DNA of 63,623 nucleotides, filler included. It is 6 parts of 6 records of this genome, joined end to end, with 100 filler letters (N's around TTAATTAATTAA, not from the genome) between each part and the next. Parts side by side here need not be neighbours in the genome. Positions count along the whole stretch, not along the records: positions 1 to 20,936 come from SRR31147125_2723; 5 more parts are not named here. One strand, given 5' to 3'. Below are positions 1-63,623 of the stretch, piece after piece. How positions within the stretch are numbered: position 1 is the first letter of the stretch; each line of letters starts with the position of its first letter. The position numbers were made by a program, and so were the translations under genes. The notes under the pieces were generated by a model. It made no database searches. It was given only the letters and a program-made list of their open reading frames with translations, and was not told the origin of the DNA.

Positions 1-651
1 CCACTGTGCAATCAATGCATCACTGATTTGCTTGGCTTGCATATCCCACTTTATTTCAAATGCCTTCAAATAGGTCCCAAGTGTTCCAACTAATTGATCG
101 GCTAAAGTAGGGATCTTAATGGGTGTTTCTTCGATTGCTGTCAATAGAAAGGTCTTTAGCCCATAAGCCATCCTGAATGAGCTAGTAAGGTTGGTTGCTA
201 TGTTTGATGCAACATTTGTTGAGATAATTGCTGGAAGAGTGAGAGGAGATGCCGAATACCATATGTCATCTTTCTCAAAAACACCAGACTGCCAAGCTTC
301 TCTAGCCATCGCTTCAGATCCGGTATGTACGGGGGTCCCCCCACCGCCATATTTATCACAAACATTGGTTTTATTAGCAAGTGTTGAGAATGTCCCTTGA
401 ATTTTTTTAGTAGTTCTAGAGACAACGATATTTGTTTCTTCTGCTGTATATCTTAAGATTTTGTGATAGTAAGTATATGTAGTCCCATTAAGATTGTTAA
501 CTTTATTTACGATATCGTTTTTACAGTTATTGAGGAAAGAGGCTCTTGTATTTGGCATGACGGAGCTTGAATGGTTTTTACAGCTTTGATATAGACTTTC
601 ACAAAACTTTTGTGGTGTATAAGTCGTTGAATGCTTAAAATTTACTGCCAT
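1..651 (-). CDS. Orphan hypothetical protein, 3'-truncated by the window edge (>217 aa; absent from the ORF track)
   Basis: Manual translation: ATG at 651 with a GGAG RBS, open frame to position 1 (MAVNFKHSTTYTPQKFCESLYQSC...QISDALIAQW). No Sec signal; preceded by a sigma28-like promoter. Confidence 0.8.
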   Translation of the reverse strand, partial: MAVNFKHSTTYTPQKFCESLYQSCKNHSSSVMPNTRASFLNNCKNDIVNKVNNLNGTTYTYYHKILRYTAEETNIVVSRTTKKIQGTFSTLANKTNVCDKYGGGGTPVHTGSEAMAREAWQSGVFEKDDIWYSASPLTLPAIISTNVASNIATNLTSSFRMAYGLKTFLLTAIEETPIKIPTLADQLVGTLGTYLKAFEIKWDMQAKQISDALIAQW

Positions 652-686
652 ATAGATCTCCAATAGTGGTTTGAATTGTGAATATA

Positions 687-713
687 TTATCGTGATTTGA
701 TAATAGATGTTGT
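687..713 (-). promoter_or_regulatory. sigma28/FliA-like promoter ACAAC-N14-CACGATAA
   Basis: The same bipartite motif and spacing recur at 11936, 16092, 16268 and 19761; this copy is 35 nt upstream of ATG 651. Confidence 0.65.
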
Positions 714-873
714 GTCTTAATATTTGGAAATATTAGACATTAAAGTGCGCGTACGCATTCAACAAGTAAGTGCATCACTTGTGTAAAATAAAATGCTGTT
801 CTAACTTGTAAGATTTAAACATTATCCGTACAGACGATTTTGGGGCATATAATGGAAATTGCAGCGCAAGAGG

Positions 874-955
874 CATTAATAACAGTATTGCTTTTTTGAC
901 TTATGAGCCGACAACGGAGGATCCATAAGTCAATAAAAAGAAATTGTTATTAATG
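874..955. repeat. Long imperfect inverted repeat (hairpin; REP/MITE-like element or structured RNA)
   Basis: CATTAATAACA...CTTTTTTGACTTATG pairs with CATAAGTCAATAAAAAG...TGTTATTAATG; the loop holds a CCG-ACAA-CGG mini-hairpin. Confidence 0.75.
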
Positions 956-1037
956 GTGAATAGCGGAGATTTTCTGCCCCGTCTGGTAGGATTATGTTTA
1001 AACCTTACAAGTTAGAACTCTCGAAGTGAATGAATAA

Positions 1038-1922
1038 TTAGTTTTTATTAAATTTCTTCATAATCTTGGCTGCTGCTTTCGTTCTTGCTAGACCGCCTCT
1101 TGCGGTTTCTTTGAATTTATCATCCATCTTGTCACCAATCTTCTTCATGGCGATTACAACTTCGTCAAAAGGGACTATTGTTTCAATTCCTGCAAGCGCC
1201 ATCTCTGCAGCTGCCATCGCATTTACTCCCGCTACAACATTGCGTTTAATGCATGGCACTTCAACATATCCGCCAATAGGATCGCAGACGAGGCCTAGAA
1301 GATTCTTAAGAGCAAATGAAGCAGCGCTTTCAATCTTATCAATGTCCATATCAAATAGTGAGACTAGTGCGCCAGCAAGCATTGCTGATGCTGATCCATT
1401 TTCAGCTTGGCAACCATGACGCGCTCCTGCTAGGGAAGCTCCGTTTGCAATAACTTCACCGATTGCTCCTGCTACAAATAGAGCATCAAGTAGTTTATCT
1501 CGTTTAATTTTATTGTATTTTGCAACGGTGATTAAAGTACCAGGTATTGCACCGCAAGCTCCGGCTGTTGGAGCCGTTACAACTCTTCCCATGCACGAAT
1601 TGAGTTCAGAGACCGCCATAATGCTATACAAAATTTCCGAAAACTCTGGACATAAAACGCCATTATCTTTACCCGCATTCTTTCTCAGTTTCCAGGCTCC
1701 AGCGTTTACCATTCCTGTGTTAGATATGTTCTTTTTCTTAAGACCTTTATTTATAGATTCTTCCATCGTACAGAGCATCTCTTCCATCTTTTCAGTAACT
1801 TCTTTAACAGAAATCTTTTTCTGCTGAGCTTCATATTGTTTTAAAAGTTCTGGCAGGGGAAGTTTTGTTTTCTTTCGAACTTTTTTAAGATCATCGAATG
1901 TTTTAAAAATAATTGCTTTCAA
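1038..1922 (-). CDS. sdaAA: L-serine dehydratase, Fe-S-dependent, alpha subunit
   Basis: Motifs VTAPTAGACG, SLAGARHGCQAE, LGLVCDPIGGYVEVPCIKRN and KETARGGLA. Confidence 0.95.
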   Translation of the reverse strand: MKAIIFKTFDDLKKVRKKTKLPLPELLKQYEAQQKKISVKEVTEKMEEMLCTMEESINKGLKKKNISNTGMVNAGAWKLRKNAGKDNGVLCPEFSEILYSIMAVSELNSCMGRVVTAPTAGACGAIPGTLITVAKYNKIKRDKLLDALFVAGAIGEVIANGASLAGARHGCQAENGSASAMLAGALVSLFDMDIDKIESAASFALKNLLGLVCDPIGGYVEVPCIKRNVVAGVNAMAAAEMALAGIETIVPFDEVVIAMKKIGDKMDDKFKETARGGLARTKAAAKIMKKFNKN

Positions 1923-1923
1923 G

Positions 1924-2586
1924 TTATTCCTCCAATTTCTCTATTCGAATAACTTTCTTTACATGTTTATTCTTTTTTAGAGTTTTGATTTCGCCAACAG
2001 GAAATTCACTATCTAGATAGAGTATGGCCAATGCTTCTTCTAGTACTGGATCTCTTCCGATTCTAATAAATGCTATGTTGATATTGAGATCTGCTATGAA
2101 TTTTCCAATATAGGCCATCATTCCAGGGACATCATCATAGGTCATCATTAGAACAGGGTATTTGCCACCAAATTTAACTGGGTAGCCATTAATATCTCTA
2201 ATTTCAACTTCGCCGCCGCCAACAGAAACGCCCATAACTGAAAAAGCTTTTTTACCTTTATAAAATGTTATTTTTGCGGTGTTTGGTTCAAGATCTTCGT
2301 CTTCAAGCCAGTTAAATTTGAACTTGATTTTTCGTCTCTTGGCAATATCAAATGAGTTCATAATATGCTCATCGTCAATTTTATAGCCAAGGATTCCACC
2401 TAAAATAGCGCGGTCTGTTCCGTGACCCTTTCCTGTTTGGGAAAAAGAGTTATATAGGTCAATAGCAACTCTGTCGAAGCTGTTGTTGTATATCTTTTGG
2501 GCAAAATGGCCGATCTTTGCAGCCCCTGCGGTGTGAGAACTTGAAGGGCCTATGATGATCGGACCAATGATATCTAATAATGACAT
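1924..2586 (-). CDS. sdaAB: L-serine dehydratase beta subunit with C-terminal ACT domain
   Basis: IIGPIIIGPSSSHTAGA, TGKGHGTDRA and GVSVGGG; DVPGMMA ACT-like segment; adjacent to sdaAA. Confidence 0.95.
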   Translation of the reverse strand: MSLLDIIGPIIIGPSSSHTAGAAKIGHFAQKIYNNSFDRVAIDLYNSFSQTGKGHGTDRAILGGILGYKIDDEHIMNSFDIAKRRKIKFKFNWLEDEDLEPNTAKITFYKGKKAFSVMGVSVGGGEVEIRDINGYPVKFGGKYPVLMMTYDDVPGMMAYIGKFIADLNINIAFIRIGRDPVLEEALAILYLDSEFPVGEIKTLKKNKHVKKVIRIEKLEE

Positions 2587-2724
2587 TGTTCCCCCGTTTA
2601 GGTGTTTCTCAAATAACTAGATGGGCACAATATATCACTAATTTCTATAATATAAAGTCCTAAAATCTTCGCACAGATAGGTTGAATTGTGATAAAATCC
2701 CTTTTTTCAAAAAAAGGAGTAAAT

Positions 2725-3432
2725 ATGGATGTGATACTTTTCTTGTCGGCACTTTTGGTCTCTTTTATTGTTGAACGTGTGGGTGCCGTGGCTTTTGAAT
2801 TAACGGGTCTTGATTGGCATGTCGCTAAATTTCAGGCTTTGTCATGTTTTACGGGGACTGGATTTACTACAAAAGAAGCCGAAGTGATCAGTTCTCATCC
2901 TCAAAGACGTAGCATTGCAGGCATTTTGATGATTCTGGGTCACGCTGGGTTAGTCACTATGGTTGCTACTTTTGCAAATACTCTAAGATCCAGTAGTGTT
3001 ATGCCAAAAATATTTGATTTTATCCCTGGTCACTTTGTTCCTTGGATAAATGTTTTAATAATAGTTGTCGTTATTTTCATCGGTATCAAAATCTTCAATA
3101 AGACAAAGCTTGCCACTTCAATGACAGAGTTCATTAAGCGACATATAATAAAGAAGAATCTGATAAAGCCAGTATCCTTTGAAGAGCTAATGTTTGCAGG
3201 GGATGGTTATGGTTTATGTCAAATTGAGATATGGCAGGATAGTCCTGTGTTGGATCAGCATATAGGCGACTTGGCTAAAAAGTATGATGAGATAAAGATC
3301 TTGATGGTCGGGAAAAAGGGGAGAAAGATGAAGCTCCCAAGCCCAGATACCAAGATTCAGGTTGGTGACAAGCTCTTATGTTTTGGAAAGATAGATCATG
3401 TCAAAAAGAAGTTGAATGTGGAGGGTATTTAA
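2725..3432 (+). CDS. Membrane protein with K+ channel-like pore segment and C-terminal TrkA-C (RCK_C) domain
   Basis: LTGLDWHVAKFQALSCFTGTGFTTKEAE and C-terminal PSPDTKIQVGDKLLCFG; AGGAG RBS before ATG 2725. Confidence 0.8.
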   Translation: MDVILFLSALLVSFIVERVGAVAFELTGLDWHVAKFQALSCFTGTGFTTKEAEVISSHPQRRSIAGILMILGHAGLVTMVATFANTLRSSSVMPKIFDFIPGHFVPWINVLIIVVVIFIGIKIFNKTKLATSMTEFIKRHIIKKNLIKPVSFEELMFAGDGYGLCQIEIWQDSPVLDQHIGDLAKKYDEIKILMVGKKGRKMKLPSPDTKIQVGDKLLCFGKIDHVKKKLNVEGI

Positions 3433-3482
3433 GTTGAATTAATACCAAATTTCATATATTTAATCGTTAAAAAGGGGGAGAT

Positions 3483-3848
3483 ATGGTCTTAACAGTAAAG
3501 GTTTTAGGAATCCTAATAATAGCTCTAGCAGTGATCTTAGTTGCATATCCAGATGCTATGAAGAAGATGTTAAATGCGTGTATGAATGCGACCTGTATCT
3601 ATGCAGCGGCAATTGTCAGGTTGATTATTGGAGCGTTTTTGCTGGTTGCTGCCGCTGAGTGTCATCATGTCTGGTTGATGATTGTTTTGGGTGTATTACT
3701 TCTGGCAACAGGCGTCTTGGCTTTTCTCTTAGGTGTCGAGAGAGTTAAAAAGGTTATTGGTACAATACTCGAAAAACAACCTATAGTTCATAGATTAATA
3801 GCTATTGTTCCTTTAATTGTTGGCGTGCTCCTTGTTTATGGCGCATAA
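3483..3848 (+). CDS. Small 4-TM membrane protein of unknown function
   Basis: GGGGAG RBS and four hydrophobic segments. Confidence 0.75.
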   Translation: MVLTVKVLGILIIALAVILVAYPDAMKKMLNACMNATCIYAAAIVRLIIGAFLLVAAAECHHVWLMIVLGVLLLATGVLAFLLGVERVKKVIGTILEKQPIVHRLIAIVPLIVGVLLVYGA

Positions 3849-3864
3849 AGAGGTCTCGTAATTC

Positions 3865-4887
3865 ATGAAATCTAGCCGAAGACACTTTCTATTTCATAAA
3901 GTCCCATTAATTATTCTATCAACCATTATTGTCTTAATATTGGCCATTATAGACGATGCAACTGGCCATGAAATTAGGGTCTCTCTTTTTTATCTAATTC
4001 CAATCATGCTGGTTGCATTTTTTGTGAGCCGATCTGTCGGTGTCTATCTATCTGTTTTGAGTGCTGCTGCGTGGTTTATGGTCGATCTAAGAATGGAGTT
4101 TGTTCAATATACACCAGTAGTTCATGTATGGAACACAATTGTCAGGCTGAGTTTCTTTGTTTTTATAACTTACGGAATATCGCTTCTTGTGACTGCCAAG
4201 AGGAAGCAGAGAGAGCTTTCAGATTTTATTATTCATGATTTAAAAACTCCACTTACAAATATGATGGTTGGTATGCAGGCCGTTAGCGACATTGTGAAAG
4301 ATACAAATAAGAGGGCTCTAAATTTATCGGAGATGACAGTTGCCTCCGGTAATAGAATGATTGGTATGATTCAATCTCTTACTGATCTGTCAAAAATGGA
4401 GAGTGGAAAGTACTCCATAAAGACTGAGGATGTTTCAGTTGGTGAGCTTGTTGATAGTTCTATCGATTCTGTTTCTCTCTGGGCTGAAAAGACTGAGATC
4501 AATATCAAGACAGAAATTGACGATAGTGAACTTCTCCTAAAAACGGATAAGATGCTTGTTTACCGGATTCTTACAAATCTCTTAAGTAATGCTCTCAAAG
4601 TTTCATCATCAGGGTCTTGGATCAAGTTAGTTGCAAATAAAAAGAGTGATCATTTAGTATCTTTTTGTGTGATTGATAATGGTCCAGGGATAGAAGAAAA
4701 ATGGCAGCATTCTGTGTTTGATAAATTTCATCAGCTTGAAGCTAGAAAGGGTGGCGTTGCTTTAGGGAGTGGCCTTGGACTTACTTTTTGTAAGTTAGGG
4801 GCAAAGGCTCTTGGTGGTGACATTTCTTTAGAAAGTGTTGTCGGAAAAGGGACAAATGTAAAAATGGAAATTCCGATTAAGTCATAG
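3865..4887 (+). CDS. Membrane-bound sensor histidine kinase (4-TM input, HisKA, HATPase)
   Basis: H-box IHDLKTPLT, N-box NLLSNALK, G1 DNGPGI and G2 GSGLGL. Confidence 0.92.
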   Translation: MKSSRRHFLFHKVPLIILSTIIVLILAIIDDATGHEIRVSLFYLIPIMLVAFFVSRSVGVYLSVLSAAAWFMVDLRMEFVQYTPVVHVWNTIVRLSFFVFITYGISLLVTAKRKQRELSDFIIHDLKTPLTNMMVGMQAVSDIVKDTNKRALNLSEMTVASGNRMIGMIQSLTDLSKMESGKYSIKTEDVSVGELVDSSIDSVSLWAEKTEINIKTEIDDSELLLKTDKMLVYRILTNLLSNALKVSSSGSWIKLVANKKSDHLVSFCVIDNGPGIEEKWQHSVFDKFHQLEARKGGVALGSGLGLTFCKLGAKALGGDISLESVVGKGTNVKMEIPIKS

Positions 4888-4896
4888 GGAATTATT

Positions 4897-6846
4897 ATGC
4901 CTGACAAAGGTGATAAAACTATAAATTCTAGTCAAACAGATTCTACTTCAGAGGATAAGATTGATGAATCCTCTGTCTTCATGTCTAGATATCAAATCAA
5001 TTCAATGGTTGGTCACGGTGGAGTGGGAAGAGTCTTTCTTGCCTTCGATAAAAATGTTGAGCGCAATGTTGCTGTTAAAGAGTTAGCCATTGATAAGGAA
5101 CACCCCAGACATAATGTAGCTTTAGCAAGATTGATCAAGGAAGCTAAAATTACTGGGAATCTCGAACACCCCAGTGTTGTACCAGTCTATGATCTTGGAG
5201 TTAAGGACGACGGTTCAACATTTTATGTTATGAAGTATGTTAAAGGTCTTACTCTCTTTGAAGTATTGCAAAAATGTCTTCTTGAAGATGAAATTGAAGC
5301 TTTTAATAAACGAATGAAGTTGTTGGATAACTTGATTGATGTTTGTGAGGCTATGTCTTATGCGCATTCAAAACATATAGTTCATCGTGATTTAAAGCCG
5401 GGTAATATTATTGTTGGTGAGTTTGGTGAAACTATTATTTTAGATTGGGGCATTGCTAAGAGAATCTCCGGAAAAGATGAAGAGTATGTCGATGTGCCGG
5501 GAGAGCCTGAAATTTCTCAGGAAGAAGGTTTTACTGAGACCGGAAAGCTTTTAGGGACACCTTCTTACATGCCTCCAGAGCAAGCAGATGATAGTTGGGG
5601 GACGATAGATCAGAGAAGTGATGTCTATTCCCTGGGCGTTGTTTTATTTATGATTCTTACCGGTGAGAAACCTTATGACAGATCAGCAGGACCTGTCTTA
5701 GAACAAGTTACTAGTGAAGAGCCTTCCCCATCACCTAAAGATAGATCTGGCCTTGTGCCGCCAGAACTTTCGGCAATTTGTGAAAAGGCAATGGCTAAGT
5801 CAAAGGATGATAGATTCAATAATGCTGGAGAATTGGCCGCTGAATTGAAAGCCTATCGCGATGGTCGGCTTGTTAGTGTCTATGGTTATTCAAAAAAAGA
5901 ACTCTTTAAAAGATTTGTTTCAAGAAACAAGCCTGCGATATTTGCAGTTTTTGCTGTTATTGTAGCTATTATTATTGGGGCGGGATTGGCGGTTGATTTT
6001 GGGCTGGAAACACGTAAAGCGAGACGAAAAGCTGAAAATGCTTTGGTTGATGTGACTGCACTTTCGCAAGGGGGAATAGAGTACTCTCTTAAAGCAAGAA
6101 GCGAAATTGAATCTTATTTTGGATTTTTGCAAGATGAAATGAGTAAGGCGGCAAAAGGTTTGAGTAAGGTAAGTTTTAAGAATCAGAAGATAATTCAAGA
6201 TTACTTAAAGAAACTCTACTCACAATTTCCAAATGTTCTAGCTTTTCAACTTGTTGAAAAACCAGGAAAGATAGTCTCTGTATATCCGGATTCTTCTATA
6301 GATGGTGTTGGTCTGGATATTTCTAATCAAACTCATGTTCAGGCTTTGTTTAAGGGAGAGCCGTACTACATCTCAAAAGTGTTTGAAACGGTTCAAGGAT
6401 TTCATGCAGTTGTTATGCAATATCCAGTCGTACGTGGCAAAAAGATTGTGGGTTCAGTCTCAGCGCTCATGAATATTGGTAAAATGATGTCTTCGATTTT
6501 GTCAGTTAATCCAGAAGAGACCGATTATAGAATTTGGATTATGCAAGATGATGGCTATATTCTCTACAGTGAGAATGAAAATAGAATTGGCGATCAGTTG
6601 TTTAGCGGGGAGATCAATGAACAATTTCCTGAGATACTAAAGTTTGGTAAAAGAATGCAGAGAGACGAGTGGGGCGTGGGAAGTTATTCTTTTGAAGATG
6701 AAGAGAATTATGACACGATCTATAAAGTAGCTGTTTGGGATACAATCGAAGCAATAAATAAAGTTGCTTGGAAAATTGTAGTAACACACACATACATGAT
6801 AGATAAGAAACGACACGTTTTGGAGGCAATATGGCCAGAAGAATAG
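4897..6846 (+). CDS. Hanks-type Ser/Thr protein kinase with TM helix and extracytoplasmic dCache-like domain
   Basis: GHGGVG, VAVK, HRDLKPGN, DWG and GTPSYMPPEQ; one TM helix; then Cache-like YYISKVFETVQG, IWIMQDDGYILY and WKIVV. Confidence 0.9.
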   Translation: MPDKGDKTINSSQTDSTSEDKIDESSVFMSRYQINSMVGHGGVGRVFLAFDKNVERNVAVKELAIDKEHPRHNVALARLIKEAKITGNLEHPSVVPVYDLGVKDDGSTFYVMKYVKGLTLFEVLQKCLLEDEIEAFNKRMKLLDNLIDVCEAMSYAHSKHIVHRDLKPGNIIVGEFGETIILDWGIAKRISGKDEEYVDVPGEPEISQEEGFTETGKLLGTPSYMPPEQADDSWGTIDQRSDVYSLGVVLFMILTGEKPYDRSAGPVLEQVTSEEPSPSPKDRSGLVPPELSAICEKAMAKSKDDRFNNAGELAAELKAYRDGRLVSVYGYSKKELFKRFVSRNKPAIFAVFAVIVAIIIGAGLAVDFGLETRKARRKAENALVDVTALSQGGIEYSLKARSEIESYFGFLQDEMSKAAKGLSKVSFKNQKIIQDYLKKLYSQFPNVLAFQLVEKPGKIVSVYPDSSIDGVGLDISNQTHVQALFKGEPYYISKVFETVQGFHAVVMQYPVVRGKKIVGSVSALMNIGKMMSSILSVNPEETDYRIWIMQDDGYILYSENENRIGDQLFSGEINEQFPEILKFGKRMQRDEWGVGSYSFEDEENYDTIYKVAVWDTIEAINKVAWKIVVTHTYMIDKKRHVLEAIWPEE

Positions 6847-7262
6847 GGTTTGTATCAATTTTTGTTATTGTTTTAACTTTGTTTGTTATATCGGCATGTA
6901 CTTCTTACGCGAAGCCAAAGGCAAAAAAAGATTATTGTAAGGTTGTTGCTTATGCTGGTGGGGTTTTTAAGGAAGATTTGGCAATGATTACAGAGGTAGA
7001 CTCTACACCAGAAGTCAGCAAACAGTGCCTTGATTTTGCAAATAGGTTAGATGTAAAAAATAGTGTTTGTAATTTTCAAGGCAATGGAACGATTGAGATG
7101 ATTCAAATTCGCAGTTATAGACCAGGTTCTCAAGAGGTAAAATCTCACTGTCACTATCAATGTCTAGGTTTTACAAATTCATCATGTGAGTCAAATTGTA
7201 ATGCCAGAAATGTTAGGATTCCAACAAAAATAGGCCAGATGGACTGCCCTCAGAATAACTAA
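6831..7262 (+). CDS. Cys-rich lipoprotein
   Basis: Signal peptide with lipobox ISAC and 8 further Cys; GGAGG RBS; overlaps the end of the kinase gene. Confidence 0.75.
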   Translation: MARRIGFVSIFVIVLTLFVISACTSYAKPKAKKDYCKVVAYAGGVFKEDLAMITEVDSTPEVSKQCLDFANRLDVKNSVCNFQGNGTIEMIQIRSYRPGSQEVKSHCHYQCLGFTNSSCESNCNARNVRIPTKIGQMDCPQNN

Positions 7263-7316
7263 TTGTTCTGAAAATAGCCCTCTAATGTGTGTGTAATAGC
7301 AAAATAGTGTTTGTAA

Positions 7317-8672
7317 TTAAGCCTTTTTAGCTAGGCCATATTTGTTTATCTTGTATTGAAGCGAAGTTCTTTTGATATCAAGCTCTCTAGCAGCTTTTGA
7401 CTGATTCCAGTTTGCTTCTTCCAAGGCCTGTCTGATGATTTCAGCTTCAATTGCGTCTATTTGAGCGCTTAAACCTTTTACATTATGCATAATCTCTTTG
7501 CTAAATGCAGGAATTCTATTTCCCAGTGAATAAGAGAAGTGTTTCGATTCAAGTTTGTCGTCCTCAGCCATAATTATTGCTTGGACAACCGAATTTTCTA
7601 GTTCTCTCACGTTGCCTGGCCAGTTGTATGATTTGAGTATTCCAATGACTTCTGGTGTGATAGAAACTTTTTTATGAAATTCAGGCGAGTGTTTTTTTAT
7701 CAATTCATCAACAAGGTCTGGCATGTCTTCTGTTCGTTCTCTGAGCGGTGGTGTGTTGATGGTAAAGCTCTTAAGGCGATATAAAAGATCTTCGTTGAAA
7801 GAGTGTTTCATTAGAGAGGATGTGTCTTTATTGGTTGCAGCAATCAATCGGACGTTTTTTTGAATTTTATGTGATCCTCGTAGCCTTTGGAAATCCTTTT
7901 CCTGTAAGAATCTCAGAAGTTTTAGCTGAACGTTGGGGTCTAGGTCTGCTATTTCATCTAAAAAAAGAGTTCCGCTATTTGCTAAATCTATTTTACCTTG
8001 TCTTGTTGTTAGTGAGCCATTTTGAGATTCACTTTCTGATCCGAATAGAATTTCCTCAAGACTATCTCCTGATAATGCTATGCAATTTACGCTCACAAAA
8101 GGCTCTTCTTTTCTGGGCCCTCTATTATGTATCTCACGCGCTATATGTTCCTTGCCCGTTCCACTTTCTCCAGTGATTAGAACAGGAAAGTGAGTCTCTG
8201 CAACCTTGTCTATTAGCTTATCAACATCCTTCATTGTCGAGCTTTTTGTGATAATTGGTCCAAATTTAGTTTGTAGAGTCTCTTTCAAAAGCTGATTTTC
8301 AAGGTTTAGTCTCTGTTTTTCAATAGCCTTGTTGATCTTGATTTCAATTTCATCAATTGAGAAAGGCTTTAAAATATAATCAAAAGCCCCATGGTGAAGA
8401 GCTTCAACGGCATTTTCCACTGTTCCATAAGCTGTAATCATAATGATGTAGGTCAGTGGGGAGATAGCTTTGACCTGTCTTAAGACTTCCATTCCATCAG
8501 CCTTAGGGAGCCTTAAGTCAGATAATACGATATCAAAATAGTCATTTTCAATTTTATTAATTGCGCTTTCGCCGTCATATGCGCATTCGACATTGAAATT
8601 TCTTTTAGTTAGTGTGCGAGTCAAAGATGAACATAGTTCTTGGTTATCGTCTGCAATTAGTATTTTAACCAC
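7317..8672 (-). CDS. NtrC-family response regulator (REC-AAA+-Fis HTH) lacking GAFTGA
   Basis: REC with phospho-Asp (VLSDLRLP), GESGTGKE, LFLDE, WPGNVREL and NQSKAARELDI; the GAFTGA position reads ESQNGS. Confidence 0.92.
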   Translation of the reverse strand: MVKILIADDNQELCSSLTRTLTKRNFNVECAYDGESAINKIENDYFDIVLSDLRLPKADGMEVLRQVKAISPLTYIIMITAYGTVENAVEALHHGAFDYILKPFSIDEIEIKINKAIEKQRLNLENQLLKETLQTKFGPIITKSSTMKDVDKLIDKVAETHFPVLITGESGTGKEHIAREIHNRGPRKEEPFVSVNCIALSGDSLEEILFGSESESQNGSLTTRQGKIDLANSGTLFLDEIADLDPNVQLKLLRFLQEKDFQRLRGSHKIQKNVRLIAATNKDTSSLMKHSFNEDLLYRLKSFTINTPPLRERTEDMPDLVDELIKKHSPEFHKKVSITPEVIGILKSYNWPGNVRELENSVVQAIIMAEDDKLESKHFSYSLGNRIPAFSKEIMHNVKGLSAQIDAIEAEIIRQALEEANWNQSKAARELDIKRTSLQYKINKYGLAKKA

Positions 8673-8686
8673 GTTGCCCCCGAATT

Positions 8687-10246
8687 TTATTCATAACAGA
8701 ATGGTGTCCATTCTCTGTTTATTATTATTGTTATCTTTGTTCCCTTTTTGGGTTTTGAATCTACTTCGATTTTAGCATTATGTCCGTCTATAATTCTTTT
8801 TACAATGCTCATTCCTAGCCCAACTCCGGTGGTCTTTTTTGTGAAAAAAGGCTGAAAAATATTCTGAGTCGAGCATTCATCCATTCCAATTCCATTATCT
8901 GTTATAGAAATAGAGATTTGGTCTTGGTTGTGAGTTTTAGTGCTTATCATCACTTTTTTGTTTTTGGGATCTAAGCTGTTAACAGCATCCTTTGCGTTCA
9001 GAAGGATATTTGTAATAGCTTGTTCGATTTGATTTTTATTAACATAGCACTTGAGCGGTTCCTCAGAAAGATTCGTTGTGAAGGCGATATCGGAAACCTC
9101 AAACTGTTTTTTCATAAGGTCGATAGTTGCTTGAATTACCTGATTTATGTCAACCTTCGTTATTGCCTCGTCACTCTTTCTTGTGAAGACTCTGAGCCTA
9201 TTGATTGTCCCTGAAATCTTCTTAGTATTGGTTATTATATTAGATAGAGCTTCTTTGACTTCTTTCTCCGATATTTCATTTTTTCCAATATCAGAAAATA
9301 TCTCTTCAACATCAATTTTTATAGAGCCTAAAGGATTGTTGATTTCATGAGCCATCTCTGCGGCCATTTGACCTATTGTGGTGAGCTTGCTTGATTGAAT
9401 AAGTTGCGCCTGAGTTTCATTTAGTTCTTTATTTAATAATTCTAGGTCATTAACTTTTTTTGCTAATGTCTCTTGTGACAGCTTGAGTTCTTTCTCAGTT
9501 TCTTTCCGTTCTGTAATGTCTCTTGCAATGGTTATGATTGTTGGTTTTTCATCATATTCAATTGTTTTAGAGTTTAGCTCCACAGGAACTCTGCTACCAT
9601 CTTTTTTACCTAGTGTGGTTTCAAAAATGGCGTGACCTGTTTTTTGGAGTTGAGATATCCTTTTCATTGCAGTTTGAGGGTCGCCCAGATCTCCAGGTTT
9701 CATGCTCAAAAACTCGCTTTTTGTGAACTGAAAACGTTCAATTGCAAGTTGATTGACATCTATAAAATTTCCTGAGAAACCATGTAAGAAAATTGGGTCG
9801 GCAGCATTGTCAAACAGAGTTCTATAACGTTTTTCAGACTGGAATAGGGCTTGGTTGGCGAGTTTTTTGTCGGTTATATCCGTCATTACGCCGACTATCC
9901 CCATTATATTGTCTTTAGAGTCTTTGAAAACAGACTTTCTAAAGAGAACGTCGTGTTCTATACCATCCGAATACAAAACTTTCGATTCGTAGGTTTGGTT
10001 TCCGCCATATTTGATGAGTTCTTGATCTGCTTTGTGGTATATATCAGCAAGACTTCTTGGTGAAATGTCATATGCCGTTTTGCCAATAATTTTATCTCTT
10101 TTAAGGCCAATGAAATCTTCAAATGCTTTGTTGCATTCAATATAGATGCCTTCTTTATCTTTAACAAAGACAGGATTAGGTACAAGATCCAATAAAGCTT
10201 CATTTAATAAAGATATTTTATAGCTTTTTGATTGCTGTTTTTCCAT
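8687..10246 (-). CDS. Cytoplasmic PAS-PAS sensor histidine kinase (NtrB-like)
   Basis: Two PAS/PAC domains ending in DITD and DITERK; AHEINNPL, NILLNA, DNGIG and GVGLG. Confidence 0.92.
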   Translation of the reverse strand: MEKQQSKSYKISLLNEALLDLVPNPVFVKDKEGIYIECNKAFEDFIGLKRDKIIGKTAYDISPRSLADIYHKADQELIKYGGNQTYESKVLYSDGIEHDVLFRKSVFKDSKDNIMGIVGVMTDITDKKLANQALFQSEKRYRTLFDNAADPIFLHGFSGNFIDVNQLAIERFQFTKSEFLSMKPGDLGDPQTAMKRISQLQKTGHAIFETTLGKKDGSRVPVELNSKTIEYDEKPTIITIARDITERKETEKELKLSQETLAKKVNDLELLNKELNETQAQLIQSSKLTTIGQMAAEMAHEINNPLGSIKIDVEEIFSDIGKNEISEKEVKEALSNIITNTKKISGTINRLRVFTRKSDEAITKVDINQVIQATIDLMKKQFEVSDIAFTTNLSEEPLKCYVNKNQIEQAITNILLNAKDAVNSLDPKNKKVMISTKTHNQDQISISITDNGIGMDECSTQNIFQPFFTKKTTGVGLGMSIVKRIIDGHNAKIEVDSKPKKGTKITIIINREWTPFCYE

Positions 10247-10308
10247 ACATGATGGTTTTTAGCATATTAGACAGAATATTGCATTATGTAATATTGGGCT
10301 TACATTAT

Positions 10309-10899
10309 TTAGAAAAACCAGCGGCATGTGACTCTGACTAGCGGCAAAAGCACGTTTTCTCCTGCAATTCTGGTATAGTCAAATCCAACCTGAGGAGAAA
10401 TTGCAAAATTATCTCTTAAAAAGAAATTATAACCTCCACCAGAAGTCACTGTAAAACCATGGCTGCTTTTGGCGTTTGTTCTGACTGGAGAATTGAATTT
10501 TTGTCCGTTTGAAGTCCAAAGATATGTATACCCAACACCCGCAAAGAGGAAGAAATTGTAGTCCAAATCTAGTTGAGCAACAGGCACAACGGGTACAAAA
10601 ATATAGTCGACTTTTAGATCTCTTGTATAGAGCATATCCGTTCTTAAATATGCTGAAAAACGTCGATTAAACTTGAAACCGATTTGAGTTGTTCCGCCAC
10701 CGATTACGGTCATTAGCTTGTTAGTTTCATAACCGAGTGTTAGGCCTGCGCCACCAAAAAAACCTCTATGATAGTCCTCGTCAGATGCGTATGTGTATTC
10801 CTCTTCATACTCTTCGTATGAGTCTGCAACCGCTTTTCCAATGTTTAAACTTAGAGTTAAGATAAATATAAGTGAAAAGAGTACTACTTTTTTCATCAA
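10309..10899 (-). CDS. Outer-membrane beta-barrel protein (8-stranded type)
   Basis: Signal peptide, alternating beta-strand pattern and C-terminal aromatic WFF. Confidence 0.7.
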   Translation of the reverse strand: MMKKVVLFSLIFILTLSLNIGKAVADSYEEYEEEYTYASDEDYHRGFFGGAGLTLGYETNKLMTVIGGGTTQIGFKFNRRFSAYLRTDMLYTRDLKVDYIFVPVVPVAQLDLDYNFFLFAGVGYTYLWTSNGQKFNSPVRTNAKSSHGFTVTSGGGYNFFLRDNFAISPQVGFDYTRIAGENVLLPLVRVTCRWFF

Positions 10900-10914
10900 T
10901 TCCCCCTGGATGAT

Positions 10915-11811
10915 CTATTTGGTAATTAATTTATTCAATTGTCTGTCAGCCGTTGATCTATATCCGATAATAGTAAATGGCTGAGAGTTTAACAACTCTT
11001 TATATTTTTTCTCTTTTGATTTTTTAATGTACTCGATGTTGAAGATCTTTTTGTTGTATTCTGCAAATTTTTCAAGAAGTGTAAGTCGATAATCACGATC
11101 GGCTGCCGTTGTATTAAAGAAGAGGCTTTCAACACCGACAGCGTTAATAGTCTTTAGAAATTTTGCTGTAGCTTCTAGTGATGCATCATTAATTATTCCT
11201 AATCCGTTTTGAGGGCAGATAATAAAAGACTTTCCTGCCTTCTTTCTTGTGTAGTCTGCAATTTTGACAAGAAGTTTTACCATTTGATCAGCAGCTCCTT
11301 TTACACCCATCTTCTTGTCGTGACCCCAATAGTAGTATGCGTCGATAATATCGAGGTATACTCCATCAAAGCCTGCTGCTATTATCTGATCTAAGTAAGG
11401 CTTTAATACATAGTCAAACCATCCTTCTTCCCAATATTTAATTTTATAATTACCTTTCCATTCCGGATTTTCAGGTCCAATGAATTTTGGTTTCTTTTTG
11501 TTCCAGGCTGGATTCCAGTAGAACCTATAGTCTTCAGCTTCACCAATGGAAAGATAGGCGAGAACAATTTTGCCTTTCTTCTTTATCTTTTGAATCTCTG
11601 TTTTGGTGAAAGCATTAGGGTTTGTTCCATCCTTTGAATAATCTATCACTAAAAGATCAAAAGGGGATTTAATTAGCGTATTAAGGTTGATATTTTGGAG
11701 TTGGTAGCCCCAATTGTTGACACGATTCAAAGATTTTGCTGAGGCACAAAATGTAATTAATAGGGTTGCTACTATAATAGATAGTAGTGAGATCTGTTTG
11801 TATATTTTCAT
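10915..11811 (-). CDS. Secreted TM1410/MJ1477-like glycoside hydrolase (GH114/PelA-like alpha-1,4-galactosaminidase fold)
   Basis: WGYQLQ, AYLSIGEAEDYRFYW, GFDGVYLDIID, PQNG and GVES; signal peptide. Confidence 0.85.
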   Translation of the reverse strand: MKIYKQISLLSIIVATLLITFCASAKSLNRVNNWGYQLQNINLNTLIKSPFDLLVIDYSKDGTNPNAFTKTEIQKIKKKGKIVLAYLSIGEAEDYRFYWNPAWNKKKPKFIGPENPEWKGNYKIKYWEEGWFDYVLKPYLDQIIAAGFDGVYLDIIDAYYYWGHDKKMGVKGAADQMVKLLVKIADYTRKKAGKSFIICPQNGLGIINDASLEATAKFLKTINAVGVESLFFNTTAADRDYRLTLLEKFAEYNKKIFNIEYIKKSKEKKYKELLNSQPFTIIGYRSTADRQLNKLITK

Positions 11812-11935
11812 GGATTTCCCCCAAAAAAGTTGAAGAATAATAGCATATTATGCCGAAATATTGCCAGATTTTAGTCTTTTTTGGCAAAAAATGCCATCAA
11901 ACCCACGTGGATAGTGAATATTTGTGAAAAAACAC

Positions 11936-11963
11936 GCAACTAATTAATTAGAGAGGGCGATAG
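11936..11963 (+). promoter_or_regulatory. sigma28-like promoter GCAAC-N15-GGCGATAG
   Basis: Match to the recurring contig A motif, upstream of 12058. Confidence 0.5.
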
Positions 11964-12057
11964 TTAAGGGAATTAAATGAAGTTAAAAAAAACTTGCGTT
12001 TATTTGATATAAACACTAGATGGAGAGCTTCGTTTTTTAAAACAAAGGAGAGGGAAT

Positions 12058-14016
12058 ATGAAGTTAAGAGTATTACTATTTGCAGTATTGATTGCATTTC
12101 TTGCTGCACCAATTTATCCGACGGTGATGGGTTGCGGAGGAAGTGGAAGTGCGGCTCCAGTAGATCCGGCAGCTAGTGAAACCCCAGATGCCGATTTCGA
12201 TGGTGACGGTATTACTAATGCCGATGATCCTGACGATGATGGCGATGGTGTCTTGGATGTTGACGATGTCTTTCCATTTGATGCTGATGAATCATCAGAT
12301 TTTGATGGCGATGGTATCGGCGACAACGAAGATACAGACGATGATAATGATGGTGTAGAAGATGATGATGATCTTGATAGTCAGGATGCTGATCTTGGAA
12401 GTCCTTTAGATGCTGTATGGGTCTCTCAGACAGAAGGTGCTCCAGGCGCTGAAGGTACAATTGATGATCCTGTAGATACAATTAATGAAGCTTTGACAAT
12501 TGCTGCGGCCGAAGGCCTTGATGTCTATGTTGTTGAAGGAACCTATGCAGAAGATGTTGAACTGACCGATGGAATTTCACTCTTTGGTGGTTTTAGCTTG
12601 CTAACAGACGAAACAAGAACCAGAGATGCTGAGAATAATGTTACAGTTATTGAAGGTGATGCAACAGGCCTCTTTAGTTTTGAGTTTGAACATGAAGGCC
12701 CAATGGATATCCCTTTTACAGTCTTGATCGATTCTTCAGATTCAATTTTAGATGGATTCACCGTTCAAGAAGATGATTCAGCTGGAAATATTATGGTCTA
12801 TAACTCTTCAGCAACTGTTAGAAATTGTGTAGTTAATGGTGTTGATTCGGGTCCTAGAGATATGGCGATGCAGATTGCCATAATGGTTGATGGTGACTCA
12901 ACAAAGGATCAGTCTGTAACAATTAGCAATAATATAGTTCATATGCCAGATTTAGATGGTGCACCTGATAGTAAAAATATTGGTGTTATGGCCGTTCCAT
13001 CTAACTTAGGTGATGGGTTGCTTGAGGTGAATGTATTAGATAATACAATTACCAGCACAGGTGGATCTGAGATGGCCATTGCTATTTATGCAGCTGATAA
13101 TGATTCGGATCCAACTTCTGATGAGTCAGATGGTAAACTCGATATTGATTTGGTTGCCAAGAGAAACGAAATTAATATGAGTGGCGAAACTGATTATGCT
13201 GTTGCCATCGGCGGCGGTGTTTTGATGGAAGCACATTTTCTTCCACCAAGTGAAGAAATGAATAATATTAATAGTATGAATATTTCAGAAAATATTATCA
13301 GTTTTGATTTCCCAACAGCTGCAACAGATATTGCGATAGGTGTTGAGGCGGGTCTAGTTAGAGAAAGTTCAGATATTTATAATAATGTTATTTCAGGAAA
13401 TAGTGAAGAAGCTATGTTGGTTTCTTTTCTAGCCATTGTTGCTCCCACAAATTACTATAATAACACCGTGAGCTTTGAATCTGTAACTGGCGGTGCTGTC
13501 GGGTTCTATTTGCTTATGGCAGATAATGGGCCTGCTACAAATTATAGCTCTTCACTTGGAAACATTAATAACAATATTATTGATTTAACCGTTACTGGTG
13601 GAGCTTGTGATGCAGTCGTTGGTGGTATCGAAATGTTGACTGAGGGAAGTGATACTGAAGAGACTCGTTCACGTTTAAGTCCGAAAGAGTTCTATAATAA
13701 TGACATCATTCTTAATGCATCATGTGGTGACATGGCTACATATGTTGATTATCTAGCTGGTGGCGGAATGAATTTTATTGCTACAGTTGAGGATCTAAAT
13801 GCAAAGACAGGTTTTGATGCAACTGATCCAATGTTGGTCGGTGGTAATATTTCAGAAGATCCAATGTTTACAAATGCTGCTACTGGAGACTATACACTTC
13901 AATCAGGTTCACCATGTGTTGATACTGGTTATGACTTGGGTGAAGATTGGGTTGATATCTTAGGTGTTTCAAGACCGCAAGGCGATGCCTTTGATATGGG
14001 TGCTTACGAACAGTAA
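12058..14016 (+). CDS. Acidic surface lipoprotein: thrombospondin type-3 Ca-binding repeats, beta-helix region and choice-of-anchor-Q-like C-terminus
   Basis: Lipobox VMGC; DFDGDG..DxDDDGDG repeats; GTIDDPVDTINEA..EGTY; DYTLQSGSPCVDTG...RPQGDAFDMGAYE. Confidence 0.85.
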   Translation: MKLRVLLFAVLIAFLAAPIYPTVMGCGGSGSAAPVDPAASETPDADFDGDGITNADDPDDDGDGVLDVDDVFPFDADESSDFDGDGIGDNEDTDDDNDGVEDDDDLDSQDADLGSPLDAVWVSQTEGAPGAEGTIDDPVDTINEALTIAAAEGLDVYVVEGTYAEDVELTDGISLFGGFSLLTDETRTRDAENNVTVIEGDATGLFSFEFEHEGPMDIPFTVLIDSSDSILDGFTVQEDDSAGNIMVYNSSATVRNCVVNGVDSGPRDMAMQIAIMVDGDSTKDQSVTISNNIVHMPDLDGAPDSKNIGVMAVPSNLGDGLLEVNVLDNTITSTGGSEMAIAIYAADNDSDPTSDESDGKLDIDLVAKRNEINMSGETDYAVAIGGGVLMEAHFLPPSEEMNNINSMNISENIISFDFPTAATDIAIGVEAGLVRESSDIYNNVISGNSEEAMLVSFLAIVAPTNYYNNTVSFESVTGGAVGFYLLMADNGPATNYSSSLGNINNNIIDLTVTGGACDAVVGGIEMLTEGSDTEETRSRLSPKEFYNNDIILNASCGDMATYVDYLAGGGMNFIATVEDLNAKTGFDATDPMLVGGNISEDPMFTNAATGDYTLQSGSPCVDTGYDLGEDWVDILGVSRPQGDAFDMGAYEQ

Positions 14017-14042
14017 GATTTAAAAAGAAAAATGAATTTCAG

Positions 14043-14076
14043 AAAGGGATGTATCGCTAGATGCATCCCTTTTTTT
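14043..14076 (+). terminator. Rho-independent terminator
   Basis: AAAGGGATGTATC-GCTA-GATGCATCCCTTT followed by a T-run, after stop 14016. Confidence 0.85.
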
Positions 14077-14079
14077 ATC

Positions 14080-14200
14080 GTTCTCGACTGCGCTCGAACA
14101 ATATTATTGTGTCCCTAACGTATAAAAGTCACAGTTTATTTCCCCTCCCTTTTCACCACCGATAATATCATTTATATGTAGGTGGATCAGCCTCTGGCTG
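14080..14200. repeat. Short REP-like palindromic motifs
   Basis: GTTCTCGACTGCGCTCGAAC (14080-14099) and CAGCCTCTGGCTG (14188-14200) between convergent genes; single copies here. Confidence 0.35.
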
Positions 14201-14247
14201 AGAGGGTGCGCAAGCCCCTAGAAAGTGTATTTCGTTTTAATATAAAT

Positions 14248-16082
14248 TTACTCTGATTTGTAACGTACTTGAAAGAGTTCTTCAATCTGATGAAATTGAT
14301 CAGGGGATATCTCTTTTTGTTGAGCAGTTCTTTTAGAATATGTCTCGTCTGCATACTTGCAGGATGTTTCGTAGTATGTAGAGTAATACCATTCAGCGTT
14401 AACCCACCTAAAAGCGCTAACGACAAATGAGAGGTCTTTACAGTCAGGGACCTCATTGTTATAGGGGATAAAAAAGTTTAGTCGTTTAGAGATATCGTAT
14501 TTAGAAAGAGTTTCAGTAATATTGAATGCAAATCTCTTTTCTTCGTAATTGGCACCTTGTTTAAAGCCCGATATTAAAGGTGTTGAGCAGTGTGGTTTTT
14601 CCGTTTCCTTACACAGACTTGCTGGCTTGAATGAGGAAAATTTACTTATAGGCTCCTCAAGAACTTCACAGGCTTTGGCTGTTAGCTGATTAGGGGTTTT
14701 ACTTCTTTTACCAAAAACTAAATTTACAAGTCCAACCAGCATGGATGAAAAGTTAAAAGAGGTGAGTTTTGATACTTTGTTATCTTTAATTAAGTAAAAC
14801 ATGAGGCCATATTGATGATCCCAATTAATTGCTATCGATTTACCTTGAGAGTTTGATAATTCTGAGTAGAACTTAAAAGAGTCGGTTAAAAGATTAATGG
14901 TAGTTCTGTAACCATTTGCTTTGGAGCTAACCCTTAATCCACCGCTACCAAGAGAAAGCTTTAGACTAGAATCAGCGTTCTTTATTAGAGGTCGCAAGTA
15001 GTTTGAAATGCTCTCTGAGTTCGTCGAGAATCCTATTTTTGTGTTTTCATGAGTTAATTCAATGGAGAGTTCGTTAAAATCTATTGGGTTCTTTGTAACC
15101 TTTAATGCTTTCTTGCTTAAGAGTGTATGGCCTTTTACTTTTTCACGAGTAAGTGGAGAACATTCTTCTTTATTATCTCTTAAACAGTCCTTGTTGACTA
15201 GTGCTACTGCTTCTGCATAATCCTCGATGCTTGAATTAATGGTTCCGACATATTCATTGTTTGTTTCGAGAAGTAATCCTGGAATTGAATCCTCGGTATA
15301 CGCAATATTGTATACGTGGCCAGGAGTATGAAATCTTTCGATTGTAAATAAAGGATTTCCATTAGCATCTTGAATGCTAGAGAGGATCTGTTCGGCTATG
15401 TATTGGAAGCCTCCGCAGTCAATCCTGATTCTTCCGTCAGAAGTGGATGATAGAGATTCGAGGGAGCCCCATCCCTGAGATAGTCATCATCCAAATCTAC
15501 AGTTGGGTGAAAGAAAGCATTTTCAAGATAATCTCTTAGATCAATGGCCAGTCTTTCTAAATCAGCTTCCGAATTAATGTTCCCATTGTATTTATTTTGA
15601 AACCATTGAATGATTCCAGGAATATCATGAAGTGGTTTGCCAAATTTTAGCATGGCTTTAAATTTTAAAAAAGATGTCATCATGTGTTGTTTCTTGGATG
15701 AATCATCAAAAAATTCTGTAAAGAAAATAGAGGATTTGGGGCCTTGCTCTGGTTCTAAAAAGAGACTTCTGAATTCATCATTGTTAAAGAAAATCCATTC
15801 ATTCTCTGGAACTGCTTTTTTGTAGATATCGCTGAAGTGGCCTAAGTCAAAATCTACATATCCGTCATCGTCTCTATCTTGAACAAGGATTTCGTCATAC
15901 AGGATATCTGAAGAAATCCCGAATGTCTCAGATATCTGTATTGTAGCCTTATCGATTGCTTCTCTTATACCACCTGGAAACCTGCTTGCGTGGTATTTGA
16001 ACCCAGCTTCAAGAATGTTTGGATAGAAACCGTGTTCAAGAGGCTTGTATTCCTCAAGATTTTCATAAATAGCACTGATCAT
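14248..16082 (-). CDS. Orphan ~611-aa protein with putative transglutaminase/papain-like Cys-His domain, split by a 1-nt frameshift near 15420-15483
   Basis: The 14248 frame stays open upstream to 15483 and reads IDCGGFQYIAEQIL...TPGHVYNIAY. It overlaps ORF 15396-16082, and adding one base joins them. EF-hand-like DRDDDGYVDF in the N-terminal part. Confidence 0.65.
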
Positions 16083-16091
16083 TGCAAGATT

Positions 16092-16119
16092 GCTTCGGCT
16101 ATGAATTCAGAAAAGTTGT
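16092..16119 (-). promoter_or_regulatory. sigma28-like promoter ACAAC-N15-GCCGAAGC (near-leaderless transcript)
   Basis: Shares CAACTTTTCTGA and GCCGAA with the divergent site at 16268; ends 9 nt before ATG 16082. Confidence 0.65.
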
Positions 16120-16267
16120 TAACTTTTTCATAGATATATTTGAAAGTCTTGAAAGGCGGGTAACTATACGATATTGTTGTGTTATTGTGTTCGGCTTTGT
16201 GTGCAATTTCATTTTATCATATGTTCTGTTTTGAACACATAAAAGTAGAATAAGTAGAGAAAAAAAG

Positions 16268-16294
16268 GCAACTTTTCTGACGCAGTGCCGAATC
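16268..16294 (+). promoter_or_regulatory. sigma28-like promoter GCAAC-N14-GCCGAATC
   Basis: Motif lies 41 nt upstream of ATG 16336 (GAGG RBS). Confidence 0.7.
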
Positions 16295-16335
16295 ACTAGT
16301 AAGACAGTGCATATCTGTATGCAGAGGATTAATTT

Positions 16336-17622
16336 ATGGCATTTGATGTTATGAATAAAATAGTATCGTCTTCGAGCCAAACCGGAGTTAGCAAGGCTAC
16401 TTCTGGCGGGCAAGTCAGTGCCTCTTCAACAGTTACAAAAGCTTGCAAGGCCAAAGAAACGTCAGCAGAATCCTTTCACAGTGTATGTGAGCAGACTTGC
16501 TTTGTTGAGAATTTCTTTTTTGATGATTATATCAGAATGATGACTGATTGGTCCTATTTTTCTGCAGCCGGGGGGTCAACATTTGATGGTACAGATGTAG
16601 GGTCTCTACCAGACGATGAAGAGATCACAGAAAAAGTTAAAACTGAAAATAAATCTAGTTCAGGTTCGTCAGAGTTGTCACCTAAATCAAGATTATCGAA
16701 GCCTGTAAAAAGTCTGAATGCTGAAAACATCTCTGAGAATAGATTAAAAAAAGAACAGACCCTAGAACCTAAAACAGAGATTTCAAAAAGTGAACGAGGT
16801 TTGGTAAAGAGTTTTCTTGAGGGATTGAAAAAGCCTTTCTCAATGAAGGGGACTGCTGGAGTAGGTAAACAGCTTCAAGGAAGTAGTTCAGAAGTTCAAG
16901 ATAATAGTCCAAATAAGAAAGATCAGTTGAAAAGAGTAGCGTCTGCCATTCGTAATTTGTCTGGACAAGGTAAGATAAAAGAACAAGCCAGTGTGATAGC
17001 TGCGAAATCCAATTCAAAACTTAAGGGAAAGAAAAAGGGAAGAATTTGGAAGTCTTTAGTTTCAAAGAATGTAACAACTTTAAAGCAGAAACCAAATCTT
17101 GGTGCAAAAATTGATCAGCCTAGAAGCCAAGTGCTGAATCGTGATGTTGCTAGAATGCTGCATCATGCAAAGAGCTGTATGCAAAATGGTTCATCACTTC
17201 TCACATCAAATCTAGATGCCTTAAGTGATGGTGCGCTGTTGCTACAGGCAAAATTGGCGCAGCAGATTCTTAAAAAAGGTCGAAGTTCAGCAAATAAAGC
17301 TTTTATAACTAATAGCGGAAAAGTTGCAGTATCAAATCTAAAGGCTACAATGAGTCTGCAGGTGGCAGATAAGATTTCAAGACTCCTCCTACCTGAAAAT
17401 GAAGGTGAGATGGTTCGTTTTTTGCGACTTCAGAATGTTTTGTCACAAGAGCTCAAATCAGCAGATGTTGCAGCTCTTTATAGTTACTACTATGGTTCTC
17501 AGGAAAGAAATGGAGATGAAAGAGGCGGTTTTGCTGATCAGTCTTCAGAAGAAGATTTTGCCATAAAAGATTATGGCGAATATATGGTGAATGGTGCTTT
17601 TCAATTATACTATTTAGCGTAA
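16336..17622 (+). CDS. Orphan Ser/Lys-rich, probably largely disordered protein
   Basis: 428-aa ORF with RBS; no signal peptide; S/T-rich N-terminus. Confidence 0.8.
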   Translation: MAFDVMNKIVSSSSQTGVSKATSGGQVSASSTVTKACKAKETSAESFHSVCEQTCFVENFFFDDYIRMMTDWSYFSAAGGSTFDGTDVGSLPDDEEITEKVKTENKSSSGSSELSPKSRLSKPVKSLNAENISENRLKKEQTLEPKTEISKSERGLVKSFLEGLKKPFSMKGTAGVGKQLQGSSSEVQDNSPNKKDQLKRVASAIRNLSGQGKIKEQASVIAAKSNSKLKGKKKGRIWKSLVSKNVTTLKQKPNLGAKIDQPRSQVLNRDVARMLHHAKSCMQNGSSLLTSNLDALSDGALLLQAKLAQQILKKGRSSANKAFITNSGKVAVSNLKATMSLQVADKISRLLLPENEGEMVRFLRLQNVLSQELKSADVAALYSYYYGSQERNGDERGGFADQSSEEDFAIKDYGEYMVNGAFQLYYLA

Positions 17623-17688
17623 TATATCTCTTCACATCTTCCTGAAATATTGTTAGATGGTCCTCCACTGTAATGGGGGAGATAAATT

Positions 17689-19143
17689 ATGTTAGAATTT
17701 ATATCAAATATTCTTTTTAAGAATCGTTTAGCTGATCTTGATGGTAAGCCTGGAGTCTCTGAAGGTGATGCCGAAATATTAATCGAAAAATTAGAATTGC
17801 CGCCATCTGACTCAGAAGAAGTTATCGCTTTTTGTGATGAAGCTGATAGATCTTTGTATATTCCCACTTCTAAAATAAGTAGTTTTGTTGCAAATCTTGA
17901 TATTCCCGATAAACAAGTCAGTCTATATGGTATGTTTCGAAATTTGTTCGGAGCTGATATTGATTGGAGCCACTACTTTCCAGGTCTAGAGTCAAAGAGA
18001 CATCAGGTCTTAGAGTCGGTATATAAACGTTTGTATGGACCTGATGGTCAACCAAGTGATGGGGCGAGATTCACCGATTTCAATCGATGGATAAACTCTA
18101 AAAACTTTAATCCAGAACTCTATTCAGTGGGTTTAAATTGTTTTTTGTTTAGAAGTGCTGGTTCGATTGTTTGTGGCGAAGCGACAAGTGATTTTAGATC
18201 TATTCAGAGAAATATCGAAGGTAAAATGACAACAATTCATCATCGAATGCTCATGTTTGATACTATTTTTGACGAAAAGTGTCTCAAGGGTAGTGGTTGT
18301 CAATTTGATTTGGCTAAATTCGATTCTCTCTATACTTTGGCTGTTTTTGTTCCCCGAGTTAGAGAGTATTTATCTGATAGGTTTGAGTTTCTGTTTTCTG
18401 CTATAAATACTCTAGGCGTGTTTTCTGGTTTTTCGCTTGCTGCCTTTGCTTTTTCAGCACTCCTTTCTAATAGATTCTATGATCAGGTTGTAGATTTTAT
18501 TGGGACCCATGAGTGGGCACATATTCAAACCGATCGAGTTGAAAGTAATGTGATGTCGCTCTCCGGCTATCTCAAATATAAAGATGATCAGGGTGAGAAG
18601 GGTGATGTAGTTCGTAGAATGTTTGAGATGCTTTGGGTCGCAAAAGAGACGATGCCAGATCTTCTTGCAATAAATCAGTCAGCAATTTATCCACTACTGT
18701 ATTCCTTGATCAGGTTTGCTGGCTCTAGTGTTTCTTCCTTGGAGCCACCGGCAAAATTTGCGTCTATGATGATGACGGGTGTTTCCCCATTTACGTTTGC
18801 TGGTTTCGGAGAAAGGTCGAGCGAGTTGTCTGCCTTCTTTTCAAATTATAGGGATCAATTAGTTAAAGTTATTTTGGATCAGACTGCTCAGTGGATAACT
18901 GAAAATGGCATGGAAAAGAAAATAGGAGAAGATATCGAAGGCTTTTGTATGGTTAATAGTGGTGGGCAGAAAGTAAATATTTGCTCAGACCAACTAATTA
19001 AAGACGAGATCTTTTTTACAAGGCTTGCTGAATATTATTGGAGTGATATTTTTCCAAGTGACCCAAGTGTGTTGAAAGTGTTTGTTGATCAACAGTGGCA
19101 GGAGTATATGTCAATTCAGCACGAGCTCAGAAAACCTCAGTAG
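17689..19143 (+). CDS. Orphan protein with zincin HEXXH motif (putative metallopeptidase)
   Basis: GTHEWAHIQ followed by KETMPDLLA (E..xD third-ligand-like helix); GGGGAG RBS. Confidence 0.7.
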   Translation: MLEFISNILFKNRLADLDGKPGVSEGDAEILIEKLELPPSDSEEVIAFCDEADRSLYIPTSKISSFVANLDIPDKQVSLYGMFRNLFGADIDWSHYFPGLESKRHQVLESVYKRLYGPDGQPSDGARFTDFNRWINSKNFNPELYSVGLNCFLFRSAGSIVCGEATSDFRSIQRNIEGKMTTIHHRMLMFDTIFDEKCLKGSGCQFDLAKFDSLYTLAVFVPRVREYLSDRFEFLFSAINTLGVFSGFSLAAFAFSALLSNRFYDQVVDFIGTHEWAHIQTDRVESNVMSLSGYLKYKDDQGEKGDVVRRMFEMLWVAKETMPDLLAINQSAIYPLLYSLIRFAGSSVSSLEPPAKFASMMMTGVSPFTFAGFGERSSELSAFFSNYRDQLVKVILDQTAQWITENGMEKKIGEDIEGFCMVNSGGQKVNICSDQLIKDEIFFTRLAEYYWSDIFPSDPSVLKVFVDQQWQEYMSIQHELRKPQ

Positions 19144-19242
19144 AATCGTGATTTGAAATTGCTTCGTAGAATCAGTTGGACTTTGTTGTAACTCATTTGT
19201 ATAATAGCTGTAAATAGTTGCTTCGAAAATCTCGGGGGAGAT

Positions 19243-19620
19243 ATGTCAAATAAGTATAAGATTCTTGTTGCTGATGACGACGCTACGTTTGTTGAGCTTT
19301 TGTCAGAACGCCTTAAACACGAAGGTTATGATACGGTTGCTGCATTCGAAGGTGTTATGGTCATTGAGACTGCTCTTAGTGAAAAGCCAGATCTGATTCT
19401 CCTCGATATAAAGATGCCTTATGGAAAAGGTGACACAGTCCTTAGAAGCCTTCAATACGCATATGAGACAAAAGATATTCCGGTCATTATTGTTACAGGT
19501 TTCAGAGATGATGAAATTAAAGCTAATGCAATGGAGGGTGGAGCTAAGGCATACTTCGAAAAACCAATAGACAACACAAAACTCTTCACGAAGATTAAAG
19601 AATTATTACCTAAAAAATAA
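19243..19620 (+). CDS. Single-domain response regulator
   Basis: ILVADDD, PDLILLDIKMP, VTG and FEKP. Confidence 0.93.
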   Translation: MSNKYKILVADDDATFVELLSERLKHEGYDTVAAFEGVMVIETALSEKPDLILLDIKMPYGKGDTVLRSLQYAYETKDIPVIIVTGFRDDEIKANAMEGGAKAYFEKPIDNTKLFTKIKELLPKK

Positions 19621-19661
19621 ACACTACATTAAATTCCAATTATTTTCATGTATGAGTGAAT

Positions 19662-19691
19662 AGGCTTCGACCTTGTGGAGAAGCTTTTTTT
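19662..19691 (+). terminator. Probable terminator
   Basis: GCTTC...GAAGC stem followed by T7, downstream of the response regulator. Confidence 0.5.
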
Positions 19692-19760
19692 GATTATTAT
19701 ATTGATCTAAGAGTTTCTTTATACAAACAAACCTTGAACACACTATTTACTCACGGATAA

Positions 19761-19787
19761 GCAACTTTATTAAGATCCCATCGATTA
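19761..19787 (+). promoter_or_regulatory. sigma28-like promoter GCAAC-N14-ATCGATTA
   Basis: Motif lies 19 nt upstream of ATG 19807. Confidence 0.65.
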
Positions 19788-19806
19788 TGTTTATGAGGAT
19801 AATATT

Positions 19807-20547
19807 ATGGGATTTATGGAATTTGTTTGTGTTACTCAAAAAGATAATTTGCCACCTGTACCTGATAACTTGCGTCAAGAATGTAATCACAGCGTTACAC
19901 AATGTATAAATGCTATTTGCCGTGATCATGGTGGAGGAGTGAAAAAGAGAGTTACGCGTCATGATGTCAGTGAGCCGAGCATTGAACGCACTAGTCACTT
20001 TATATTATTATCATTTTGTAACAGTTTTTCATATGACAAGATGAATATTACGATTGCTCGTCATTGGCGACATGCTCATCGTTTTATAAATAAAAATGAC
20101 CCTTGCAATCAACCTCCCTCAAAAGTGGTTGAAAATTTAAAAAAGGTACCTGTCAAGAAATCAGTCTTTAGGGATTTTTTTCATTTTCAAATGGCAAGTG
20201 ATGCAATCTTTCGCTTTCAGGGAAGTGTTATTGCCGAAGCTGCTTTGGTATCTCAGGTGTCAGCTGTAGCATCTTCATCTACTGCTTCAAGTGCTATATA
20301 TGCATTCGCACCCGCAAGACAGATTGGAGGAGGGTTGCTCTTTATCGCTCTAGAAAGTGTTTTGGGTTATGCAGAAAATCCTCTACCTAGCAGTTCAAGT
20401 CTTCCTGAAAAAGTTGTTCATGGACTAGATCAAGGTGGAAAAAGGTTAGAAGCATTTAGTGATGCAATAAACGAGTCAGCTTATTACTCAAAGTGTAGAT
20501 ATGAGCCAGATGTCGGATGTGTACGAAAATTCGGAATTATGTGGTGA
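19807..20547 (+). CDS. Orphan hypothetical protein (Cys-containing N-terminus, Ala/Ser-rich hydrophobic C-half)
   Basis: 246-aa ORF with GAGG RBS and a promoter motif. Confidence 0.75.
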   Translation: MGFMEFVCVTQKDNLPPVPDNLRQECNHSVTQCINAICRDHGGGVKKRVTRHDVSEPSIERTSHFILLSFCNSFSYDKMNITIARHWRHAHRFINKNDPCNQPPSKVVENLKKVPVKKSVFRDFFHFQMASDAIFRFQGSVIAEAALVSQVSAVASSSTASSAIYAFAPARQIGGGLLFIALESVLGYAENPLPSSSSLPEKVVHGLDQGGKRLEAFSDAINESAYYSKCRYEPDVGCVRKFGIMW

Positions 20548-20655
20548 TTCAATAATTACTTTTCATGATAATTTATTTTACGAAAATTCTGTTTATGTAT
20601 AACCGTACATTCATCTAATAATATCAACTTATTAGTGGGTATATATCTATTCTTA

Positions 20656-20833
20656 GCGTCAATAAGCTGACGCACCTGCCGGAAAATATTACAAAAAATC
20701 GTATATAAATCAAAGGGTTATATGCTTCTTCAATAATTGGGGGTTATAAATAACTCTTTGCAGATTATTAGACGTGAAAAATATCTAATAAAATCAAGGC
20801 TGTAGAGTGGCAGAGGTTGGCTCGCTATATGCA
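20656..20833 (+). promoter_or_regulatory. sigma54 promoter with upstream palindromic enhancer and IHF site
   Basis: GCGTCA-N6-TGACGC (20656-20673); AATCAAAGGGTTA matching WATCARN4TTR (20708-20720); TGGCTCG-N4-ATGCA -24/-12 box (20818-20833). Confidence 0.7.
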
Positions 20834-20864
20834 TAATTCTTTCACGAATCCTAAAGGGGGAGTT

Positions 20865-20936
20865 ATGAAAAGACTATTCATATTACTTTTGTCGGTATCA
20901 TTTGTATGGGCATGCGGTGGTTCTTCTGGAAATGTA
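20865..20936 (+). CDS. Lipoprotein N-terminus, truncated at contig end
   Basis: GGGGGAG RBS; MKRLFILLLSVSFVWACGGSSGNV with lipobox VWAC. Confidence 0.7.
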
Positions 20937-21036
20937 NNNNNNNNNNNNNNNNNNNNNNNNNNNNNNNNNNNNNNNNNNNNTTAATTAATTAANNNNNNNN
21001 NNNNNNNNNNNNNNNNNNNNNNNNNNNNNNNNNNNN
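20937..21036. other. Artificial contig spacer
   Basis: N44-TTAATTAATTAA-N44, with stops in all six frames. Confidence 0.99.
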
Positions 21037-22522
21037 AGGATACAATAATACATCAGAATTCCAAGTTGCAGGTTTGAAAGTATACAAACTAAACAAAAAT
21101 GATATTCCGTTTTATAAAGTGCCGTATTCCGAAAACAACTATTACGCAGGCATGGAGGAAGATGCTGATTGGCGTACAGAAGCTTTTGATAGTATTAAAC
21201 AGAATCGAATGGTAGAAATTGAGTTTGATGTAATAAAAGACGGTCTTTCGTTAAAAGAAGCGGATATAACAATTAATCAGATAGATACACCGCAGTCATT
21301 TGGTAATGTAATATGCTTTAGTTGTTACGAAGATAGACCCGAAGATTACGAGATCTATCAAGATTTACACTTTGCACTTTCAAATGAAACTGTTGTTCCC
21401 AATTACTTAAAATGGAGGATAAACCCTTATGCGGATATCAACTCAACACAAATTATTGACTTGCATGAAAGAGCACAACAAGAAGGGCATACTGTTAGAG
21501 GGCATACTATTCATTGGCCAAAAGAAAATCACTTTGCTCCGATAGAAATAGAGAACAAGCTCAACAACGATTTTGGTGGTTTTTATTCGCAAGAAGCAAA
21601 GGATTATTTTACTGAGCGATCTTATGAGAGAGTTACTGAGGCGTTAACTAATTTTGAGCAGTTTAACATAGGGGAGTGGGATGTTGTAAATGAGTTGCCA
21701 GACGGTACAGGGATTGCATTACCTGATGAAAATGGCAATCAGCTGATTGATTATTCTAATATAAAGCATTGGTTTGAGCTATATAATCAGTTTGACCCAT
21801 CATTAATCGCTGTAGTTAATGATTATAATATTGTTTCATCTATGGATAGTAGAGATGTGCAAGAAAGATTAGAAAAATGGAAACCTCTTTTTGATTCGTT
21901 TGATGAAGGTGATTCTGCTAGACCTGATATTTTTGGTTTTCAAGGTTATTTTTCTTGTCCAGTTGCTATAGAAGTTATGAGTGAAAGAGCGAGAAGGATT
22001 GCAAAAGAATATGATGTAAAATGGAAAATGACCGAAACGACTTTTAAATTTTACGATGATAAATTGGTGGAAGATTTTATAAGAGATTTAATTATAATGA
22101 GTTTTTCGGACGATAGTTGTGAAGGATTGGTGATGTGGGGGAGTTTTATAAATTTTCTAGGTGATAACTATAATTCGGATACTCCAAATACTGGAGTCGG
22201 TTTTTTTAATCCCGATGGTACCTTTAGCGATGTGGGTGCTTCATGGGTAAATACAATATACAGAGATTTATGGATAAATAATTTACATATCGATATGGAT
22301 GACACTTTACAAAAACTCTACTATGGAGCATACGAAGTTGTGGTTTGCTATAATGGGATCAAGTATCGTACGAACATAGCAGTAGATGAAAATACAAAAA
22401 TAATAAAATTGAACCTAAGCAACATGGAAGTGGTATCAAACTTATATCAAACTGAAACAAGAATTGAGAGAATTGACGCACAAATAAAGCGCTATCACAA
22501 TTATTTAAATTTATACAAATAA
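21037..22522 (+). CDS. GH10 (endo-beta-1,4-xylanase-like) glycoside hydrolase, 5'-truncated
   Basis: VRGHTIHW, WDVVNE (acid/base), NDYN, GFQ and MTE (nucleophile); the frame is open back to the contig start. Confidence 0.85.
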
Positions 22523-22785
22523 CGACAATCTATATGCGTATACATGAATAAAGTATCTTTTCTGCAAAAATATGATTTTTATAGTATAAAATCGCTTTAC
22601 AAGCCAATTATGCATAGTGTAATATAAATAAGTATAGTTTTATCCCAATATTCAACAATTAAAAGTGAATTTCAATAAAATTGTTTAATATATTGAATAA
22701 AATAATTGCAGATTAAAACAAGCAAATTATGTGATGCTGAATCTTTGATAAAGAGATTTGTTATTGCAATACACTAGGAGATATC

Positions 22786-24982
22786 ATGCAATTAGATTAT
22801 ATTAAAGAGACATATACATATGAAAATTTTTATGATTTCTTAACCAATCTAAAAAATCTTACGCTAGATAATTTAAATTTCTTTGTAGCTTCTTTTCTTT
22901 TGCTCTTAATTAGCTATATTTGGTTTTGGTTTGCAAAATGCGATAAAAAAATCAGATTTACATTTGTTGTTTTTACAACAGTTATTCATGCGGCATATTT
23001 AGTATGGCGTATAGGATTCACACTACCAACTATGTCCCTTATAAGCTTTGTACTTGCAGTAATATTGGTTAGTGCAGAAGTACTGGGCTTTACGCAAGCA
23101 TTAGTTTATAGAAGATTATTTACAACGACAAGAAAAGTTAATATTGAAAAATACACACCACTTAATTATTTTCCAACTGTGGATGTCATGATTACAACTT
23201 ATAACGAACCAGCAATAGTAATTAAAAGAACTTTAGCTGGTGCAACGCAAGTAAAATACCCAAAAGAAAAGCTCAATATTTATGTTTGTGATGATGGTGC
23301 AAGAACAGAAATTAGGGATGTTTGTTTAGAATATGGTGTACATTGGATTACAAGAAAAGAACATGTACATGCTAAAGCTGGGAATTTAAACAATTGTTAT
23401 ATCCATCATTCCAGAGGTGAATTTTCTGTAATTATTGATGCGGATATGGTTTTAAGACGTGATTTTTTAGATAAAACACTTGGATATTTTAAAGAAGAAG
23501 ATGTTGCCTTTGTTCAGACACCTCAGGTGTTTTTCAATTCAGATACATTCCAAAGAAACTTAGGGTTTAATGAAAAAATTCCAAATGAGCAAGACTTTTT
23601 CATGCAGGAAATTCAGATGTGTAGGCAAGAATATAACGCACTATTATTTGTTGGCAGTGGGTGCGTGTTTAGAAGAAAAACATTTAGAAACAATCGGATT
23701 CATTCCAACTGGCTCAATTACAGAAGATATGGCAACGAGTTTATTGCTGCAAAATGAAGGATACAGAGGCGTACAAACGAATGATACGTATGCTCAAGGG
23801 CTTGCGGCAGAAAGCTTCTCGGATTATGTTGTGCAAAGAAAGAGATGGTGTCAGGGCAACATAGAAGTGCTTAGAATATGGAACCCTTGGAAAATGAAAA
23901 ACCTATCATTTGCGCAAAAGGCTATTGTTACCGATGGTGTAAGCTATTGGTTTTTTGGTCTGCAAAAGATGATTTACATTTTGGCGCCTATGATTTTTAT
24001 TATATTGAAAATACCGATTATGGTTACGTATCCTGTATATTTGCTACTATTTTGGCTTCCGTCCTTTGTACTTAACGATTTAACAATGCAGGTTTTTTCA
24101 CATAAATTCAGGACATCTTCTTGGTCTCATATATACGAAGCAGCACTTGCACCACATCTTGCAGTTGCTGCACTAAGAGCGTTATTGCTTGATAAAGATA
24201 GAGAGTTTAAAGTTACTCCAAAAGGTAAGGAACGTAAAAACAACTATTTTGCATTTGATTATGCTAAGCCGCATTTGGTGCTTTTGGCATTAAGTATTTT
24301 AGCCTTGATTATTATCATATTTAAATTATCTAATACAAACAGTTTAAATATAATATTGATATACACGATGAATGGATTTTGGATATTATTTAATCTTTCT
24401 GCGATTATATCAAGCATTGGTATTTGTTATGAAAAACCACGTGTAAGAAAATATGATAGATTGAATTTGCACCTTGATATTCCTATAAATCTATATGGTG
24501 AAGATAATCATACTGGTAGTCTGAAAAACATTTCGGAAGGTGGCTGCAAAATTGTACCGTTAAATGTTAAAAACCCATTATTTTATGTTGATAAAGAAAT
24601 TATAATTACAATTAATAATATTGAAATTGCAGGAAGAGTTTTAAGGTATATCCCTGGACAAAAAGCATTTGCAGTTATGTTTGATGATATGACAAAAGAT
24701 ACGTATGATCGCCTTGTGAGCTTTATATTCTCCAGTCAAAGTGCAGGGTTTAGCTATTTGGAGGATCGACGAGCGTTAAAGTCTCTTGTTGTACAGTTTG
24801 TTGACAGTATTCGCGTACATATTATAAAGAAAATCTATCAATGGAAACATCGTGGCAGCCATGCTGCTGATAAAAAGGAAAATCTTGAACTTACGAAAGT
24901 GTTACAAGCCAATAGAAAATTTTATTATAGAGGTATTCATCTAGTAAATAGAAATTCAATGGGCAAGCATCTTGCACAGTAA
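22786..24982 (+). CDS. bcsA: BcsA/CesA-like GT2 polysaccharide synthase with PilZ domain (~731 aa; one extra A at 23676-23680)
   Basis: DDG, HAKAGN, DAD, QTPQ, TED, QRKRW and FKVTPK; PilZ RxxxR (RKYDR) and NISEGG. Removing one A joins the two ORFs. Confidence 0.85.
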
Positions 24983-25085
24983 GATATAGCCAATAATAAG
25001 TTGCATATAGCGTCCGAAAAAGTGAAAGGATGTAGTGATTTTTTGTATTTAAAAACTATAAAAAATCACTTCATAACAGGTAATA

Positions 25086-26955
25086 ATGAGTATGGTGCAA
25101 AATCTGATTTTATATCTGGCTCAATTTAATTCAATTATAATTGAAAACACAGGTTTAAGCAGTTTAGCTGTTAATAGTATTGAATTTATTCTGTCATTTT
25201 ATGGACTGATGATTTTTTGCAAAAACATATTGAATATTAAATTCGAACTAGTTCCAATTTTTTTGATTTCACTGATTATATGTGTTTTGAATTTTTCTGC
25301 TCTATACTATAGTTTGGAATTGGCATCCTATTTAATTTATTTTTTGGATTTGTAGCACTAATCATTACGCCTATAATTAGTTTATTTAGACTAAATTTAT
25401 TTAAAAATATTAAAAGTATATTCACTAATGCTTCATTCATTATTTTAATATTCTTTTCAGCAATGTTGATTTTAGTATTGTATGATATGCATTTTTCACA
25501 TTATGATAATTTTTCGCATTGGGCACACGTTGTAAAAGAGATTCTATTACTTGACGGCATGCCAAATACTGCATCGGCAGAAATAATGGATTTTACCAAT
25601 TATCCGCTTGGGGCTTCTTTGTTCATCTATTACGGATGCAAATTTATTGGTATTAGTGATGGAATTATGATGATTATACAAGGTGTTTTCATTGTTTCAT
25701 GTATGTTACCGTTGCTTGTATTTGATAAAAAATCAATTATAACAAAGTTTCCTGTAATTATATTGATATATGTTATATTGCTGATAGAACCAAAGATTTT
25801 CAACTTATTAGTCGACGTTTTATTAGCTGGTCTCGGATTCTCTTCTGTTATGGTTATTTTATATTATAGAAAGAACTTAACTTCGGCATTTTTTGTAGTT
25901 CTTCCTATAGTTTTGGCTTTAGTTTTAGTTAAAAACAGTGGAATATTTTTTGCAGCTATTGATGTTGTTTTGATGTTTTACTTTGCTGTAAAAGCAAAGC
26001 AAAACTTGAAATTGTATATACGCTTTTGCTTGGCATGTTTACTGCATTAACATTATATACGTGGAATACACATTGTGATGCCGTATTTCCGCAAATCGTT
26101 GGTAAACATTCTATGACAGGAAGTAATTTTGAAAATATTATTAAAGAAAAAACATTAGAAGATATTAAAGCTATAGCATTTTTGATGAAAGATAAACTTT
26201 TCGATAAAACCGATGTTTTTATACGCGCTATGATTACAATGAATATCACTGCACTTTGTGGAAGATGGTGGCATAAATTTATAGAACAAGATGATCGTAA
26301 AATTACAAAAATTGCTTTGTTATTAGATTTAACTTTTATAATATATTATGTCGGTATTTTTGCTATGTATGTGTTTTCTATGCCGTTGGAAGAAGCGTTG
26401 TATCTTGCTGGATATGAGCGGTATATTATGACAATTATTGTGTTTATTGTGCTGGTTTTTAGCGCATATTGGATATATATTTCTAACTCAAACTTATCTA
26501 ATAAAAACAAGATAAACCGATATGGATGGATTATGTTGTATTGTTTTGTGCTGATAACAAGTTTTAGATTGGGTAGAGACAACTATAATGTTTTAGAAAT
26601 TAAGCACAAATATAAGCAAAAGAATCCGATGAATGCTGTGATGATAGAAAATTATGAACACACTGATGAATCATATGTTATGTATGTACCAGAAGAGTAC
26701 CGCGAACAATATGAAATCGCATATTTTAATTATTTGATGAAGTATAAATTGCGCACATCAAGTGTTTATCCTTTTCTATATGAAGATCTTGAGTCACCTA
26801 ATGATGAAAGTGTGATTGAGTTAATTCGAAATTATGATTATTTTATTGTTTACGATAAAGATGATTATATTGAAGATTTTGCTGGTGAATATTTGGAAAA
26901 AGATAATGACGTAGCGGGAGTTTATAAAATTAGTGATAATAAAAAAATTAAGTGA
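25086..26955 (+). CDS. Polytopic membrane protein, GT-C-like (~623 aa, split by two 1-nt deletions near 25340-25345 and about 26020)
   Basis: Three consecutive hydrophobic ORFs, each offset by one base; HYDNFSHWA loop, NYPLG and LVKNSG motifs; soluble C-terminal domain. Confidence 0.65.
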
Positions 26956-27393
26956 CATCAGTATTAAATAGGATTAAAGATATTTCTACACTCGAAATTG
27001 TATAAGATTAGAAGAGTTGTATTTAGATTTGAATCCAGTCGAAAATGCTAAGTTGGTCAAAGATTTGCTGTTTCTTGAAAATTACTCGTACTAAAAAACA
27101 TACTTTAGTACTTTCTGTATTTAAAACAGAAAAATATACGTATGTAATTTTCATGTAAGTTTAATATAAAACCTATAAATGCTAATAAAAATAAGCAAAC
27201 AATTGAAAGAAACCTATTTCTAAAGCAACAACTTATATCCTAACTTATAATATTCGACGTATCTACTTAATGTTCCTTTAAAAACTTTTTAATTTAATAC
27301 AATCTTAAATATTGCTGTTATACTTAATGATTTTGTAAAAATAATGGTATTGAAAGCCTAAAAATTATATGTTATTATCAAAAAAGTAATTAG

Positions 27394-27486
27394 GAAATCG
27401 ATTTCGATATTTTTTCGAAAATATATTGCTATATAGTTTCCATATAGCAATATATATTTTTGAAGTTTACGAAAATGTTTTCGTAA
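27394..27486. promoter_or_regulatory. LacI-family operators flanking a hairpin
   Basis: GAAATCGATTTC (27394-27405) and TTACGAAAATGTTTTCGTAA (27467-27486), with an ATATATTGCTATAT/ATATAGCAATATAT inverted repeat between them; directly upstream of the LacI gene. Confidence 0.65.
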
Positions 27487-27507
27487 GCTTGCGTGCGGGA
27501 GGGAATT

Positions 27508-27777
27508 GTGGCTACAATTCATGATGTTTCAGAAAAATCTGGATATTCTGTTTCAACCGTCAGCAAAGCACTTAATGGTTATAATGATATAAGTGAAAAT
27601 GCAAGACAACAAATTTTGAAGGTAGCCGAACAACTTGAGTATTCTGCAAACTATCATGCAAGAGCTTTGGTAACAAAAAAACATACAATATTGGAGTTTT
27701 GTATTTTGACAATACACAAAACGGTTTTAAAAATGACTTTTTTGCTTGGCTCATTGATTCGTTTAGGACTGAAGTAG
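27508..27777 (+). CDS. LacI-family transcriptional regulator, 3'-truncated, one A missing at 27675-27681
   Basis: ATIHDVSEKSGYSVSTVSKALNG HTH; adding one A restores TKKTYNIGVLYFD...FF. Confidence 0.88.
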   Translation: MATIHDVSEKSGYSVSTVSKALNGYNDISENARQQILKVAEQLEYSANYHARALVTKKHTILEFCILTIHKTVLKMTFLLGSLIRLGLK

Positions 27778-27877
27778 NNNNNNNNNNNNNNNNNNNNNNN
27801 NNNNNNNNNNNNNNNNNNNNNTTAATTAATTAANNNNNNNNNNNNNNNNNNNNNNNNNNNNNNNNNNNNNNNNNNNN
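27778..27877. other. Artificial contig spacer
   Basis: N44-TTAATTAATTAA-N44. Confidence 0.99.
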
Positions 27878-28051
27878 TGGTAGGAAGATGCCCAATATGA
27901 AAAAGCCGTCTCGATTGCCAAATTCTACAATGTCCTTATAGATAGTAATCTCTGCTATGGTGTGTCTAATTTCCTGGTACCCGATAAAAAGGATCCAAAT
28001 GGAGACAATATCACCGAAAACGAATATCGTATGTGCCAGTTTTTTGTTCAT
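27878..28051 (-). CDS. Second DUF1240-like (Tmi-like) immunity paralog, truncated
   Basis: MNKKLAHTIFVFGD...FGNRDGFF closely parallels the N-terminus of 28061-28501 (MNKKLAHTILFFGD...YGNRVGFF). Confidence 0.75.
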
Positions 28052-28060
28052 TCAGCGAGC

Positions 28061-28501
28061 TTACTGCCTATTGGCCGCAACCATCGCCTCACAAATCTCC
28101 ATGTTTTTTGTATACACCAGTGTTTTTGCCAAAGCACTGACGCCGCTGGCATTGCGGCAATAGACATACCCGGCATTTTCGACTTTTGATCTGATCCAGG
28201 AGGAACTGGCATATCCTGCAATCAGCAATATGATCACCATTGCGATTACAGCGTAATTCAGGATGGGCTTGTATTTTTGAATTAAATTGGGGCAATAGCG
28301 TTCTATAATAATAACGAGATGTAATATTGGAAATCCTATACATACACAAAAAAAGCCAACCCTATTCCCATACCTGATCATATCGACATTGCCTGCAATT
28401 TCAAAGATTATCCGCGAAAAGATATGGTAACCTGCCCAAAGCCCTGCGAAGCTTAAAAAATCACCAAAGAACAGTATGGTATGTGCCAGTTTTTTATTCA
28501 T
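28061..28501 (-). CDS. DUF1240-like membrane immunity protein (Tmi-like)
   Basis: Three TM helices, then AGYVYC...LVYTKNMEIC two-Cys C-terminus; directly downstream of the Tme-like toxin. Start taken at ATG 28501. Confidence 0.75.
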   Translation of the reverse strand: MNKKLAHTILFFGDFLSFAGLWAGYHIFSRIIFEIAGNVDMIRYGNRVGFFCVCIGFPILHLVIIIERYCPNLIQKYKPILNYAVIAMVIILLIAGYASSSWIRSKVENAGYVYCRNASGVSALAKTLVYTKNMEICEAMVAANRQ

Positions 28502-28548
28502 TTTTCCCTTGGGTTTCTGACGTTTGAATAAATTGGATGTCAGACAGA

Positions 28549-29547
28549 TCAAATTGGTCTTTGGAATCGTAATCCGTTTGATTTCAGAAAATTCCAAAAC
28601 CCCTTATACATCATATCCTGAGTTTCATATACTGCTTTGCCGGCTACCTTGACCATTAAGTCACTCATTTTTTCTAGAGCTGCTATTAGCTTTTCAGTGA
28701 GCAAATAATGGTCATCCAAGGCATTTAGGCCGGTACCTACTAAAACACTGACCAAAATAACAGCTGCTATCGGTAGAGACGCGACTGTTGTTACTCCGCC
28801 TACTGCAAGTCCAAAAATAGCGCCCATTACAGCAGCGGTGCCCACCTTTATCAACTCTGAGGCAACACTGCCAACCACTATCGGGAGTGTGGCGTGGTCC
28901 TGTAAAAAACATTCGAACACGGTCAGAGGCACGGTGATGCAGATGGTTATCATGCCACCGATTTTAACCTTGCTATTGATACCCAAGGCGCCAATTGCCA
29001 TTTTAATGATCCGTTGGTTCTTGGCTGAATAGATGGTGCCCGGAAAGCGGGTCCTCAAACCGGGGTATCCTGAAAAGGCGATGTATTGACGCCCGTTGAT
29101 CACCTTTGGAATCGCCTGGCCGGTGATGCCGAGGTCTTTGCACACCAATGTCAGTGTGCCGGTATCGAGAATGGGAGAGACGTAGGGCGCAATGTTTCTT
29201 TTCGCAAAGCCTATCGAATCCAGGGCATTCAGGTCGGGCACGGATATGTTGATTCTTCTGCCGTGTCCGTGGCAGTCGATGGTCGAGTACTCACGGGCCG
29301 GTTTCACAGTACTGAAAGATTGCCCCCCTTTCCGATGGAGAGATACATGGACAGGCATCACCGGGCTTTTTTCACCCGGTGGGGCCGAATAGCGCCACTC
29401 TGTAGGCACCGCACTGAGATTCTTGCTGCGCTTGTTTGAGCTTTTTCTCTGGAATTGCCATGCTGCCAGCAGATCGTCGGCATCGGTAATGAATACGATG
29501 CGATGATTGCTTTTCAGTTTTGTTTTGACCTCTGTAGCAATGCTCAT
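28549..29547 (-). CDS. Tme-like membrane-disrupting antibacterial toxin/effector
   Basis: KDLGITG..K.INGRQYIAFSGYPGLR..GTIYSAKN..IIKMAIG..GG..; FLQD.ATL..GS..SELIK; Gly-rich TM hairpin; LDDHYLLTEKL. AGGAG RBS. Confidence 0.78.
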   Translation of the reverse strand: MSIATEVKTKLKSNHRIVFITDADDLLAAWQFQRKSSNKRSKNLSAVPTEWRYSAPPGEKSPVMPVHVSLHRKGGQSFSTVKPAREYSTIDCHGHGRRINISVPDLNALDSIGFAKRNIAPYVSPILDTGTLTLVCKDLGITGQAIPKVINGRQYIAFSGYPGLRTRFPGTIYSAKNQRIIKMAIGALGINSKVKIGGMITICITVPLTVFECFLQDHATLPIVVGSVASELIKVGTAAVMGAIFGLAVGGVTTVASLPIAAVILVSVLVGTGLNALDDHYLLTEKLIAALEKMSDLMVKVAGKAVYETQDMMYKGFWNFLKSNGLRFQRPI

Positions 29548-29836
29548 CTTTTCTCCTTCCTGATGACTCTTCGCTGTAATACTAAAGCAGGATGGACAGA
29601 GAGCAGAACTGCCTACGACTCAGGGAGGAGGATCGGGCACATCAGAGGCCCCCGCCTGCTTTTTCTACCGACTATGGATGAGGATTATAAGAAATTGCGA
29701 ACGGCCATTGCGGCCTCAGGGATAGTTGTGCGTATCATTATAGACTTGAGGGCCAATTGTCAAGATCGTAAGGTGTGGAGAGAAACTATTTTATGCTCTC
29801 TATGCTATCACTATTATTTTTTACATCCGAATGATT

Positions 29837-30559
29837 CTATTTCAACAGGGTCAACCGTTGTACGCCCTTGATCTGTCTGTAGTTTGCGCCCTGGCTGATG
29901 CAGCGCAGCACCGTTTCGGGGTCGACGACCAGGGTGCCGCTGACGGCATCCACGCCGTAGTCGAAGAGCAGCGGCGATAGTGGCGCAGTCGGCCCAAGGA
30001 GCAGTACGAAGGCGGTAGGGTTGCAGAGAGCGAGCAGATCTTCAAGGGTATGATGGGTCAAGGCGGCGCCTGTGATGGCCACCAGATCGGCATCGGGAAT
30101 CAGATCCGCGGCCCTGTGTTCCGGTTCGTCGCCCGGTTGGGGATTTTTTTCGATCACCACCAGTGAGGCGGCGCACTTTTTGATTTTGGGCACAAAAGGG
30201 AAGTGGCCGACGATGGCCACCCTTTTTCCTTCCGCCTTTTCTGCAATCAGTTCGGCGGCGTTCATTTCCCGGCAGCGCGCCGTGTCGATCCGGAGAAGTG
30301 AATTGATGGTGGCCATGCCGATGGCTGCCTCCAGTAGGCTGTCCGAGTGGGCCATTTGAGCCAGTTGATGGGCGTCCTTTGTGAGCAGCGTGCCGGGGTT
30401 TCGAACCAGTGGTGGTTCCTGTCGCAGTGCGTCGTGGGGCAGGGTGGCGGCAATCCCGCAATTGCGGGTCAGGACGGCAGTGTCGAATACTCCTTGGCGG
30501 ATTTCTCTCACCGGGGCATCGAAATCGAGGGTGGCGATCAAGTGGTCAATGATTTTCAT
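29837..30559 (-). CDS. DUF364/DUF4213 Rossmann-like protein (putative heavy-metal chelation)
   Basis: AIGMATINS, VAIVGHFP, VIEKNP, ITG..L.HHTL and LGPTAPL. Confidence 0.85.
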   Translation of the reverse strand: MKIIDHLIATLDFDAPVREIRQGVFDTAVLTRNCGIAATLPHDALRQEPPLVRNPGTLLTKDAHQLAQMAHSDSLLEAAIGMATINSLLRIDTARCREMNAAELIAEKAEGKRVAIVGHFPFVPKIKKCAASLVVIEKNPQPGDEPEHRAADLIPDADLVAITGAALTHHTLEDLLALCNPTAFVLLLGPTAPLSPLLFDYGVDAVSGTLVVDPETVLRCISQGANYRQIKGVQRLTLLK

Positions 30560-30626
30560 GTCACTCCGTAGTTATCGGATTGTCGTCTTTGCTGGAAACG
30601 GGGTGAAGTGGTTCGATGGGTTTCGG

Positions 30627-31067
30627 TCATGTTCGATGGGTCTGTCGTTTCATATACTTCTCCAGGGCCGCCTGGAGGGTTGCTGCGGCGAGGAAGGCAC
30701 AGTGTTGGTCCTCCTCGGGAAAGGTGCCCAATATTTTCAGGATCAGGTGGCCGTCGATGTCGGTCAGCTCTTCCGGGGTTTTCTCCAGCGCCATTTCGGC
30801 GGTCAGCGAACCGCAAACGGTGCTGGCCCCGCAACCATCGGTCAGAAATGAGGCCTTTTCGACCTGGTCGTTTTTAAACTTCAGGAAAATCTGCATGGTA
30901 TCTCCGCATGTGCCGGTGAGGCGGCCATGGGTGTCGGCATCTTCCATGGCTCCTCGATAGAGCGGATGGCGCCATCTTTGAAACCCGAGTTCGCCGTATG
31001 CTTCGCGGGTCTCCTCGAATATTTGATCCTGTAACCCTTTCACAAAGTCGTCGAGTCTGTCGCCCAT
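30627..31067 (-). CDS. NifU/IscU-like Fe-S scaffold domain protein
   Basis: Three conserved Cys in GTCGD, TDGC and QHCA. Confidence 0.88.
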   Translation of the reverse strand: MGDRLDDFVKGLQDQIFEETREAYGELGFQRWRHPLYRGAMEDADTHGRLTGTCGDTMQIFLKFKNDQVEKASFLTDGCGASTVCGSLTAEMALEKTPEELTDIDGHLILKILGTFPEEDQHCAFLAAATLQAALEKYMKRQTHRT

Positions 31068-31124
31068 TGTATCCTCTGGTCGCGGTTATAGTTGCCAATT
31101 CAATGTCATCAACTTAAACGTGTT

Positions 31125-31181
31125 TCGTACTCGTACTCGTACTCGATCGTCGATCGGGTAGTGTTTCGAGCACGAGTACGA
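31125..31181. repeat. (TCGTAC)n ... CGAGCACGAGTACGA inverted hexamer repeat (REP-like)
   Basis: Three TCGTAC units and an imperfect reverse-complement arm, between two co-oriented genes. Confidence 0.7.
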
Positions 31182-31222
31182 TTGGCATCGATTACCCCTA
31201 AGTTCATGACCTTGGTTGCCAA

Positions 31223-31735
31223 TCAGCGGTTTTTGCGCCCCGTGTTAGCTCCTCCCATGCATCGGCCGCCTCCCCCGCCCATGCCACGGCCGCCGCCTCC
31301 GCCCATACCGCGTCCCCCGCCCATACCTCGGCCGCCACCCATACCGCCGCCGCAACCGATGCCGCGGCCGGCGCCTGTGCCAAAAGGGGCCGAGTTGCCA
31401 TCGGGCGGGGATTGAGGCATCTTGCCCGCTTTGAACTGTTCCAGGGCGGTGCGCACGTTGCCGCTGACGCCGGTGACCACCTCGATGTTAATGGCAGTGA
31501 ATGCCTGAAGGGCGTTGGGGCCGCAGCTGCCGGTCAGCACGGTCGAAACACCTTTTTCGTGCATGAGAGCGGCCGATTGCGGACCGGCACCGCCGGGCAA
31601 TGACATGTTGGGGTTGGGAAGCGCCTCAACGTCAAGGGTTTCAGGATCGACGATCAAAAAGTAGGGGCAGCGGCCGAAGCGGGCATCGACCGTGCTGTCG
31701 AGCGTCTGGCCTGTGGAAGAGATGGCGATTTTCAT
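31223..31735 (-). CDS. NifB/NifX-family (MTH1175/Orp-like) protein with Gly/Arg/Met-rich tail
   Basis: MKIAISSTG, RFGRCPYF, GAG..A and LTGSCGPNA; GGGRGM repeats; GGAGG RBS before ATG 31735. Confidence 0.9.
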   Translation of the reverse strand: MKIAISSTGQTLDSTVDARFGRCPYFLIVDPETLDVEALPNPNMSLPGGAGPQSAALMHEKGVSTVLTGSCGPNALQAFTAINIEVVTGVSGNVRTALEQFKAGKMPQSPPDGNSAPFGTGAGRGIGCGGGMGGGRGMGGGRGMGGGGGRGMGGGGGRCMGGANTGRKNR

Positions 31736-31783
31736 ATGGTTACCTCCGAGATAAAGGTTTAATTTCTGCTTGAACTGTATGAG

Positions 31784-31799
31784 AGCAAAGCCCATGCCG
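31784..31799 (-). promoter_or_regulatory. sigma54 -24/-12 promoter
   Basis: CGGCATG-N4-TTGCT with exact GG-N10-GC spacing. Confidence 0.75.
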
Positions 31800-32031
31800 A
31801 GAAGTGAAAAAAGGGGGGCGATTCATATTCCCTTGCCCTACAAGGGGTTCAAGGCGTAATAGCTGGGAGTGGGGTATGTGGCGCAATGGATTGCATGGCG
31901 GTAATGCGACCCTATGGCTTTGAGAGTCCCCGTTGTGCGACGCTACCGGATAGGAATCAAGATGATCCACCGTTTGCATAAAGCCGCAGGGCTGCTGGAT
32001 CGCTGCTTTTTGTCGTCCCTTAAACCTATCC

Positions 32032-32047
32032 TGGTATGGCTTGTGCC
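32032..32047 (+). promoter_or_regulatory. sigma54 -24/-12 promoter (divergent)
   Basis: TGGTATG-N4-GTGCC with GG-N10-GC spacing, 26 nt before ATG 32074. Confidence 0.6.
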
Positions 32048-32073
32048 TCCCATGGCGATAGAAAGGCTTAAAA

Positions 32074-32961
32074 ATGGAAAGCACGCTCGATTGCATTGTC
32101 TGTTTTGTTCGGCAGTCTCTGGACGCTGCCAGGATGGTCTCGCAGGATCCATCGGTCCACGAACGCATCCTGCGCGAGGTGTTGCAGTGGACGATCCGAA
32201 TGGACATGCGCACGCCGCCGCCGGTTATAGGTCAGCGCATCCACCGGCTCTTAAAAGAGGCCTCCGGCAATACGGATCCTTATCGCGAGGTCAAGGAGCA
32301 GAGCAATCGCATGGCCCTGGCGTTGCTGCCCGATCTCAGAGCGATGGTTGAAAATGACGCGGAGCCGCTGGTCATGGCGCTTCGTTTGGCCCTGGCGGGC
32401 AATGTGATCGATATGGGGGTCAGCAGCGCCATCTCCGCGTCCGATATTCGAGATGCCGTCGAGCAAGCCACGACCGAGCCGCTGGTCGGCCCGCTGGCGC
32501 AATTTCAGCGTGCGACAGCCGCTGCGCGGTCGATTCTCTACCTGGCCGACAATGCGGGCGAGATCGTCTTCGATCGGCTGCTCGTCGAACAGTTGGGCCC
32601 CGTGCGCGTGACGCTGGCCGTGCGCGGCGCACCTGTAATCAATGATGCCACCTTGGACGACGCCAAAGCCGCAGGGTTCGAAGGGCTGGTTCCAATCGTT
32701 GAGAACGGCTCCGATGCACCGGGCACGCTGCTGGCGGATTGCAGCGACGATTTCAGGAGACGTTTCGAAGCCGCCGACCTGATCATTGCCAAGGGGCAGG
32801 GCAACTTCGAGACCCTGAGCATGGAGAAGAGAAACATCTTCTTCCTCTTCAAAGCCAAGTGCAGCGTCATTGCAGCCCATGTCGGTTTGCCGCAGGGAAC
32901 CCATGTCCTGGCCGTGCCCCAATGTTCGGGCGCCGACAGAAGCGATCCCGCCGGGAGGTGA
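32074..32961 (+). CDS. DUF89/ARMT1-like damage-control phosphatase
   Basis: CxxC N-terminus, DPY..K, GNVID, DNAGE, INDAT and KGQGNFE. Confidence 0.9.
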   Translation: MESTLDCIVCFVRQSLDAARMVSQDPSVHERILREVLQWTIRMDMRTPPPVIGQRIHRLLKEASGNTDPYREVKEQSNRMALALLPDLRAMVENDAEPLVMALRLALAGNVIDMGVSSAISASDIRDAVEQATTEPLVGPLAQFQRATAAARSILYLADNAGEIVFDRLLVEQLGPVRVTLAVRGAPVINDATLDDAKAAGFEGLVPIVENGSDAPGTLLADCSDDFRRRFEAADLIIAKGQGNFETLSMEKRNIFFLFKAKCSVIAAHVGLPQGTHVLAVPQCSGADRSDPAGR

Positions 32962-32967
32962 TGCATT

Positions 32968-33936
32968 ATGGCAGCGCACGAATACGCTTTTGGCCCTGTA
33001 CCGTCACGACGCCTGGGGCGGAGCCTCGGCATCAACAACATTCCCGCCAAGACATGCAGCTACGCTTGCATATACTGCCAGGTGGGCGGCACCACCCGGA
33101 TGCAGGCCGATCGTCTGACCTGCTACCAGCCGGAAGATATCTTCGGGGCGGTCCAGGGGCGCGTCGAAAAGGTCAGGGCCGCATCGGAGCAGATTGACTA
33201 CCTCGCCTTTGTTCCCGACGGAGAGCCGACGCTGGACATCAACCTGGGGGAGACCATCCACCGGCTGAGGGGGATAGGACTTTCCATCGGTGTGATCACC
33301 AACAGCTCTCTTCTGTGGCGCGAAGATGTGAGGAGGGAGCTCGCCGGGGCAAATTGGGTATCGGTCAAGATCGATGCGGTGGCAGACAAGGCCTGGCGCA
33401 AGGTGAATCGGCCCCACAAGGAACTGAAACTATCGACAATTCTGGAAGGCGTAGCCACTTTTGCAAACCGTTTTTCAGGGAAGCTGGTCACTGAAACGAT
33501 GCTCGTCGGGGGTGTAAACGACCAGGTGGAGGACCTGTGCGGCCTTGCAGACTTCCTGGGGCGGCTCGATCCCCAGGCCGCCTATCTGAGTATTCCGACG
33601 CGTCCGCCGGCCATGAGCTGGGTCCGTTGTCCCGACGAAGCGAGCCTCAACCGGGCTTTCCAGATCGTTTCGGAAAAGGTCAGGCGCGTAGAGTACCTGA
33701 TCGGTTACGAGGGCGATGCTTTCGCCTATTCCGGAGATATTGAAGAGGATCTTCTGAGCGTGACCGCCGTCCATCCGATGCGCGAGGAGGCGGTGGAGAG
33801 CCTTTTGTTTAGGGCCGCAGCGTCCAGGGAGGTCGTCGAGAAGCTGCTGGCCGGCGGCGATCTGCTCAAGACGATTTACAACGGACATGCCTTCTATGTG
33901 AGAAACTTCAGAAAGCGTATCAAAGCATCGCAATAA
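32968..33936 (+). CDS. Radical SAM protein of unknown substrate
   Basis: FGPVPSRRLGRSLGI, CSYACIYC and GEPTL. Confidence 0.9.
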   Translation: MAAHEYAFGPVPSRRLGRSLGINNIPAKTCSYACIYCQVGGTTRMQADRLTCYQPEDIFGAVQGRVEKVRAASEQIDYLAFVPDGEPTLDINLGETIHRLRGIGLSIGVITNSSLLWREDVRRELAGANWVSVKIDAVADKAWRKVNRPHKELKLSTILEGVATFANRFSGKLVTETMLVGGVNDQVEDLCGLADFLGRLDPQAAYLSIPTRPPAMSWVRCPDEASLNRAFQIVSEKVRRVEYLIGYEGDAFAYSGDIEEDLLSVTAVHPMREEAVESLLFRAAASREVVEKLLAGGDLLKTIYNGHAFYVRNFRKRIKASQ

Positions 33937-33942
33937 CCCCTG

Positions 33943-35280
33943 CTACCGAATTTGTCCCAAAGAGGTGATGGTCGGCGGCACCGGCAGTTCATGCCTGCCG
34001 ATTCTTTTGAGAAGCAATCGAACGGTCAGTGTCGAGGCGATGTTGGCCAGACCCAGTCCGATGGCGCCGATGAGATTGCCCGGTACTCCCAGCCACAGCG
34101 CAATCGTGCTGACGACGATGATGGCGACCAGATAAGCGCCCTGCCCGACAATGATGGTTTTCGGTTTGCGTGCGAAACCGGCCAGCCCTTCGCCCTGGGC
34201 GCGCAGGGCCACACACAGCGGAAACAGAGCCAGTCCAAAGGCCGCCGTGCGGACGATTCCCAGATCGGACGGCGCCAGTTTTTGAAGATCGACGTAGTAC
34301 CACTCCGCCAGACCCGGCAGTGTGAAAATCAGCGGCAGCAGGCCCATGACAAAACCGGCGATAAAGGCAAACGGTAAGGTGCGGCTGTCCCGTCCCTTTG
34401 GCGGGTGGAAGGACAATACCACTTCCTGAAGTCTCGTGGCCCCAAAAGCCACCGGCGCTGCCAATCCCAGTGCAAGGTAGTACGCCGGCAGCATGCGTTC
34501 GGGCAGATCGGCCCGCGCAATGAACGCCCCCAGTAAAATGGCTGAGGTCGTCAACAGGTAACCGCTGATGGAAAGGGGGAGGTTGAACAGGAACAGTGTC
34601 CGCTTCAGCGGCGGCGGCTCATCGGAGGCCTGCAGCCGTCTGATGAAGGGCGCCGCGAGCATGGCGGATACGCCCACCTCCAAAGCCACCGGCAAACTGA
34701 GGCACACCACCGCCCATATCGGACCGACCCAGCCTACATGGCAAAACAGCGGCGCCAGCAGCGCAGTGATGACGATGCGCATGATGGTCGCCGAGCTTGC
34801 CCGGAACGATGCCATCCCGTTGTACATGCTCACCTGGAACGGAATGCGCAGGAAAAAAAGAAACTGCAGCGGCACGCAGGCCAGCAAGGTGATGTGGGCC
34901 GGGCGTGCAATCGAGGGGGGCAGCCCGATGAGATCTTCGAAAAGCAGTTCGGCCACGGGTGGAAGACACAACAGGGTTTGCATCAATACCACCACCAGTG
35001 ACAGCCGCAGGGCGACGGTCCGAAACTGGGCGAACCCTTCGCGGTCCTTGCCGAATATCAGGCCGGTGGCGATCAGTCCGAAACCGAGCGTACCCAGCAT
35101 GAACATCAAGGTGTTGGCCTGGGCCAGGCCGGCCAGGTTCAGGGGGCCGCCCTCCGAACGCGACGCCACCATGGCCACCAAAGGGTAGGTCAATCCCTGT
35201 GACGCGGATTGAAGGGCCAGCGGCCAGAAAAAGCGGCTCAAACGACCGAAGGTCGGCGTATTTTGCGGTTCAATACTCAT
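33943..35280 (-). CDS. MATE/MOP-superfamily (ANKH-like) 12-TM transporter
   Basis: FFWPLAL N-terminal motif repeated in the second half (FNLPLSI); about 12 TM segments. Start taken at ATG 35280. Confidence 0.7.
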   Translation of the reverse strand: MSIEPQNTPTFGRLSRFFWPLALQSASQGLTYPLVAMVASRSEGGPLNLAGLAQANTLMFMLGTLGFGLIATGLIFGKDREGFAQFRTVALRLSLVVVLMQTLLCLPPVAELLFEDLIGLPPSIARPAHITLLACVPLQFLFFLRIPFQVSMYNGMASFRASSATIMRIVITALLAPLFCHVGWVGPIWAVVCLSLPVALEVGVSAMLAAPFIRRLQASDEPPPLKRTLFLFNLPLSISGYLLTTSAILLGAFIARADLPERMLPAYYLALGLAAPVAFGATRLQEVVLSFHPPKGRDSRTLPFAFIAGFVMGLLPLIFTLPGLAEWYYVDLQKLAPSDLGIVRTAAFGLALFPLCVALRAQGEGLAGFARKPKTIIVGQGAYLVAIIVVSTIALWLGVPGNLIGAIGLGLANIASTLTVRLLLKRIGRHELPVPPTITSLGQIR

Positions 35281-35537
35281 TGGAGCGGGAGTCCCCTGGT
35301 GCTGTTTCAGGTATGATCGGCTCAAACAGGGGTTGAAAATAGAACAATGCGATTAAGGGGTCAATTGATTGATGTCATTATTTTGCAGGGAATGATTTGA
35401 ACGCGCCGTTTTTCGATGTGGCATTCGGTAATGCCGATCATGTGTCCTATGGCGTTCCGCACTCTCGACAGGCCCGGGTTGTTCTTGTATATTGCCCAAG
35501 TTGATGCCATCCACTACTTCAAAGGAACAAAGGATCA

Positions 35538-35984
35538 TTGATGAGAGAACCGGGAGAGTTCGAACCGCTGGCACCCAATTTTGAAAAGGCGCTGCTGGAG
35601 AAGGCCAAGAACTTCCAGCCATTCTGGAAACTGTTGGGGATGGAACTGGTCGATGTCAAAAAGGGGTGGGCCGTCATCCGATTGCCCTTCGATAAGAAAT
35701 TGACACATGCAGACGGAATCGGCCATGGCGGAGCCATCTTCTCGGCTGCTGATACTGCGGTCGGCATGGCGCTGCTCGGACTGATCGAGCGTAATGAGAC
35801 CATGGTCACCATCGAAATGAAATTCAATTACCTGAAACCTTTTGTGGAAGGTGTCTTGCTGGCTGAAGCCCGCATCGTTCAAAAAGGATCGCGGACCGCC
35901 CTGGGCGAGGTGGATGTGACCACCGTATCGGGCGAATGCATAGGCAAGGGGCTGGCCACCTACATGATTATTCCCAAGTCTTAG
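35538..35984 (+). CDS. PaaI-family thioesterase (hotdog fold)
   Basis: GIGHGGAIFSAAD and VTIEMKFNYLKP. Confidence 0.88.
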   Translation: MMREPGEFEPLAPNFEKALLEKAKNFQPFWKLLGMELVDVKKGWAVIRLPFDKKLTHADGIGHGGAIFSAADTAVGMALLGLIERNETMVTIEMKFNYLKPFVEGVLLAEARIVQKGSRTALGEVDVTTVSGECIGKGLATYMIIPKS

Positions 35985-35999
35985 CTTTAGCGTTTCGAA

Positions 36000-37832
36000 T
36001 CATGGATGATGATCCGGATCCTTGTCGTGGTCCGGGTGGTCATGCTCGTGGTATCGGCGGGGTTGATGGTCGTGCGCCTGATCCTCACCGGGATGGCTGT
36101 GAGCGAAGCGGTGGGGGTGCTCGTGGGCGTGCACGTGCGGATGCTCGTGCTCGGTTTCCCCATGGCGATGGGGATGGGCGTGCAGGTGCCGATGCGGATG
36201 GTTGTGCTCATGCTCGTGTTGAAGGGCGCGGATGGCATCGCTGCCGTTCCGGCGAAAGGCGTAGGAGAGACCGTTCAGATTGCCGAGCCGTCGATCCTGT
36301 ATGAATGCTTCTGTTGCAATGTCTTCGAGTATCATCCCTTGATGCATGACGATCGTACGACAGGTCAGGGCTTTGACGAAAAACATGTCGTGGCTGACCA
36401 GCAGCAGGGTGACGTCGAGGTTGCGCAGGATATTGAGCAGCAGCTCCTCTCCATGCGGATCGAGCCCAGCCGTGGGTTCGTCCAGGATCAGCAGATTGGG
36501 ATCCATGGCCAGGACGCAGGCCAGGGCCAGCCGCTTGCGTTCGCCGCCGGACATGTGCAGGGGAACACGCTCTTCGAAGCCCTCCAGATGCACCATGGCC
36601 AGCACATCGGTGATGCGTCGGCTGATTTCGGATTTCCGAAGACCGATCTGCTGAAGTCCAAAGGCGATCTCTTCTTCCACACTGGGGCAGAAAAGTTGAT
36701 CCGCGCTGTCCTGAAAGACCATTCCCACTTGGCGCCATAAGCGTTTGCGCTTTCGGCGACTCACCGTTTCGCCATCGAAGAGATAAGCACCGTGGCCTTG
36801 CTGCAGCCCCAGCAGGCAGGAGAGCAGGGTGGTCTTGCCGGCGCCGTTTTCGCCGACCATGGCAATCCGGTCTCCCCGGGGAATGGTGAGGTCGATGTTT
36901 TTGAGGGCGTGCGTTCCGTCCGGATAGTGGAAATCATAACCGCGCATCTCTACAATTGCTTGAGCGTCTGTTTGAGCGCCGGGTAGAGAAGTGTTTGTAT
37001 CATCCACTGTGGCACAGGCCGGCCCGCCGGCCGCCGTTTCGTCGTCGCTGTCGCTGACCACCAGGCGGAAGGAGAAATCGAGGCCGTGGGAGCGCAGCTC
37101 TTCGCGCTGGGAAACCAGATCGTCCATGGCGTAGTCGTGTTGGATACGGCCGCTTTCGAGCACCACTGCCCGATGGCACAGCTCATAGAGGAAAATGAGG
37201 TCGTGGCTGATGCAGATCAGTGTGCCGGAAAACCCCTTGAGCAGATCGAGGAAGACCTGCTCCTGGCGGGGATCGAGATTGGCGGTCGGTTCGTCGAGCA
37301 GCAATACGGCGGGCTGCATGGCCAGAAGGCCGGCCAGTGCGGCCCGTTTTTTCTGACCGAAGCTCAGGTGGTGAGGCGCTTTGTAGATTTTGTCTTCCAG
37401 ATAAACCTGCTGCAGGGCCAATCTGGCCGCCTGATCGGCCTCGTCACGGGTGAGGCCCTGATGGCGGGGGCCGAAGGCGACGTCGTCCAGAAGGGTGTGC
37501 CCGAAGAGCTGGTCGTCCGGATCTTGAAAGAGAAGGCCGATCTCAAGGCGGCTTCTTTCAAGATGCGCTTCGATGAGAAGATTGCTTTTGTAATGCACCT
37601 CACCGGTCGAGGGCGGCAGCAGACCGCACAACTGTTTGATCAGGGTGGTTTTGCCCGAACCGTTTTGCCCGACCAGGGCGATGCGATCGCCTGCAGCAAT
37701 GTCGAGGTTGATCTCCGACAGGGCCTGGGTGTCATCCGCATAGCGATATGAGAGGTTCCGGACGCTGATCAATTGGGATGATAGGGGGGATGCCGTTGCA
37801 GGTGGCGATTCCGTTTGCGTCAGTTCGTGCAT
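36000..37832 (-). CDS. ECF transporter duplicated ATPase (CbiO/NikO-like A-A') with His-rich C-terminal tail
   Basis: Two Walker A motifs (GQNGSGKT, GENGAGKT), FQDPDDQLF/FQDSADQLF, LSFGQKKR/MSGGERKR and DEPT; (HX)n tail. Confidence 0.92.
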   Translation of the reverse strand: MHELTQTESPPATASPLSSQLISVRNLSYRYADDTQALSEINLDIAAGDRIALVGQNGSGKTTLIKQLCGLLPPSTGEVHYKSNLLIEAHLERSRLEIGLLFQDPDDQLFGHTLLDDVAFGPRHQGLTRDEADQAARLALQQVYLEDKIYKAPHHLSFGQKKRAALAGLLAMQPAVLLLDEPTANLDPRQEQVFLDLLKGFSGTLICISHDLIFLYELCHRAVVLESGRIQHDYAMDDLVSQREELRSHGLDFSFRLVVSDSDDETAAGGPACATVDDTNTSLPGAQTDAQAIVEMRGYDFHYPDGTHALKNIDLTIPRGDRIAMVGENGAGKTTLLSCLLGLQQGHGAYLFDGETVSRRKRKRLWRQVGMVFQDSADQLFCPSVEEEIAFGLQQIGLRKSEISRRITDVLAMVHLEGFEERVPLHMSGGERKRLALACVLAMDPNLLILDEPTAGLDPHGEELLLNILRNLDVTLLLVSHDMFFVKALTCRTIVMHQGMILEDIATEAFIQDRRLGNLNGLSYAFRRNGSDAIRALQHEHEHNHPHRHLHAHPHRHGETEHEHPHVHAHEHPHRFAHSHPGEDQAHDHQPRRYHEHDHPDHDKDPDHHP

Positions 37833-37844
37833 CCGTTTGCTCCC

Positions 37845-38661
37845 TTAAAAGACCAGGCGATCGTATAAGATCAGAGTGACGCCCGTGATGATCCACAGGC
37901 CGGCCCATATCAGATCCTTTGCCTGCATGTGCAGTTCAGCCGACTCCGGAAACCGTCCTTTGTAACCGCGCGCCCGCATGGCATCGAAAACCCGTTCGGT
38001 GCGTTCAAAGCTGCGGACGAACAGCATCCCTAAAAAGTTGGCGACGGCTTTCAAGGTGGCCACGTCGGTTCGTTTACGGAAACCGCGGACCTGCATGCCG
38101 GATGACATGCGTCGTGCCTCCTGGCGGAACACATTCAGATAGCGGTAGCTGAGCAGCAACATCTGACCGATCATCTCCGGGACGCCGAGCCGGGATAGCC
38201 CCTGAAGGGTCTTCGGCAGCGGGGCCGTTGCGAGCAGCGGTTCCATCAGCAGCGTGATGGCCACGGCTTTGGCGGCAATCGTGGCGGCCAGCAGGAGGCC
38301 GCGCAGGTTGAAACCGAGCCATGTTATCCGGTTGATGACGAGCACCTTGTCTCCGTCATGAACCGGGACGGTAAAGGGCATGACCACCAGAAACATGCTG
38401 ATAAATCCTGCGATGGCCAGAAGGCGCATCAGAACTCTGGAAAAAGAGGATTTTGCCACCAGCAGTACAATGCAGGAGAGGGCGATGGCGATGAGGGCCG
38501 GTACAATGTGGGTCAGGGCCGCCACCATGAAGCTGTAGACAAGAATCGTTACGATCTTGCAGCGCACATCCCAGTGGTGCAGCGGAGATGCGTAGGTATC
38601 AGCTTCGATGGGCGGCACCGACCAATCCGGCTCTTCCCCGGGCGCGCTGCGTGAGCGCGCC
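37845..38661 (-). CDS. cbiQ: ECF transporter T component (CbiQ/NikQ-like), probably 5'-truncated
   Basis: SPLHHWDVRCK, YRY, RSFERTERV..AMRARGY; the frame is open to the contig end. Confidence 0.88.
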
Positions 38662-38761
38662 NNNNNNNNNNNNNNNNNNNNNNNNNNNNNNNNNNNNNNN
38701 NNNNNTTAATTAATTAANNNNNNNNNNNNNNNNNNNNNNNNNNNNNNNNNNNNNNNNNNNN
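38662..38761. other. Artificial contig spacer
   Basis: N44-TTAATTAATTAA-N44. Confidence 0.99.
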
Positions 38762-39099
38762 CCCTCATACCCATACTTGAACCCGTATACTTGTTTTACC
38801 CCATAATGATGATACAGGCTTTTAACTATCGACCTTATAACGTCATTTAATCCGGGGCAAATTCCCCCACAGGTGACAATTCCACAATTAAGGACCTGGG
38901 GATCAAAAAATATTTTATCTCTTGCACCTGCCATTTCAAAAGCAGGAAGAGGATTCCTATTATCAATGTACGGTTGAAGATCAGCTACTCTGCTATGATA
39001 AAGTACACGTTCATCGTCAGGAGTAAAACATACGCCCTGCATCGGCGAGCCGACAGTACACTCGCCGAGTCTGTCTATCCTGAAATCATTGATGTCCAT
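38762..39099 (-). CDS. pfkA: 6-phosphofructokinase (group X type), 3'-truncated
   Basis: FEMAGARDKIFFDP, GIVTCGGICPGLNDVIRS and YGFKYGY. Confidence 0.9.
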
Positions 39100-39227
39100 G
39101 ATAAATGGATAATATCATATATCTGAATTCATTATAACAATCAGCAATTCCTAACACTTCATGCTGTATTGAATATGATAGCCAGTCAAATCTATCCTTC
39201 GCTGGTTATCTTTTCCAGGCATATAAC

Positions 39228-40010
39228 TCAAGCAGCCATCTCTTCTTCAGACGGCTCTTTCGCTCCCGTCATGAACGCAACAGCATCGGACATGGAATAT
39301 TTCTTCGGATCGATAACGCACAACCGCTTGCCCAGTCGATGTACATGAATCCTATCGGCAACCTCGAAAACATGGGGCATATTATGCGATATCAAGACTA
39401 TCGGCATACCCTTTGATTTAACGTCGAGAATCAGATCAAGTACACGGCGTGATTCTTTAACACCAAGTGCCGCCGTCGGCTCGTCCATAATGACAACTTT
39501 TGAATCGAAGGCAACAGCCCGGGCCACTGCGACACCTTGGCGTTGACCGCCGGAGAGGGTTTCAACGGTTTGGTTGATACTCTGGATCGTCATCAGGCCC
39601 AGCTCGGTAAGTTTATCTCTGGCTATATCTTCCATCTTCTTATGGTCAAGCAGCTTGAAATACTTGCCCATCGGCCCTTCTTTTCTCAACTCACGGCCCA
39701 TAAACATATTGTCCGTAATAGAAAGGGCTGGTGACAGGGCCAGGTTCTGATAAACCGTCTCGATCCCTGCTTCCCGGGCCTCCATCGGTGAAGAAAAATT
39801 AATAGGCTTTCCCTCAAGCTTGATTTCACCATCATCGATCTGCATTGCACCGGAAATAGCCTTAATTAGACTTGACTTGCCGGCCCCGTTATCACCAATG
39901 ACTGCTAGAATCTCTCCCGGATATAGATCGAAATCGGCTTGATCAAGGGCAGTAACCCTACCAAACCGCTTAGTCACGTTTCTTGTAGTGAGAATAGGCT
40001 CTTGGTTCAT
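39228..40010 (-). CDS. frcA: Fructose ABC transporter ATP-binding protein
   Basis: GDNGAGKS, LSGGQRQ, DEPTAALGVKE and YSMSDAVAFMTGA; start at ATG 40010. Confidence 0.88.
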   Translation of the reverse strand: MNQEPILTTRNVTKRFGRVTALDQADFDLYPGEILAVIGDNGAGKSSLIKAISGAMQIDDGEIKLEGKPINFSSPMEAREAGIETVYQNLALSPALSITDNMFMGRELRKEGPMGKYFKLLDHKKMEDIARDKLTELGLMTIQSINQTVETLSGGQRQGVAVARAVAFDSKVVIMDEPTAALGVKESRRVLDLILDVKSKGMPIVLISHNMPHVFEVADRIHVHRLGKRLCVIDPKKYSMSDAVAFMTGAKEPSEEEMAA

Positions 40011-41085
40011 GATGCCACCTTTCGTATCCATTGATCAATTGCTACCGCTATAATTATCAGCCACCCGATTGCAAATACCTGCCAGAGAACATCCACCCCG
40101 GCAAGTCTCAGGCCGGATTGAAAAACGCCGACGATTACGGCGCCTATTAACGGTCCCATAATGGAGCCGCGACCACCGAAAAGTGAAATGCCTCCAATAA
40201 CGACAGCAGTTATTGACTGGAGGTTTCCCTCGTAAAAACTCTGCGGTGAAATTGAGCCAACCCGCCCAATTGACGCCCATGCCCCCAAGGCACAGACGAA
40301 TCCGGCTACCATATAAACCGATACGAGTGTACGATCGGTACGAATACCTGACAATTCTGCAGATTCCTTGTCGTCACCAATGGCGTAAACATGCCTTCCC
40401 CAGGCTGTTTTGTTCAGCATATACCAGAGCACCACGAACAACAGGATCATCAATATGACACCATAGGTAAGCTGGGCATTGCCTATGGCTAGATTGGTTC
40501 CGAAGAATTTGAGCAGAGGCGCGTGTTTATCGATATCTTGACTTCGAATAGACTGTGCTCCGGATAACCATAGATTTAGTGCAAAGAAAATGTTCCAGGT
40601 ACCCAGTGTGACAATGAAGGGGGAAGTTTCAGTCGTGTGACCATTAGGCCGTTTAGCATTCCTGCAGCTGTCCCGCCGGTAAATCCGATCAAAATAGCGA
40701 AAAATGGCGGCATTCCCAGATTAACGGCAAGCTTTCCCATAATGACGGACATAAGAACCATAATTGCCGCCACAGACAAATCGATACCAGCGGTTAAAAT
40801 AATCAGGCTCTGAGCTGCCGCCAGAATGCCGATAATAGAAACCTGCTGCATGATCAGCGAAAGATTGAAGGGCGAAAAGAATTTATCGCCGCTGATGAAA
40901 CCAAATGCAATTACACTCAAAACTAGGACAATAACAGGAACCATTGTTGGGTTGGAATGCAGGAAATGCTGAATCCGGTCGGTTATTGTCTTATGCTGAG
41001 TTTCAAAGGAGGCTACCGACTTGTCACTCTTGTCAAGAACCTGCTCAAACCCCTGGCCTTTACTGGTTGGTTTTTCTTCGACCAT
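40007..41085 (-). CDS. frcC: Fructose ABC transporter permease (~359 aa; one base missing in the G-run at 40619-40623)
   Basis: ILTAGIDLSV; KLPP|FIVTLGTW restored by one added base; GRHVYAIGD and AVVIGGISLFGGRG. Confidence 0.88.
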
Positions 41086-41190
41086 CGAACTTCCTCCACA
41101 CGCTTGAAACTAAAAGTGCTTGTCTAGATTTCCGTCACACTTCCAATAAAGCAATTTGTTCGAAACTATCAGAGTTTAACGCGGATAACA

Positions 41191-41235
41191 AGCTGCTGTT
41201 GCGGCCGACCGCTTTGTCGGCCACTCACAGCAGCT
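41191..41235 (-). terminator. Intergenic stem-loop after the SBP gene (mRNA stabiliser or partial terminator)
   Basis: AGCTGCTGT..GGCCGAC pairs with GTCGGCC..ACAGCAGCT. Confidence 0.55.
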
Positions 41236-41254
41236 GTATATTATTCTTATACGA

Positions 41255-42286
41255 TTAACCCCAACACTTCTTCAAAGCTTCCTCAGACGGTGTTGACTCC
41301 ATACCTTCGACAGGTTCGTCGGTAATTAGCTCAACTCCGGTATCGTAAAAATCCAGGCCGGGTGTATTTTCAGGTTTTGCACCTTTTTCCGCCCACTCTT
41401 TGATTGCCTTGATGCCTTTTGAAGCCATCAGCAGCGGGAACTGCATAGACGTGGCGCCGATGATTCCTTCTTTGACATTCTGAACACCGGGACAGCCGCC
41501 GTCTACAGAAACGATAATGACACCTTTATCTTTCCCGAACGCTTTTAAGGCCTCATAAGCGCCTGCTGCAGCAGGTTCGTTGATAGTGTAAACAACATTG
41601 ATATCGGGATCTTGCTGAAGAAGATTTTCCATGGCAGTGCGGCCGCCTTCTTCATTGCCGTTGGTCACATCATTTCCAACGATTCTCGGATCATCTTCGT
41701 CACCGATGTCGGTAGGATTCTTGATATCGATACCGAAACCCTGCAAGAACCCCTGGTCACGGAGATAATCGACAGAGACTTCTGATGGATTAAGATCAAG
41801 CAATGCAATCTTAGCATTTGCTGCATCCTTGCCAAGCTTTTTGGAAGCCCATTGGCCGATCAGTACACCCGCCTTGAAATTATCAGTTGCAAAAGTTGCA
41901 TCGGCTGTATCAGCTGGTTCAAATGGAGTGTCGAGTGCAATTACAAGCAAACCGGCGTCGCGCGCTTTGCCAATTACCGGAGCCAACGCCTTGGAGTCTG
42001 AGGGGGTAATAAGAATACCTTTTGCTCCCGAAGCGATACAGGTCTCTACTGCAGCAACCTGGGTCTCGACATCACCATCGAGCTTGCCGGCAAATGTCTG
42101 CAGGTCGATGCCGTTTTCCTTTGCGCCCTGAAGCGCACCTTCTTTCATCTTCACAAAAAATGGATTGGTATCTGTCTTAGTAATCAGACAGGCGCCAATG
42201 TCGGCGGACATAGCAGGGCTTGCTGCAGATAAGCTCAGTGCAGCAGCCACACATAATGCAACTTTCATTCTGGATAGATTGGTCAT
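41255..42286 (-). CDS. frcB: Fructose ABC transporter substrate-binding protein
   Basis: [47 protein letters not shown] and terminal CWG; GGGAGG RBS before ATG 42286. Confidence 0.9.
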
Positions 42287-42415
42287 GATAAGAACCTCCC
42301 ATTTTCTAGTTGTTTGTGAAGGGGCACACCCTGCAACCTTGCTCCTCTTTGCAAAAGTCCGTGCTGAATGATTTTGCCCCAAGGTATAACCTAACAAACA
42401 CGATTTAAAAACATT

Positions 42416-42450
42416 GTCAATAAATAATTCACATTGATTTAATTATTGAC
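42416..42450. promoter_or_regulatory. Candidate FrcR operator in the divergent promoter region
   Basis: GTCAATAA...TTATTGAC inverted repeat enclosing TAATTCACATTGATTTA. Confidence 0.5.
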
Positions 42451-42537
42451 TAATAATTGTTCATCCGGCATAATAGGTTTACATTTGATCAACCCAGAAA
42501 TATTGATTTCCTTTAATTGGGAACCTCAGGAGAATAG

Positions 42538-43764
42538 TTGTTGATGAAAGATCGGTTATTAGGAGCAAATGGTCCGTTCTTGAGAACGAAGCCTAGAGTT
42601 TCAAACCAGGTAGATGTGCGGATCTCAAACGAGAAGCTTGTTCTCTCTTTGGTTAGACTGCACGGCAGCATGTCCAAGGCTGAGATAACCAAGATGACCG
42701 GTCTCTCTGCACAAACCATTTCAGTGATTATGCGGGAATTGGAGCAAGAGCAGCTCCTCGTTCGTGGTGAGCCGGTTAGAGGCAAGGTTGGCCAACCATC
42801 CGTACCGATGTCTTTAAACGAAGACGGCGCCTACTTTCTTGGTCTGAAAATTGGCCGGCGCAGTTGCGAACTGGTATTAACCAACTTTCTCGGTACGATT
42901 GTATCTTTTAAACGAACAACCTACAGTTTCCCCCTACCCAAAAATGTTGAAGAGTTTGCCCAGGCCGCTATTGATCAAGCCGTTTCTTCCCTTGATAAGA
43001 AGGCCGATAAGATTGCTGGTCTCGGTATCGCTATGCCTTATCAGTTATGGAACTGGGCAGATGAGATAGGTGCAAAAGCTGCGGAAATGGATCAGTGGCG
43101 AGCATACGATATACGTGAATCTTTCTGTAAAATTTACAATTGGCAAGTGTATGTCCTAAATGATGCCAATGCCGCATGTGGAGCAGAACTTGTGTTCGGA
43201 ACGCGCAGGCACTTGCAGGATTTCGTTTATTTTTTTATCGGGACTTTTGCCGGCGGCGGTATTGTTTTAAACGGAAGTCTCTATTCAGGAAGAACCGGAA
43301 ATGCAGGAGCGCTTGGGTCAATGCCGGTACCTGGTATAAATGGATCGACCCAGCAGCTCATTGAACAGGCTTCCCTGATCACCCTGGAACGCACCTTGGT
43401 CTCCAACGGCAAAGACCCTGCTCAGTTATGGCAGGCTGATGGAGAATGGACTGGAATCGAGAAAGAGACAGAGGCATGGATGCAGACAGCTGCCAAAGGA
43501 TTGGCTCATGCAACCATCGCGGCTGCCGCAGTAATTGATTTTCAGGCGGCATTGATAGACGGCAGTTTTTCTCCTGCACTTCGGACAAAGCTCGTAGAGA
43601 TGATTGGTGTTGAAATTGGAAAGCTCGACCTGCAGGGTATTGTAGCTCCCACGGTAGAGGAAGGAACAATTGGTTCGGTTGCCCGCGCCTTGGGCGGGGC
43701 AAGCCTGCCGCTGTTTGATCATTATTACATCGACCAGATTGCATTAACCGATCAACCCGTATGA
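42538..43764 (+). CDS. frcR: ROK-family transcriptional regulator
   Basis: N-terminal HTH (SKAEITKMTGLSAQTIS), RGKVGQPS, NDANAACGAE and GNAGALG; divergent from frcB. Confidence 0.88.
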   Translation: MLMKDRLLGANGPFLRTKPRVSNQVDVRISNEKLVLSLVRLHGSMSKAEITKMTGLSAQTISVIMRELEQEQLLVRGEPVRGKVGQPSVPMSLNEDGAYFLGLKIGRRSCELVLTNFLGTIVSFKRTTYSFPLPKNVEEFAQAAIDQAVSSLDKKADKIAGLGIAMPYQLWNWADEIGAKAAEMDQWRAYDIRESFCKIYNWQVYVLNDANAACGAELVFGTRRHLQDFVYFFIGTFAGGGIVLNGSLYSGRTGNAGALGSMPVPGINGSTQQLIEQASLITLERTLVSNGKDPAQLWQADGEWTGIEKETEAWMQTAAKGLAHATIAAAAVIDFQAALIDGSFSPALRTKLVEMIGVEIGKLDLQGIVAPTVEEGTIGSVARALGGASLPLFDHYYIDQIALTDQPV

Positions 43765-43844
43765 ATCGTAAGTGACGATAACCTTGCATGCAGTAATCCG
43801 TCGGTAAACAATACTGGATCTGAAAAATATGAACTGAGGTTCTT

Positions 43845-44768
43845 ATGATTATTTGCTGTGGAGAAGCTTTAATTGATATGCTCCCACGTCAGCTCGACAG
43901 TGGAGAGTCCGCGTATTTACCGGCAGCCGGCGGAGCCGTTTTTAATACAGCGGTTGCGCTCGGACGGCTAGGCGAAGGAACCAGTTTCTTTTCAGGAATT
44001 TCAACGGACTTTTTCGGTGAGAGGCTCATCTCGACCCTTGAGGATGCCGGTGTTGACTGCACAAACACAGTCAGATCTTCACTACCGACTACGCTTGCAT
44101 TTGTCACGTTGAAAGACAGTCATGCCGAGTACACATTTTACGATGAAAACAGTGCGGGCAAAATGATTTCCTCTAAGGAGATTCCCCAATTCCCACCGAT
44201 AGAGGCTGCTCAATTCGGAGCAATCAGCCTTATTGGAGAGCCATGCGGTATGACTTACGAAACACTGGCAATGCAATTGAAGGATAATGCAGTCATCGCG
44301 CTGGACCCGAATATCCGTCCAGGTTTCATAACCGACGAGAAGTCATACCGGGCCAGACTTGAGAGAATGTGTGGAATTGCCAATATCATCAAGGTTTCCG
44401 ACGAGGACCTGCGGTGGCTGCATCCCGGCAAGAGTTTTGAGGGCTGCGCCCGCGCTTGGTTATCCGGTGCTGCACAGATTGTTATTCTCACAAAAGGAGC
44501 AGAAGGAGCAATAGCTCTTACCGGAAATTTTGAGGTTACTGTTTCTGCAATTGAAACTCAAGTGGCAGATACTGTCGGTGCCGGAGATACTTTCAATGCC
44601 GGGCTCCTGAGCGGACTCCGTCAACGCGGTTTTCTCGATAAGAAAAAGCTCGAATCAATATCAGCCAGTGACCTGCAGTTTGCGATGGAGTTTGCTGCCC
44701 GTGCTTCGGCAATCACCGTTTCAAGACCGGGCGCCGATCCGCCCTGGCATCATGAGCTAAGTATGTAA
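43845..44768 (+). CDS. PfkB-family fructokinase
   Basis: CCGEALIDM, GGAVFNTAVALGRLG, DPNIRP and DTVGAGDTFNAG. Confidence 0.9.
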   Translation: MIICCGEALIDMLPRQLDSGESAYLPAAGGAVFNTAVALGRLGEGTSFFSGISTDFFGERLISTLEDAGVDCTNTVRSSLPTTLAFVTLKDSHAEYTFYDENSAGKMISSKEIPQFPPIEAAQFGAISLIGEPCGMTYETLAMQLKDNAVIALDPNIRPGFITDEKSYRARLERMCGIANIIKVSDEDLRWLHPGKSFEGCARAWLSGAAQIVILTKGAEGAIALTGNFEVTVSAIETQVADTVGAGDTFNAGLLSGLRQRGFLDKKKLESISASDLQFAMEFAARASAITVSRPGADPPWHHELSM

Positions 44769-44798
44769 TTGGCGCAACAATGTTTGAGCCAATGCATG

Positions 44799-44822
44799 CA
44801 AGTACTACAGCAAGTACTACAG
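44799..44822. repeat. Perfect 12-bp tandem duplication
   Basis: CAAGTACTACAG x2. Confidence 0.8.
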
Positions 44823-44844
44823 ATCTTTTCCATTAAATTTTTAA

Positions 44845-45213
44845 ATGAGCACGAACTTGTTGTACAAATACGACAGCCTTGCCGAAGAGCTTAACCGGAA
44901 AGTCGATTCATTGGCTTCAGAAATGCAATTCTGGGTGGGACTCGCTGGTGCACCGGGAAGCGGAAAAAGTACGGTTGCAAAAGAGTTAAAAGTGAGACTG
45001 GGAAGCCTTCTAGCGATTATTCCAATGGATGGCTACCATTATTACCGCCGGGAACTGGATGCGATGGAAGATCCATATGAAGCTCACCGTCGTCGTGGCG
45101 CATCGTTTACGTTTAACGCCGAAAAGTTCGTGAACGATCTGATATTGGCTCGTCAGCAAGGTGAAGGAGTTTTCCCCGGCTTCGAGCACGGTGTCGGCGA
45201 TCCCGTAGAGGGG
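44845..45213 (+). CDS. frcK: FrcK/YggC-like P-loop kinase, 3'-truncated
   Basis: GLAGAPGSGKST, PMDGYH, RRGA.FTF and PGF.HGVGDP; located in the frc locus. Confidence 0.75.
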
Positions 45214-45313
45214 NNNNNNNNNNNNNNNNNNNNNNNNNNNNNNNNNNNNNNNNNNNNTTAATTAATTAANNNNNNNNNNNNNNNNNNNNNNNNNNNNNNN
45301 NNNNNNNNNNNNN
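45214..45313. other. Artificial contig spacer
   Basis: N44-TTAATTAATTAA-N44. Confidence 0.99.
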
Positions 45314-45901
45314 TGAGTTATTATCAATAATAGAATCTCTCCATACATTCTCATAAAGCTGATCCTTAGTAAACACTCTATTAGGATTTTCCATTAGGAA
45401 TTTCATGAGCATTATCTCTTTTGAAGAGCATAAAATCTCTTCTCCATTTTTGAATAGCTGATATGTATCAATGTCTAAAATAAATGGATCAATGATAATT
45501 TTTCTAGATGTGTTCTGTATTTTTTTTATTTTATCACCTCTTCGTAGGTGAGCTTTTATTTTGGCGATCAATACAGCCATACTAAATGGCTTCGTTATAT
45601 AGTCATCAGCTCCCATACCTAGAGCAAGTATTTTGTCATAATCCTGCTTTTTACCACTAAGGAAAATAACTGGCACATCAATACCATTCATTTGAAGTTT
45701 TTTGAAAACTTCAAACCCATCTGATTCAGTTAACATAATATCAAGGATGATTAAATCGAAATTTTGAGAGTTAATTAGTTCTTCAGCCTCGATTTCAGTA
45801 GAAGCTGGAAAAACATTTATATTTTCCGGCTCAAGAGCCTTCTTTATCATCCTACATATAACCTGATCGTCGTCAACTAATAATACCTTATAAGCTTTCA
45901 A
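45314..45901 (-). CDS. OmpR-family response regulator, 3'-truncated
   Basis: LLVDDD, DLIILDIML, GADDYITKPF and winged-helix segment; GGAGG RBS before TTG. Confidence 0.92.
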
Positions 45902-46209
45902 TTTGTAACCTCCTAGAACAATTGCAGTTAATTGTTTGGATATACCACAATTTGACCTTCAATTAACTATAAAAATAAAAAATATAACAGAAAAATAAAT
46001 GAATAACTTCATTTTACTATATAATCAAAAAAAATGCATGTATTATTTAATTTCTTAAAAAATTTTAAAAATTCAAATATAAATAATTGTTGTATAATTA
46101 AATTAAATATTATATTGACTTTCTAAAAGAGCTTTGTACAAGGACTAAAATTTCTTGAAAGTTATAAACGTTACAAAGAACTTAATAAATTATTAATTGG
46201 AGTATCTAA

Positions 46210-48408
46210 ATGAAAAGAATGAGATTGAAGTTAACATTTTTCTCTTTAACCGTTTTGATTTCAGTGCTTATTGGAGAAATTAGTAGGAGAAGTTTTATTG
46301 ATTATGAGAAGAGAATAATATCTCAGCAACAGGAGCAACTACTTACTATTTCAAGGTTGGTTGGAAGAAGTATATTAAACTTTGTAGAGGAAAAAGTGAA
46401 AGGGATAAATTATTTAGCTGAAAGTATCAAGGGTGATTTTTTATTGGGAAGCAGTAAGAAATTGTTGCTAGAAAGGTTAGTTGGATTTGAGACTATTCAC
46501 GGAGATCAAATATTGAGTGTTCAATATCTTGATTTTAAAACGGGAGAGTATCTATCCCACCCCATGAATGTAAAAAATAGTATAAACTTTAGGAATGAAC
46601 TTGAATTTGAGAAAGAGATGCAGAATAAAAAAATAATGGAAACTGCTTATATTGGGAATGCATATAGAGCTAAAGAAACTCTTTATGTATTTGATATATA
46701 TAAGGCAATTATCTGTCAAGGAAATATTATAGGTGTTATAGTAGTGAAAATAGATATAAATAATATGTATAATCTATTAGTAGCGCCTGTTAAAGCTGGA
46801 AAATATGGTTACGCTATGGTTAAGGATAGTGACGGAACAATAATAATGCATCCTGTTATCGAGCAGTTAGGTTATAATGTGCTGGATGATAGAAAAGAGA
46901 AATATCCAGAGTTAGACTATACAGAACTTGAGAAGTTGATTGAGATGCAGCTTAGTGGTAAAGAGGGAACATATGTTTATCATTCGTATTGGTGGCCAGA
47001 GGAAAAGTTAGTAAAAGTTAAAAAGTTCCAAGGCTTTTCTTCAATTAACCTAACAAGTAAATTTTGGATAGTTGCTGTAACTATGTCCTATGATGAAGTA
47101 AAGGAAGCGATTAAAAAATATCTATTTAATATATCTCTAACTGCGATAACCTTAATATCGGTCATTTCAGGAGCTCTATTTTTAATAATAAAAATGATAA
47201 GTAATAGTGAAGCACATAGGGTGGAGATGAACTATCTAAAGGAAATAAATGAAAATAGTGAGAAGTTAAGATTAAAAGATAATGAACTTCTTCAAGAAAA
47301 AAAGGTGGAGACAATTGGCACATTAACAGGAGGAATAGCTCATGAATTCAATAACATTCTTACTCCGATAATGGGATATTCAGAGATGCTGTTAAGTGAA
47401 TTAAAACCGGAGGATGAAAATTATGATGAAATGAAAATAATTAATGACTCATCTAAGAGAGCTAGTGAAGTAATTGATCAGATACTGCTCTTCAGTAGAG
47501 GGAAAGATGTAGCACTGCGATATGAAGAGTTGAATATGAAAGATATAGTTGAGAATGCGCTTAGGTTTTTTGAGGCGATAAGTTCATCTAATATGAAGAT
47601 AGTAAAAAAAATATCAGGAAACAGTTGTAATGTTTTTGCAAATGAAACGGAACTGCATCAAATTATTTTGAACCTGTGTATAAATGCATTTAATGCAATA
47701 AAGAAAAAAGGTGGAAAAATAGAGATAGCTTTAGAAAATATCGAATATATATCGGATCCTAGATTGAAAGAAAGTAGTTTAACAGACAAAAATTATGTTA
47801 AATTAAGTATAATTGATGATGGCGAAGGCATGTCAAAAGATGCCTTAGAAAAGATATTTACTGAGCATGAAGATGATGAAGTATCTAGTTTGCTTTTTAT
47901 AGCAAAATTAGTAAAAAAACATGGTGGAAGAATCTTCGTAGAGAGTAAATCCGGGATTGGAACTAAATTTGATGTATACTTTCCTTTATCTGAAAAAAGA
48001 ATTGAAAGTATAGACCTTGTTGGAGATATAGAGTTAAGAGGGGAAGAAAGAGTTTTGATAGTTGACAGTGAGGGGATAATAGTTGATTCAATCAAAAATA
48101 GTTTAGAGGAACTCGGCTATAAATTACAAATCTACCCAAATGGAGCAGAAGTTTTAAAAAGGTTTAACGAATTAAAAGATAGAGTTGATCTTGTAATTAG
48201 TGATATAAAGATGCCGGAAGTTGGCGGTGTTCAACTTGCTAAAAAGTTCAAAAGGAATAAAAAGGAAATAAAATTTATACTAATGACAGCAAACACAGAG
48301 GAACCACTAGAGGAACTGAAGTTAAATGGAGTTATTGATGATTATATATTAAAACCATTATCAGCAAAGAAGATTTGTAAAAGAATAAGAGCTGTTAGGA
48401 GTAAATAG
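46210..48408 (+). CDS. dCache hybrid histidine kinase with degenerate ATP-lid/G2 box
   Basis: TM-dCache-TM, AHEFNNILTP, NLCINA and DDGEGM; no GxGLGL (reads EHEDDEVSSLL); C-terminal REC. Confidence 0.9.
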   Translation: MKRMRLKLTFFSLTVLISVLIGEISRRSFIDYEKRIISQQQEQLLTISRLVGRSILNFVEEKVKGINYLAESIKGDFLLGSSKKLLLERLVGFETIHGDQILSVQYLDFKTGEYLSHPMNVKNSINFRNELEFEKEMQNKKIMETAYIGNAYRAKETLYVFDIYKAIICQGNIIGVIVVKIDINNMYNLLVAPVKAGKYGYAMVKDSDGTIIMHPVIEQLGYNVLDDRKEKYPELDYTELEKLIEMQLSGKEGTYVYHSYWWPEEKLVKVKKFQGFSSINLTSKFWIVAVTMSYDEVKEAIKKYLFNISLTAITLISVISGALFLIIKMISNSEAHRVEMNYLKEINENSEKLRLKDNELLQEKKVETIGTLTGGIAHEFNNILTPIMGYSEMLLSELKPEDENYDEMKIINDSSKRASEVIDQILLFSRGKDVALRYEELNMKDIVENALRFFEAISSSNMKIVKKISGNSCNVFANETELHQIILNLCINAFNAIKKKGGKIEIALENIEYISDPRLKESSLTDKNYVKLSIIDDGEGMSKDALEKIFTEHEDDEVSSLLFIAKLVKKHGGRIFVESKSGIGTKFDVYFPLSEKRIESIDLVGDIELRGEERVLIVDSEGIIVDSIKNSLEELGYKLQIYPNGAEVLKRFNELKDRVDLVISDIKMPEVGGVQLAKKFKRNKKEIKFILMTANTEEPLEELKLNGVIDDYILKPLSAKKICKRIRAVRSK

Positions 48409-50598
48409 ATGAAAAGATGGAAAATAGAGATAATTTTGATATTTGTTTTGGTAGTTCTTATATTAGTAATTAAAAACGTGACTTATAAAAGTTTTATAGA
48501 TTATGAGAATACTATTCTATTTCAACAAAGAGAACACCTCCTAACAATAGCAAAGTCAAGTGCAAAAAGTTTAAAGCTTCATATAGATGAAAAAGAGAAA
48601 GCTTTATCCTCGCTTGCAAATAGTCTAAGTATAAAAGCTAAGGAAATAGGTTTAACGGAGAAAATTATATCTAGTGAACTGAAAAATTTCTATGAGTCTC
48701 AAAGTGGTGAAGTTGCGGAGCTGAGATATATGGATAGTTTAAAAGAGGGGCAGATAAACTATCCTGATAATGCAATAGGTTTGGGAAATTCAGATTTTTT
48801 AATTGGCTTTGAAAGTGTTAAGAGAAGAAGTTATTCATATGTTGGAAAGCCCTGGCTGGATAGCTCAGGGAATTTTTATATGTATATCTATCAATCGATA
48901 CTTGTTGATAATCAATTTTCGGGAGTAGTGATAGCTAAGATCAGACTTCAGAGTATGTATGATAAGTTGCTCAAAGAGATTAAACTAGGTGAAAAAGGTT
49001 ATGCCATGCTTAAAGATAGTAAAGGCATAATACTGATGCACCCTGTTAAAACTCAGATTGGTTATGATGTAATAAAAACTAGAAAAGAGAAATTTCCCGA
49101 TCTGGATTTGACTGATTTGGAGAAACTAGTAAAGGTGCAACTAAAAGGTCAAGAGGGAACCCAAATATATTATTCCTATTGGTGGACACAAGATAGACTT
49201 AGAAAAGTTAAAAAACTTAATGGCTTTGCTCCATTAAAAGTTGGAGATGACTTTTGGATAGTCTCTGTTGTAATGTCTTACAGTGAGATTAGTGCCCCAA
49301 TAAAAAATTATTTTTATAACAGTTCATTAATCTCAATTATTATAATTATAGCTTTTGCTTGGACTATAAATCTATTGATTAGAATGCTTAAGAGTAAAGA
49401 AGCATATCAAATGGAGAGTGAGTATCTTAGAGAATTAAATGAAACGACAAATGAATTAAGAAAAAAGGAAGCAGAACTGCATCATAAAAGAAAGATGGAG
49501 ACAATAGGAACTTTAACAGGTGGGATAGCTCATGAATTTAACAATATACTAACCCCTATTATGGGTTATTCAGAGCTGATTCTTCGAGGGATATCTCCTG
49601 ATGAAGAGATGTATGAAGACGTAAAAGTAATTTATGATTCATCAAAAAGATCACAGAAAATTATAGATCAAATATTAACATATAGTGATAGTAAACCTGA
49701 CTCTAAATTAGAAGTACTCCTTTTAAATGATTTTTTAATAGATATAAAGAAAGTTTTGTTATCCATTATACCTGAAGACGTAAAATTGAATATTAGTATC
49801 AAAGATGAGAAGTATTATATACTGGGAAATGAAACAGAGCTTCATCAAGTGATACTGAATCTAGTAAAAAATGCTGTAAATGCTACAAAAAAATCAAATG
49901 AAAAAGAGATTACAATAAGGCTGGAGAAAGTAACAAAAAAGAATGAGAGGAGTTTCTACAAAGTGTTGGTTGAAGATACAGGATGTGGAATGAAAGAGGA
50001 AACCATAGGAAAAATATTTAACCCATTTTATACAGAGAAACTTTCAGAAAATAGCACCGGTCTTGGTCTTAGCGTAGCACTTGGAATAATCAAAAAACAT
50101 GGTGGGAAAATTGATGTGACAAGTAAGCTGGGAGAGGGAAGTTGTTTTACATTATTATTGCCACAGTTTAATTTTGGTGAAAAATTGAATAGACAGGAAA
50201 AGAAACCTGATGAGAACATTCAATTAACAGGTAGTGAAAAAATCATGATTTTGGATAATGAAGAGTTTATAACCAAAATGCTAAAAAAGGGATTAAACAG
50301 TTTAGGTTATACCAGCAGGGCCTTCACAAATGGATATAAACTGCTAGAGGAATTTGATGAACTGTCGAAACAGGGCTATCAGGTACTTGTAACTGATTTG
50401 ACTATGCCGGAGATAAGTGGTATCGAAATATCAAAACTACTTCGAATGAAGAATAAAGATATAAAAATAATATTAATGACGGCACATCCAGAGGAACCTC
50501 TTAACAACTATATTAAAAATGGGGTAATAGATGGCTATCTCTTAAAACCTGTATCAGCTGCTGAAATTAGTAGGAGAATAAGGAAGCTATTGGATTGA
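48409..50598 (+). CDS. dCache hybrid histidine kinase (intact), paralog of the upstream gene
   Basis: AHEFNNILTP, NLVKNA, DTGCGM, FNPFYT and STGLGL; REC (LVTDLTMP). Confidence 0.92.
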   Translation: MKRWKIEIILIFVLVVLILVIKNVTYKSFIDYENTILFQQREHLLTIAKSSAKSLKLHIDEKEKALSSLANSLSIKAKEIGLTEKIISSELKNFYESQSGEVAELRYMDSLKEGQINYPDNAIGLGNSDFLIGFESVKRRSYSYVGKPWLDSSGNFYMYIYQSILVDNQFSGVVIAKIRLQSMYDKLLKEIKLGEKGYAMLKDSKGIILMHPVKTQIGYDVIKTRKEKFPDLDLTDLEKLVKVQLKGQEGTQIYYSYWWTQDRLRKVKKLNGFAPLKVGDDFWIVSVVMSYSEISAPIKNYFYNSSLISIIIIIAFAWTINLLIRMLKSKEAYQMESEYLRELNETTNELRKKEAELHHKRKMETIGTLTGGIAHEFNNILTPIMGYSELILRGISPDEEMYEDVKVIYDSSKRSQKIIDQILTYSDSKPDSKLEVLLLNDFLIDIKKVLLSIIPEDVKLNISIKDEKYYILGNETELHQVILNLVKNAVNATKKSNEKEITIRLEKVTKKNERSFYKVLVEDTGCGMKEETIGKIFNPFYTEKLSENSTGLGLSVALGIIKKHGGKIDVTSKLGEGSCFTLLLPQFNFGEKLNRQEKKPDENIQLTGSEKIMILDNEEFITKMLKKGLNSLGYTSRAFTNGYKLLEEFDELSKQGYQVLVTDLTMPEISGIEISKLLRMKNKDIKIILMTAHPEEPLNNYIKNGVIDGYLLKPVSAAEISRRIRKLLD

Positions 50599-50857
50599 TT
50601 AAAATCGATTCATAAAAAATTAGAGAATTATGACGTTATGCGAAGCTCTTAGTTGATATATTATATCGCACATGCTATTTTATTTTTTTGATTAATTATA
50701 TACTTCAAAAATAGATAAACTTTTTTCTGATAGTGCTTAAATTTATACTCTTTGAAGATACAGTATGTTAATAATCAAAAAAATCAATAAAAAAATTTGC
50801 ACAATAGAACTAAATGTGATATTCTTGTACTGTAAGAGTACAAAGTACTTTGTTATC

Positions 50858-50886
50858 GACATGTTACTGGTAAAGCAGGCAAGATC
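50858..50886 (+). promoter_or_regulatory. RAT (ribonucleic antiterminator) for BglG/LicT
   Basis: GACATGTTACTGGTAAAGCAGGCAAGATC matches the RAT core TGTTACTG..AAGCAGGCAA and overlaps the terminator. Confidence 0.88.
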
Positions 50887-50946
50887 GAATTGATATGTTA
50901 AAACTTTATTTTGAAGTTTTTGACATTTTAATTTGGTCTTTTTTTT
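50881..50946 (+). terminator. Leader attenuator terminator
   Basis: AAGATCGAATT...ATGTTAAAACT pairs with AGTTTTTGACAT...AATTTGGTCTT, followed by a T-run. Confidence 0.75.
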
Positions 50947-51004
50947 GTTTTTGTTAAATTGGCCACTTAACAAAACTGAATATTATTTAAAAAAGGAGAA
51001 TGAG

Positions 51005-54299
<3,295 letters not shown>

Positions 54300-54317
54300 A
54301 AATGGATGAGGTGTAGT

Positions 54318-55163
54318 ATGCGTGTCTTAAAAGTTTTAAATAATTCGGTTATTTTTGCTTTAGATGATTTAGGTAATGAGGTTATCTTAATGGGTAAAGG
54401 AATTGGATTTAATAAGTCTCTGGGTTTTAAATTAAAAAAAGAAGATATTGAAAAAGTTTTCATTATGAAGGATCGTGACAATTCGAAAAATATTATTAGA
54501 CTTGCTTCGGAAATTGATAGTACATTTTTTGAATTGACAAAGGCGATTGTGGACTATGCAGTTGAAAATTTTGAGATGAAGTTAATGGAACACATTTATT
54601 TATCTCTTACAGATCATCTATCTTTTGCAGTAAGAAGATTAAAAACAGGGATAATTATTCAAAATTATTATCTTTATGAAATGAAAAAATTTAATCCAAA
54701 TGAGTATAAAGTTGGTTTGTATGCTCTGAAATTAATGAAAAAGGAGCTTGATTTAGATTTTCCAGTGGATGAGGCTGGAAATGTGGCGTTTCACTTTATC
54801 AACGCTCAATATGAAGATTCAAAAGGTGGTAATAATACTTTGATAACAAATACAATAAAAGATATACTTAATATTGTTAAATATTATTTTGAATTACGTT
54901 TTGATGAAGATAGTTTGGCTTACTCTAGATTTATAACTCACCTAAAACATTTTGCTCAAAATTTAGCTAATAAAAAGAATATGGAGTCGAGTAAAGATCA
55001 TGATCTATATAATGAAATTATTTTAAATTGTAAGAAAGAGCATTGTTGTGTAAAAAAAATTAGTAAGTATATTGAAGCAAATTTTAGTGTTTCACTAACA
55101 GCCTTAGAAGAGGCTTATCTGACTATTCATATTCATAGGGTAATAACTGAAGGAAATATTTAG
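54318..55163 (+). CDS. BglG/LicT-family PRD antiterminator
   Basis: KVLNNS..EVILMGKGIGF (CAT domain), LTDH, DEAG..AFH, RFITH and EEAYLTIH. Confidence 0.93.
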   Translation: MRVLKVLNNSVIFALDDLGNEVILMGKGIGFNKSLGFKLKKEDIEKVFIMKDRDNSKNIIRLASEIDSTFFELTKAIVDYAVENFEMKLMEHIYLSLTDHLSFAVRRLKTGIIIQNYYLYEMKKFNPNEYKVGLYALKLMKKELDLDFPVDEAGNVAFHFINAQYEDSKGGNNTLITNTIKDILNIVKYYFELRFDEDSLAYSRFITHLKHFAQNLANKKNMESSKDHDLYNEIILNCKKEHCCVKKISKYIEANFSVSLTALEEAYLTIHIHRVITEGNI

Positions 55164-55198
55164 TAAAATTAAACACGTAATCAACTACTTCACTTAAT

Positions 55199-55248
55199 AA
55201 AAGAGCTTTGTAAGATTGATAAATTTATTAATTCTTACAAAGCTTTTT
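55199..55248 (+). terminator. Terminator after the bgl operon
   Basis: AAGAGCTTTGTAAGA pairs with TCTTACAAAGCTTTT. Confidence 0.75.
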
Positions 55249-55483
55249 AGAATATTAAATAACAAATTTAAATTTTTTATACTTGAATTACATGATTAAA
55301 GCAGAAAGAAGTAAATAAGATATGCAATAAATGAAACAGTATCCCAAGAAAGTCATTAAGGTATTTCGTCCAGAAGAGATGTTGGAGATGAAGTAGAAGA
55401 CAAAGAAATCTATATTACAGAAAGCTCTTAGTTTATTTTGATGAAGGAATTAAACTAAATAAGAAAAAATAAAGAATTTAAAC

Positions 55484-55513
55484 AAAATGAACTCTTATAA
55501 GGGTTCATTTTTT
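55484..55513 (+). terminator. Terminator-like hairpin
   Basis: AAAATGAACTCT-TATA-AGGGTTCATTTT followed by Ts. Confidence 0.6.
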
Positions 55514-55885
55514 AGTATTTTATAAATATTAGCTTGAATGATGAAGGGAATTTTAGAACTTAAATAGAGTTTAGTTTATTATTATAGTTGTTTGTTTCTT
55601 AATTCTTAAAAAAATTTAAAATCTAGCGTGAATTATTTTAAGATTTGTAAACTAATATAATTGTACAAAGTGTAGAAAAAGAGTTGTCAGTGTTTCATAA
55701 ACAGACTAAAAGTTTATGAGTGGCAAATGATTCTTACATAAGTTTAAAAAAACATATATAAATTGAAGTTTTTTCTAAATCGTCTCTTTATTAAAATTCA
55801 AAGAAGCACTGAATTTTATCTTGATTCGATTAAAAAACTAATTTCAGTTTATATAGAAAGAAGAGGTGAAAGTAGTGAATATCAA

Positions 55886-55985
55886 NNNNNNNNNNNNNNN
55901 NNNNNNNNNNNNNNNNNNNNNNNNNNNNNTTAATTAATTAANNNNNNNNNNNNNNNNNNNNNNNNNNNNNNNNNNNNNNNNNNNN
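55886..55985. other. Artificial contig spacer
   Basis: N44-TTAATTAATTAA-N44. Confidence 0.99.
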
Positions 55986-56063
55986 ATTATCATTTCCTCC
56001 TTTGTTTTTTGAAATCTCTTTTGTTATAGTTTCTTTTTCAATTTCTTGATTGTTTCTCTAGAG

Positions 56064-56106
56064 ATTATACTCTTTATTATTTTATAGTTCGGTAACATAT
56101 GTTACA
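56064..56106 (-). promoter_or_regulatory. Class II CRP/FNR-family activated promoter (TGTAAC-N4-GTTACC centred at -41.5, TATAAT)
   Basis: Palindrome at 56091-56106, centred 29.5 nt from the first base of TATAAT (56069). It drives a gene whose ATG (55993, GGAGG RBS) sits at the contig edge. Confidence 0.7.
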
Positions 56107-56138
56107 TAGATTGTTTTTTTATAAATTTAATCAATAAT

Positions 56139-56450
56139 TTATTTATATTTGATTGCATGAAAGATAAAATCTGTTTTACTAAGATTTTTCCATGCTCTAT
56201 TTAAATTTTTTGGAACTTTAATAAACATATCTTTTTTTAATACGAACCTATTTTCATCAATTGTTAACTCTCCACAACCTTCAATGACTTGAAGTGTTAC
56301 ATCTATGTCATTTGTGTGAAGAGGTATTTCAGCAAACGGCTGAAGGGTGGCTCTAATTATCTCAATAGTTTCATCACTTAAAATAACTTTCGCACTTAAT
56401 ACATCTGACATCTTATTATCTTTTAAATCAGATAGTTTTATTACTTTCAT
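56139..56450 (-). CDS. Cupin domain protein
   Basis: LQPFAEIPLH..D.TLQVIEGCGEL and VPKNLNR.WKN. Confidence 0.85.
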   Translation of the reverse strand: MKVIKLSDLKDNKMSDVLSAKVILSDETIEIIRATLQPFAEIPLHTNDIDVTLQVIEGCGELTIDENRFVLKKDMFIKVPKNLNRAWKNLSKTDFIFHAIKYK

Positions 56451-56528
56451 CTTCAACTCCTTTTAAGAAAAACTAATTAGTTTTCAAAATTTGATTGTTT
56501 AAATTCTGATATTATTTTCTATGAAACT

Positions 56529-56571
56529 ATACTATCATTTCTGATTATTTTGGTCGGTAACTAATGTTACA
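56529..56571 (-). promoter_or_regulatory. Second class II CRP/FNR-family promoter (TGTAAC-N4-GTTACC, extended -10 TGATAGTAT)
   Basis: Palindrome at 56556-56571 with the same 29.5-nt spacing to TAGTAT (56534). Confidence 0.7.
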
Positions 56572-56698
56572 TAGTAAAGAGAATTTTGAAAAAATATGGG
56601 ATAAATAGTTATAAATAAAAGTTTGGAGGTGGGGAAATGTTTAAATTGAAATAAGAAATTATATTTAAATATGAAAAGAGAGTTAGAAGTCTATGACT

Positions 56699-57847
56699 TT
56701 AACTCTCTTTACTTAATACCTCTGCTTCGCCAGCAACGAAGTCTTGGATTTCTAATTTTCTATCACGGCTCATATCAATGAAACTTCCTTCGTCTGTCAT
56801 AATCAGAGGTTTAGTAACCTCATTAATATTTAACCTAATTATTTTGGCTTTTTTACCATCACTAAGCATTACATCGACTCCGATATAATACTCAACAAAT
56901 CTCCTGATAAATAACATGGTTATTTTTAAATCCAATTTACCAAAAGAGCTATTCTCAAACATTTCGAGGACTTTAAATGGTGATTTCTTTTTATGATAAA
57001 CTCTGTCAGATGTCATAGCATCAAATATGTCGGCTACAGCAATAATTTTGGCATACTCTGGGATTCTCTCACCTTTTAATCCAAGAGGATACCCCGAACC
57101 ATCAAGTTTCTCATGATGAAATGCAGCTCCATTTAAAATTTCTTTATCCAGCTCCTTGAATTCTTTTAGAATCTGATAAGTATAAGTGGCATGCCTTTTC
57201 ATCTCTTCAAACTCTTCTTCTGTTAGTCTACCTGGTTTGTATAGAATATCAGGTGGAACCTTTAGTTTACCAATATCATGAAGTAAAGCAGCTTGGACAA
57301 GTTTATCGAGATTTTCTTCATCATAACCGATCCATTTTCCCAGCATAAATGAAATCACTGAAACATTAATTGAATGTCTGTATAGATATTCATCAATGTC
57401 TCTTACGGTTAGAATACTGTTAATTATCTCTTTTGTATTTTTGGTAAAGCTATTTCTAATTGATTTAGAAGCGTCTCCAGTATTTTTCATAATTTGTTCT
57501 TCACTGAGGTTAAGATTTAAGATACCATCTTTCATTGTTTGTGAGAGATGCTCTAAGTCGGCCTCAACTAAATCTTGCGCCTCAATATCACCTAGATCTC
57601 TGACTTCAACGCTACTTGAGTTAATGGAGTGTTCCTCTCCAGATTCGGTTTCAACTTTTCCCGTAATTTCAATAGATTCAGTTTCACTGACAATGAATAC
57701 ATATTCAATATCACTACTAGCTATACGTTTAATAGCATTGTTAGTTAAAATCATACCTGAAGTAAGCAAAACTTTTCCATCTTGAGTTACAGCATCAGTT
57801 TGAAGTACCATCCCTTTTTCCAAATTAGTAGCATAAACTTTCAACAT
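56699..57847 (-). CDS. HD-GYP cyclic-dinucleotide phosphodiesterase
   Basis: HSINV, LLHDIGK, HHEKLDGSGYP and VADIFDAMTSDRVY. Confidence 0.93.
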   Translation of the reverse strand: MLKVYATNLEKGMVLQTDAVTQDGKVLLTSGMILTNNAIKRIASSDIEYVFIVSETESIEITGKVETESGEEHSINSSSVEVRDLGDIEAQDLVEADLEHLSQTMKDGILNLNLSEEQIMKNTGDASKSIRNSFTKNTKEIINSILTVRDIDEYLYRHSINVSVISFMLGKWIGYDEENLDKLVQAALLHDIGKLKVPPDILYKPGRLTEEEFEEMKRHATYTYQILKEFKELDKEILNGAAFHHEKLDGSGYPLGLKGERIPEYAKIIAVADIFDAMTSDRVYHKKKSPFKVLEMFENSSFGKLDLKITMLFIRRFVEYYIGVDVMLSDGKKAKIIRLNINEVTKPLIMTDEGSFIDMSRDRKLEIQDFVAGEAEVLSKES

Positions 57848-58020
57848 AATAATACACCTTACCTATGTCATTATTTTCTTGTTAATAAATGAATATATAA
57901 GCACAATTTTAAAGTAGTTTTATATTTAATTATAATATATTTTAGAGAAGATATCAATTTTTTTCACAGAATTTATCAAAAGTTTCAAGAAATTAACATG
58001 AAAATAAGCGGTATAGTAAC

Positions 58021-59598
58021 TTAAAATTTAGACTCAACGTTGAATATCGAACATTTTTTGAAAAAACTCGAATAATGTAACCAATTTTTTCTATATTTAC
58101 TTAATGTTGTGGATAAATGTGGTAATAATAAACTTGCGCTCGTTCCATCGAGTCCGTATTTCTTACTTATAAATTCTCCATTTAATCCGTGCAAGTACAC
58201 TCCCATCCTTACAGCCTCTTCAATGCTAAAGCCTAAAGAATATTGACCAGCAATAACACCACATAATAAATCACCAGTTCCAGCAACAGCAAGTGAAGAA
58301 TTACCACTTAAATTAACAAAAATATCGCCGTTTGGAAAAGATAATTGAGTGTGAGCACCTTTTAGTACTATTATACACCCATACTCTTTTGAAAACTTAT
58401 TAATTATTTGCATAGGGCAATTTTTTATCTTATTGATGGGCATTTTGCATAGTCTACTCATCTCACCTAAATGTGGTGTCAAGATGACAGGAGTTTGTTT
58501 ATTTCGAATAATATCAAGCTCCTCTGTAATTATGGTTAAAGCATCAGCGTCAATTAATACCGGGATGTTAGTTTCTTGGATAATTTCTTTAACAAGTTTT
58601 TTAGTTTCTGGATCAAGTGAAATACCACATCCGATAACGAGCATTTTCATATTAGCAATTAGTTTGAGTAAGTTCTTTTTGTTTGAATATGCCAGTGAAC
58701 CATTTTCAGTTTCCTCCATTGGATAAAAAACAATATCTGGAGCCATTGAAGCTAGAGTTGGAACAATGGATTTTGGGGTAGCTAATCTAGAGTATCCGCC
58801 ACCTGAATTAAGAAAACTCATAGCAGAAAAATATGGTGCTCCATAGTAATTAGCAGAACCGCAAATAAAAAGAGTTTTACCATAATCACCTTTGTGAGAA
58901 TCTGTTTCTCTAATAGGTAATTCTATTGGGACATTAATATTCCCTGAAAGATTCTCGTCAAGATTCGGTGGAAATGAGATTGTATCGTGGTAAAGCCTAC
59001 CATGATATTTATGGCCTGGATATAGGAGATTGCCATACTTTAGGAAACCAAAACTAATAGTATAATCTGCTTTTACAGCACTACCCATAACTAATCCGTT
59101 ATCACTATTTATCCCAGATGGGATATCAAGAGAAATAACTTTTTTGCGCCCGGCATTTATTAATGAAATAATATCACTATATATTCCCTCAATATCTCTA
59201 TTTATTCCAACTCCAAATAAAGCATCAACGACAAACTCACTATTTGCAATTTCAGACTTTAAATTATCAAATGTAATAAACTCTATATTTAACTTTTGTG
59301 CAATTTTATAGTTCAAATTAGAAGCACCTATATAATCGTTAACTTCACCGCAGGCGAATATTTTTACTACTGCACCGTTTGAATGCAGAAGTCGAGCCAC
59401 GGCAAAACCATCACCACCATTATTCCCTTTCCCACAAATGCAAATGAAATTTTCTCCTTCTAGATCATTACAATGTTTTTTGATAACCCCTAGAGCAGCT
59501 CTAGCAGCATTTTCCATCAAAATTTCTTGCGAAATACCGAAGTTATCAATACAATATTTGTCAAGATTTTTCATTTCATTTGAATTAACAATTTTCAT
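58021..59598 (-). CDS. nnr: Bifunctional NAD(P)H-hydrate epimerase/dehydratase
   Basis: LMENAA, GKGNNGGDG, DALFGVG and DIPSG; HKGDYG, IDADAL, LTPH.GE and AGTGD. Confidence 0.93.
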   Translation of the reverse strand: MKIVNSNEMKNLDKYCIDNFGISQEILMENAARAALGVIKKHCNDLEGENFICICGKGNNGGDGFAVARLLHSNGAVVKIFACGEVNDYIGASNLNYKIAQKLNIEFITFDNLKSEIANSEFVVDALFGVGINRDIEGIYSDIISLINAGRKKVISLDIPSGINSDNGLVMGSAVKADYTISFGFLKYGNLLYPGHKYHGRLYHDTISFPPNLDENLSGNINVPIELPIRETDSHKGDYGKTLFICGSANYYGAPYFSAMSFLNSGGGYSRLATPKSIVPTLASMAPDIVFYPMEETENGSLAYSNKKNLLKLIANMKMLVIGCGISLDPETKKLVKEIIQETNIPVLIDADALTIITEELDIIRNKQTPVILTPHLGEMSRLCKMPINKIKNCPMQIINKFSKEYGCIIVLKGAHTQLSFPNGDIFVNLSGNSSLAVAGTGDLLCGVIAGQYSLGFSIEEAVRMGVYLHGLNGEFISKKYGLDGTSASLLLPHLSTTLSKYRKNWLHYSSFFKKCSIFNVESKF

Positions 59599-59749
59599 AA
59601 ATGCTCCTTTATAATTAAATTTTTTTAATATATTTATATAGATAGTACTATTTTGCCGATACTTTTCTTTGACTACTACGTATATTTAAGATATACTATT
59701 AATAAACAATAGCAAAATAAAGATTATTTTATACTTTCGGAGGTTTTCT

Positions 59750-61021
59750 ATGTTAATAATATCGGTTATTATCAATATAATTTTAATTGTATATTTTATA
59801 AAATATAAAAAGAATAGAAGTGAAGAAATAGAAATCCTAAAAAATGAACTTATGCAAAACAGGTCTTCATTTGAGGCACTGAAAAAATGTGAAGTTGAGA
59901 CTAAATCAAAATCAATGTTTTTGGCAAATATTGGACATGAAATTAGAACACCACTTAACGCTATTATTGGTTTTAGTGAGCTATTATCCCTAAAATCAAC
60001 AAAACAAAAGGATAAAGATTATATTGAGGCGATTAATAATTCTGGAAACTCATTATTAGAATTAGTAAATGATCTGTTAGATATGTCAAAAATTGAAGCA
60101 GGGATGTTTGAAGTTCATTTTGAGCCTGTAAACCTACATGAGGTTTTAAATAGTGTAAAATCGATGTTTAATATTAAATTTAATGAGGAAGAGATAGAGT
60201 TTAGGCTATCGCTACCAAATGATCTACCTGAGATAATTATATTAAATGAGGTTAGGCTAAAACAAATTTTGATTAATCTATTGAGTAATGCTCTAAAATT
60301 TACAGAAAAAGGTTTTGTTGAGTTGAGAATATTTCAGGAGGAGTTGGAAGTTTCTTCAACGAACTTAATAATTGAAGTAGAAGACTCAGGAATAGGAATA
60401 AGTGAAGAGGATTTAGGAGAGATATTTAAGTCATTTAAACAAGTACAAAATCGAAGAGCGTCAAAGTATAGTGGAACAGGATTAGGGCTTGCGATTACAA
60501 AAGAGATAGCAAAAGTTCTAAACGGGGAGATAAGTGCTGAAAGTAAAGTTAAAACTGGATCAACTTTTAGAGTTAAATTTAATAATGTTAAAATAGGAAA
60601 ACATGCGGATGTTGAGATTAAAAATTATTCGCCAGATACAAAGTTTGTAAATGCTCCCGTTATTATAGCAGATGATAATAAATTAAACAGAAGAGTTTTA
60701 CATGATCTATTGGAAACACTTAACTTTGACGTACATGAAGCTAAGAATGGTAAAGAACTATTGATGCTAACAGACAAAGTTTCTGCTGCATTTATCATTT
60801 CTGATATAAGAATGCCTGTTCTTGACGGTATTGATTCTACCAGAATATTGAAATTAGATGAAAATACATCGGAAATTCCTATAATTGCACTAACGTCATA
60901 CTCAGATACTAATTTCATAACTGCAAGTGATAAAGCGTATTTTGATGAATTTTTAACAAAACCAGTAGCTCGAAATGAAATAATCTCAGTGCTGGCTAAC
61001 TATTGTGAGTTTGAAAAATAG
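59750..61021 (+). CDS. Hybrid histidine kinase (single TM, HisKA, HATPase, REC)
   Basis: HEIRTPLN, NLLSNALKF, DSGIG and GTGLGL; REC (IISDIRMP). Confidence 0.92.
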   Translation: MLIISVIINIILIVYFIKYKKNRSEEIEILKNELMQNRSSFEALKKCEVETKSKSMFLANIGHEIRTPLNAIIGFSELLSLKSTKQKDKDYIEAINNSGNSLLELVNDLLDMSKIEAGMFEVHFEPVNLHEVLNSVKSMFNIKFNEEEIEFRLSLPNDLPEIIILNEVRLKQILINLLSNALKFTEKGFVELRIFQEELEVSSTNLIIEVEDSGIGISEEDLGEIFKSFKQVQNRRASKYSGTGLGLAITKEIAKVLNGEISAESKVKTGSTFRVKFNNVKIGKHADVEIKNYSPDTKFVNAPVIIADDNKLNRRVLHDLLETLNFDVHEAKNGKELLMLTDKVSAAFIISDIRMPVLDGIDSTRILKLDENTSEIPIIALTSYSDTNFITASDKAYFDEFLTKPVARNEIISVLANYCEFEK

Positions 61022-61043
61022 AATTAATTTAATTAAATAATAG

Positions 61044-61079
61044 AAGTAATGGACATTCAGTGAACGTCCATTACTTTTT
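61044..61079. terminator. Terminator between convergent genes
   Basis: AAGTAATGGAC...GTCCATTACTT followed by Ts. Confidence 0.8.
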
Positions 61080-61082
61080 ATT

Positions 61083-61547
61083 TTAGGATTTTAACTCTCT
61101 TAATTTTTCTAAGACTTTCTCAGCATGTCCTTTGGCTTTAACTTTATCCCATTTAAAGGCTATTTTGAATTCTGGATTAATGAGATAAGTAGTTCTAACT
61201 ATTCCATAACTCTCCTTTCCGTACATTTTTTTAATCTGCCAAACACCGTAATCCTTTAAAACGCCAAGTTCTTCATTGCTTAGGAGTTCGACCTTTAAAT
61301 CGTGTTTTTTTACAAAGTTGCAGTGTTTTTTCACCGAATCTTTGCTCATTCCAAGTATAACGGCACCTTCGTTATCAAAATCTGATTTAAGACTTGTAAA
61401 TTCAATTGCTTCTGTTGTACAACCAGGTGTGTTGTCCCTTGGATAGAAGTATAAAACTATCCATTTTCCTTTGTAATCAGATAGGTTTCTTTCTTCTCCA
61501 TCTTGATTTAATAACATAAAATCTTTTGTGATTTCATTTATATTCAT
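61083..61547 (-). CDS. bcp: Peroxiredoxin BCP/PrxQ
   Basis: LYFYPRDNTPGCTTEA and MYGK..GIVRTT. Confidence 0.92.
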   Translation of the reverse strand: MNINEITKDFMLLNQDGEERNLSDYKGKWIVLYFYPRDNTPGCTTEAIEFTSLKSDFDNEGAVILGMSKDSVKKHCNFVKKHDLKVELLSNEELGVLKDYGVWQIKKMYGKESYGIVRTTYLINPEFKIAFKWDKVKAKGHAEKVLEKLRELKS

Positions 61548-61709
61548 AAAATAGCACCTCCATTGTCGATTTAATTAATAATAAACCAAAAAAATATGGA
61601 AGTCAAATTTGAGACTTACTTAATATCAGAAAGTATAGAATTCTCTAAGAACTACAGCTTGTAAAAGAAGCGTAAATTAATTTATTATGCAAAATGAAGT
61701 TATAAAAGA

Positions 61710-61755
61710 ATGAGCTTCGTTAAAATTGAATAATCCCAATTTTAACGAAGCTCAT
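61710..61755 (-). terminator. Perfect 19-bp hairpin after the SBP gene
   Basis: ATGAGCTTCGTTAAAATTG pairs with CAATTTTAACGAAGCTCAT. Confidence 0.75.
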
Positions 61756-61757
61756 AT

Positions 61758-62492
61758 TTATTTCATATACTTTTCGTATAATTTGTCATAAATGCCTAAC
61801 TCCATAATTTTGCTAAAAGAATCCTTTAGTAGTTTAACTTCTTTGTTTGATAAGTTTAAAGAACCTGCAATGTAAAGATCATCTTGAAATACGTAAACTC
61901 CTGTTGATTCGAGGGAGTCTACAGGCTGATGGTTGATTCTTAAAAAATGATGGATACCAAGCTCAGGTTCACCTATAGCCAGATCATTTCTCCCCATTAC
62001 AACTTTTAAATATTTACTCGCTTCATTTCCAGTTGTGTCTAAATTATTAAATCCCTCATTAACTAGGTAATCATAAACCAAACCTGAGTTTCTAGTTGCG
62101 ATTCTTTTAACTTTTTTGGCATCATCTAGAGTTTTTATATCTAGATTTGATCCTTTTTTCTTATAGAAACATAGTTTACCTGTATCAATAGGAGCGATCC
62201 AATTATACTTTTTCTCCCTTTTAGCTGTTCTAAATAAGCTGAAAAAAACAAATTTACTGTTTCCCTCTAAAATTCTTTTGACTTTTATCTCTGGAAGTAT
62301 TTTAATTTCAGTATCAATTTTTAAGTCATCAATCATATGACTGACTATGTCATATGAAAAGCCTTTTATTTCCCCGCTTTCGTAATAATTGTAAGGTGGC
62401 CACTCCTCGGTGATAAAAACAACCCCATCAAAATCAGCAGCCATTATCATATTAGATAATAGTGCTAAACCCGCCAATAAAGACTTCCTCAT
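61758..62492 (-). CDS. Family 3 solute-binding protein (orphan)
   Basis: Signal peptide, TEEWPPYNY, RTAKRE..YNW and G.YDKLYEKY. Confidence 0.85.
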   Translation of the reverse strand: MRKSLLAGLALLSNMIMAADFDGVVFITEEWPPYNYYESGEIKGFSYDIVSHMIDDLKIDTEIKILPEIKVKRILEGNSKFVFFSLFRTAKREKKYNWIAPIDTGKLCFYKKKGSNLDIKTLDDAKKVKRIATRNSGLVYDYLVNEGFNNLDTTGNEASKYLKVVMGRNDLAIGEPELGIHHFLRINHQPVDSLESTGVYVFQDDLYIAGSLNLSNKEVKLLKDSFSKIMELGIYDKLYEKYMK

Positions 62493-62777
62493 ACTGCTAC
62501 CCCTTCCCTAAACGTATATACATTTATATACTATTTAGGTTTAAAATTCTATTTAGTTCTAAGAACAAAATTAATTAATTATAACATTGAAATGCGACAT
62601 TGCAAAGCTTTTTTTAATTAGGAAACCAAAATAGGTGCTATTATAAGAAATATTCATACATTGAGATGCTTATGTTAAAGTGTTAACAATTTTTTTTGAT
62701 TTAGTAAAAACTAATTTAATTTTTAAATAAAAAAAGGTATAATTTATTTAAATTAACTAACTGCAATTGGAGGAGAG

Positions 62778-63591
62778 ATGAATAAAACAATAAATAAAGA
62801 GTATGTAATAGAGTTTGAAGGTATAAATGTTAATTATGAGATTGGTACTCCAGTATTGGAAAATATAGATTTGAAAATAAAAAAATGAAAACTGGGCAAT
62901 ATTAGGAGCTAATGGAAGTGGAAAATCAACCTTGATAAAGCTTATTTCAAATGACCTTTATCCAAATACAAGATACCCGTTTAAAAAACTTCTGTTTGGA
63001 AAAGAGAGATGGAATATTTTTGAACTAAAGGAGAAATTAGGAATAATAACCAATGACCTACATAGTATATTTAGTACAAATGCTAAATATGCAACTGCAT
63101 TTGAGGTAGTATTAAGTGGTTATTATAGCTCGGTTAAAATTTATAAACATCAGGAATTTAATGAAAAGCAAAAAAATAGAGCACTGGAAGTAATGGATTT
63201 TTTGGAAATAATTGATATTAAAGATAAAAAAGTTCAACATATGAGTACAGGGCAACTTAGAAGATGTATAATTGGTAGAGCACTAATACATAATCCAGAA
63301 GCATTTATACTTGATGAACCTACAGTTGGGCTTGATATAAAAGCGCAAAATAGTTTTATAAAATTAATTAGAAAATTGTCGCAAAATGCTTCGGTAATAA
63401 TAATTACTCATCATATCGAGGAGGTATTTCCTGAGATTAATCATGTTGCATTAATTCATAATAGAACAGTTTATAAACAAGGTAAAAAGGAGGAGATTTT
63501 AACATCACAAAACCTTTCTGAGATATTCGATATAACTATAGATATTCAACATGAAAATGAGAGGTATTATATAAAGAGTGTAAGTGAATAG
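62778..63591 (+). CDS. ABC ATP-binding protein (ModF/YlmA-like), frameshifted in the A7 run at 62879-62885
   Basis: GGAGG RBS before ATG 62778; ENWAILGANGSGKST lies in the downstream frame; MSTGQ, LDEPT and THH. Confidence 0.82.
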
Positions 63592-63623
63592 TAAATATAT
63601 AAATAAGTCGACCAAATTTGGTC

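Follow-up and report, generated by a model that had tools for sequence, protein, structure and literature searches.

A shared fixed-spacing element precedes the family-less genes on a contig of an uncultured bacterium and may be the promoter of an alternative sigma factor

Introduction

Do the genes on a bacterial contig that belong to no known family share a promoter and, if so, what kind of sigma factor would read it? This question is raised by five short bipartite sites, which the original prediction ascribed to a variant of sigma-28. If a common promoter is confirmed, the motif would bring together, as one co-regulated set, orphan genes of an uncultured lineage that otherwise defy interpretation. 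It would also provide a search pattern for the rest of this set, which is useful for annotation.

The window analysed here is a stretch of 63,623 nucleotides in which six contigs are joined by N spacers. All five sites (n=5) are located on contig A (positions 1–20936), a single ~21-kb contig of an uncultured bacterium with a GC content of 0.374. The best named match of a conserved regulator is annotated as 'bacterium' and has 53% identity. Both the GC content and the GC3 of the genes downstream of the sites are the same as those of contig A and thus give no sign of recent import.

Results

Five sites share two boxes at a fixed spacing

When read directly from the window sequence, all five bipartite sites were found exactly as first described (Table 1). 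Each site lies on the coding strand of the gene that it precedes, with the start codon 9–94 nt after the −10 box. The letters AAC in the −35 box and CGA in the −10 box are invariant, and the gap between them is 16 nt in three sites and 17 nt in two. Conservation extends into the flanking positions, with R before CAAC in all sites, T after CAAC in four of the five and W after CGA in all of them. Among the five sites, the −35 box is more conserved than the −10 box. Between site 3 and the ATG at 16082 there is no Shine-Dalgarno sequence. An 11-codon upstream ORF (11977–12012) is located between site 2 and the ATG at 12058.

Table 1. Coordinates of the sites and of the genes downstream of them, in positions of the window
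Feature	Coordinates	Strand	Description
Site 1	687..713	-	ACAAC-N14-CACGATAA; 35 nt from the end of the −10 box to the ATG at 651
Site 2	11936..11963	+	GCAAC-N15-GGCGATAG; 94 nt from the end of the −10 box to the ATG at 12058
Site 3	16092..16119	-	ACAAC-N15-GCCGAAGC; 9 nt from the end of the −10 box to the ATG at 16082
Site 4	16268..16294	+	GCAAC-N14-GCCGAATC; 41 nt from the end of the −10 box to the ATG at 16336
Site 5	19761..19787	+	GCAAC-N14-ATCGATTA; 19 nt from the end of the −10 box to the ATG at 19807
Sixth match of the loose pattern	18805..18829	-	Antisense within the 484-aa gene
Family-less gene	1..651	-	217 codons seen, continues past the contig end; no N-terminal hydrophobic segment
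Lipoprotein gene, 652 aa	12058..14016	+	Signal peptide and Cys
Family-less gene, ~610 codons	14248..16082	-	Two frames in the window, 16082-15396 and 15483-14248
Family-less gene, 428 aa	16336..17622	+	Ser/Thr-rich N-terminus
Family-less gene, 484 aa	17689..19143	+	Starts 66 nt past the gene ending at 17622; no site of its own
Family-less gene, 246 aa	19807..20547	+	Downstream of site 5

The motif is enriched upstream of family-less genes

RCAAC-N14/15-NNCGAW, the loosest pattern to include all five sites, has six matches on the two strands of contig A, and we took the sixth match as chance. For the core dyad CAAC-N16/17-CGA, contig A has 10 matches compared to 2.63 expected; five lie in upstream regions and five within genes. 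On the five remaining contigs of the window, eight matches were found compared to 6.1 expected.

As an unbiased test, we enumerated all dyads consisting of a 4-mer, a gap (9–21) and a 3-mer over the upstream regions of contig A. CAAC-N16/17-CGA was the best of all dyads and occurred in five regions compared to 0.074 expected (13 regions, 1867 nt, omitting the false 'upstream' of position 14997). For this set, the p-value is 1.7e-8 and none of 1000 shuffles reached the score (best shuffle 3.8e-8), and for a set of 14 regions (2067 nt) the p-value is 6.4e-8 and none of 400 shuffles reached it, with the caveat that shuffled sequence is not a perfect null model for natural intergenic DNA.

The motif is restricted to the family-less genes in that it precedes all four family-less transcription units compared to one of eight annotated units (Fisher p 0.010, for a grouping drawn after the data were seen). 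As originally claimed, it is absent before sdhBA, the TrkA-C channel, the HK/STK unit and the unit of the PAS-HK and the sigma-54 regulator. No match was found on contig A before GH114, the single-domain response regulator or the last lipoprotein either. The predicted preference for orphan genes is supported on contig A by the comparison to annotated genes.

Genes downstream of the sites

The genes that had been predicted separately at 16082 (15396–16082) and 14997 (14248–14997) turned out to be one gene of ~610 codons, which is split in the window by a one-base difference in a homopolymer. Its two frames share 88 nt, the second one (15483–14248) includes 162 codons without ATG, GTG or TTG, and, in an independent assembly of the same run, the homopolymer at 15467–15470 is one base longer. 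The gap at 14998–15395 contains no motif because it is coding sequence of this gene.

For the 428-aa protein, a word-indexed search revealed no homologue. Its gene and the 484-aa gene probably form one operon, given their spacing and the lack of a separate site for the second gene (Table 1); the 66-nt gap would then be without a motif because it lies within the operon 16336–19143. A crude hydropathy scan detected no N-terminal hydrophobic segment in any orphan protein, and the N-termini of two of them are rich in Ser, Thr and Asn. The 652-aa lipoprotein contains acidic Asp-rich repeats and has a choice-of-anchor Q C-terminus. Its gene is followed by a terminator-like hairpin (14041–14074).

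The 484-aa protein as a candidate peptidase

Protease motifs had been ascribed to two orphan proteins; we found one in the 484-aa protein only, where HEWAH, of the HExxH type, occupies residues 274–278. This protein has five remote relatives, and HE..H is kept in four of the five alignment rows that reach the motif, with HAVSH in the remaining row. Its AF2 model (pLDDT 77.8) is closest to the zinc peptidases of the DPP III type (M49). The top structural match has a Z of 9.6 with an rmsd of 4.8 over 256 residues, which is weak as are all Z below ~13 for helical models, and three further DPP III entries match at Z 5.9–6.6. The motif of DPP III is HExxGH, whereas that of the 484-aa protein is HExxH. 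Foldseek with the model yielded no match at E <= 0.001, comparison to Pfam and NCBIfam yielded no sequence match to any family, and a third zinc ligand was not identified in the protein. We consider the 484-aa protein a likely zinc metallopeptidase.

Discussion

A fixed-spacing element that is shared by family-less genes but not by annotated genes is most naturally read as the promoter of an alternative sigma factor. We therefore infer a promoter function with a single sigma factor as the reader, and we consider it probable that one alternative factor of the sigma-70 family recognizes all five sites. Region 4 of this factor would read RCAAC(TTT) at −35 and its region 2 would read (GC)CGA(W) at −10, 16–17 nt beyond. 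Once active, the factor would switch on five units together: the gene at 651, the gene of the 652-aa lipoprotein, 16082–14248, the operon 16336–19143 and the gene at 19807. The co-expressed products would be lineage-specific proteins that include the likely zinc metallopeptidase. The signal is real but of an ordinary regulatory kind, and alternative-sigma regulons with AAC/CGx or TAAA/CGA motifs are already well known.

Two explanations do without a sigma factor. The sites could be a coincidence, as the degenerate seven-letter pattern was chosen post hoc, after the sites had been seen, and the ~2.6 core matches expected on contig A and the five intragenic matches fit such a background. We regard this as the least probable explanation, since no shuffle in the search over all dyads reached the score and since conservation extends around both cores. 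Instead of contacting sigma, the conserved words could be bound by a transcription regulator, either an activator or a repressor, with a half-site similar to CAACTTTTCTGA. These 12 identical nt are common to sites 3 and 4, which form an inverted pair facing each other over 150 nt in the divergent region 16083–16335. However, the 12-nt word is absent from sites 1, 2 and 5, whereas all five sites share the two short boxes at promoter spacing and on the coding strand only, down to 9 nt from the start codon. A regulator site thus appears very improbable as well.

Among sigma factors, the shape of the motif agrees with published promoters of both the sigma-28 class and the ECF class. The class-3 promoters of sigma-28 (FliA/SigD/WhiG) have the consensus TAAAGTTT-N11-GCCGATAA (PMC2859248; PMC12784957), which our motif shadows as GCAACTTT-N11/12-GCCGA. 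Between the two octamers there are 11 nt in three sites, as in the consensus, and 12 nt in two. The CGA core of the −10 box is present in all sites, full GCCGA in two and CGAT in three; five or six of the eight positions of GCCGATAA are matched (6, 6, 5, 5 and 5 across the sites), and a T-run follows the −35 core. The −35 box itself differs, with GCAAC or RCAAC(TTT) in place of TAAAG, so that positions 1, 2 and 5 of TAAAGTTT are mismatched in all five sites. In the aer promoter of Escherichia coli, changing T to C at −35 position 1 lowers the activity about tenfold, from 223 to 23 units, and single changes at position 1, 3 or 5 lower it 4- to 10-fold (PMC2859248). The mismatch thus means that sigma-28 could only be the reader with a variant region 4. 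Furthermore, T follows CGA in only three sites, and the −35 box is the better conserved one. Usually sigma-28 promoters show the reverse.

The closest precedent for a sigma-28 factor with such targets is Bdellovibrio bacteriovorus, where FliA reads TTAAG-N16-CCGATA and is reported to drive 92 of the 140 promoters of the attack phase, some of which belong to proteases and uncharacterised proteins (PMC3627812). Both motifs have the form xxAAx ... CGA at the same spacing and, in both organisms, precede non-flagellar genes of uncharacterised proteins and proteases; however, the letters flanking AA in the −35 box are not the same. In Bdellovibrio, moreover, 5'-end sequencing located the promoters, and the gene for FliA has been identified. 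By analogy, a variant FliA/WhiG factor with an altered −35 preference might co-express signal-less orphan proteins that are exported via a flagellar or type III system or are used in predation or host interaction. Five sites per 21 kb would suggest a large regulon, and the missing N-terminal hydrophobic segments and the two Ser/Thr/Asn-rich N-termini fit exported proteins. However, flagellar, chemotaxis and type III genes are absent from contig A, and a protease motif was found in no orphan other than the 484-aa protein. We thus consider this explanation unlikely, and the export of the orphan proteins as type III or flagellar effectors has no support so far. The finding would be remarkable only if secreted effectors were controlled by a re-targeted flagellar sigma factor. 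Still more doubtful is the extended analogy that a deep-branching uncultured bacterium re-tuned a FliA-derived factor to the −35 word GCAACTTT as a global switch for many lineage-specific proteins, including a new family of HExxH peptidases. Such a re-tuning would parallel the attack-phase programme of Bdellovibrio, and the motif would offer a genome-wide handle on proteins for interaction with hosts or prey.

No other type of alternative sigma factor is nearly as numerous as the ECF factors. Their promoters follow the rule AAc at −35 and cGT at −10 (PMC6061681), and the five sites carry the hallmark of this class, with AAC at −35 and CG at −10 in every site at a distance of 16–17 nt. GCAAC itself is found in the sigma-E promoters of Streptomyces coelicolor (GGCAAC/CGCAAC...CGTCTT; PMC6767563, Table 1), and the CGAA of the Caulobacter sigma-F promoter (GTAACC-N16-CGAA; PMC3511200) also occurs in sites 3 and 4. 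The better conservation of the −35 box and the lipoprotein among the targets are likewise consistent with an ECF factor (group 4), which an envelope or environmental signal might free from its anti-sigma factor so that the genes would form a stress or niche regulon. On the other hand, all sites have A as the third letter of the −10 core and not the usual T. Regulons of ECF factors tend to be small, with many envelope proteins among their products, so five sites in 21 kb before proteins that mostly lack a signal peptide would be unusual. The sigma-70 region 2 and region 4 domains are found in none of the 19 proteins of contig A, and this contig contains no ECF sigma/anti-sigma pair that the motif could precede. 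An ECF regulon in this full form is thus a tentative possibility. With regard to the class of the factor alone, we lean slightly towards an ECF-type factor over a FliA-type factor (group 3). From the original proposal of a shared variant sigma-28 promoter, the shared bipartite element with fixed spacing that marks family-less genes is retained, whereas its assignment to sigma-28 was not established, as the ECF class fits at least equally well.

The putative alternative factor would act alongside the common one. The response-regulator gene near site 5 has the ordinary promoter TGGACT-17-TATAAT, which indicates that the organism uses standard sigma-70 promoters too. By eye, a stem at ~19664–19684 followed by a T run can be seen 3' of this gene and upstream of site 5.

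A spaced motif precedes the family-less genes of contig A

The original prediction placed five bipartite motifs, which have the core CAAC-N16/17-CGA in common, on contig A, the first of the six joined contigs of the 63,623-base window. Each of these five sites reads exactly as it was written and lies on the coding strand of its downstream gene. Aligned on their core, the sites read aRCAAC-T-T-T ... (G-C)CGA-W, with a gap between AAC and CGA of 16 nt in three sites and 17 nt in two. Sites 3 and 4 have twelve letters in common (CAACTTTTCTGA) and point away from each other within a divergent region.

Positions of the motif sites, genes and other features discussed in the text
Feature	Position	Strand	Remark
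Contig A	1-20936		GC 0.374
N spacers	20937-21036, 27778-27877, 38662-38761, 45214-45313, 55886-55985		
Site 1	713-687	-	end of -10-like box 35 nt before start 651
Site 2	11936-11963	+	94 nt before start 12058 (652-aa lipoprotein)
Site 3	16119-16092	-	9 nt (16083-16091) before start 16082
Site 4	16268-16294	+	41 nt before start 16336
Site 5	19761-19787	+	19 nt before start 19807
Sixth match, loosest pattern	18829-18805		antisense within gene
Divergent region	16083-16335		contains sites 3 and 4
428-aa gene	16336-17622	+	
484-aa gene	17689-19143	+	
'228-aa' gene	16082-15396	-	
'249-aa' gene	14997-14248	-	frame open back to 15483
Merged gene	16082-14248	-	about 610 codons
Frame break	within 15396-15483		88-nt overlap
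Homopolymer difference 1	after 15466		run 15467-15470
Homopolymer difference 2	3469-3473		G-run
Upstream ORF	11977-12012	+	MKLKKTCVYLI, 11 codons
Hairpin	798-1018		
Short dispersed pieces	14080-14106, 19659-19683		about 25 nt each
Palindrome	about 11882-11896		TGGCA-N6-TGCCA
Direct repeat	7057-7074, 7301-7318		18 nt, 244 nt apart

Counted on both strands of contig A, the loosest pattern able to include the five sites has six matches, namely the five sites and one antisense match within a gene. The seven-letter core CAAC-N16/17-CGA occurs ten times compared to 2.63 expected; five of these matches are inside genes, which is about chance level, and five are within approximately 2 kb of upstream sequence. 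Since the pattern had been picked post hoc, we ran a test that is blind to it. All dyads consisting of a 4-mer, a gap of 9-21 and a 3-mer were scored in every upstream region of contig A by their Poisson tail under a first-order model, and the top score was compared to that of dinucleotide-preserving shuffles. Of all dyads, CAAC-N16/17-CGA ranked first. With 14 upstream regions, its p was 6.4e-8, reached by 0/400 shuffles; with 13 regions, after correction of a gene model (see below), its p was 1.7e-8 (0.074 expected) and was reached by 0/1000 shuffles. We regard the five-site observation as confirmed and as statistically solid.

The core dyad is found at chance level on the other five contigs (8 matches compared to 6.1 expected). 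Their only strict-pattern match, at 27607 on contig B, lies inside a LacI-type coding frame and was discarded as a chance match. The GC content of the six contigs ranges from about 0.30 to 0.56, and a common source organism is unlikely; thus, contig A alone bears on the finding.

Gene models and units carrying the motif

Contig A encodes 19 proteins, six of which have no Pfam family; the same six have no family in NCBIfam, PHROGs or PADLOC. Two of the family-less genes, with starts at 16082 and 14997 ('228-aa' and '249-aa'), had been taken as separate. The '249-aa' frame stays open over 411 codons, and the 162 codons ahead of the listed TTG contain none of ATG, GTG and TTG. The frame also runs, in the -1 frame, over the last 88 nt of the '228-aa' gene. 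In addition, the sequencing run behind contig A was independently assembled in Logan, whose 20,938-base contig differs from contig A by two additional bases, each in a different homopolymer run; one of these two runs lies inside this overlap. From the open frame, the overlap and the extra base, we conclude that the two are one gene, and the 398-nt motif-less 'gap' is consequently coding sequence. The second homopolymer difference lies in the ribosome-binding site before the gene of a 121-aa membrane protein.

The 484-aa gene follows 66 nt after the 428-aa gene and has a strong ribosome-binding site; based on this, the two genes probably share an operon. The motif was found before 4/4 family-less units and 1/8 annotated units (Fisher p 0.010, with classes drawn after the data had been seen), the sole annotated unit being that of the lipoprotein. 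As the GC and GC3 of the motif-linked genes equal those of their neighbours, there is no sign of a recent import of these genes.

The ATG that follows site 3 has no Shine-Dalgarno sequence, and if site 3 is a promoter, its mRNA would be leaderless or nearly leaderless. Downstream of site 2, a short ORF precedes the start of the lipoprotein gene; the first three residues of this ORF are identical to those of the lipoprotein.

Class of the putative sigma factor

Two short boxes at promoter spacing, which occur on the coding strand only and near the starts of a coherent subset of genes, would fit the promoter of one alternative sigma factor, and we consider it rather likely that the five sites are such a shared promoter. 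This part of the original prediction of a sigma-28 promoter is likely to be right, whereas the label 'sigma-28' is not earned over 'ECF' (group 4), given the -35 mismatches and the AAC/CG spacing. Such a shared promoter is a type of signal that is already known; what is new is its occurrence in the lineage of contig A. An ordinary sigma-70-type promoter (TGGACT-17-TATAAT) precedes the single-domain response regulator on contig A, and a scan of this contig with the sigma-70 consensus revealed no enrichment (16 found compared to 21.1 expected).

We hold a factor of the FliA type (sigma-28) to be slightly less likely than one of the ECF type. In its favour, site 4 reads GCAACTTT-N11-GCCGAATC and site 5 reads GCAACTTT-N11-ATCGATTA, compared to the E. 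coli sigma-28 consensus given as TAAAGTTT-n11-GCCGATAA (PMC2859248). Furthermore, in Bdellovibrio, 92 of the 140 attack-phase promoters mapped carry the FliA motif TTAAG-N16-CCGATA, and many of these precede uncharacterised proteins and proteases (PMC3627812). However, in each of the five sites, the -35 box departs from the sigma-28 word in three positions (1, 2 and 5), and position 1 matters in the E. coli aer promoter, where a single T-to-C change lowers the reported activity from 223 to 23 units (PMC2859248). The invariant letters AAC and CG(A), which are 16-17 nt apart, also argue against sigma-28, as they correspond to the textbook ECF formula.

An ECF-type factor is a possible reading, to which we tentatively lean. 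Across the five sites, the -35 box is better conserved than the -10 box, a trait more typical of promoters of the ECF class. The rule 'AAc and cGT' has been formulated for ECF promoters (PMC6061681), and the S. coelicolor sigma-E promoters listed include GGCAAC or CGCAAC ... CGTCTT (PMC6767563, Table 1). The A after CG in the five sites is unusual, and the Caulobacter sigma-F promoter, given as GTAACC-N16-CGAA (PMC3511200), likewise has an A in this place. Nevertheless, five sites in 21 kb is an unusually high density, which suits a global phase-specific factor more than a small ECF regulon. Readings other than the ECF and FliA types take the remaining share of the probability.

Proteins encoded by the motif-linked genes

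The proposal that the orphans, i.e. the family-less genes, form an 'effector regulon' is a guess. Their description as signal-less except for the lipoprotein agrees with a crude hydropathy scan, which detected an N-terminal hydrophobic segment in none of the orphans but did detect one in the lipoprotein, where it is accompanied by a lipobox cysteine. Two orphans have Ser/Thr/Asn-rich N-termini. The original prediction cited Campylobacter as a precedent; Fed and CiaI are sigma-28-dependent proteins of this genus. Among the proteins of contig A, Pfam and NCBIfam revealed no export genes. Two orphans had been credited with protease motifs; we found a single one, HEWAH in the 484-aa protein.

Among 1.84 billion representatives, the 484-aa protein has five remote relatives. 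The best-scoring of them (E-value 9.2e-26) is 30% identical along the full length, and HE..H is conserved in four of the five alignment rows that reach the motif. A model built from the alignment of the relatives has a pLDDT of 77.8 and a pTM of 0.75. With this model, Foldseek yielded no matches at E <= 0.001, and the top match of a wide VIA structure search was dipeptidyl-peptidase III (DPP III; rmsd 4.8, 256 residues) with a Z of 9.6, which is weak for helical models, as are the Z of 5.9-6.6 of three more DPP III entries. It is plausible from the motif and the modelled fold that the protein is a zinc peptidase. It defines a small, unnamed family with a conserved HExxH and a DPP III-like predicted fold. 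A word-indexed search with the protein gave no match, and two scans of metagenome contigs found no relative, although two relatives are on record as JGI proteins.

The word-indexed search also found no homologues of the 428-aa protein, and comparing the orphans with one another revealed no paralogy. For the 411-codon frame, the AF2 single-sequence model is unusable (pLDDT 32.8). For the other orphans, the ESM Atlas gave leads of only 0.79, to transglutaminase-like and C71 clusters.

Lineage and further features of contig A

The serine dehydratase alpha protein has a best identity of 44%, to Bacillota, in a scan of species-representative genome contigs. In the word-indexed search, the sigma-54 response regulator matched unnamed metagenome proteins (56%), an NCBI '[bacterium]' protein (53%) and Nitrospirae (47%), and an ESM Atlas search with it gave no taxonomic signal. 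The taxon hints from NCBIfam are weak (OMP_myx_plus, DVU0259 family). Of the runs listed as containing the DNA of contig A, the probable source run, a DNA run, was the sole one, and no RNA run was among them. Contig A has no Rfam families and no tRNA genes.

Nested inverted repeats located between site 1 and the serine dehydratase genes have arms of 39 nt (87%) and 32 nt (81%) and make up a hairpin about 220 nt long. Its folding energy of -84.6 kcal/mol (z -10.9) was equalled by 0/200 shuffles, and it has no Rfam match; candidate explanations are a MITE-like element, a large terminator and a structured RNA. Two short pieces lie at or directly past terminator-like elements (hairpin plus T-run) and co-occur on two other contigs of the run, with depths of 19.5 and 21 compared to 19.7 for contig A, which suggests a short dispersed repeat of the genome of contig A. 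The palindrome in the divergent GH114/lipoprotein region is possibly a regulator site; a sigma-54 promoter was rejected by eye, as GG and GC are 10 nt apart, not 12. Lastly, an exact direct repeat occurs once in the gene of a Cys-rich 143-aa protein and again at the end of the gene for the sigma-54 regulator.
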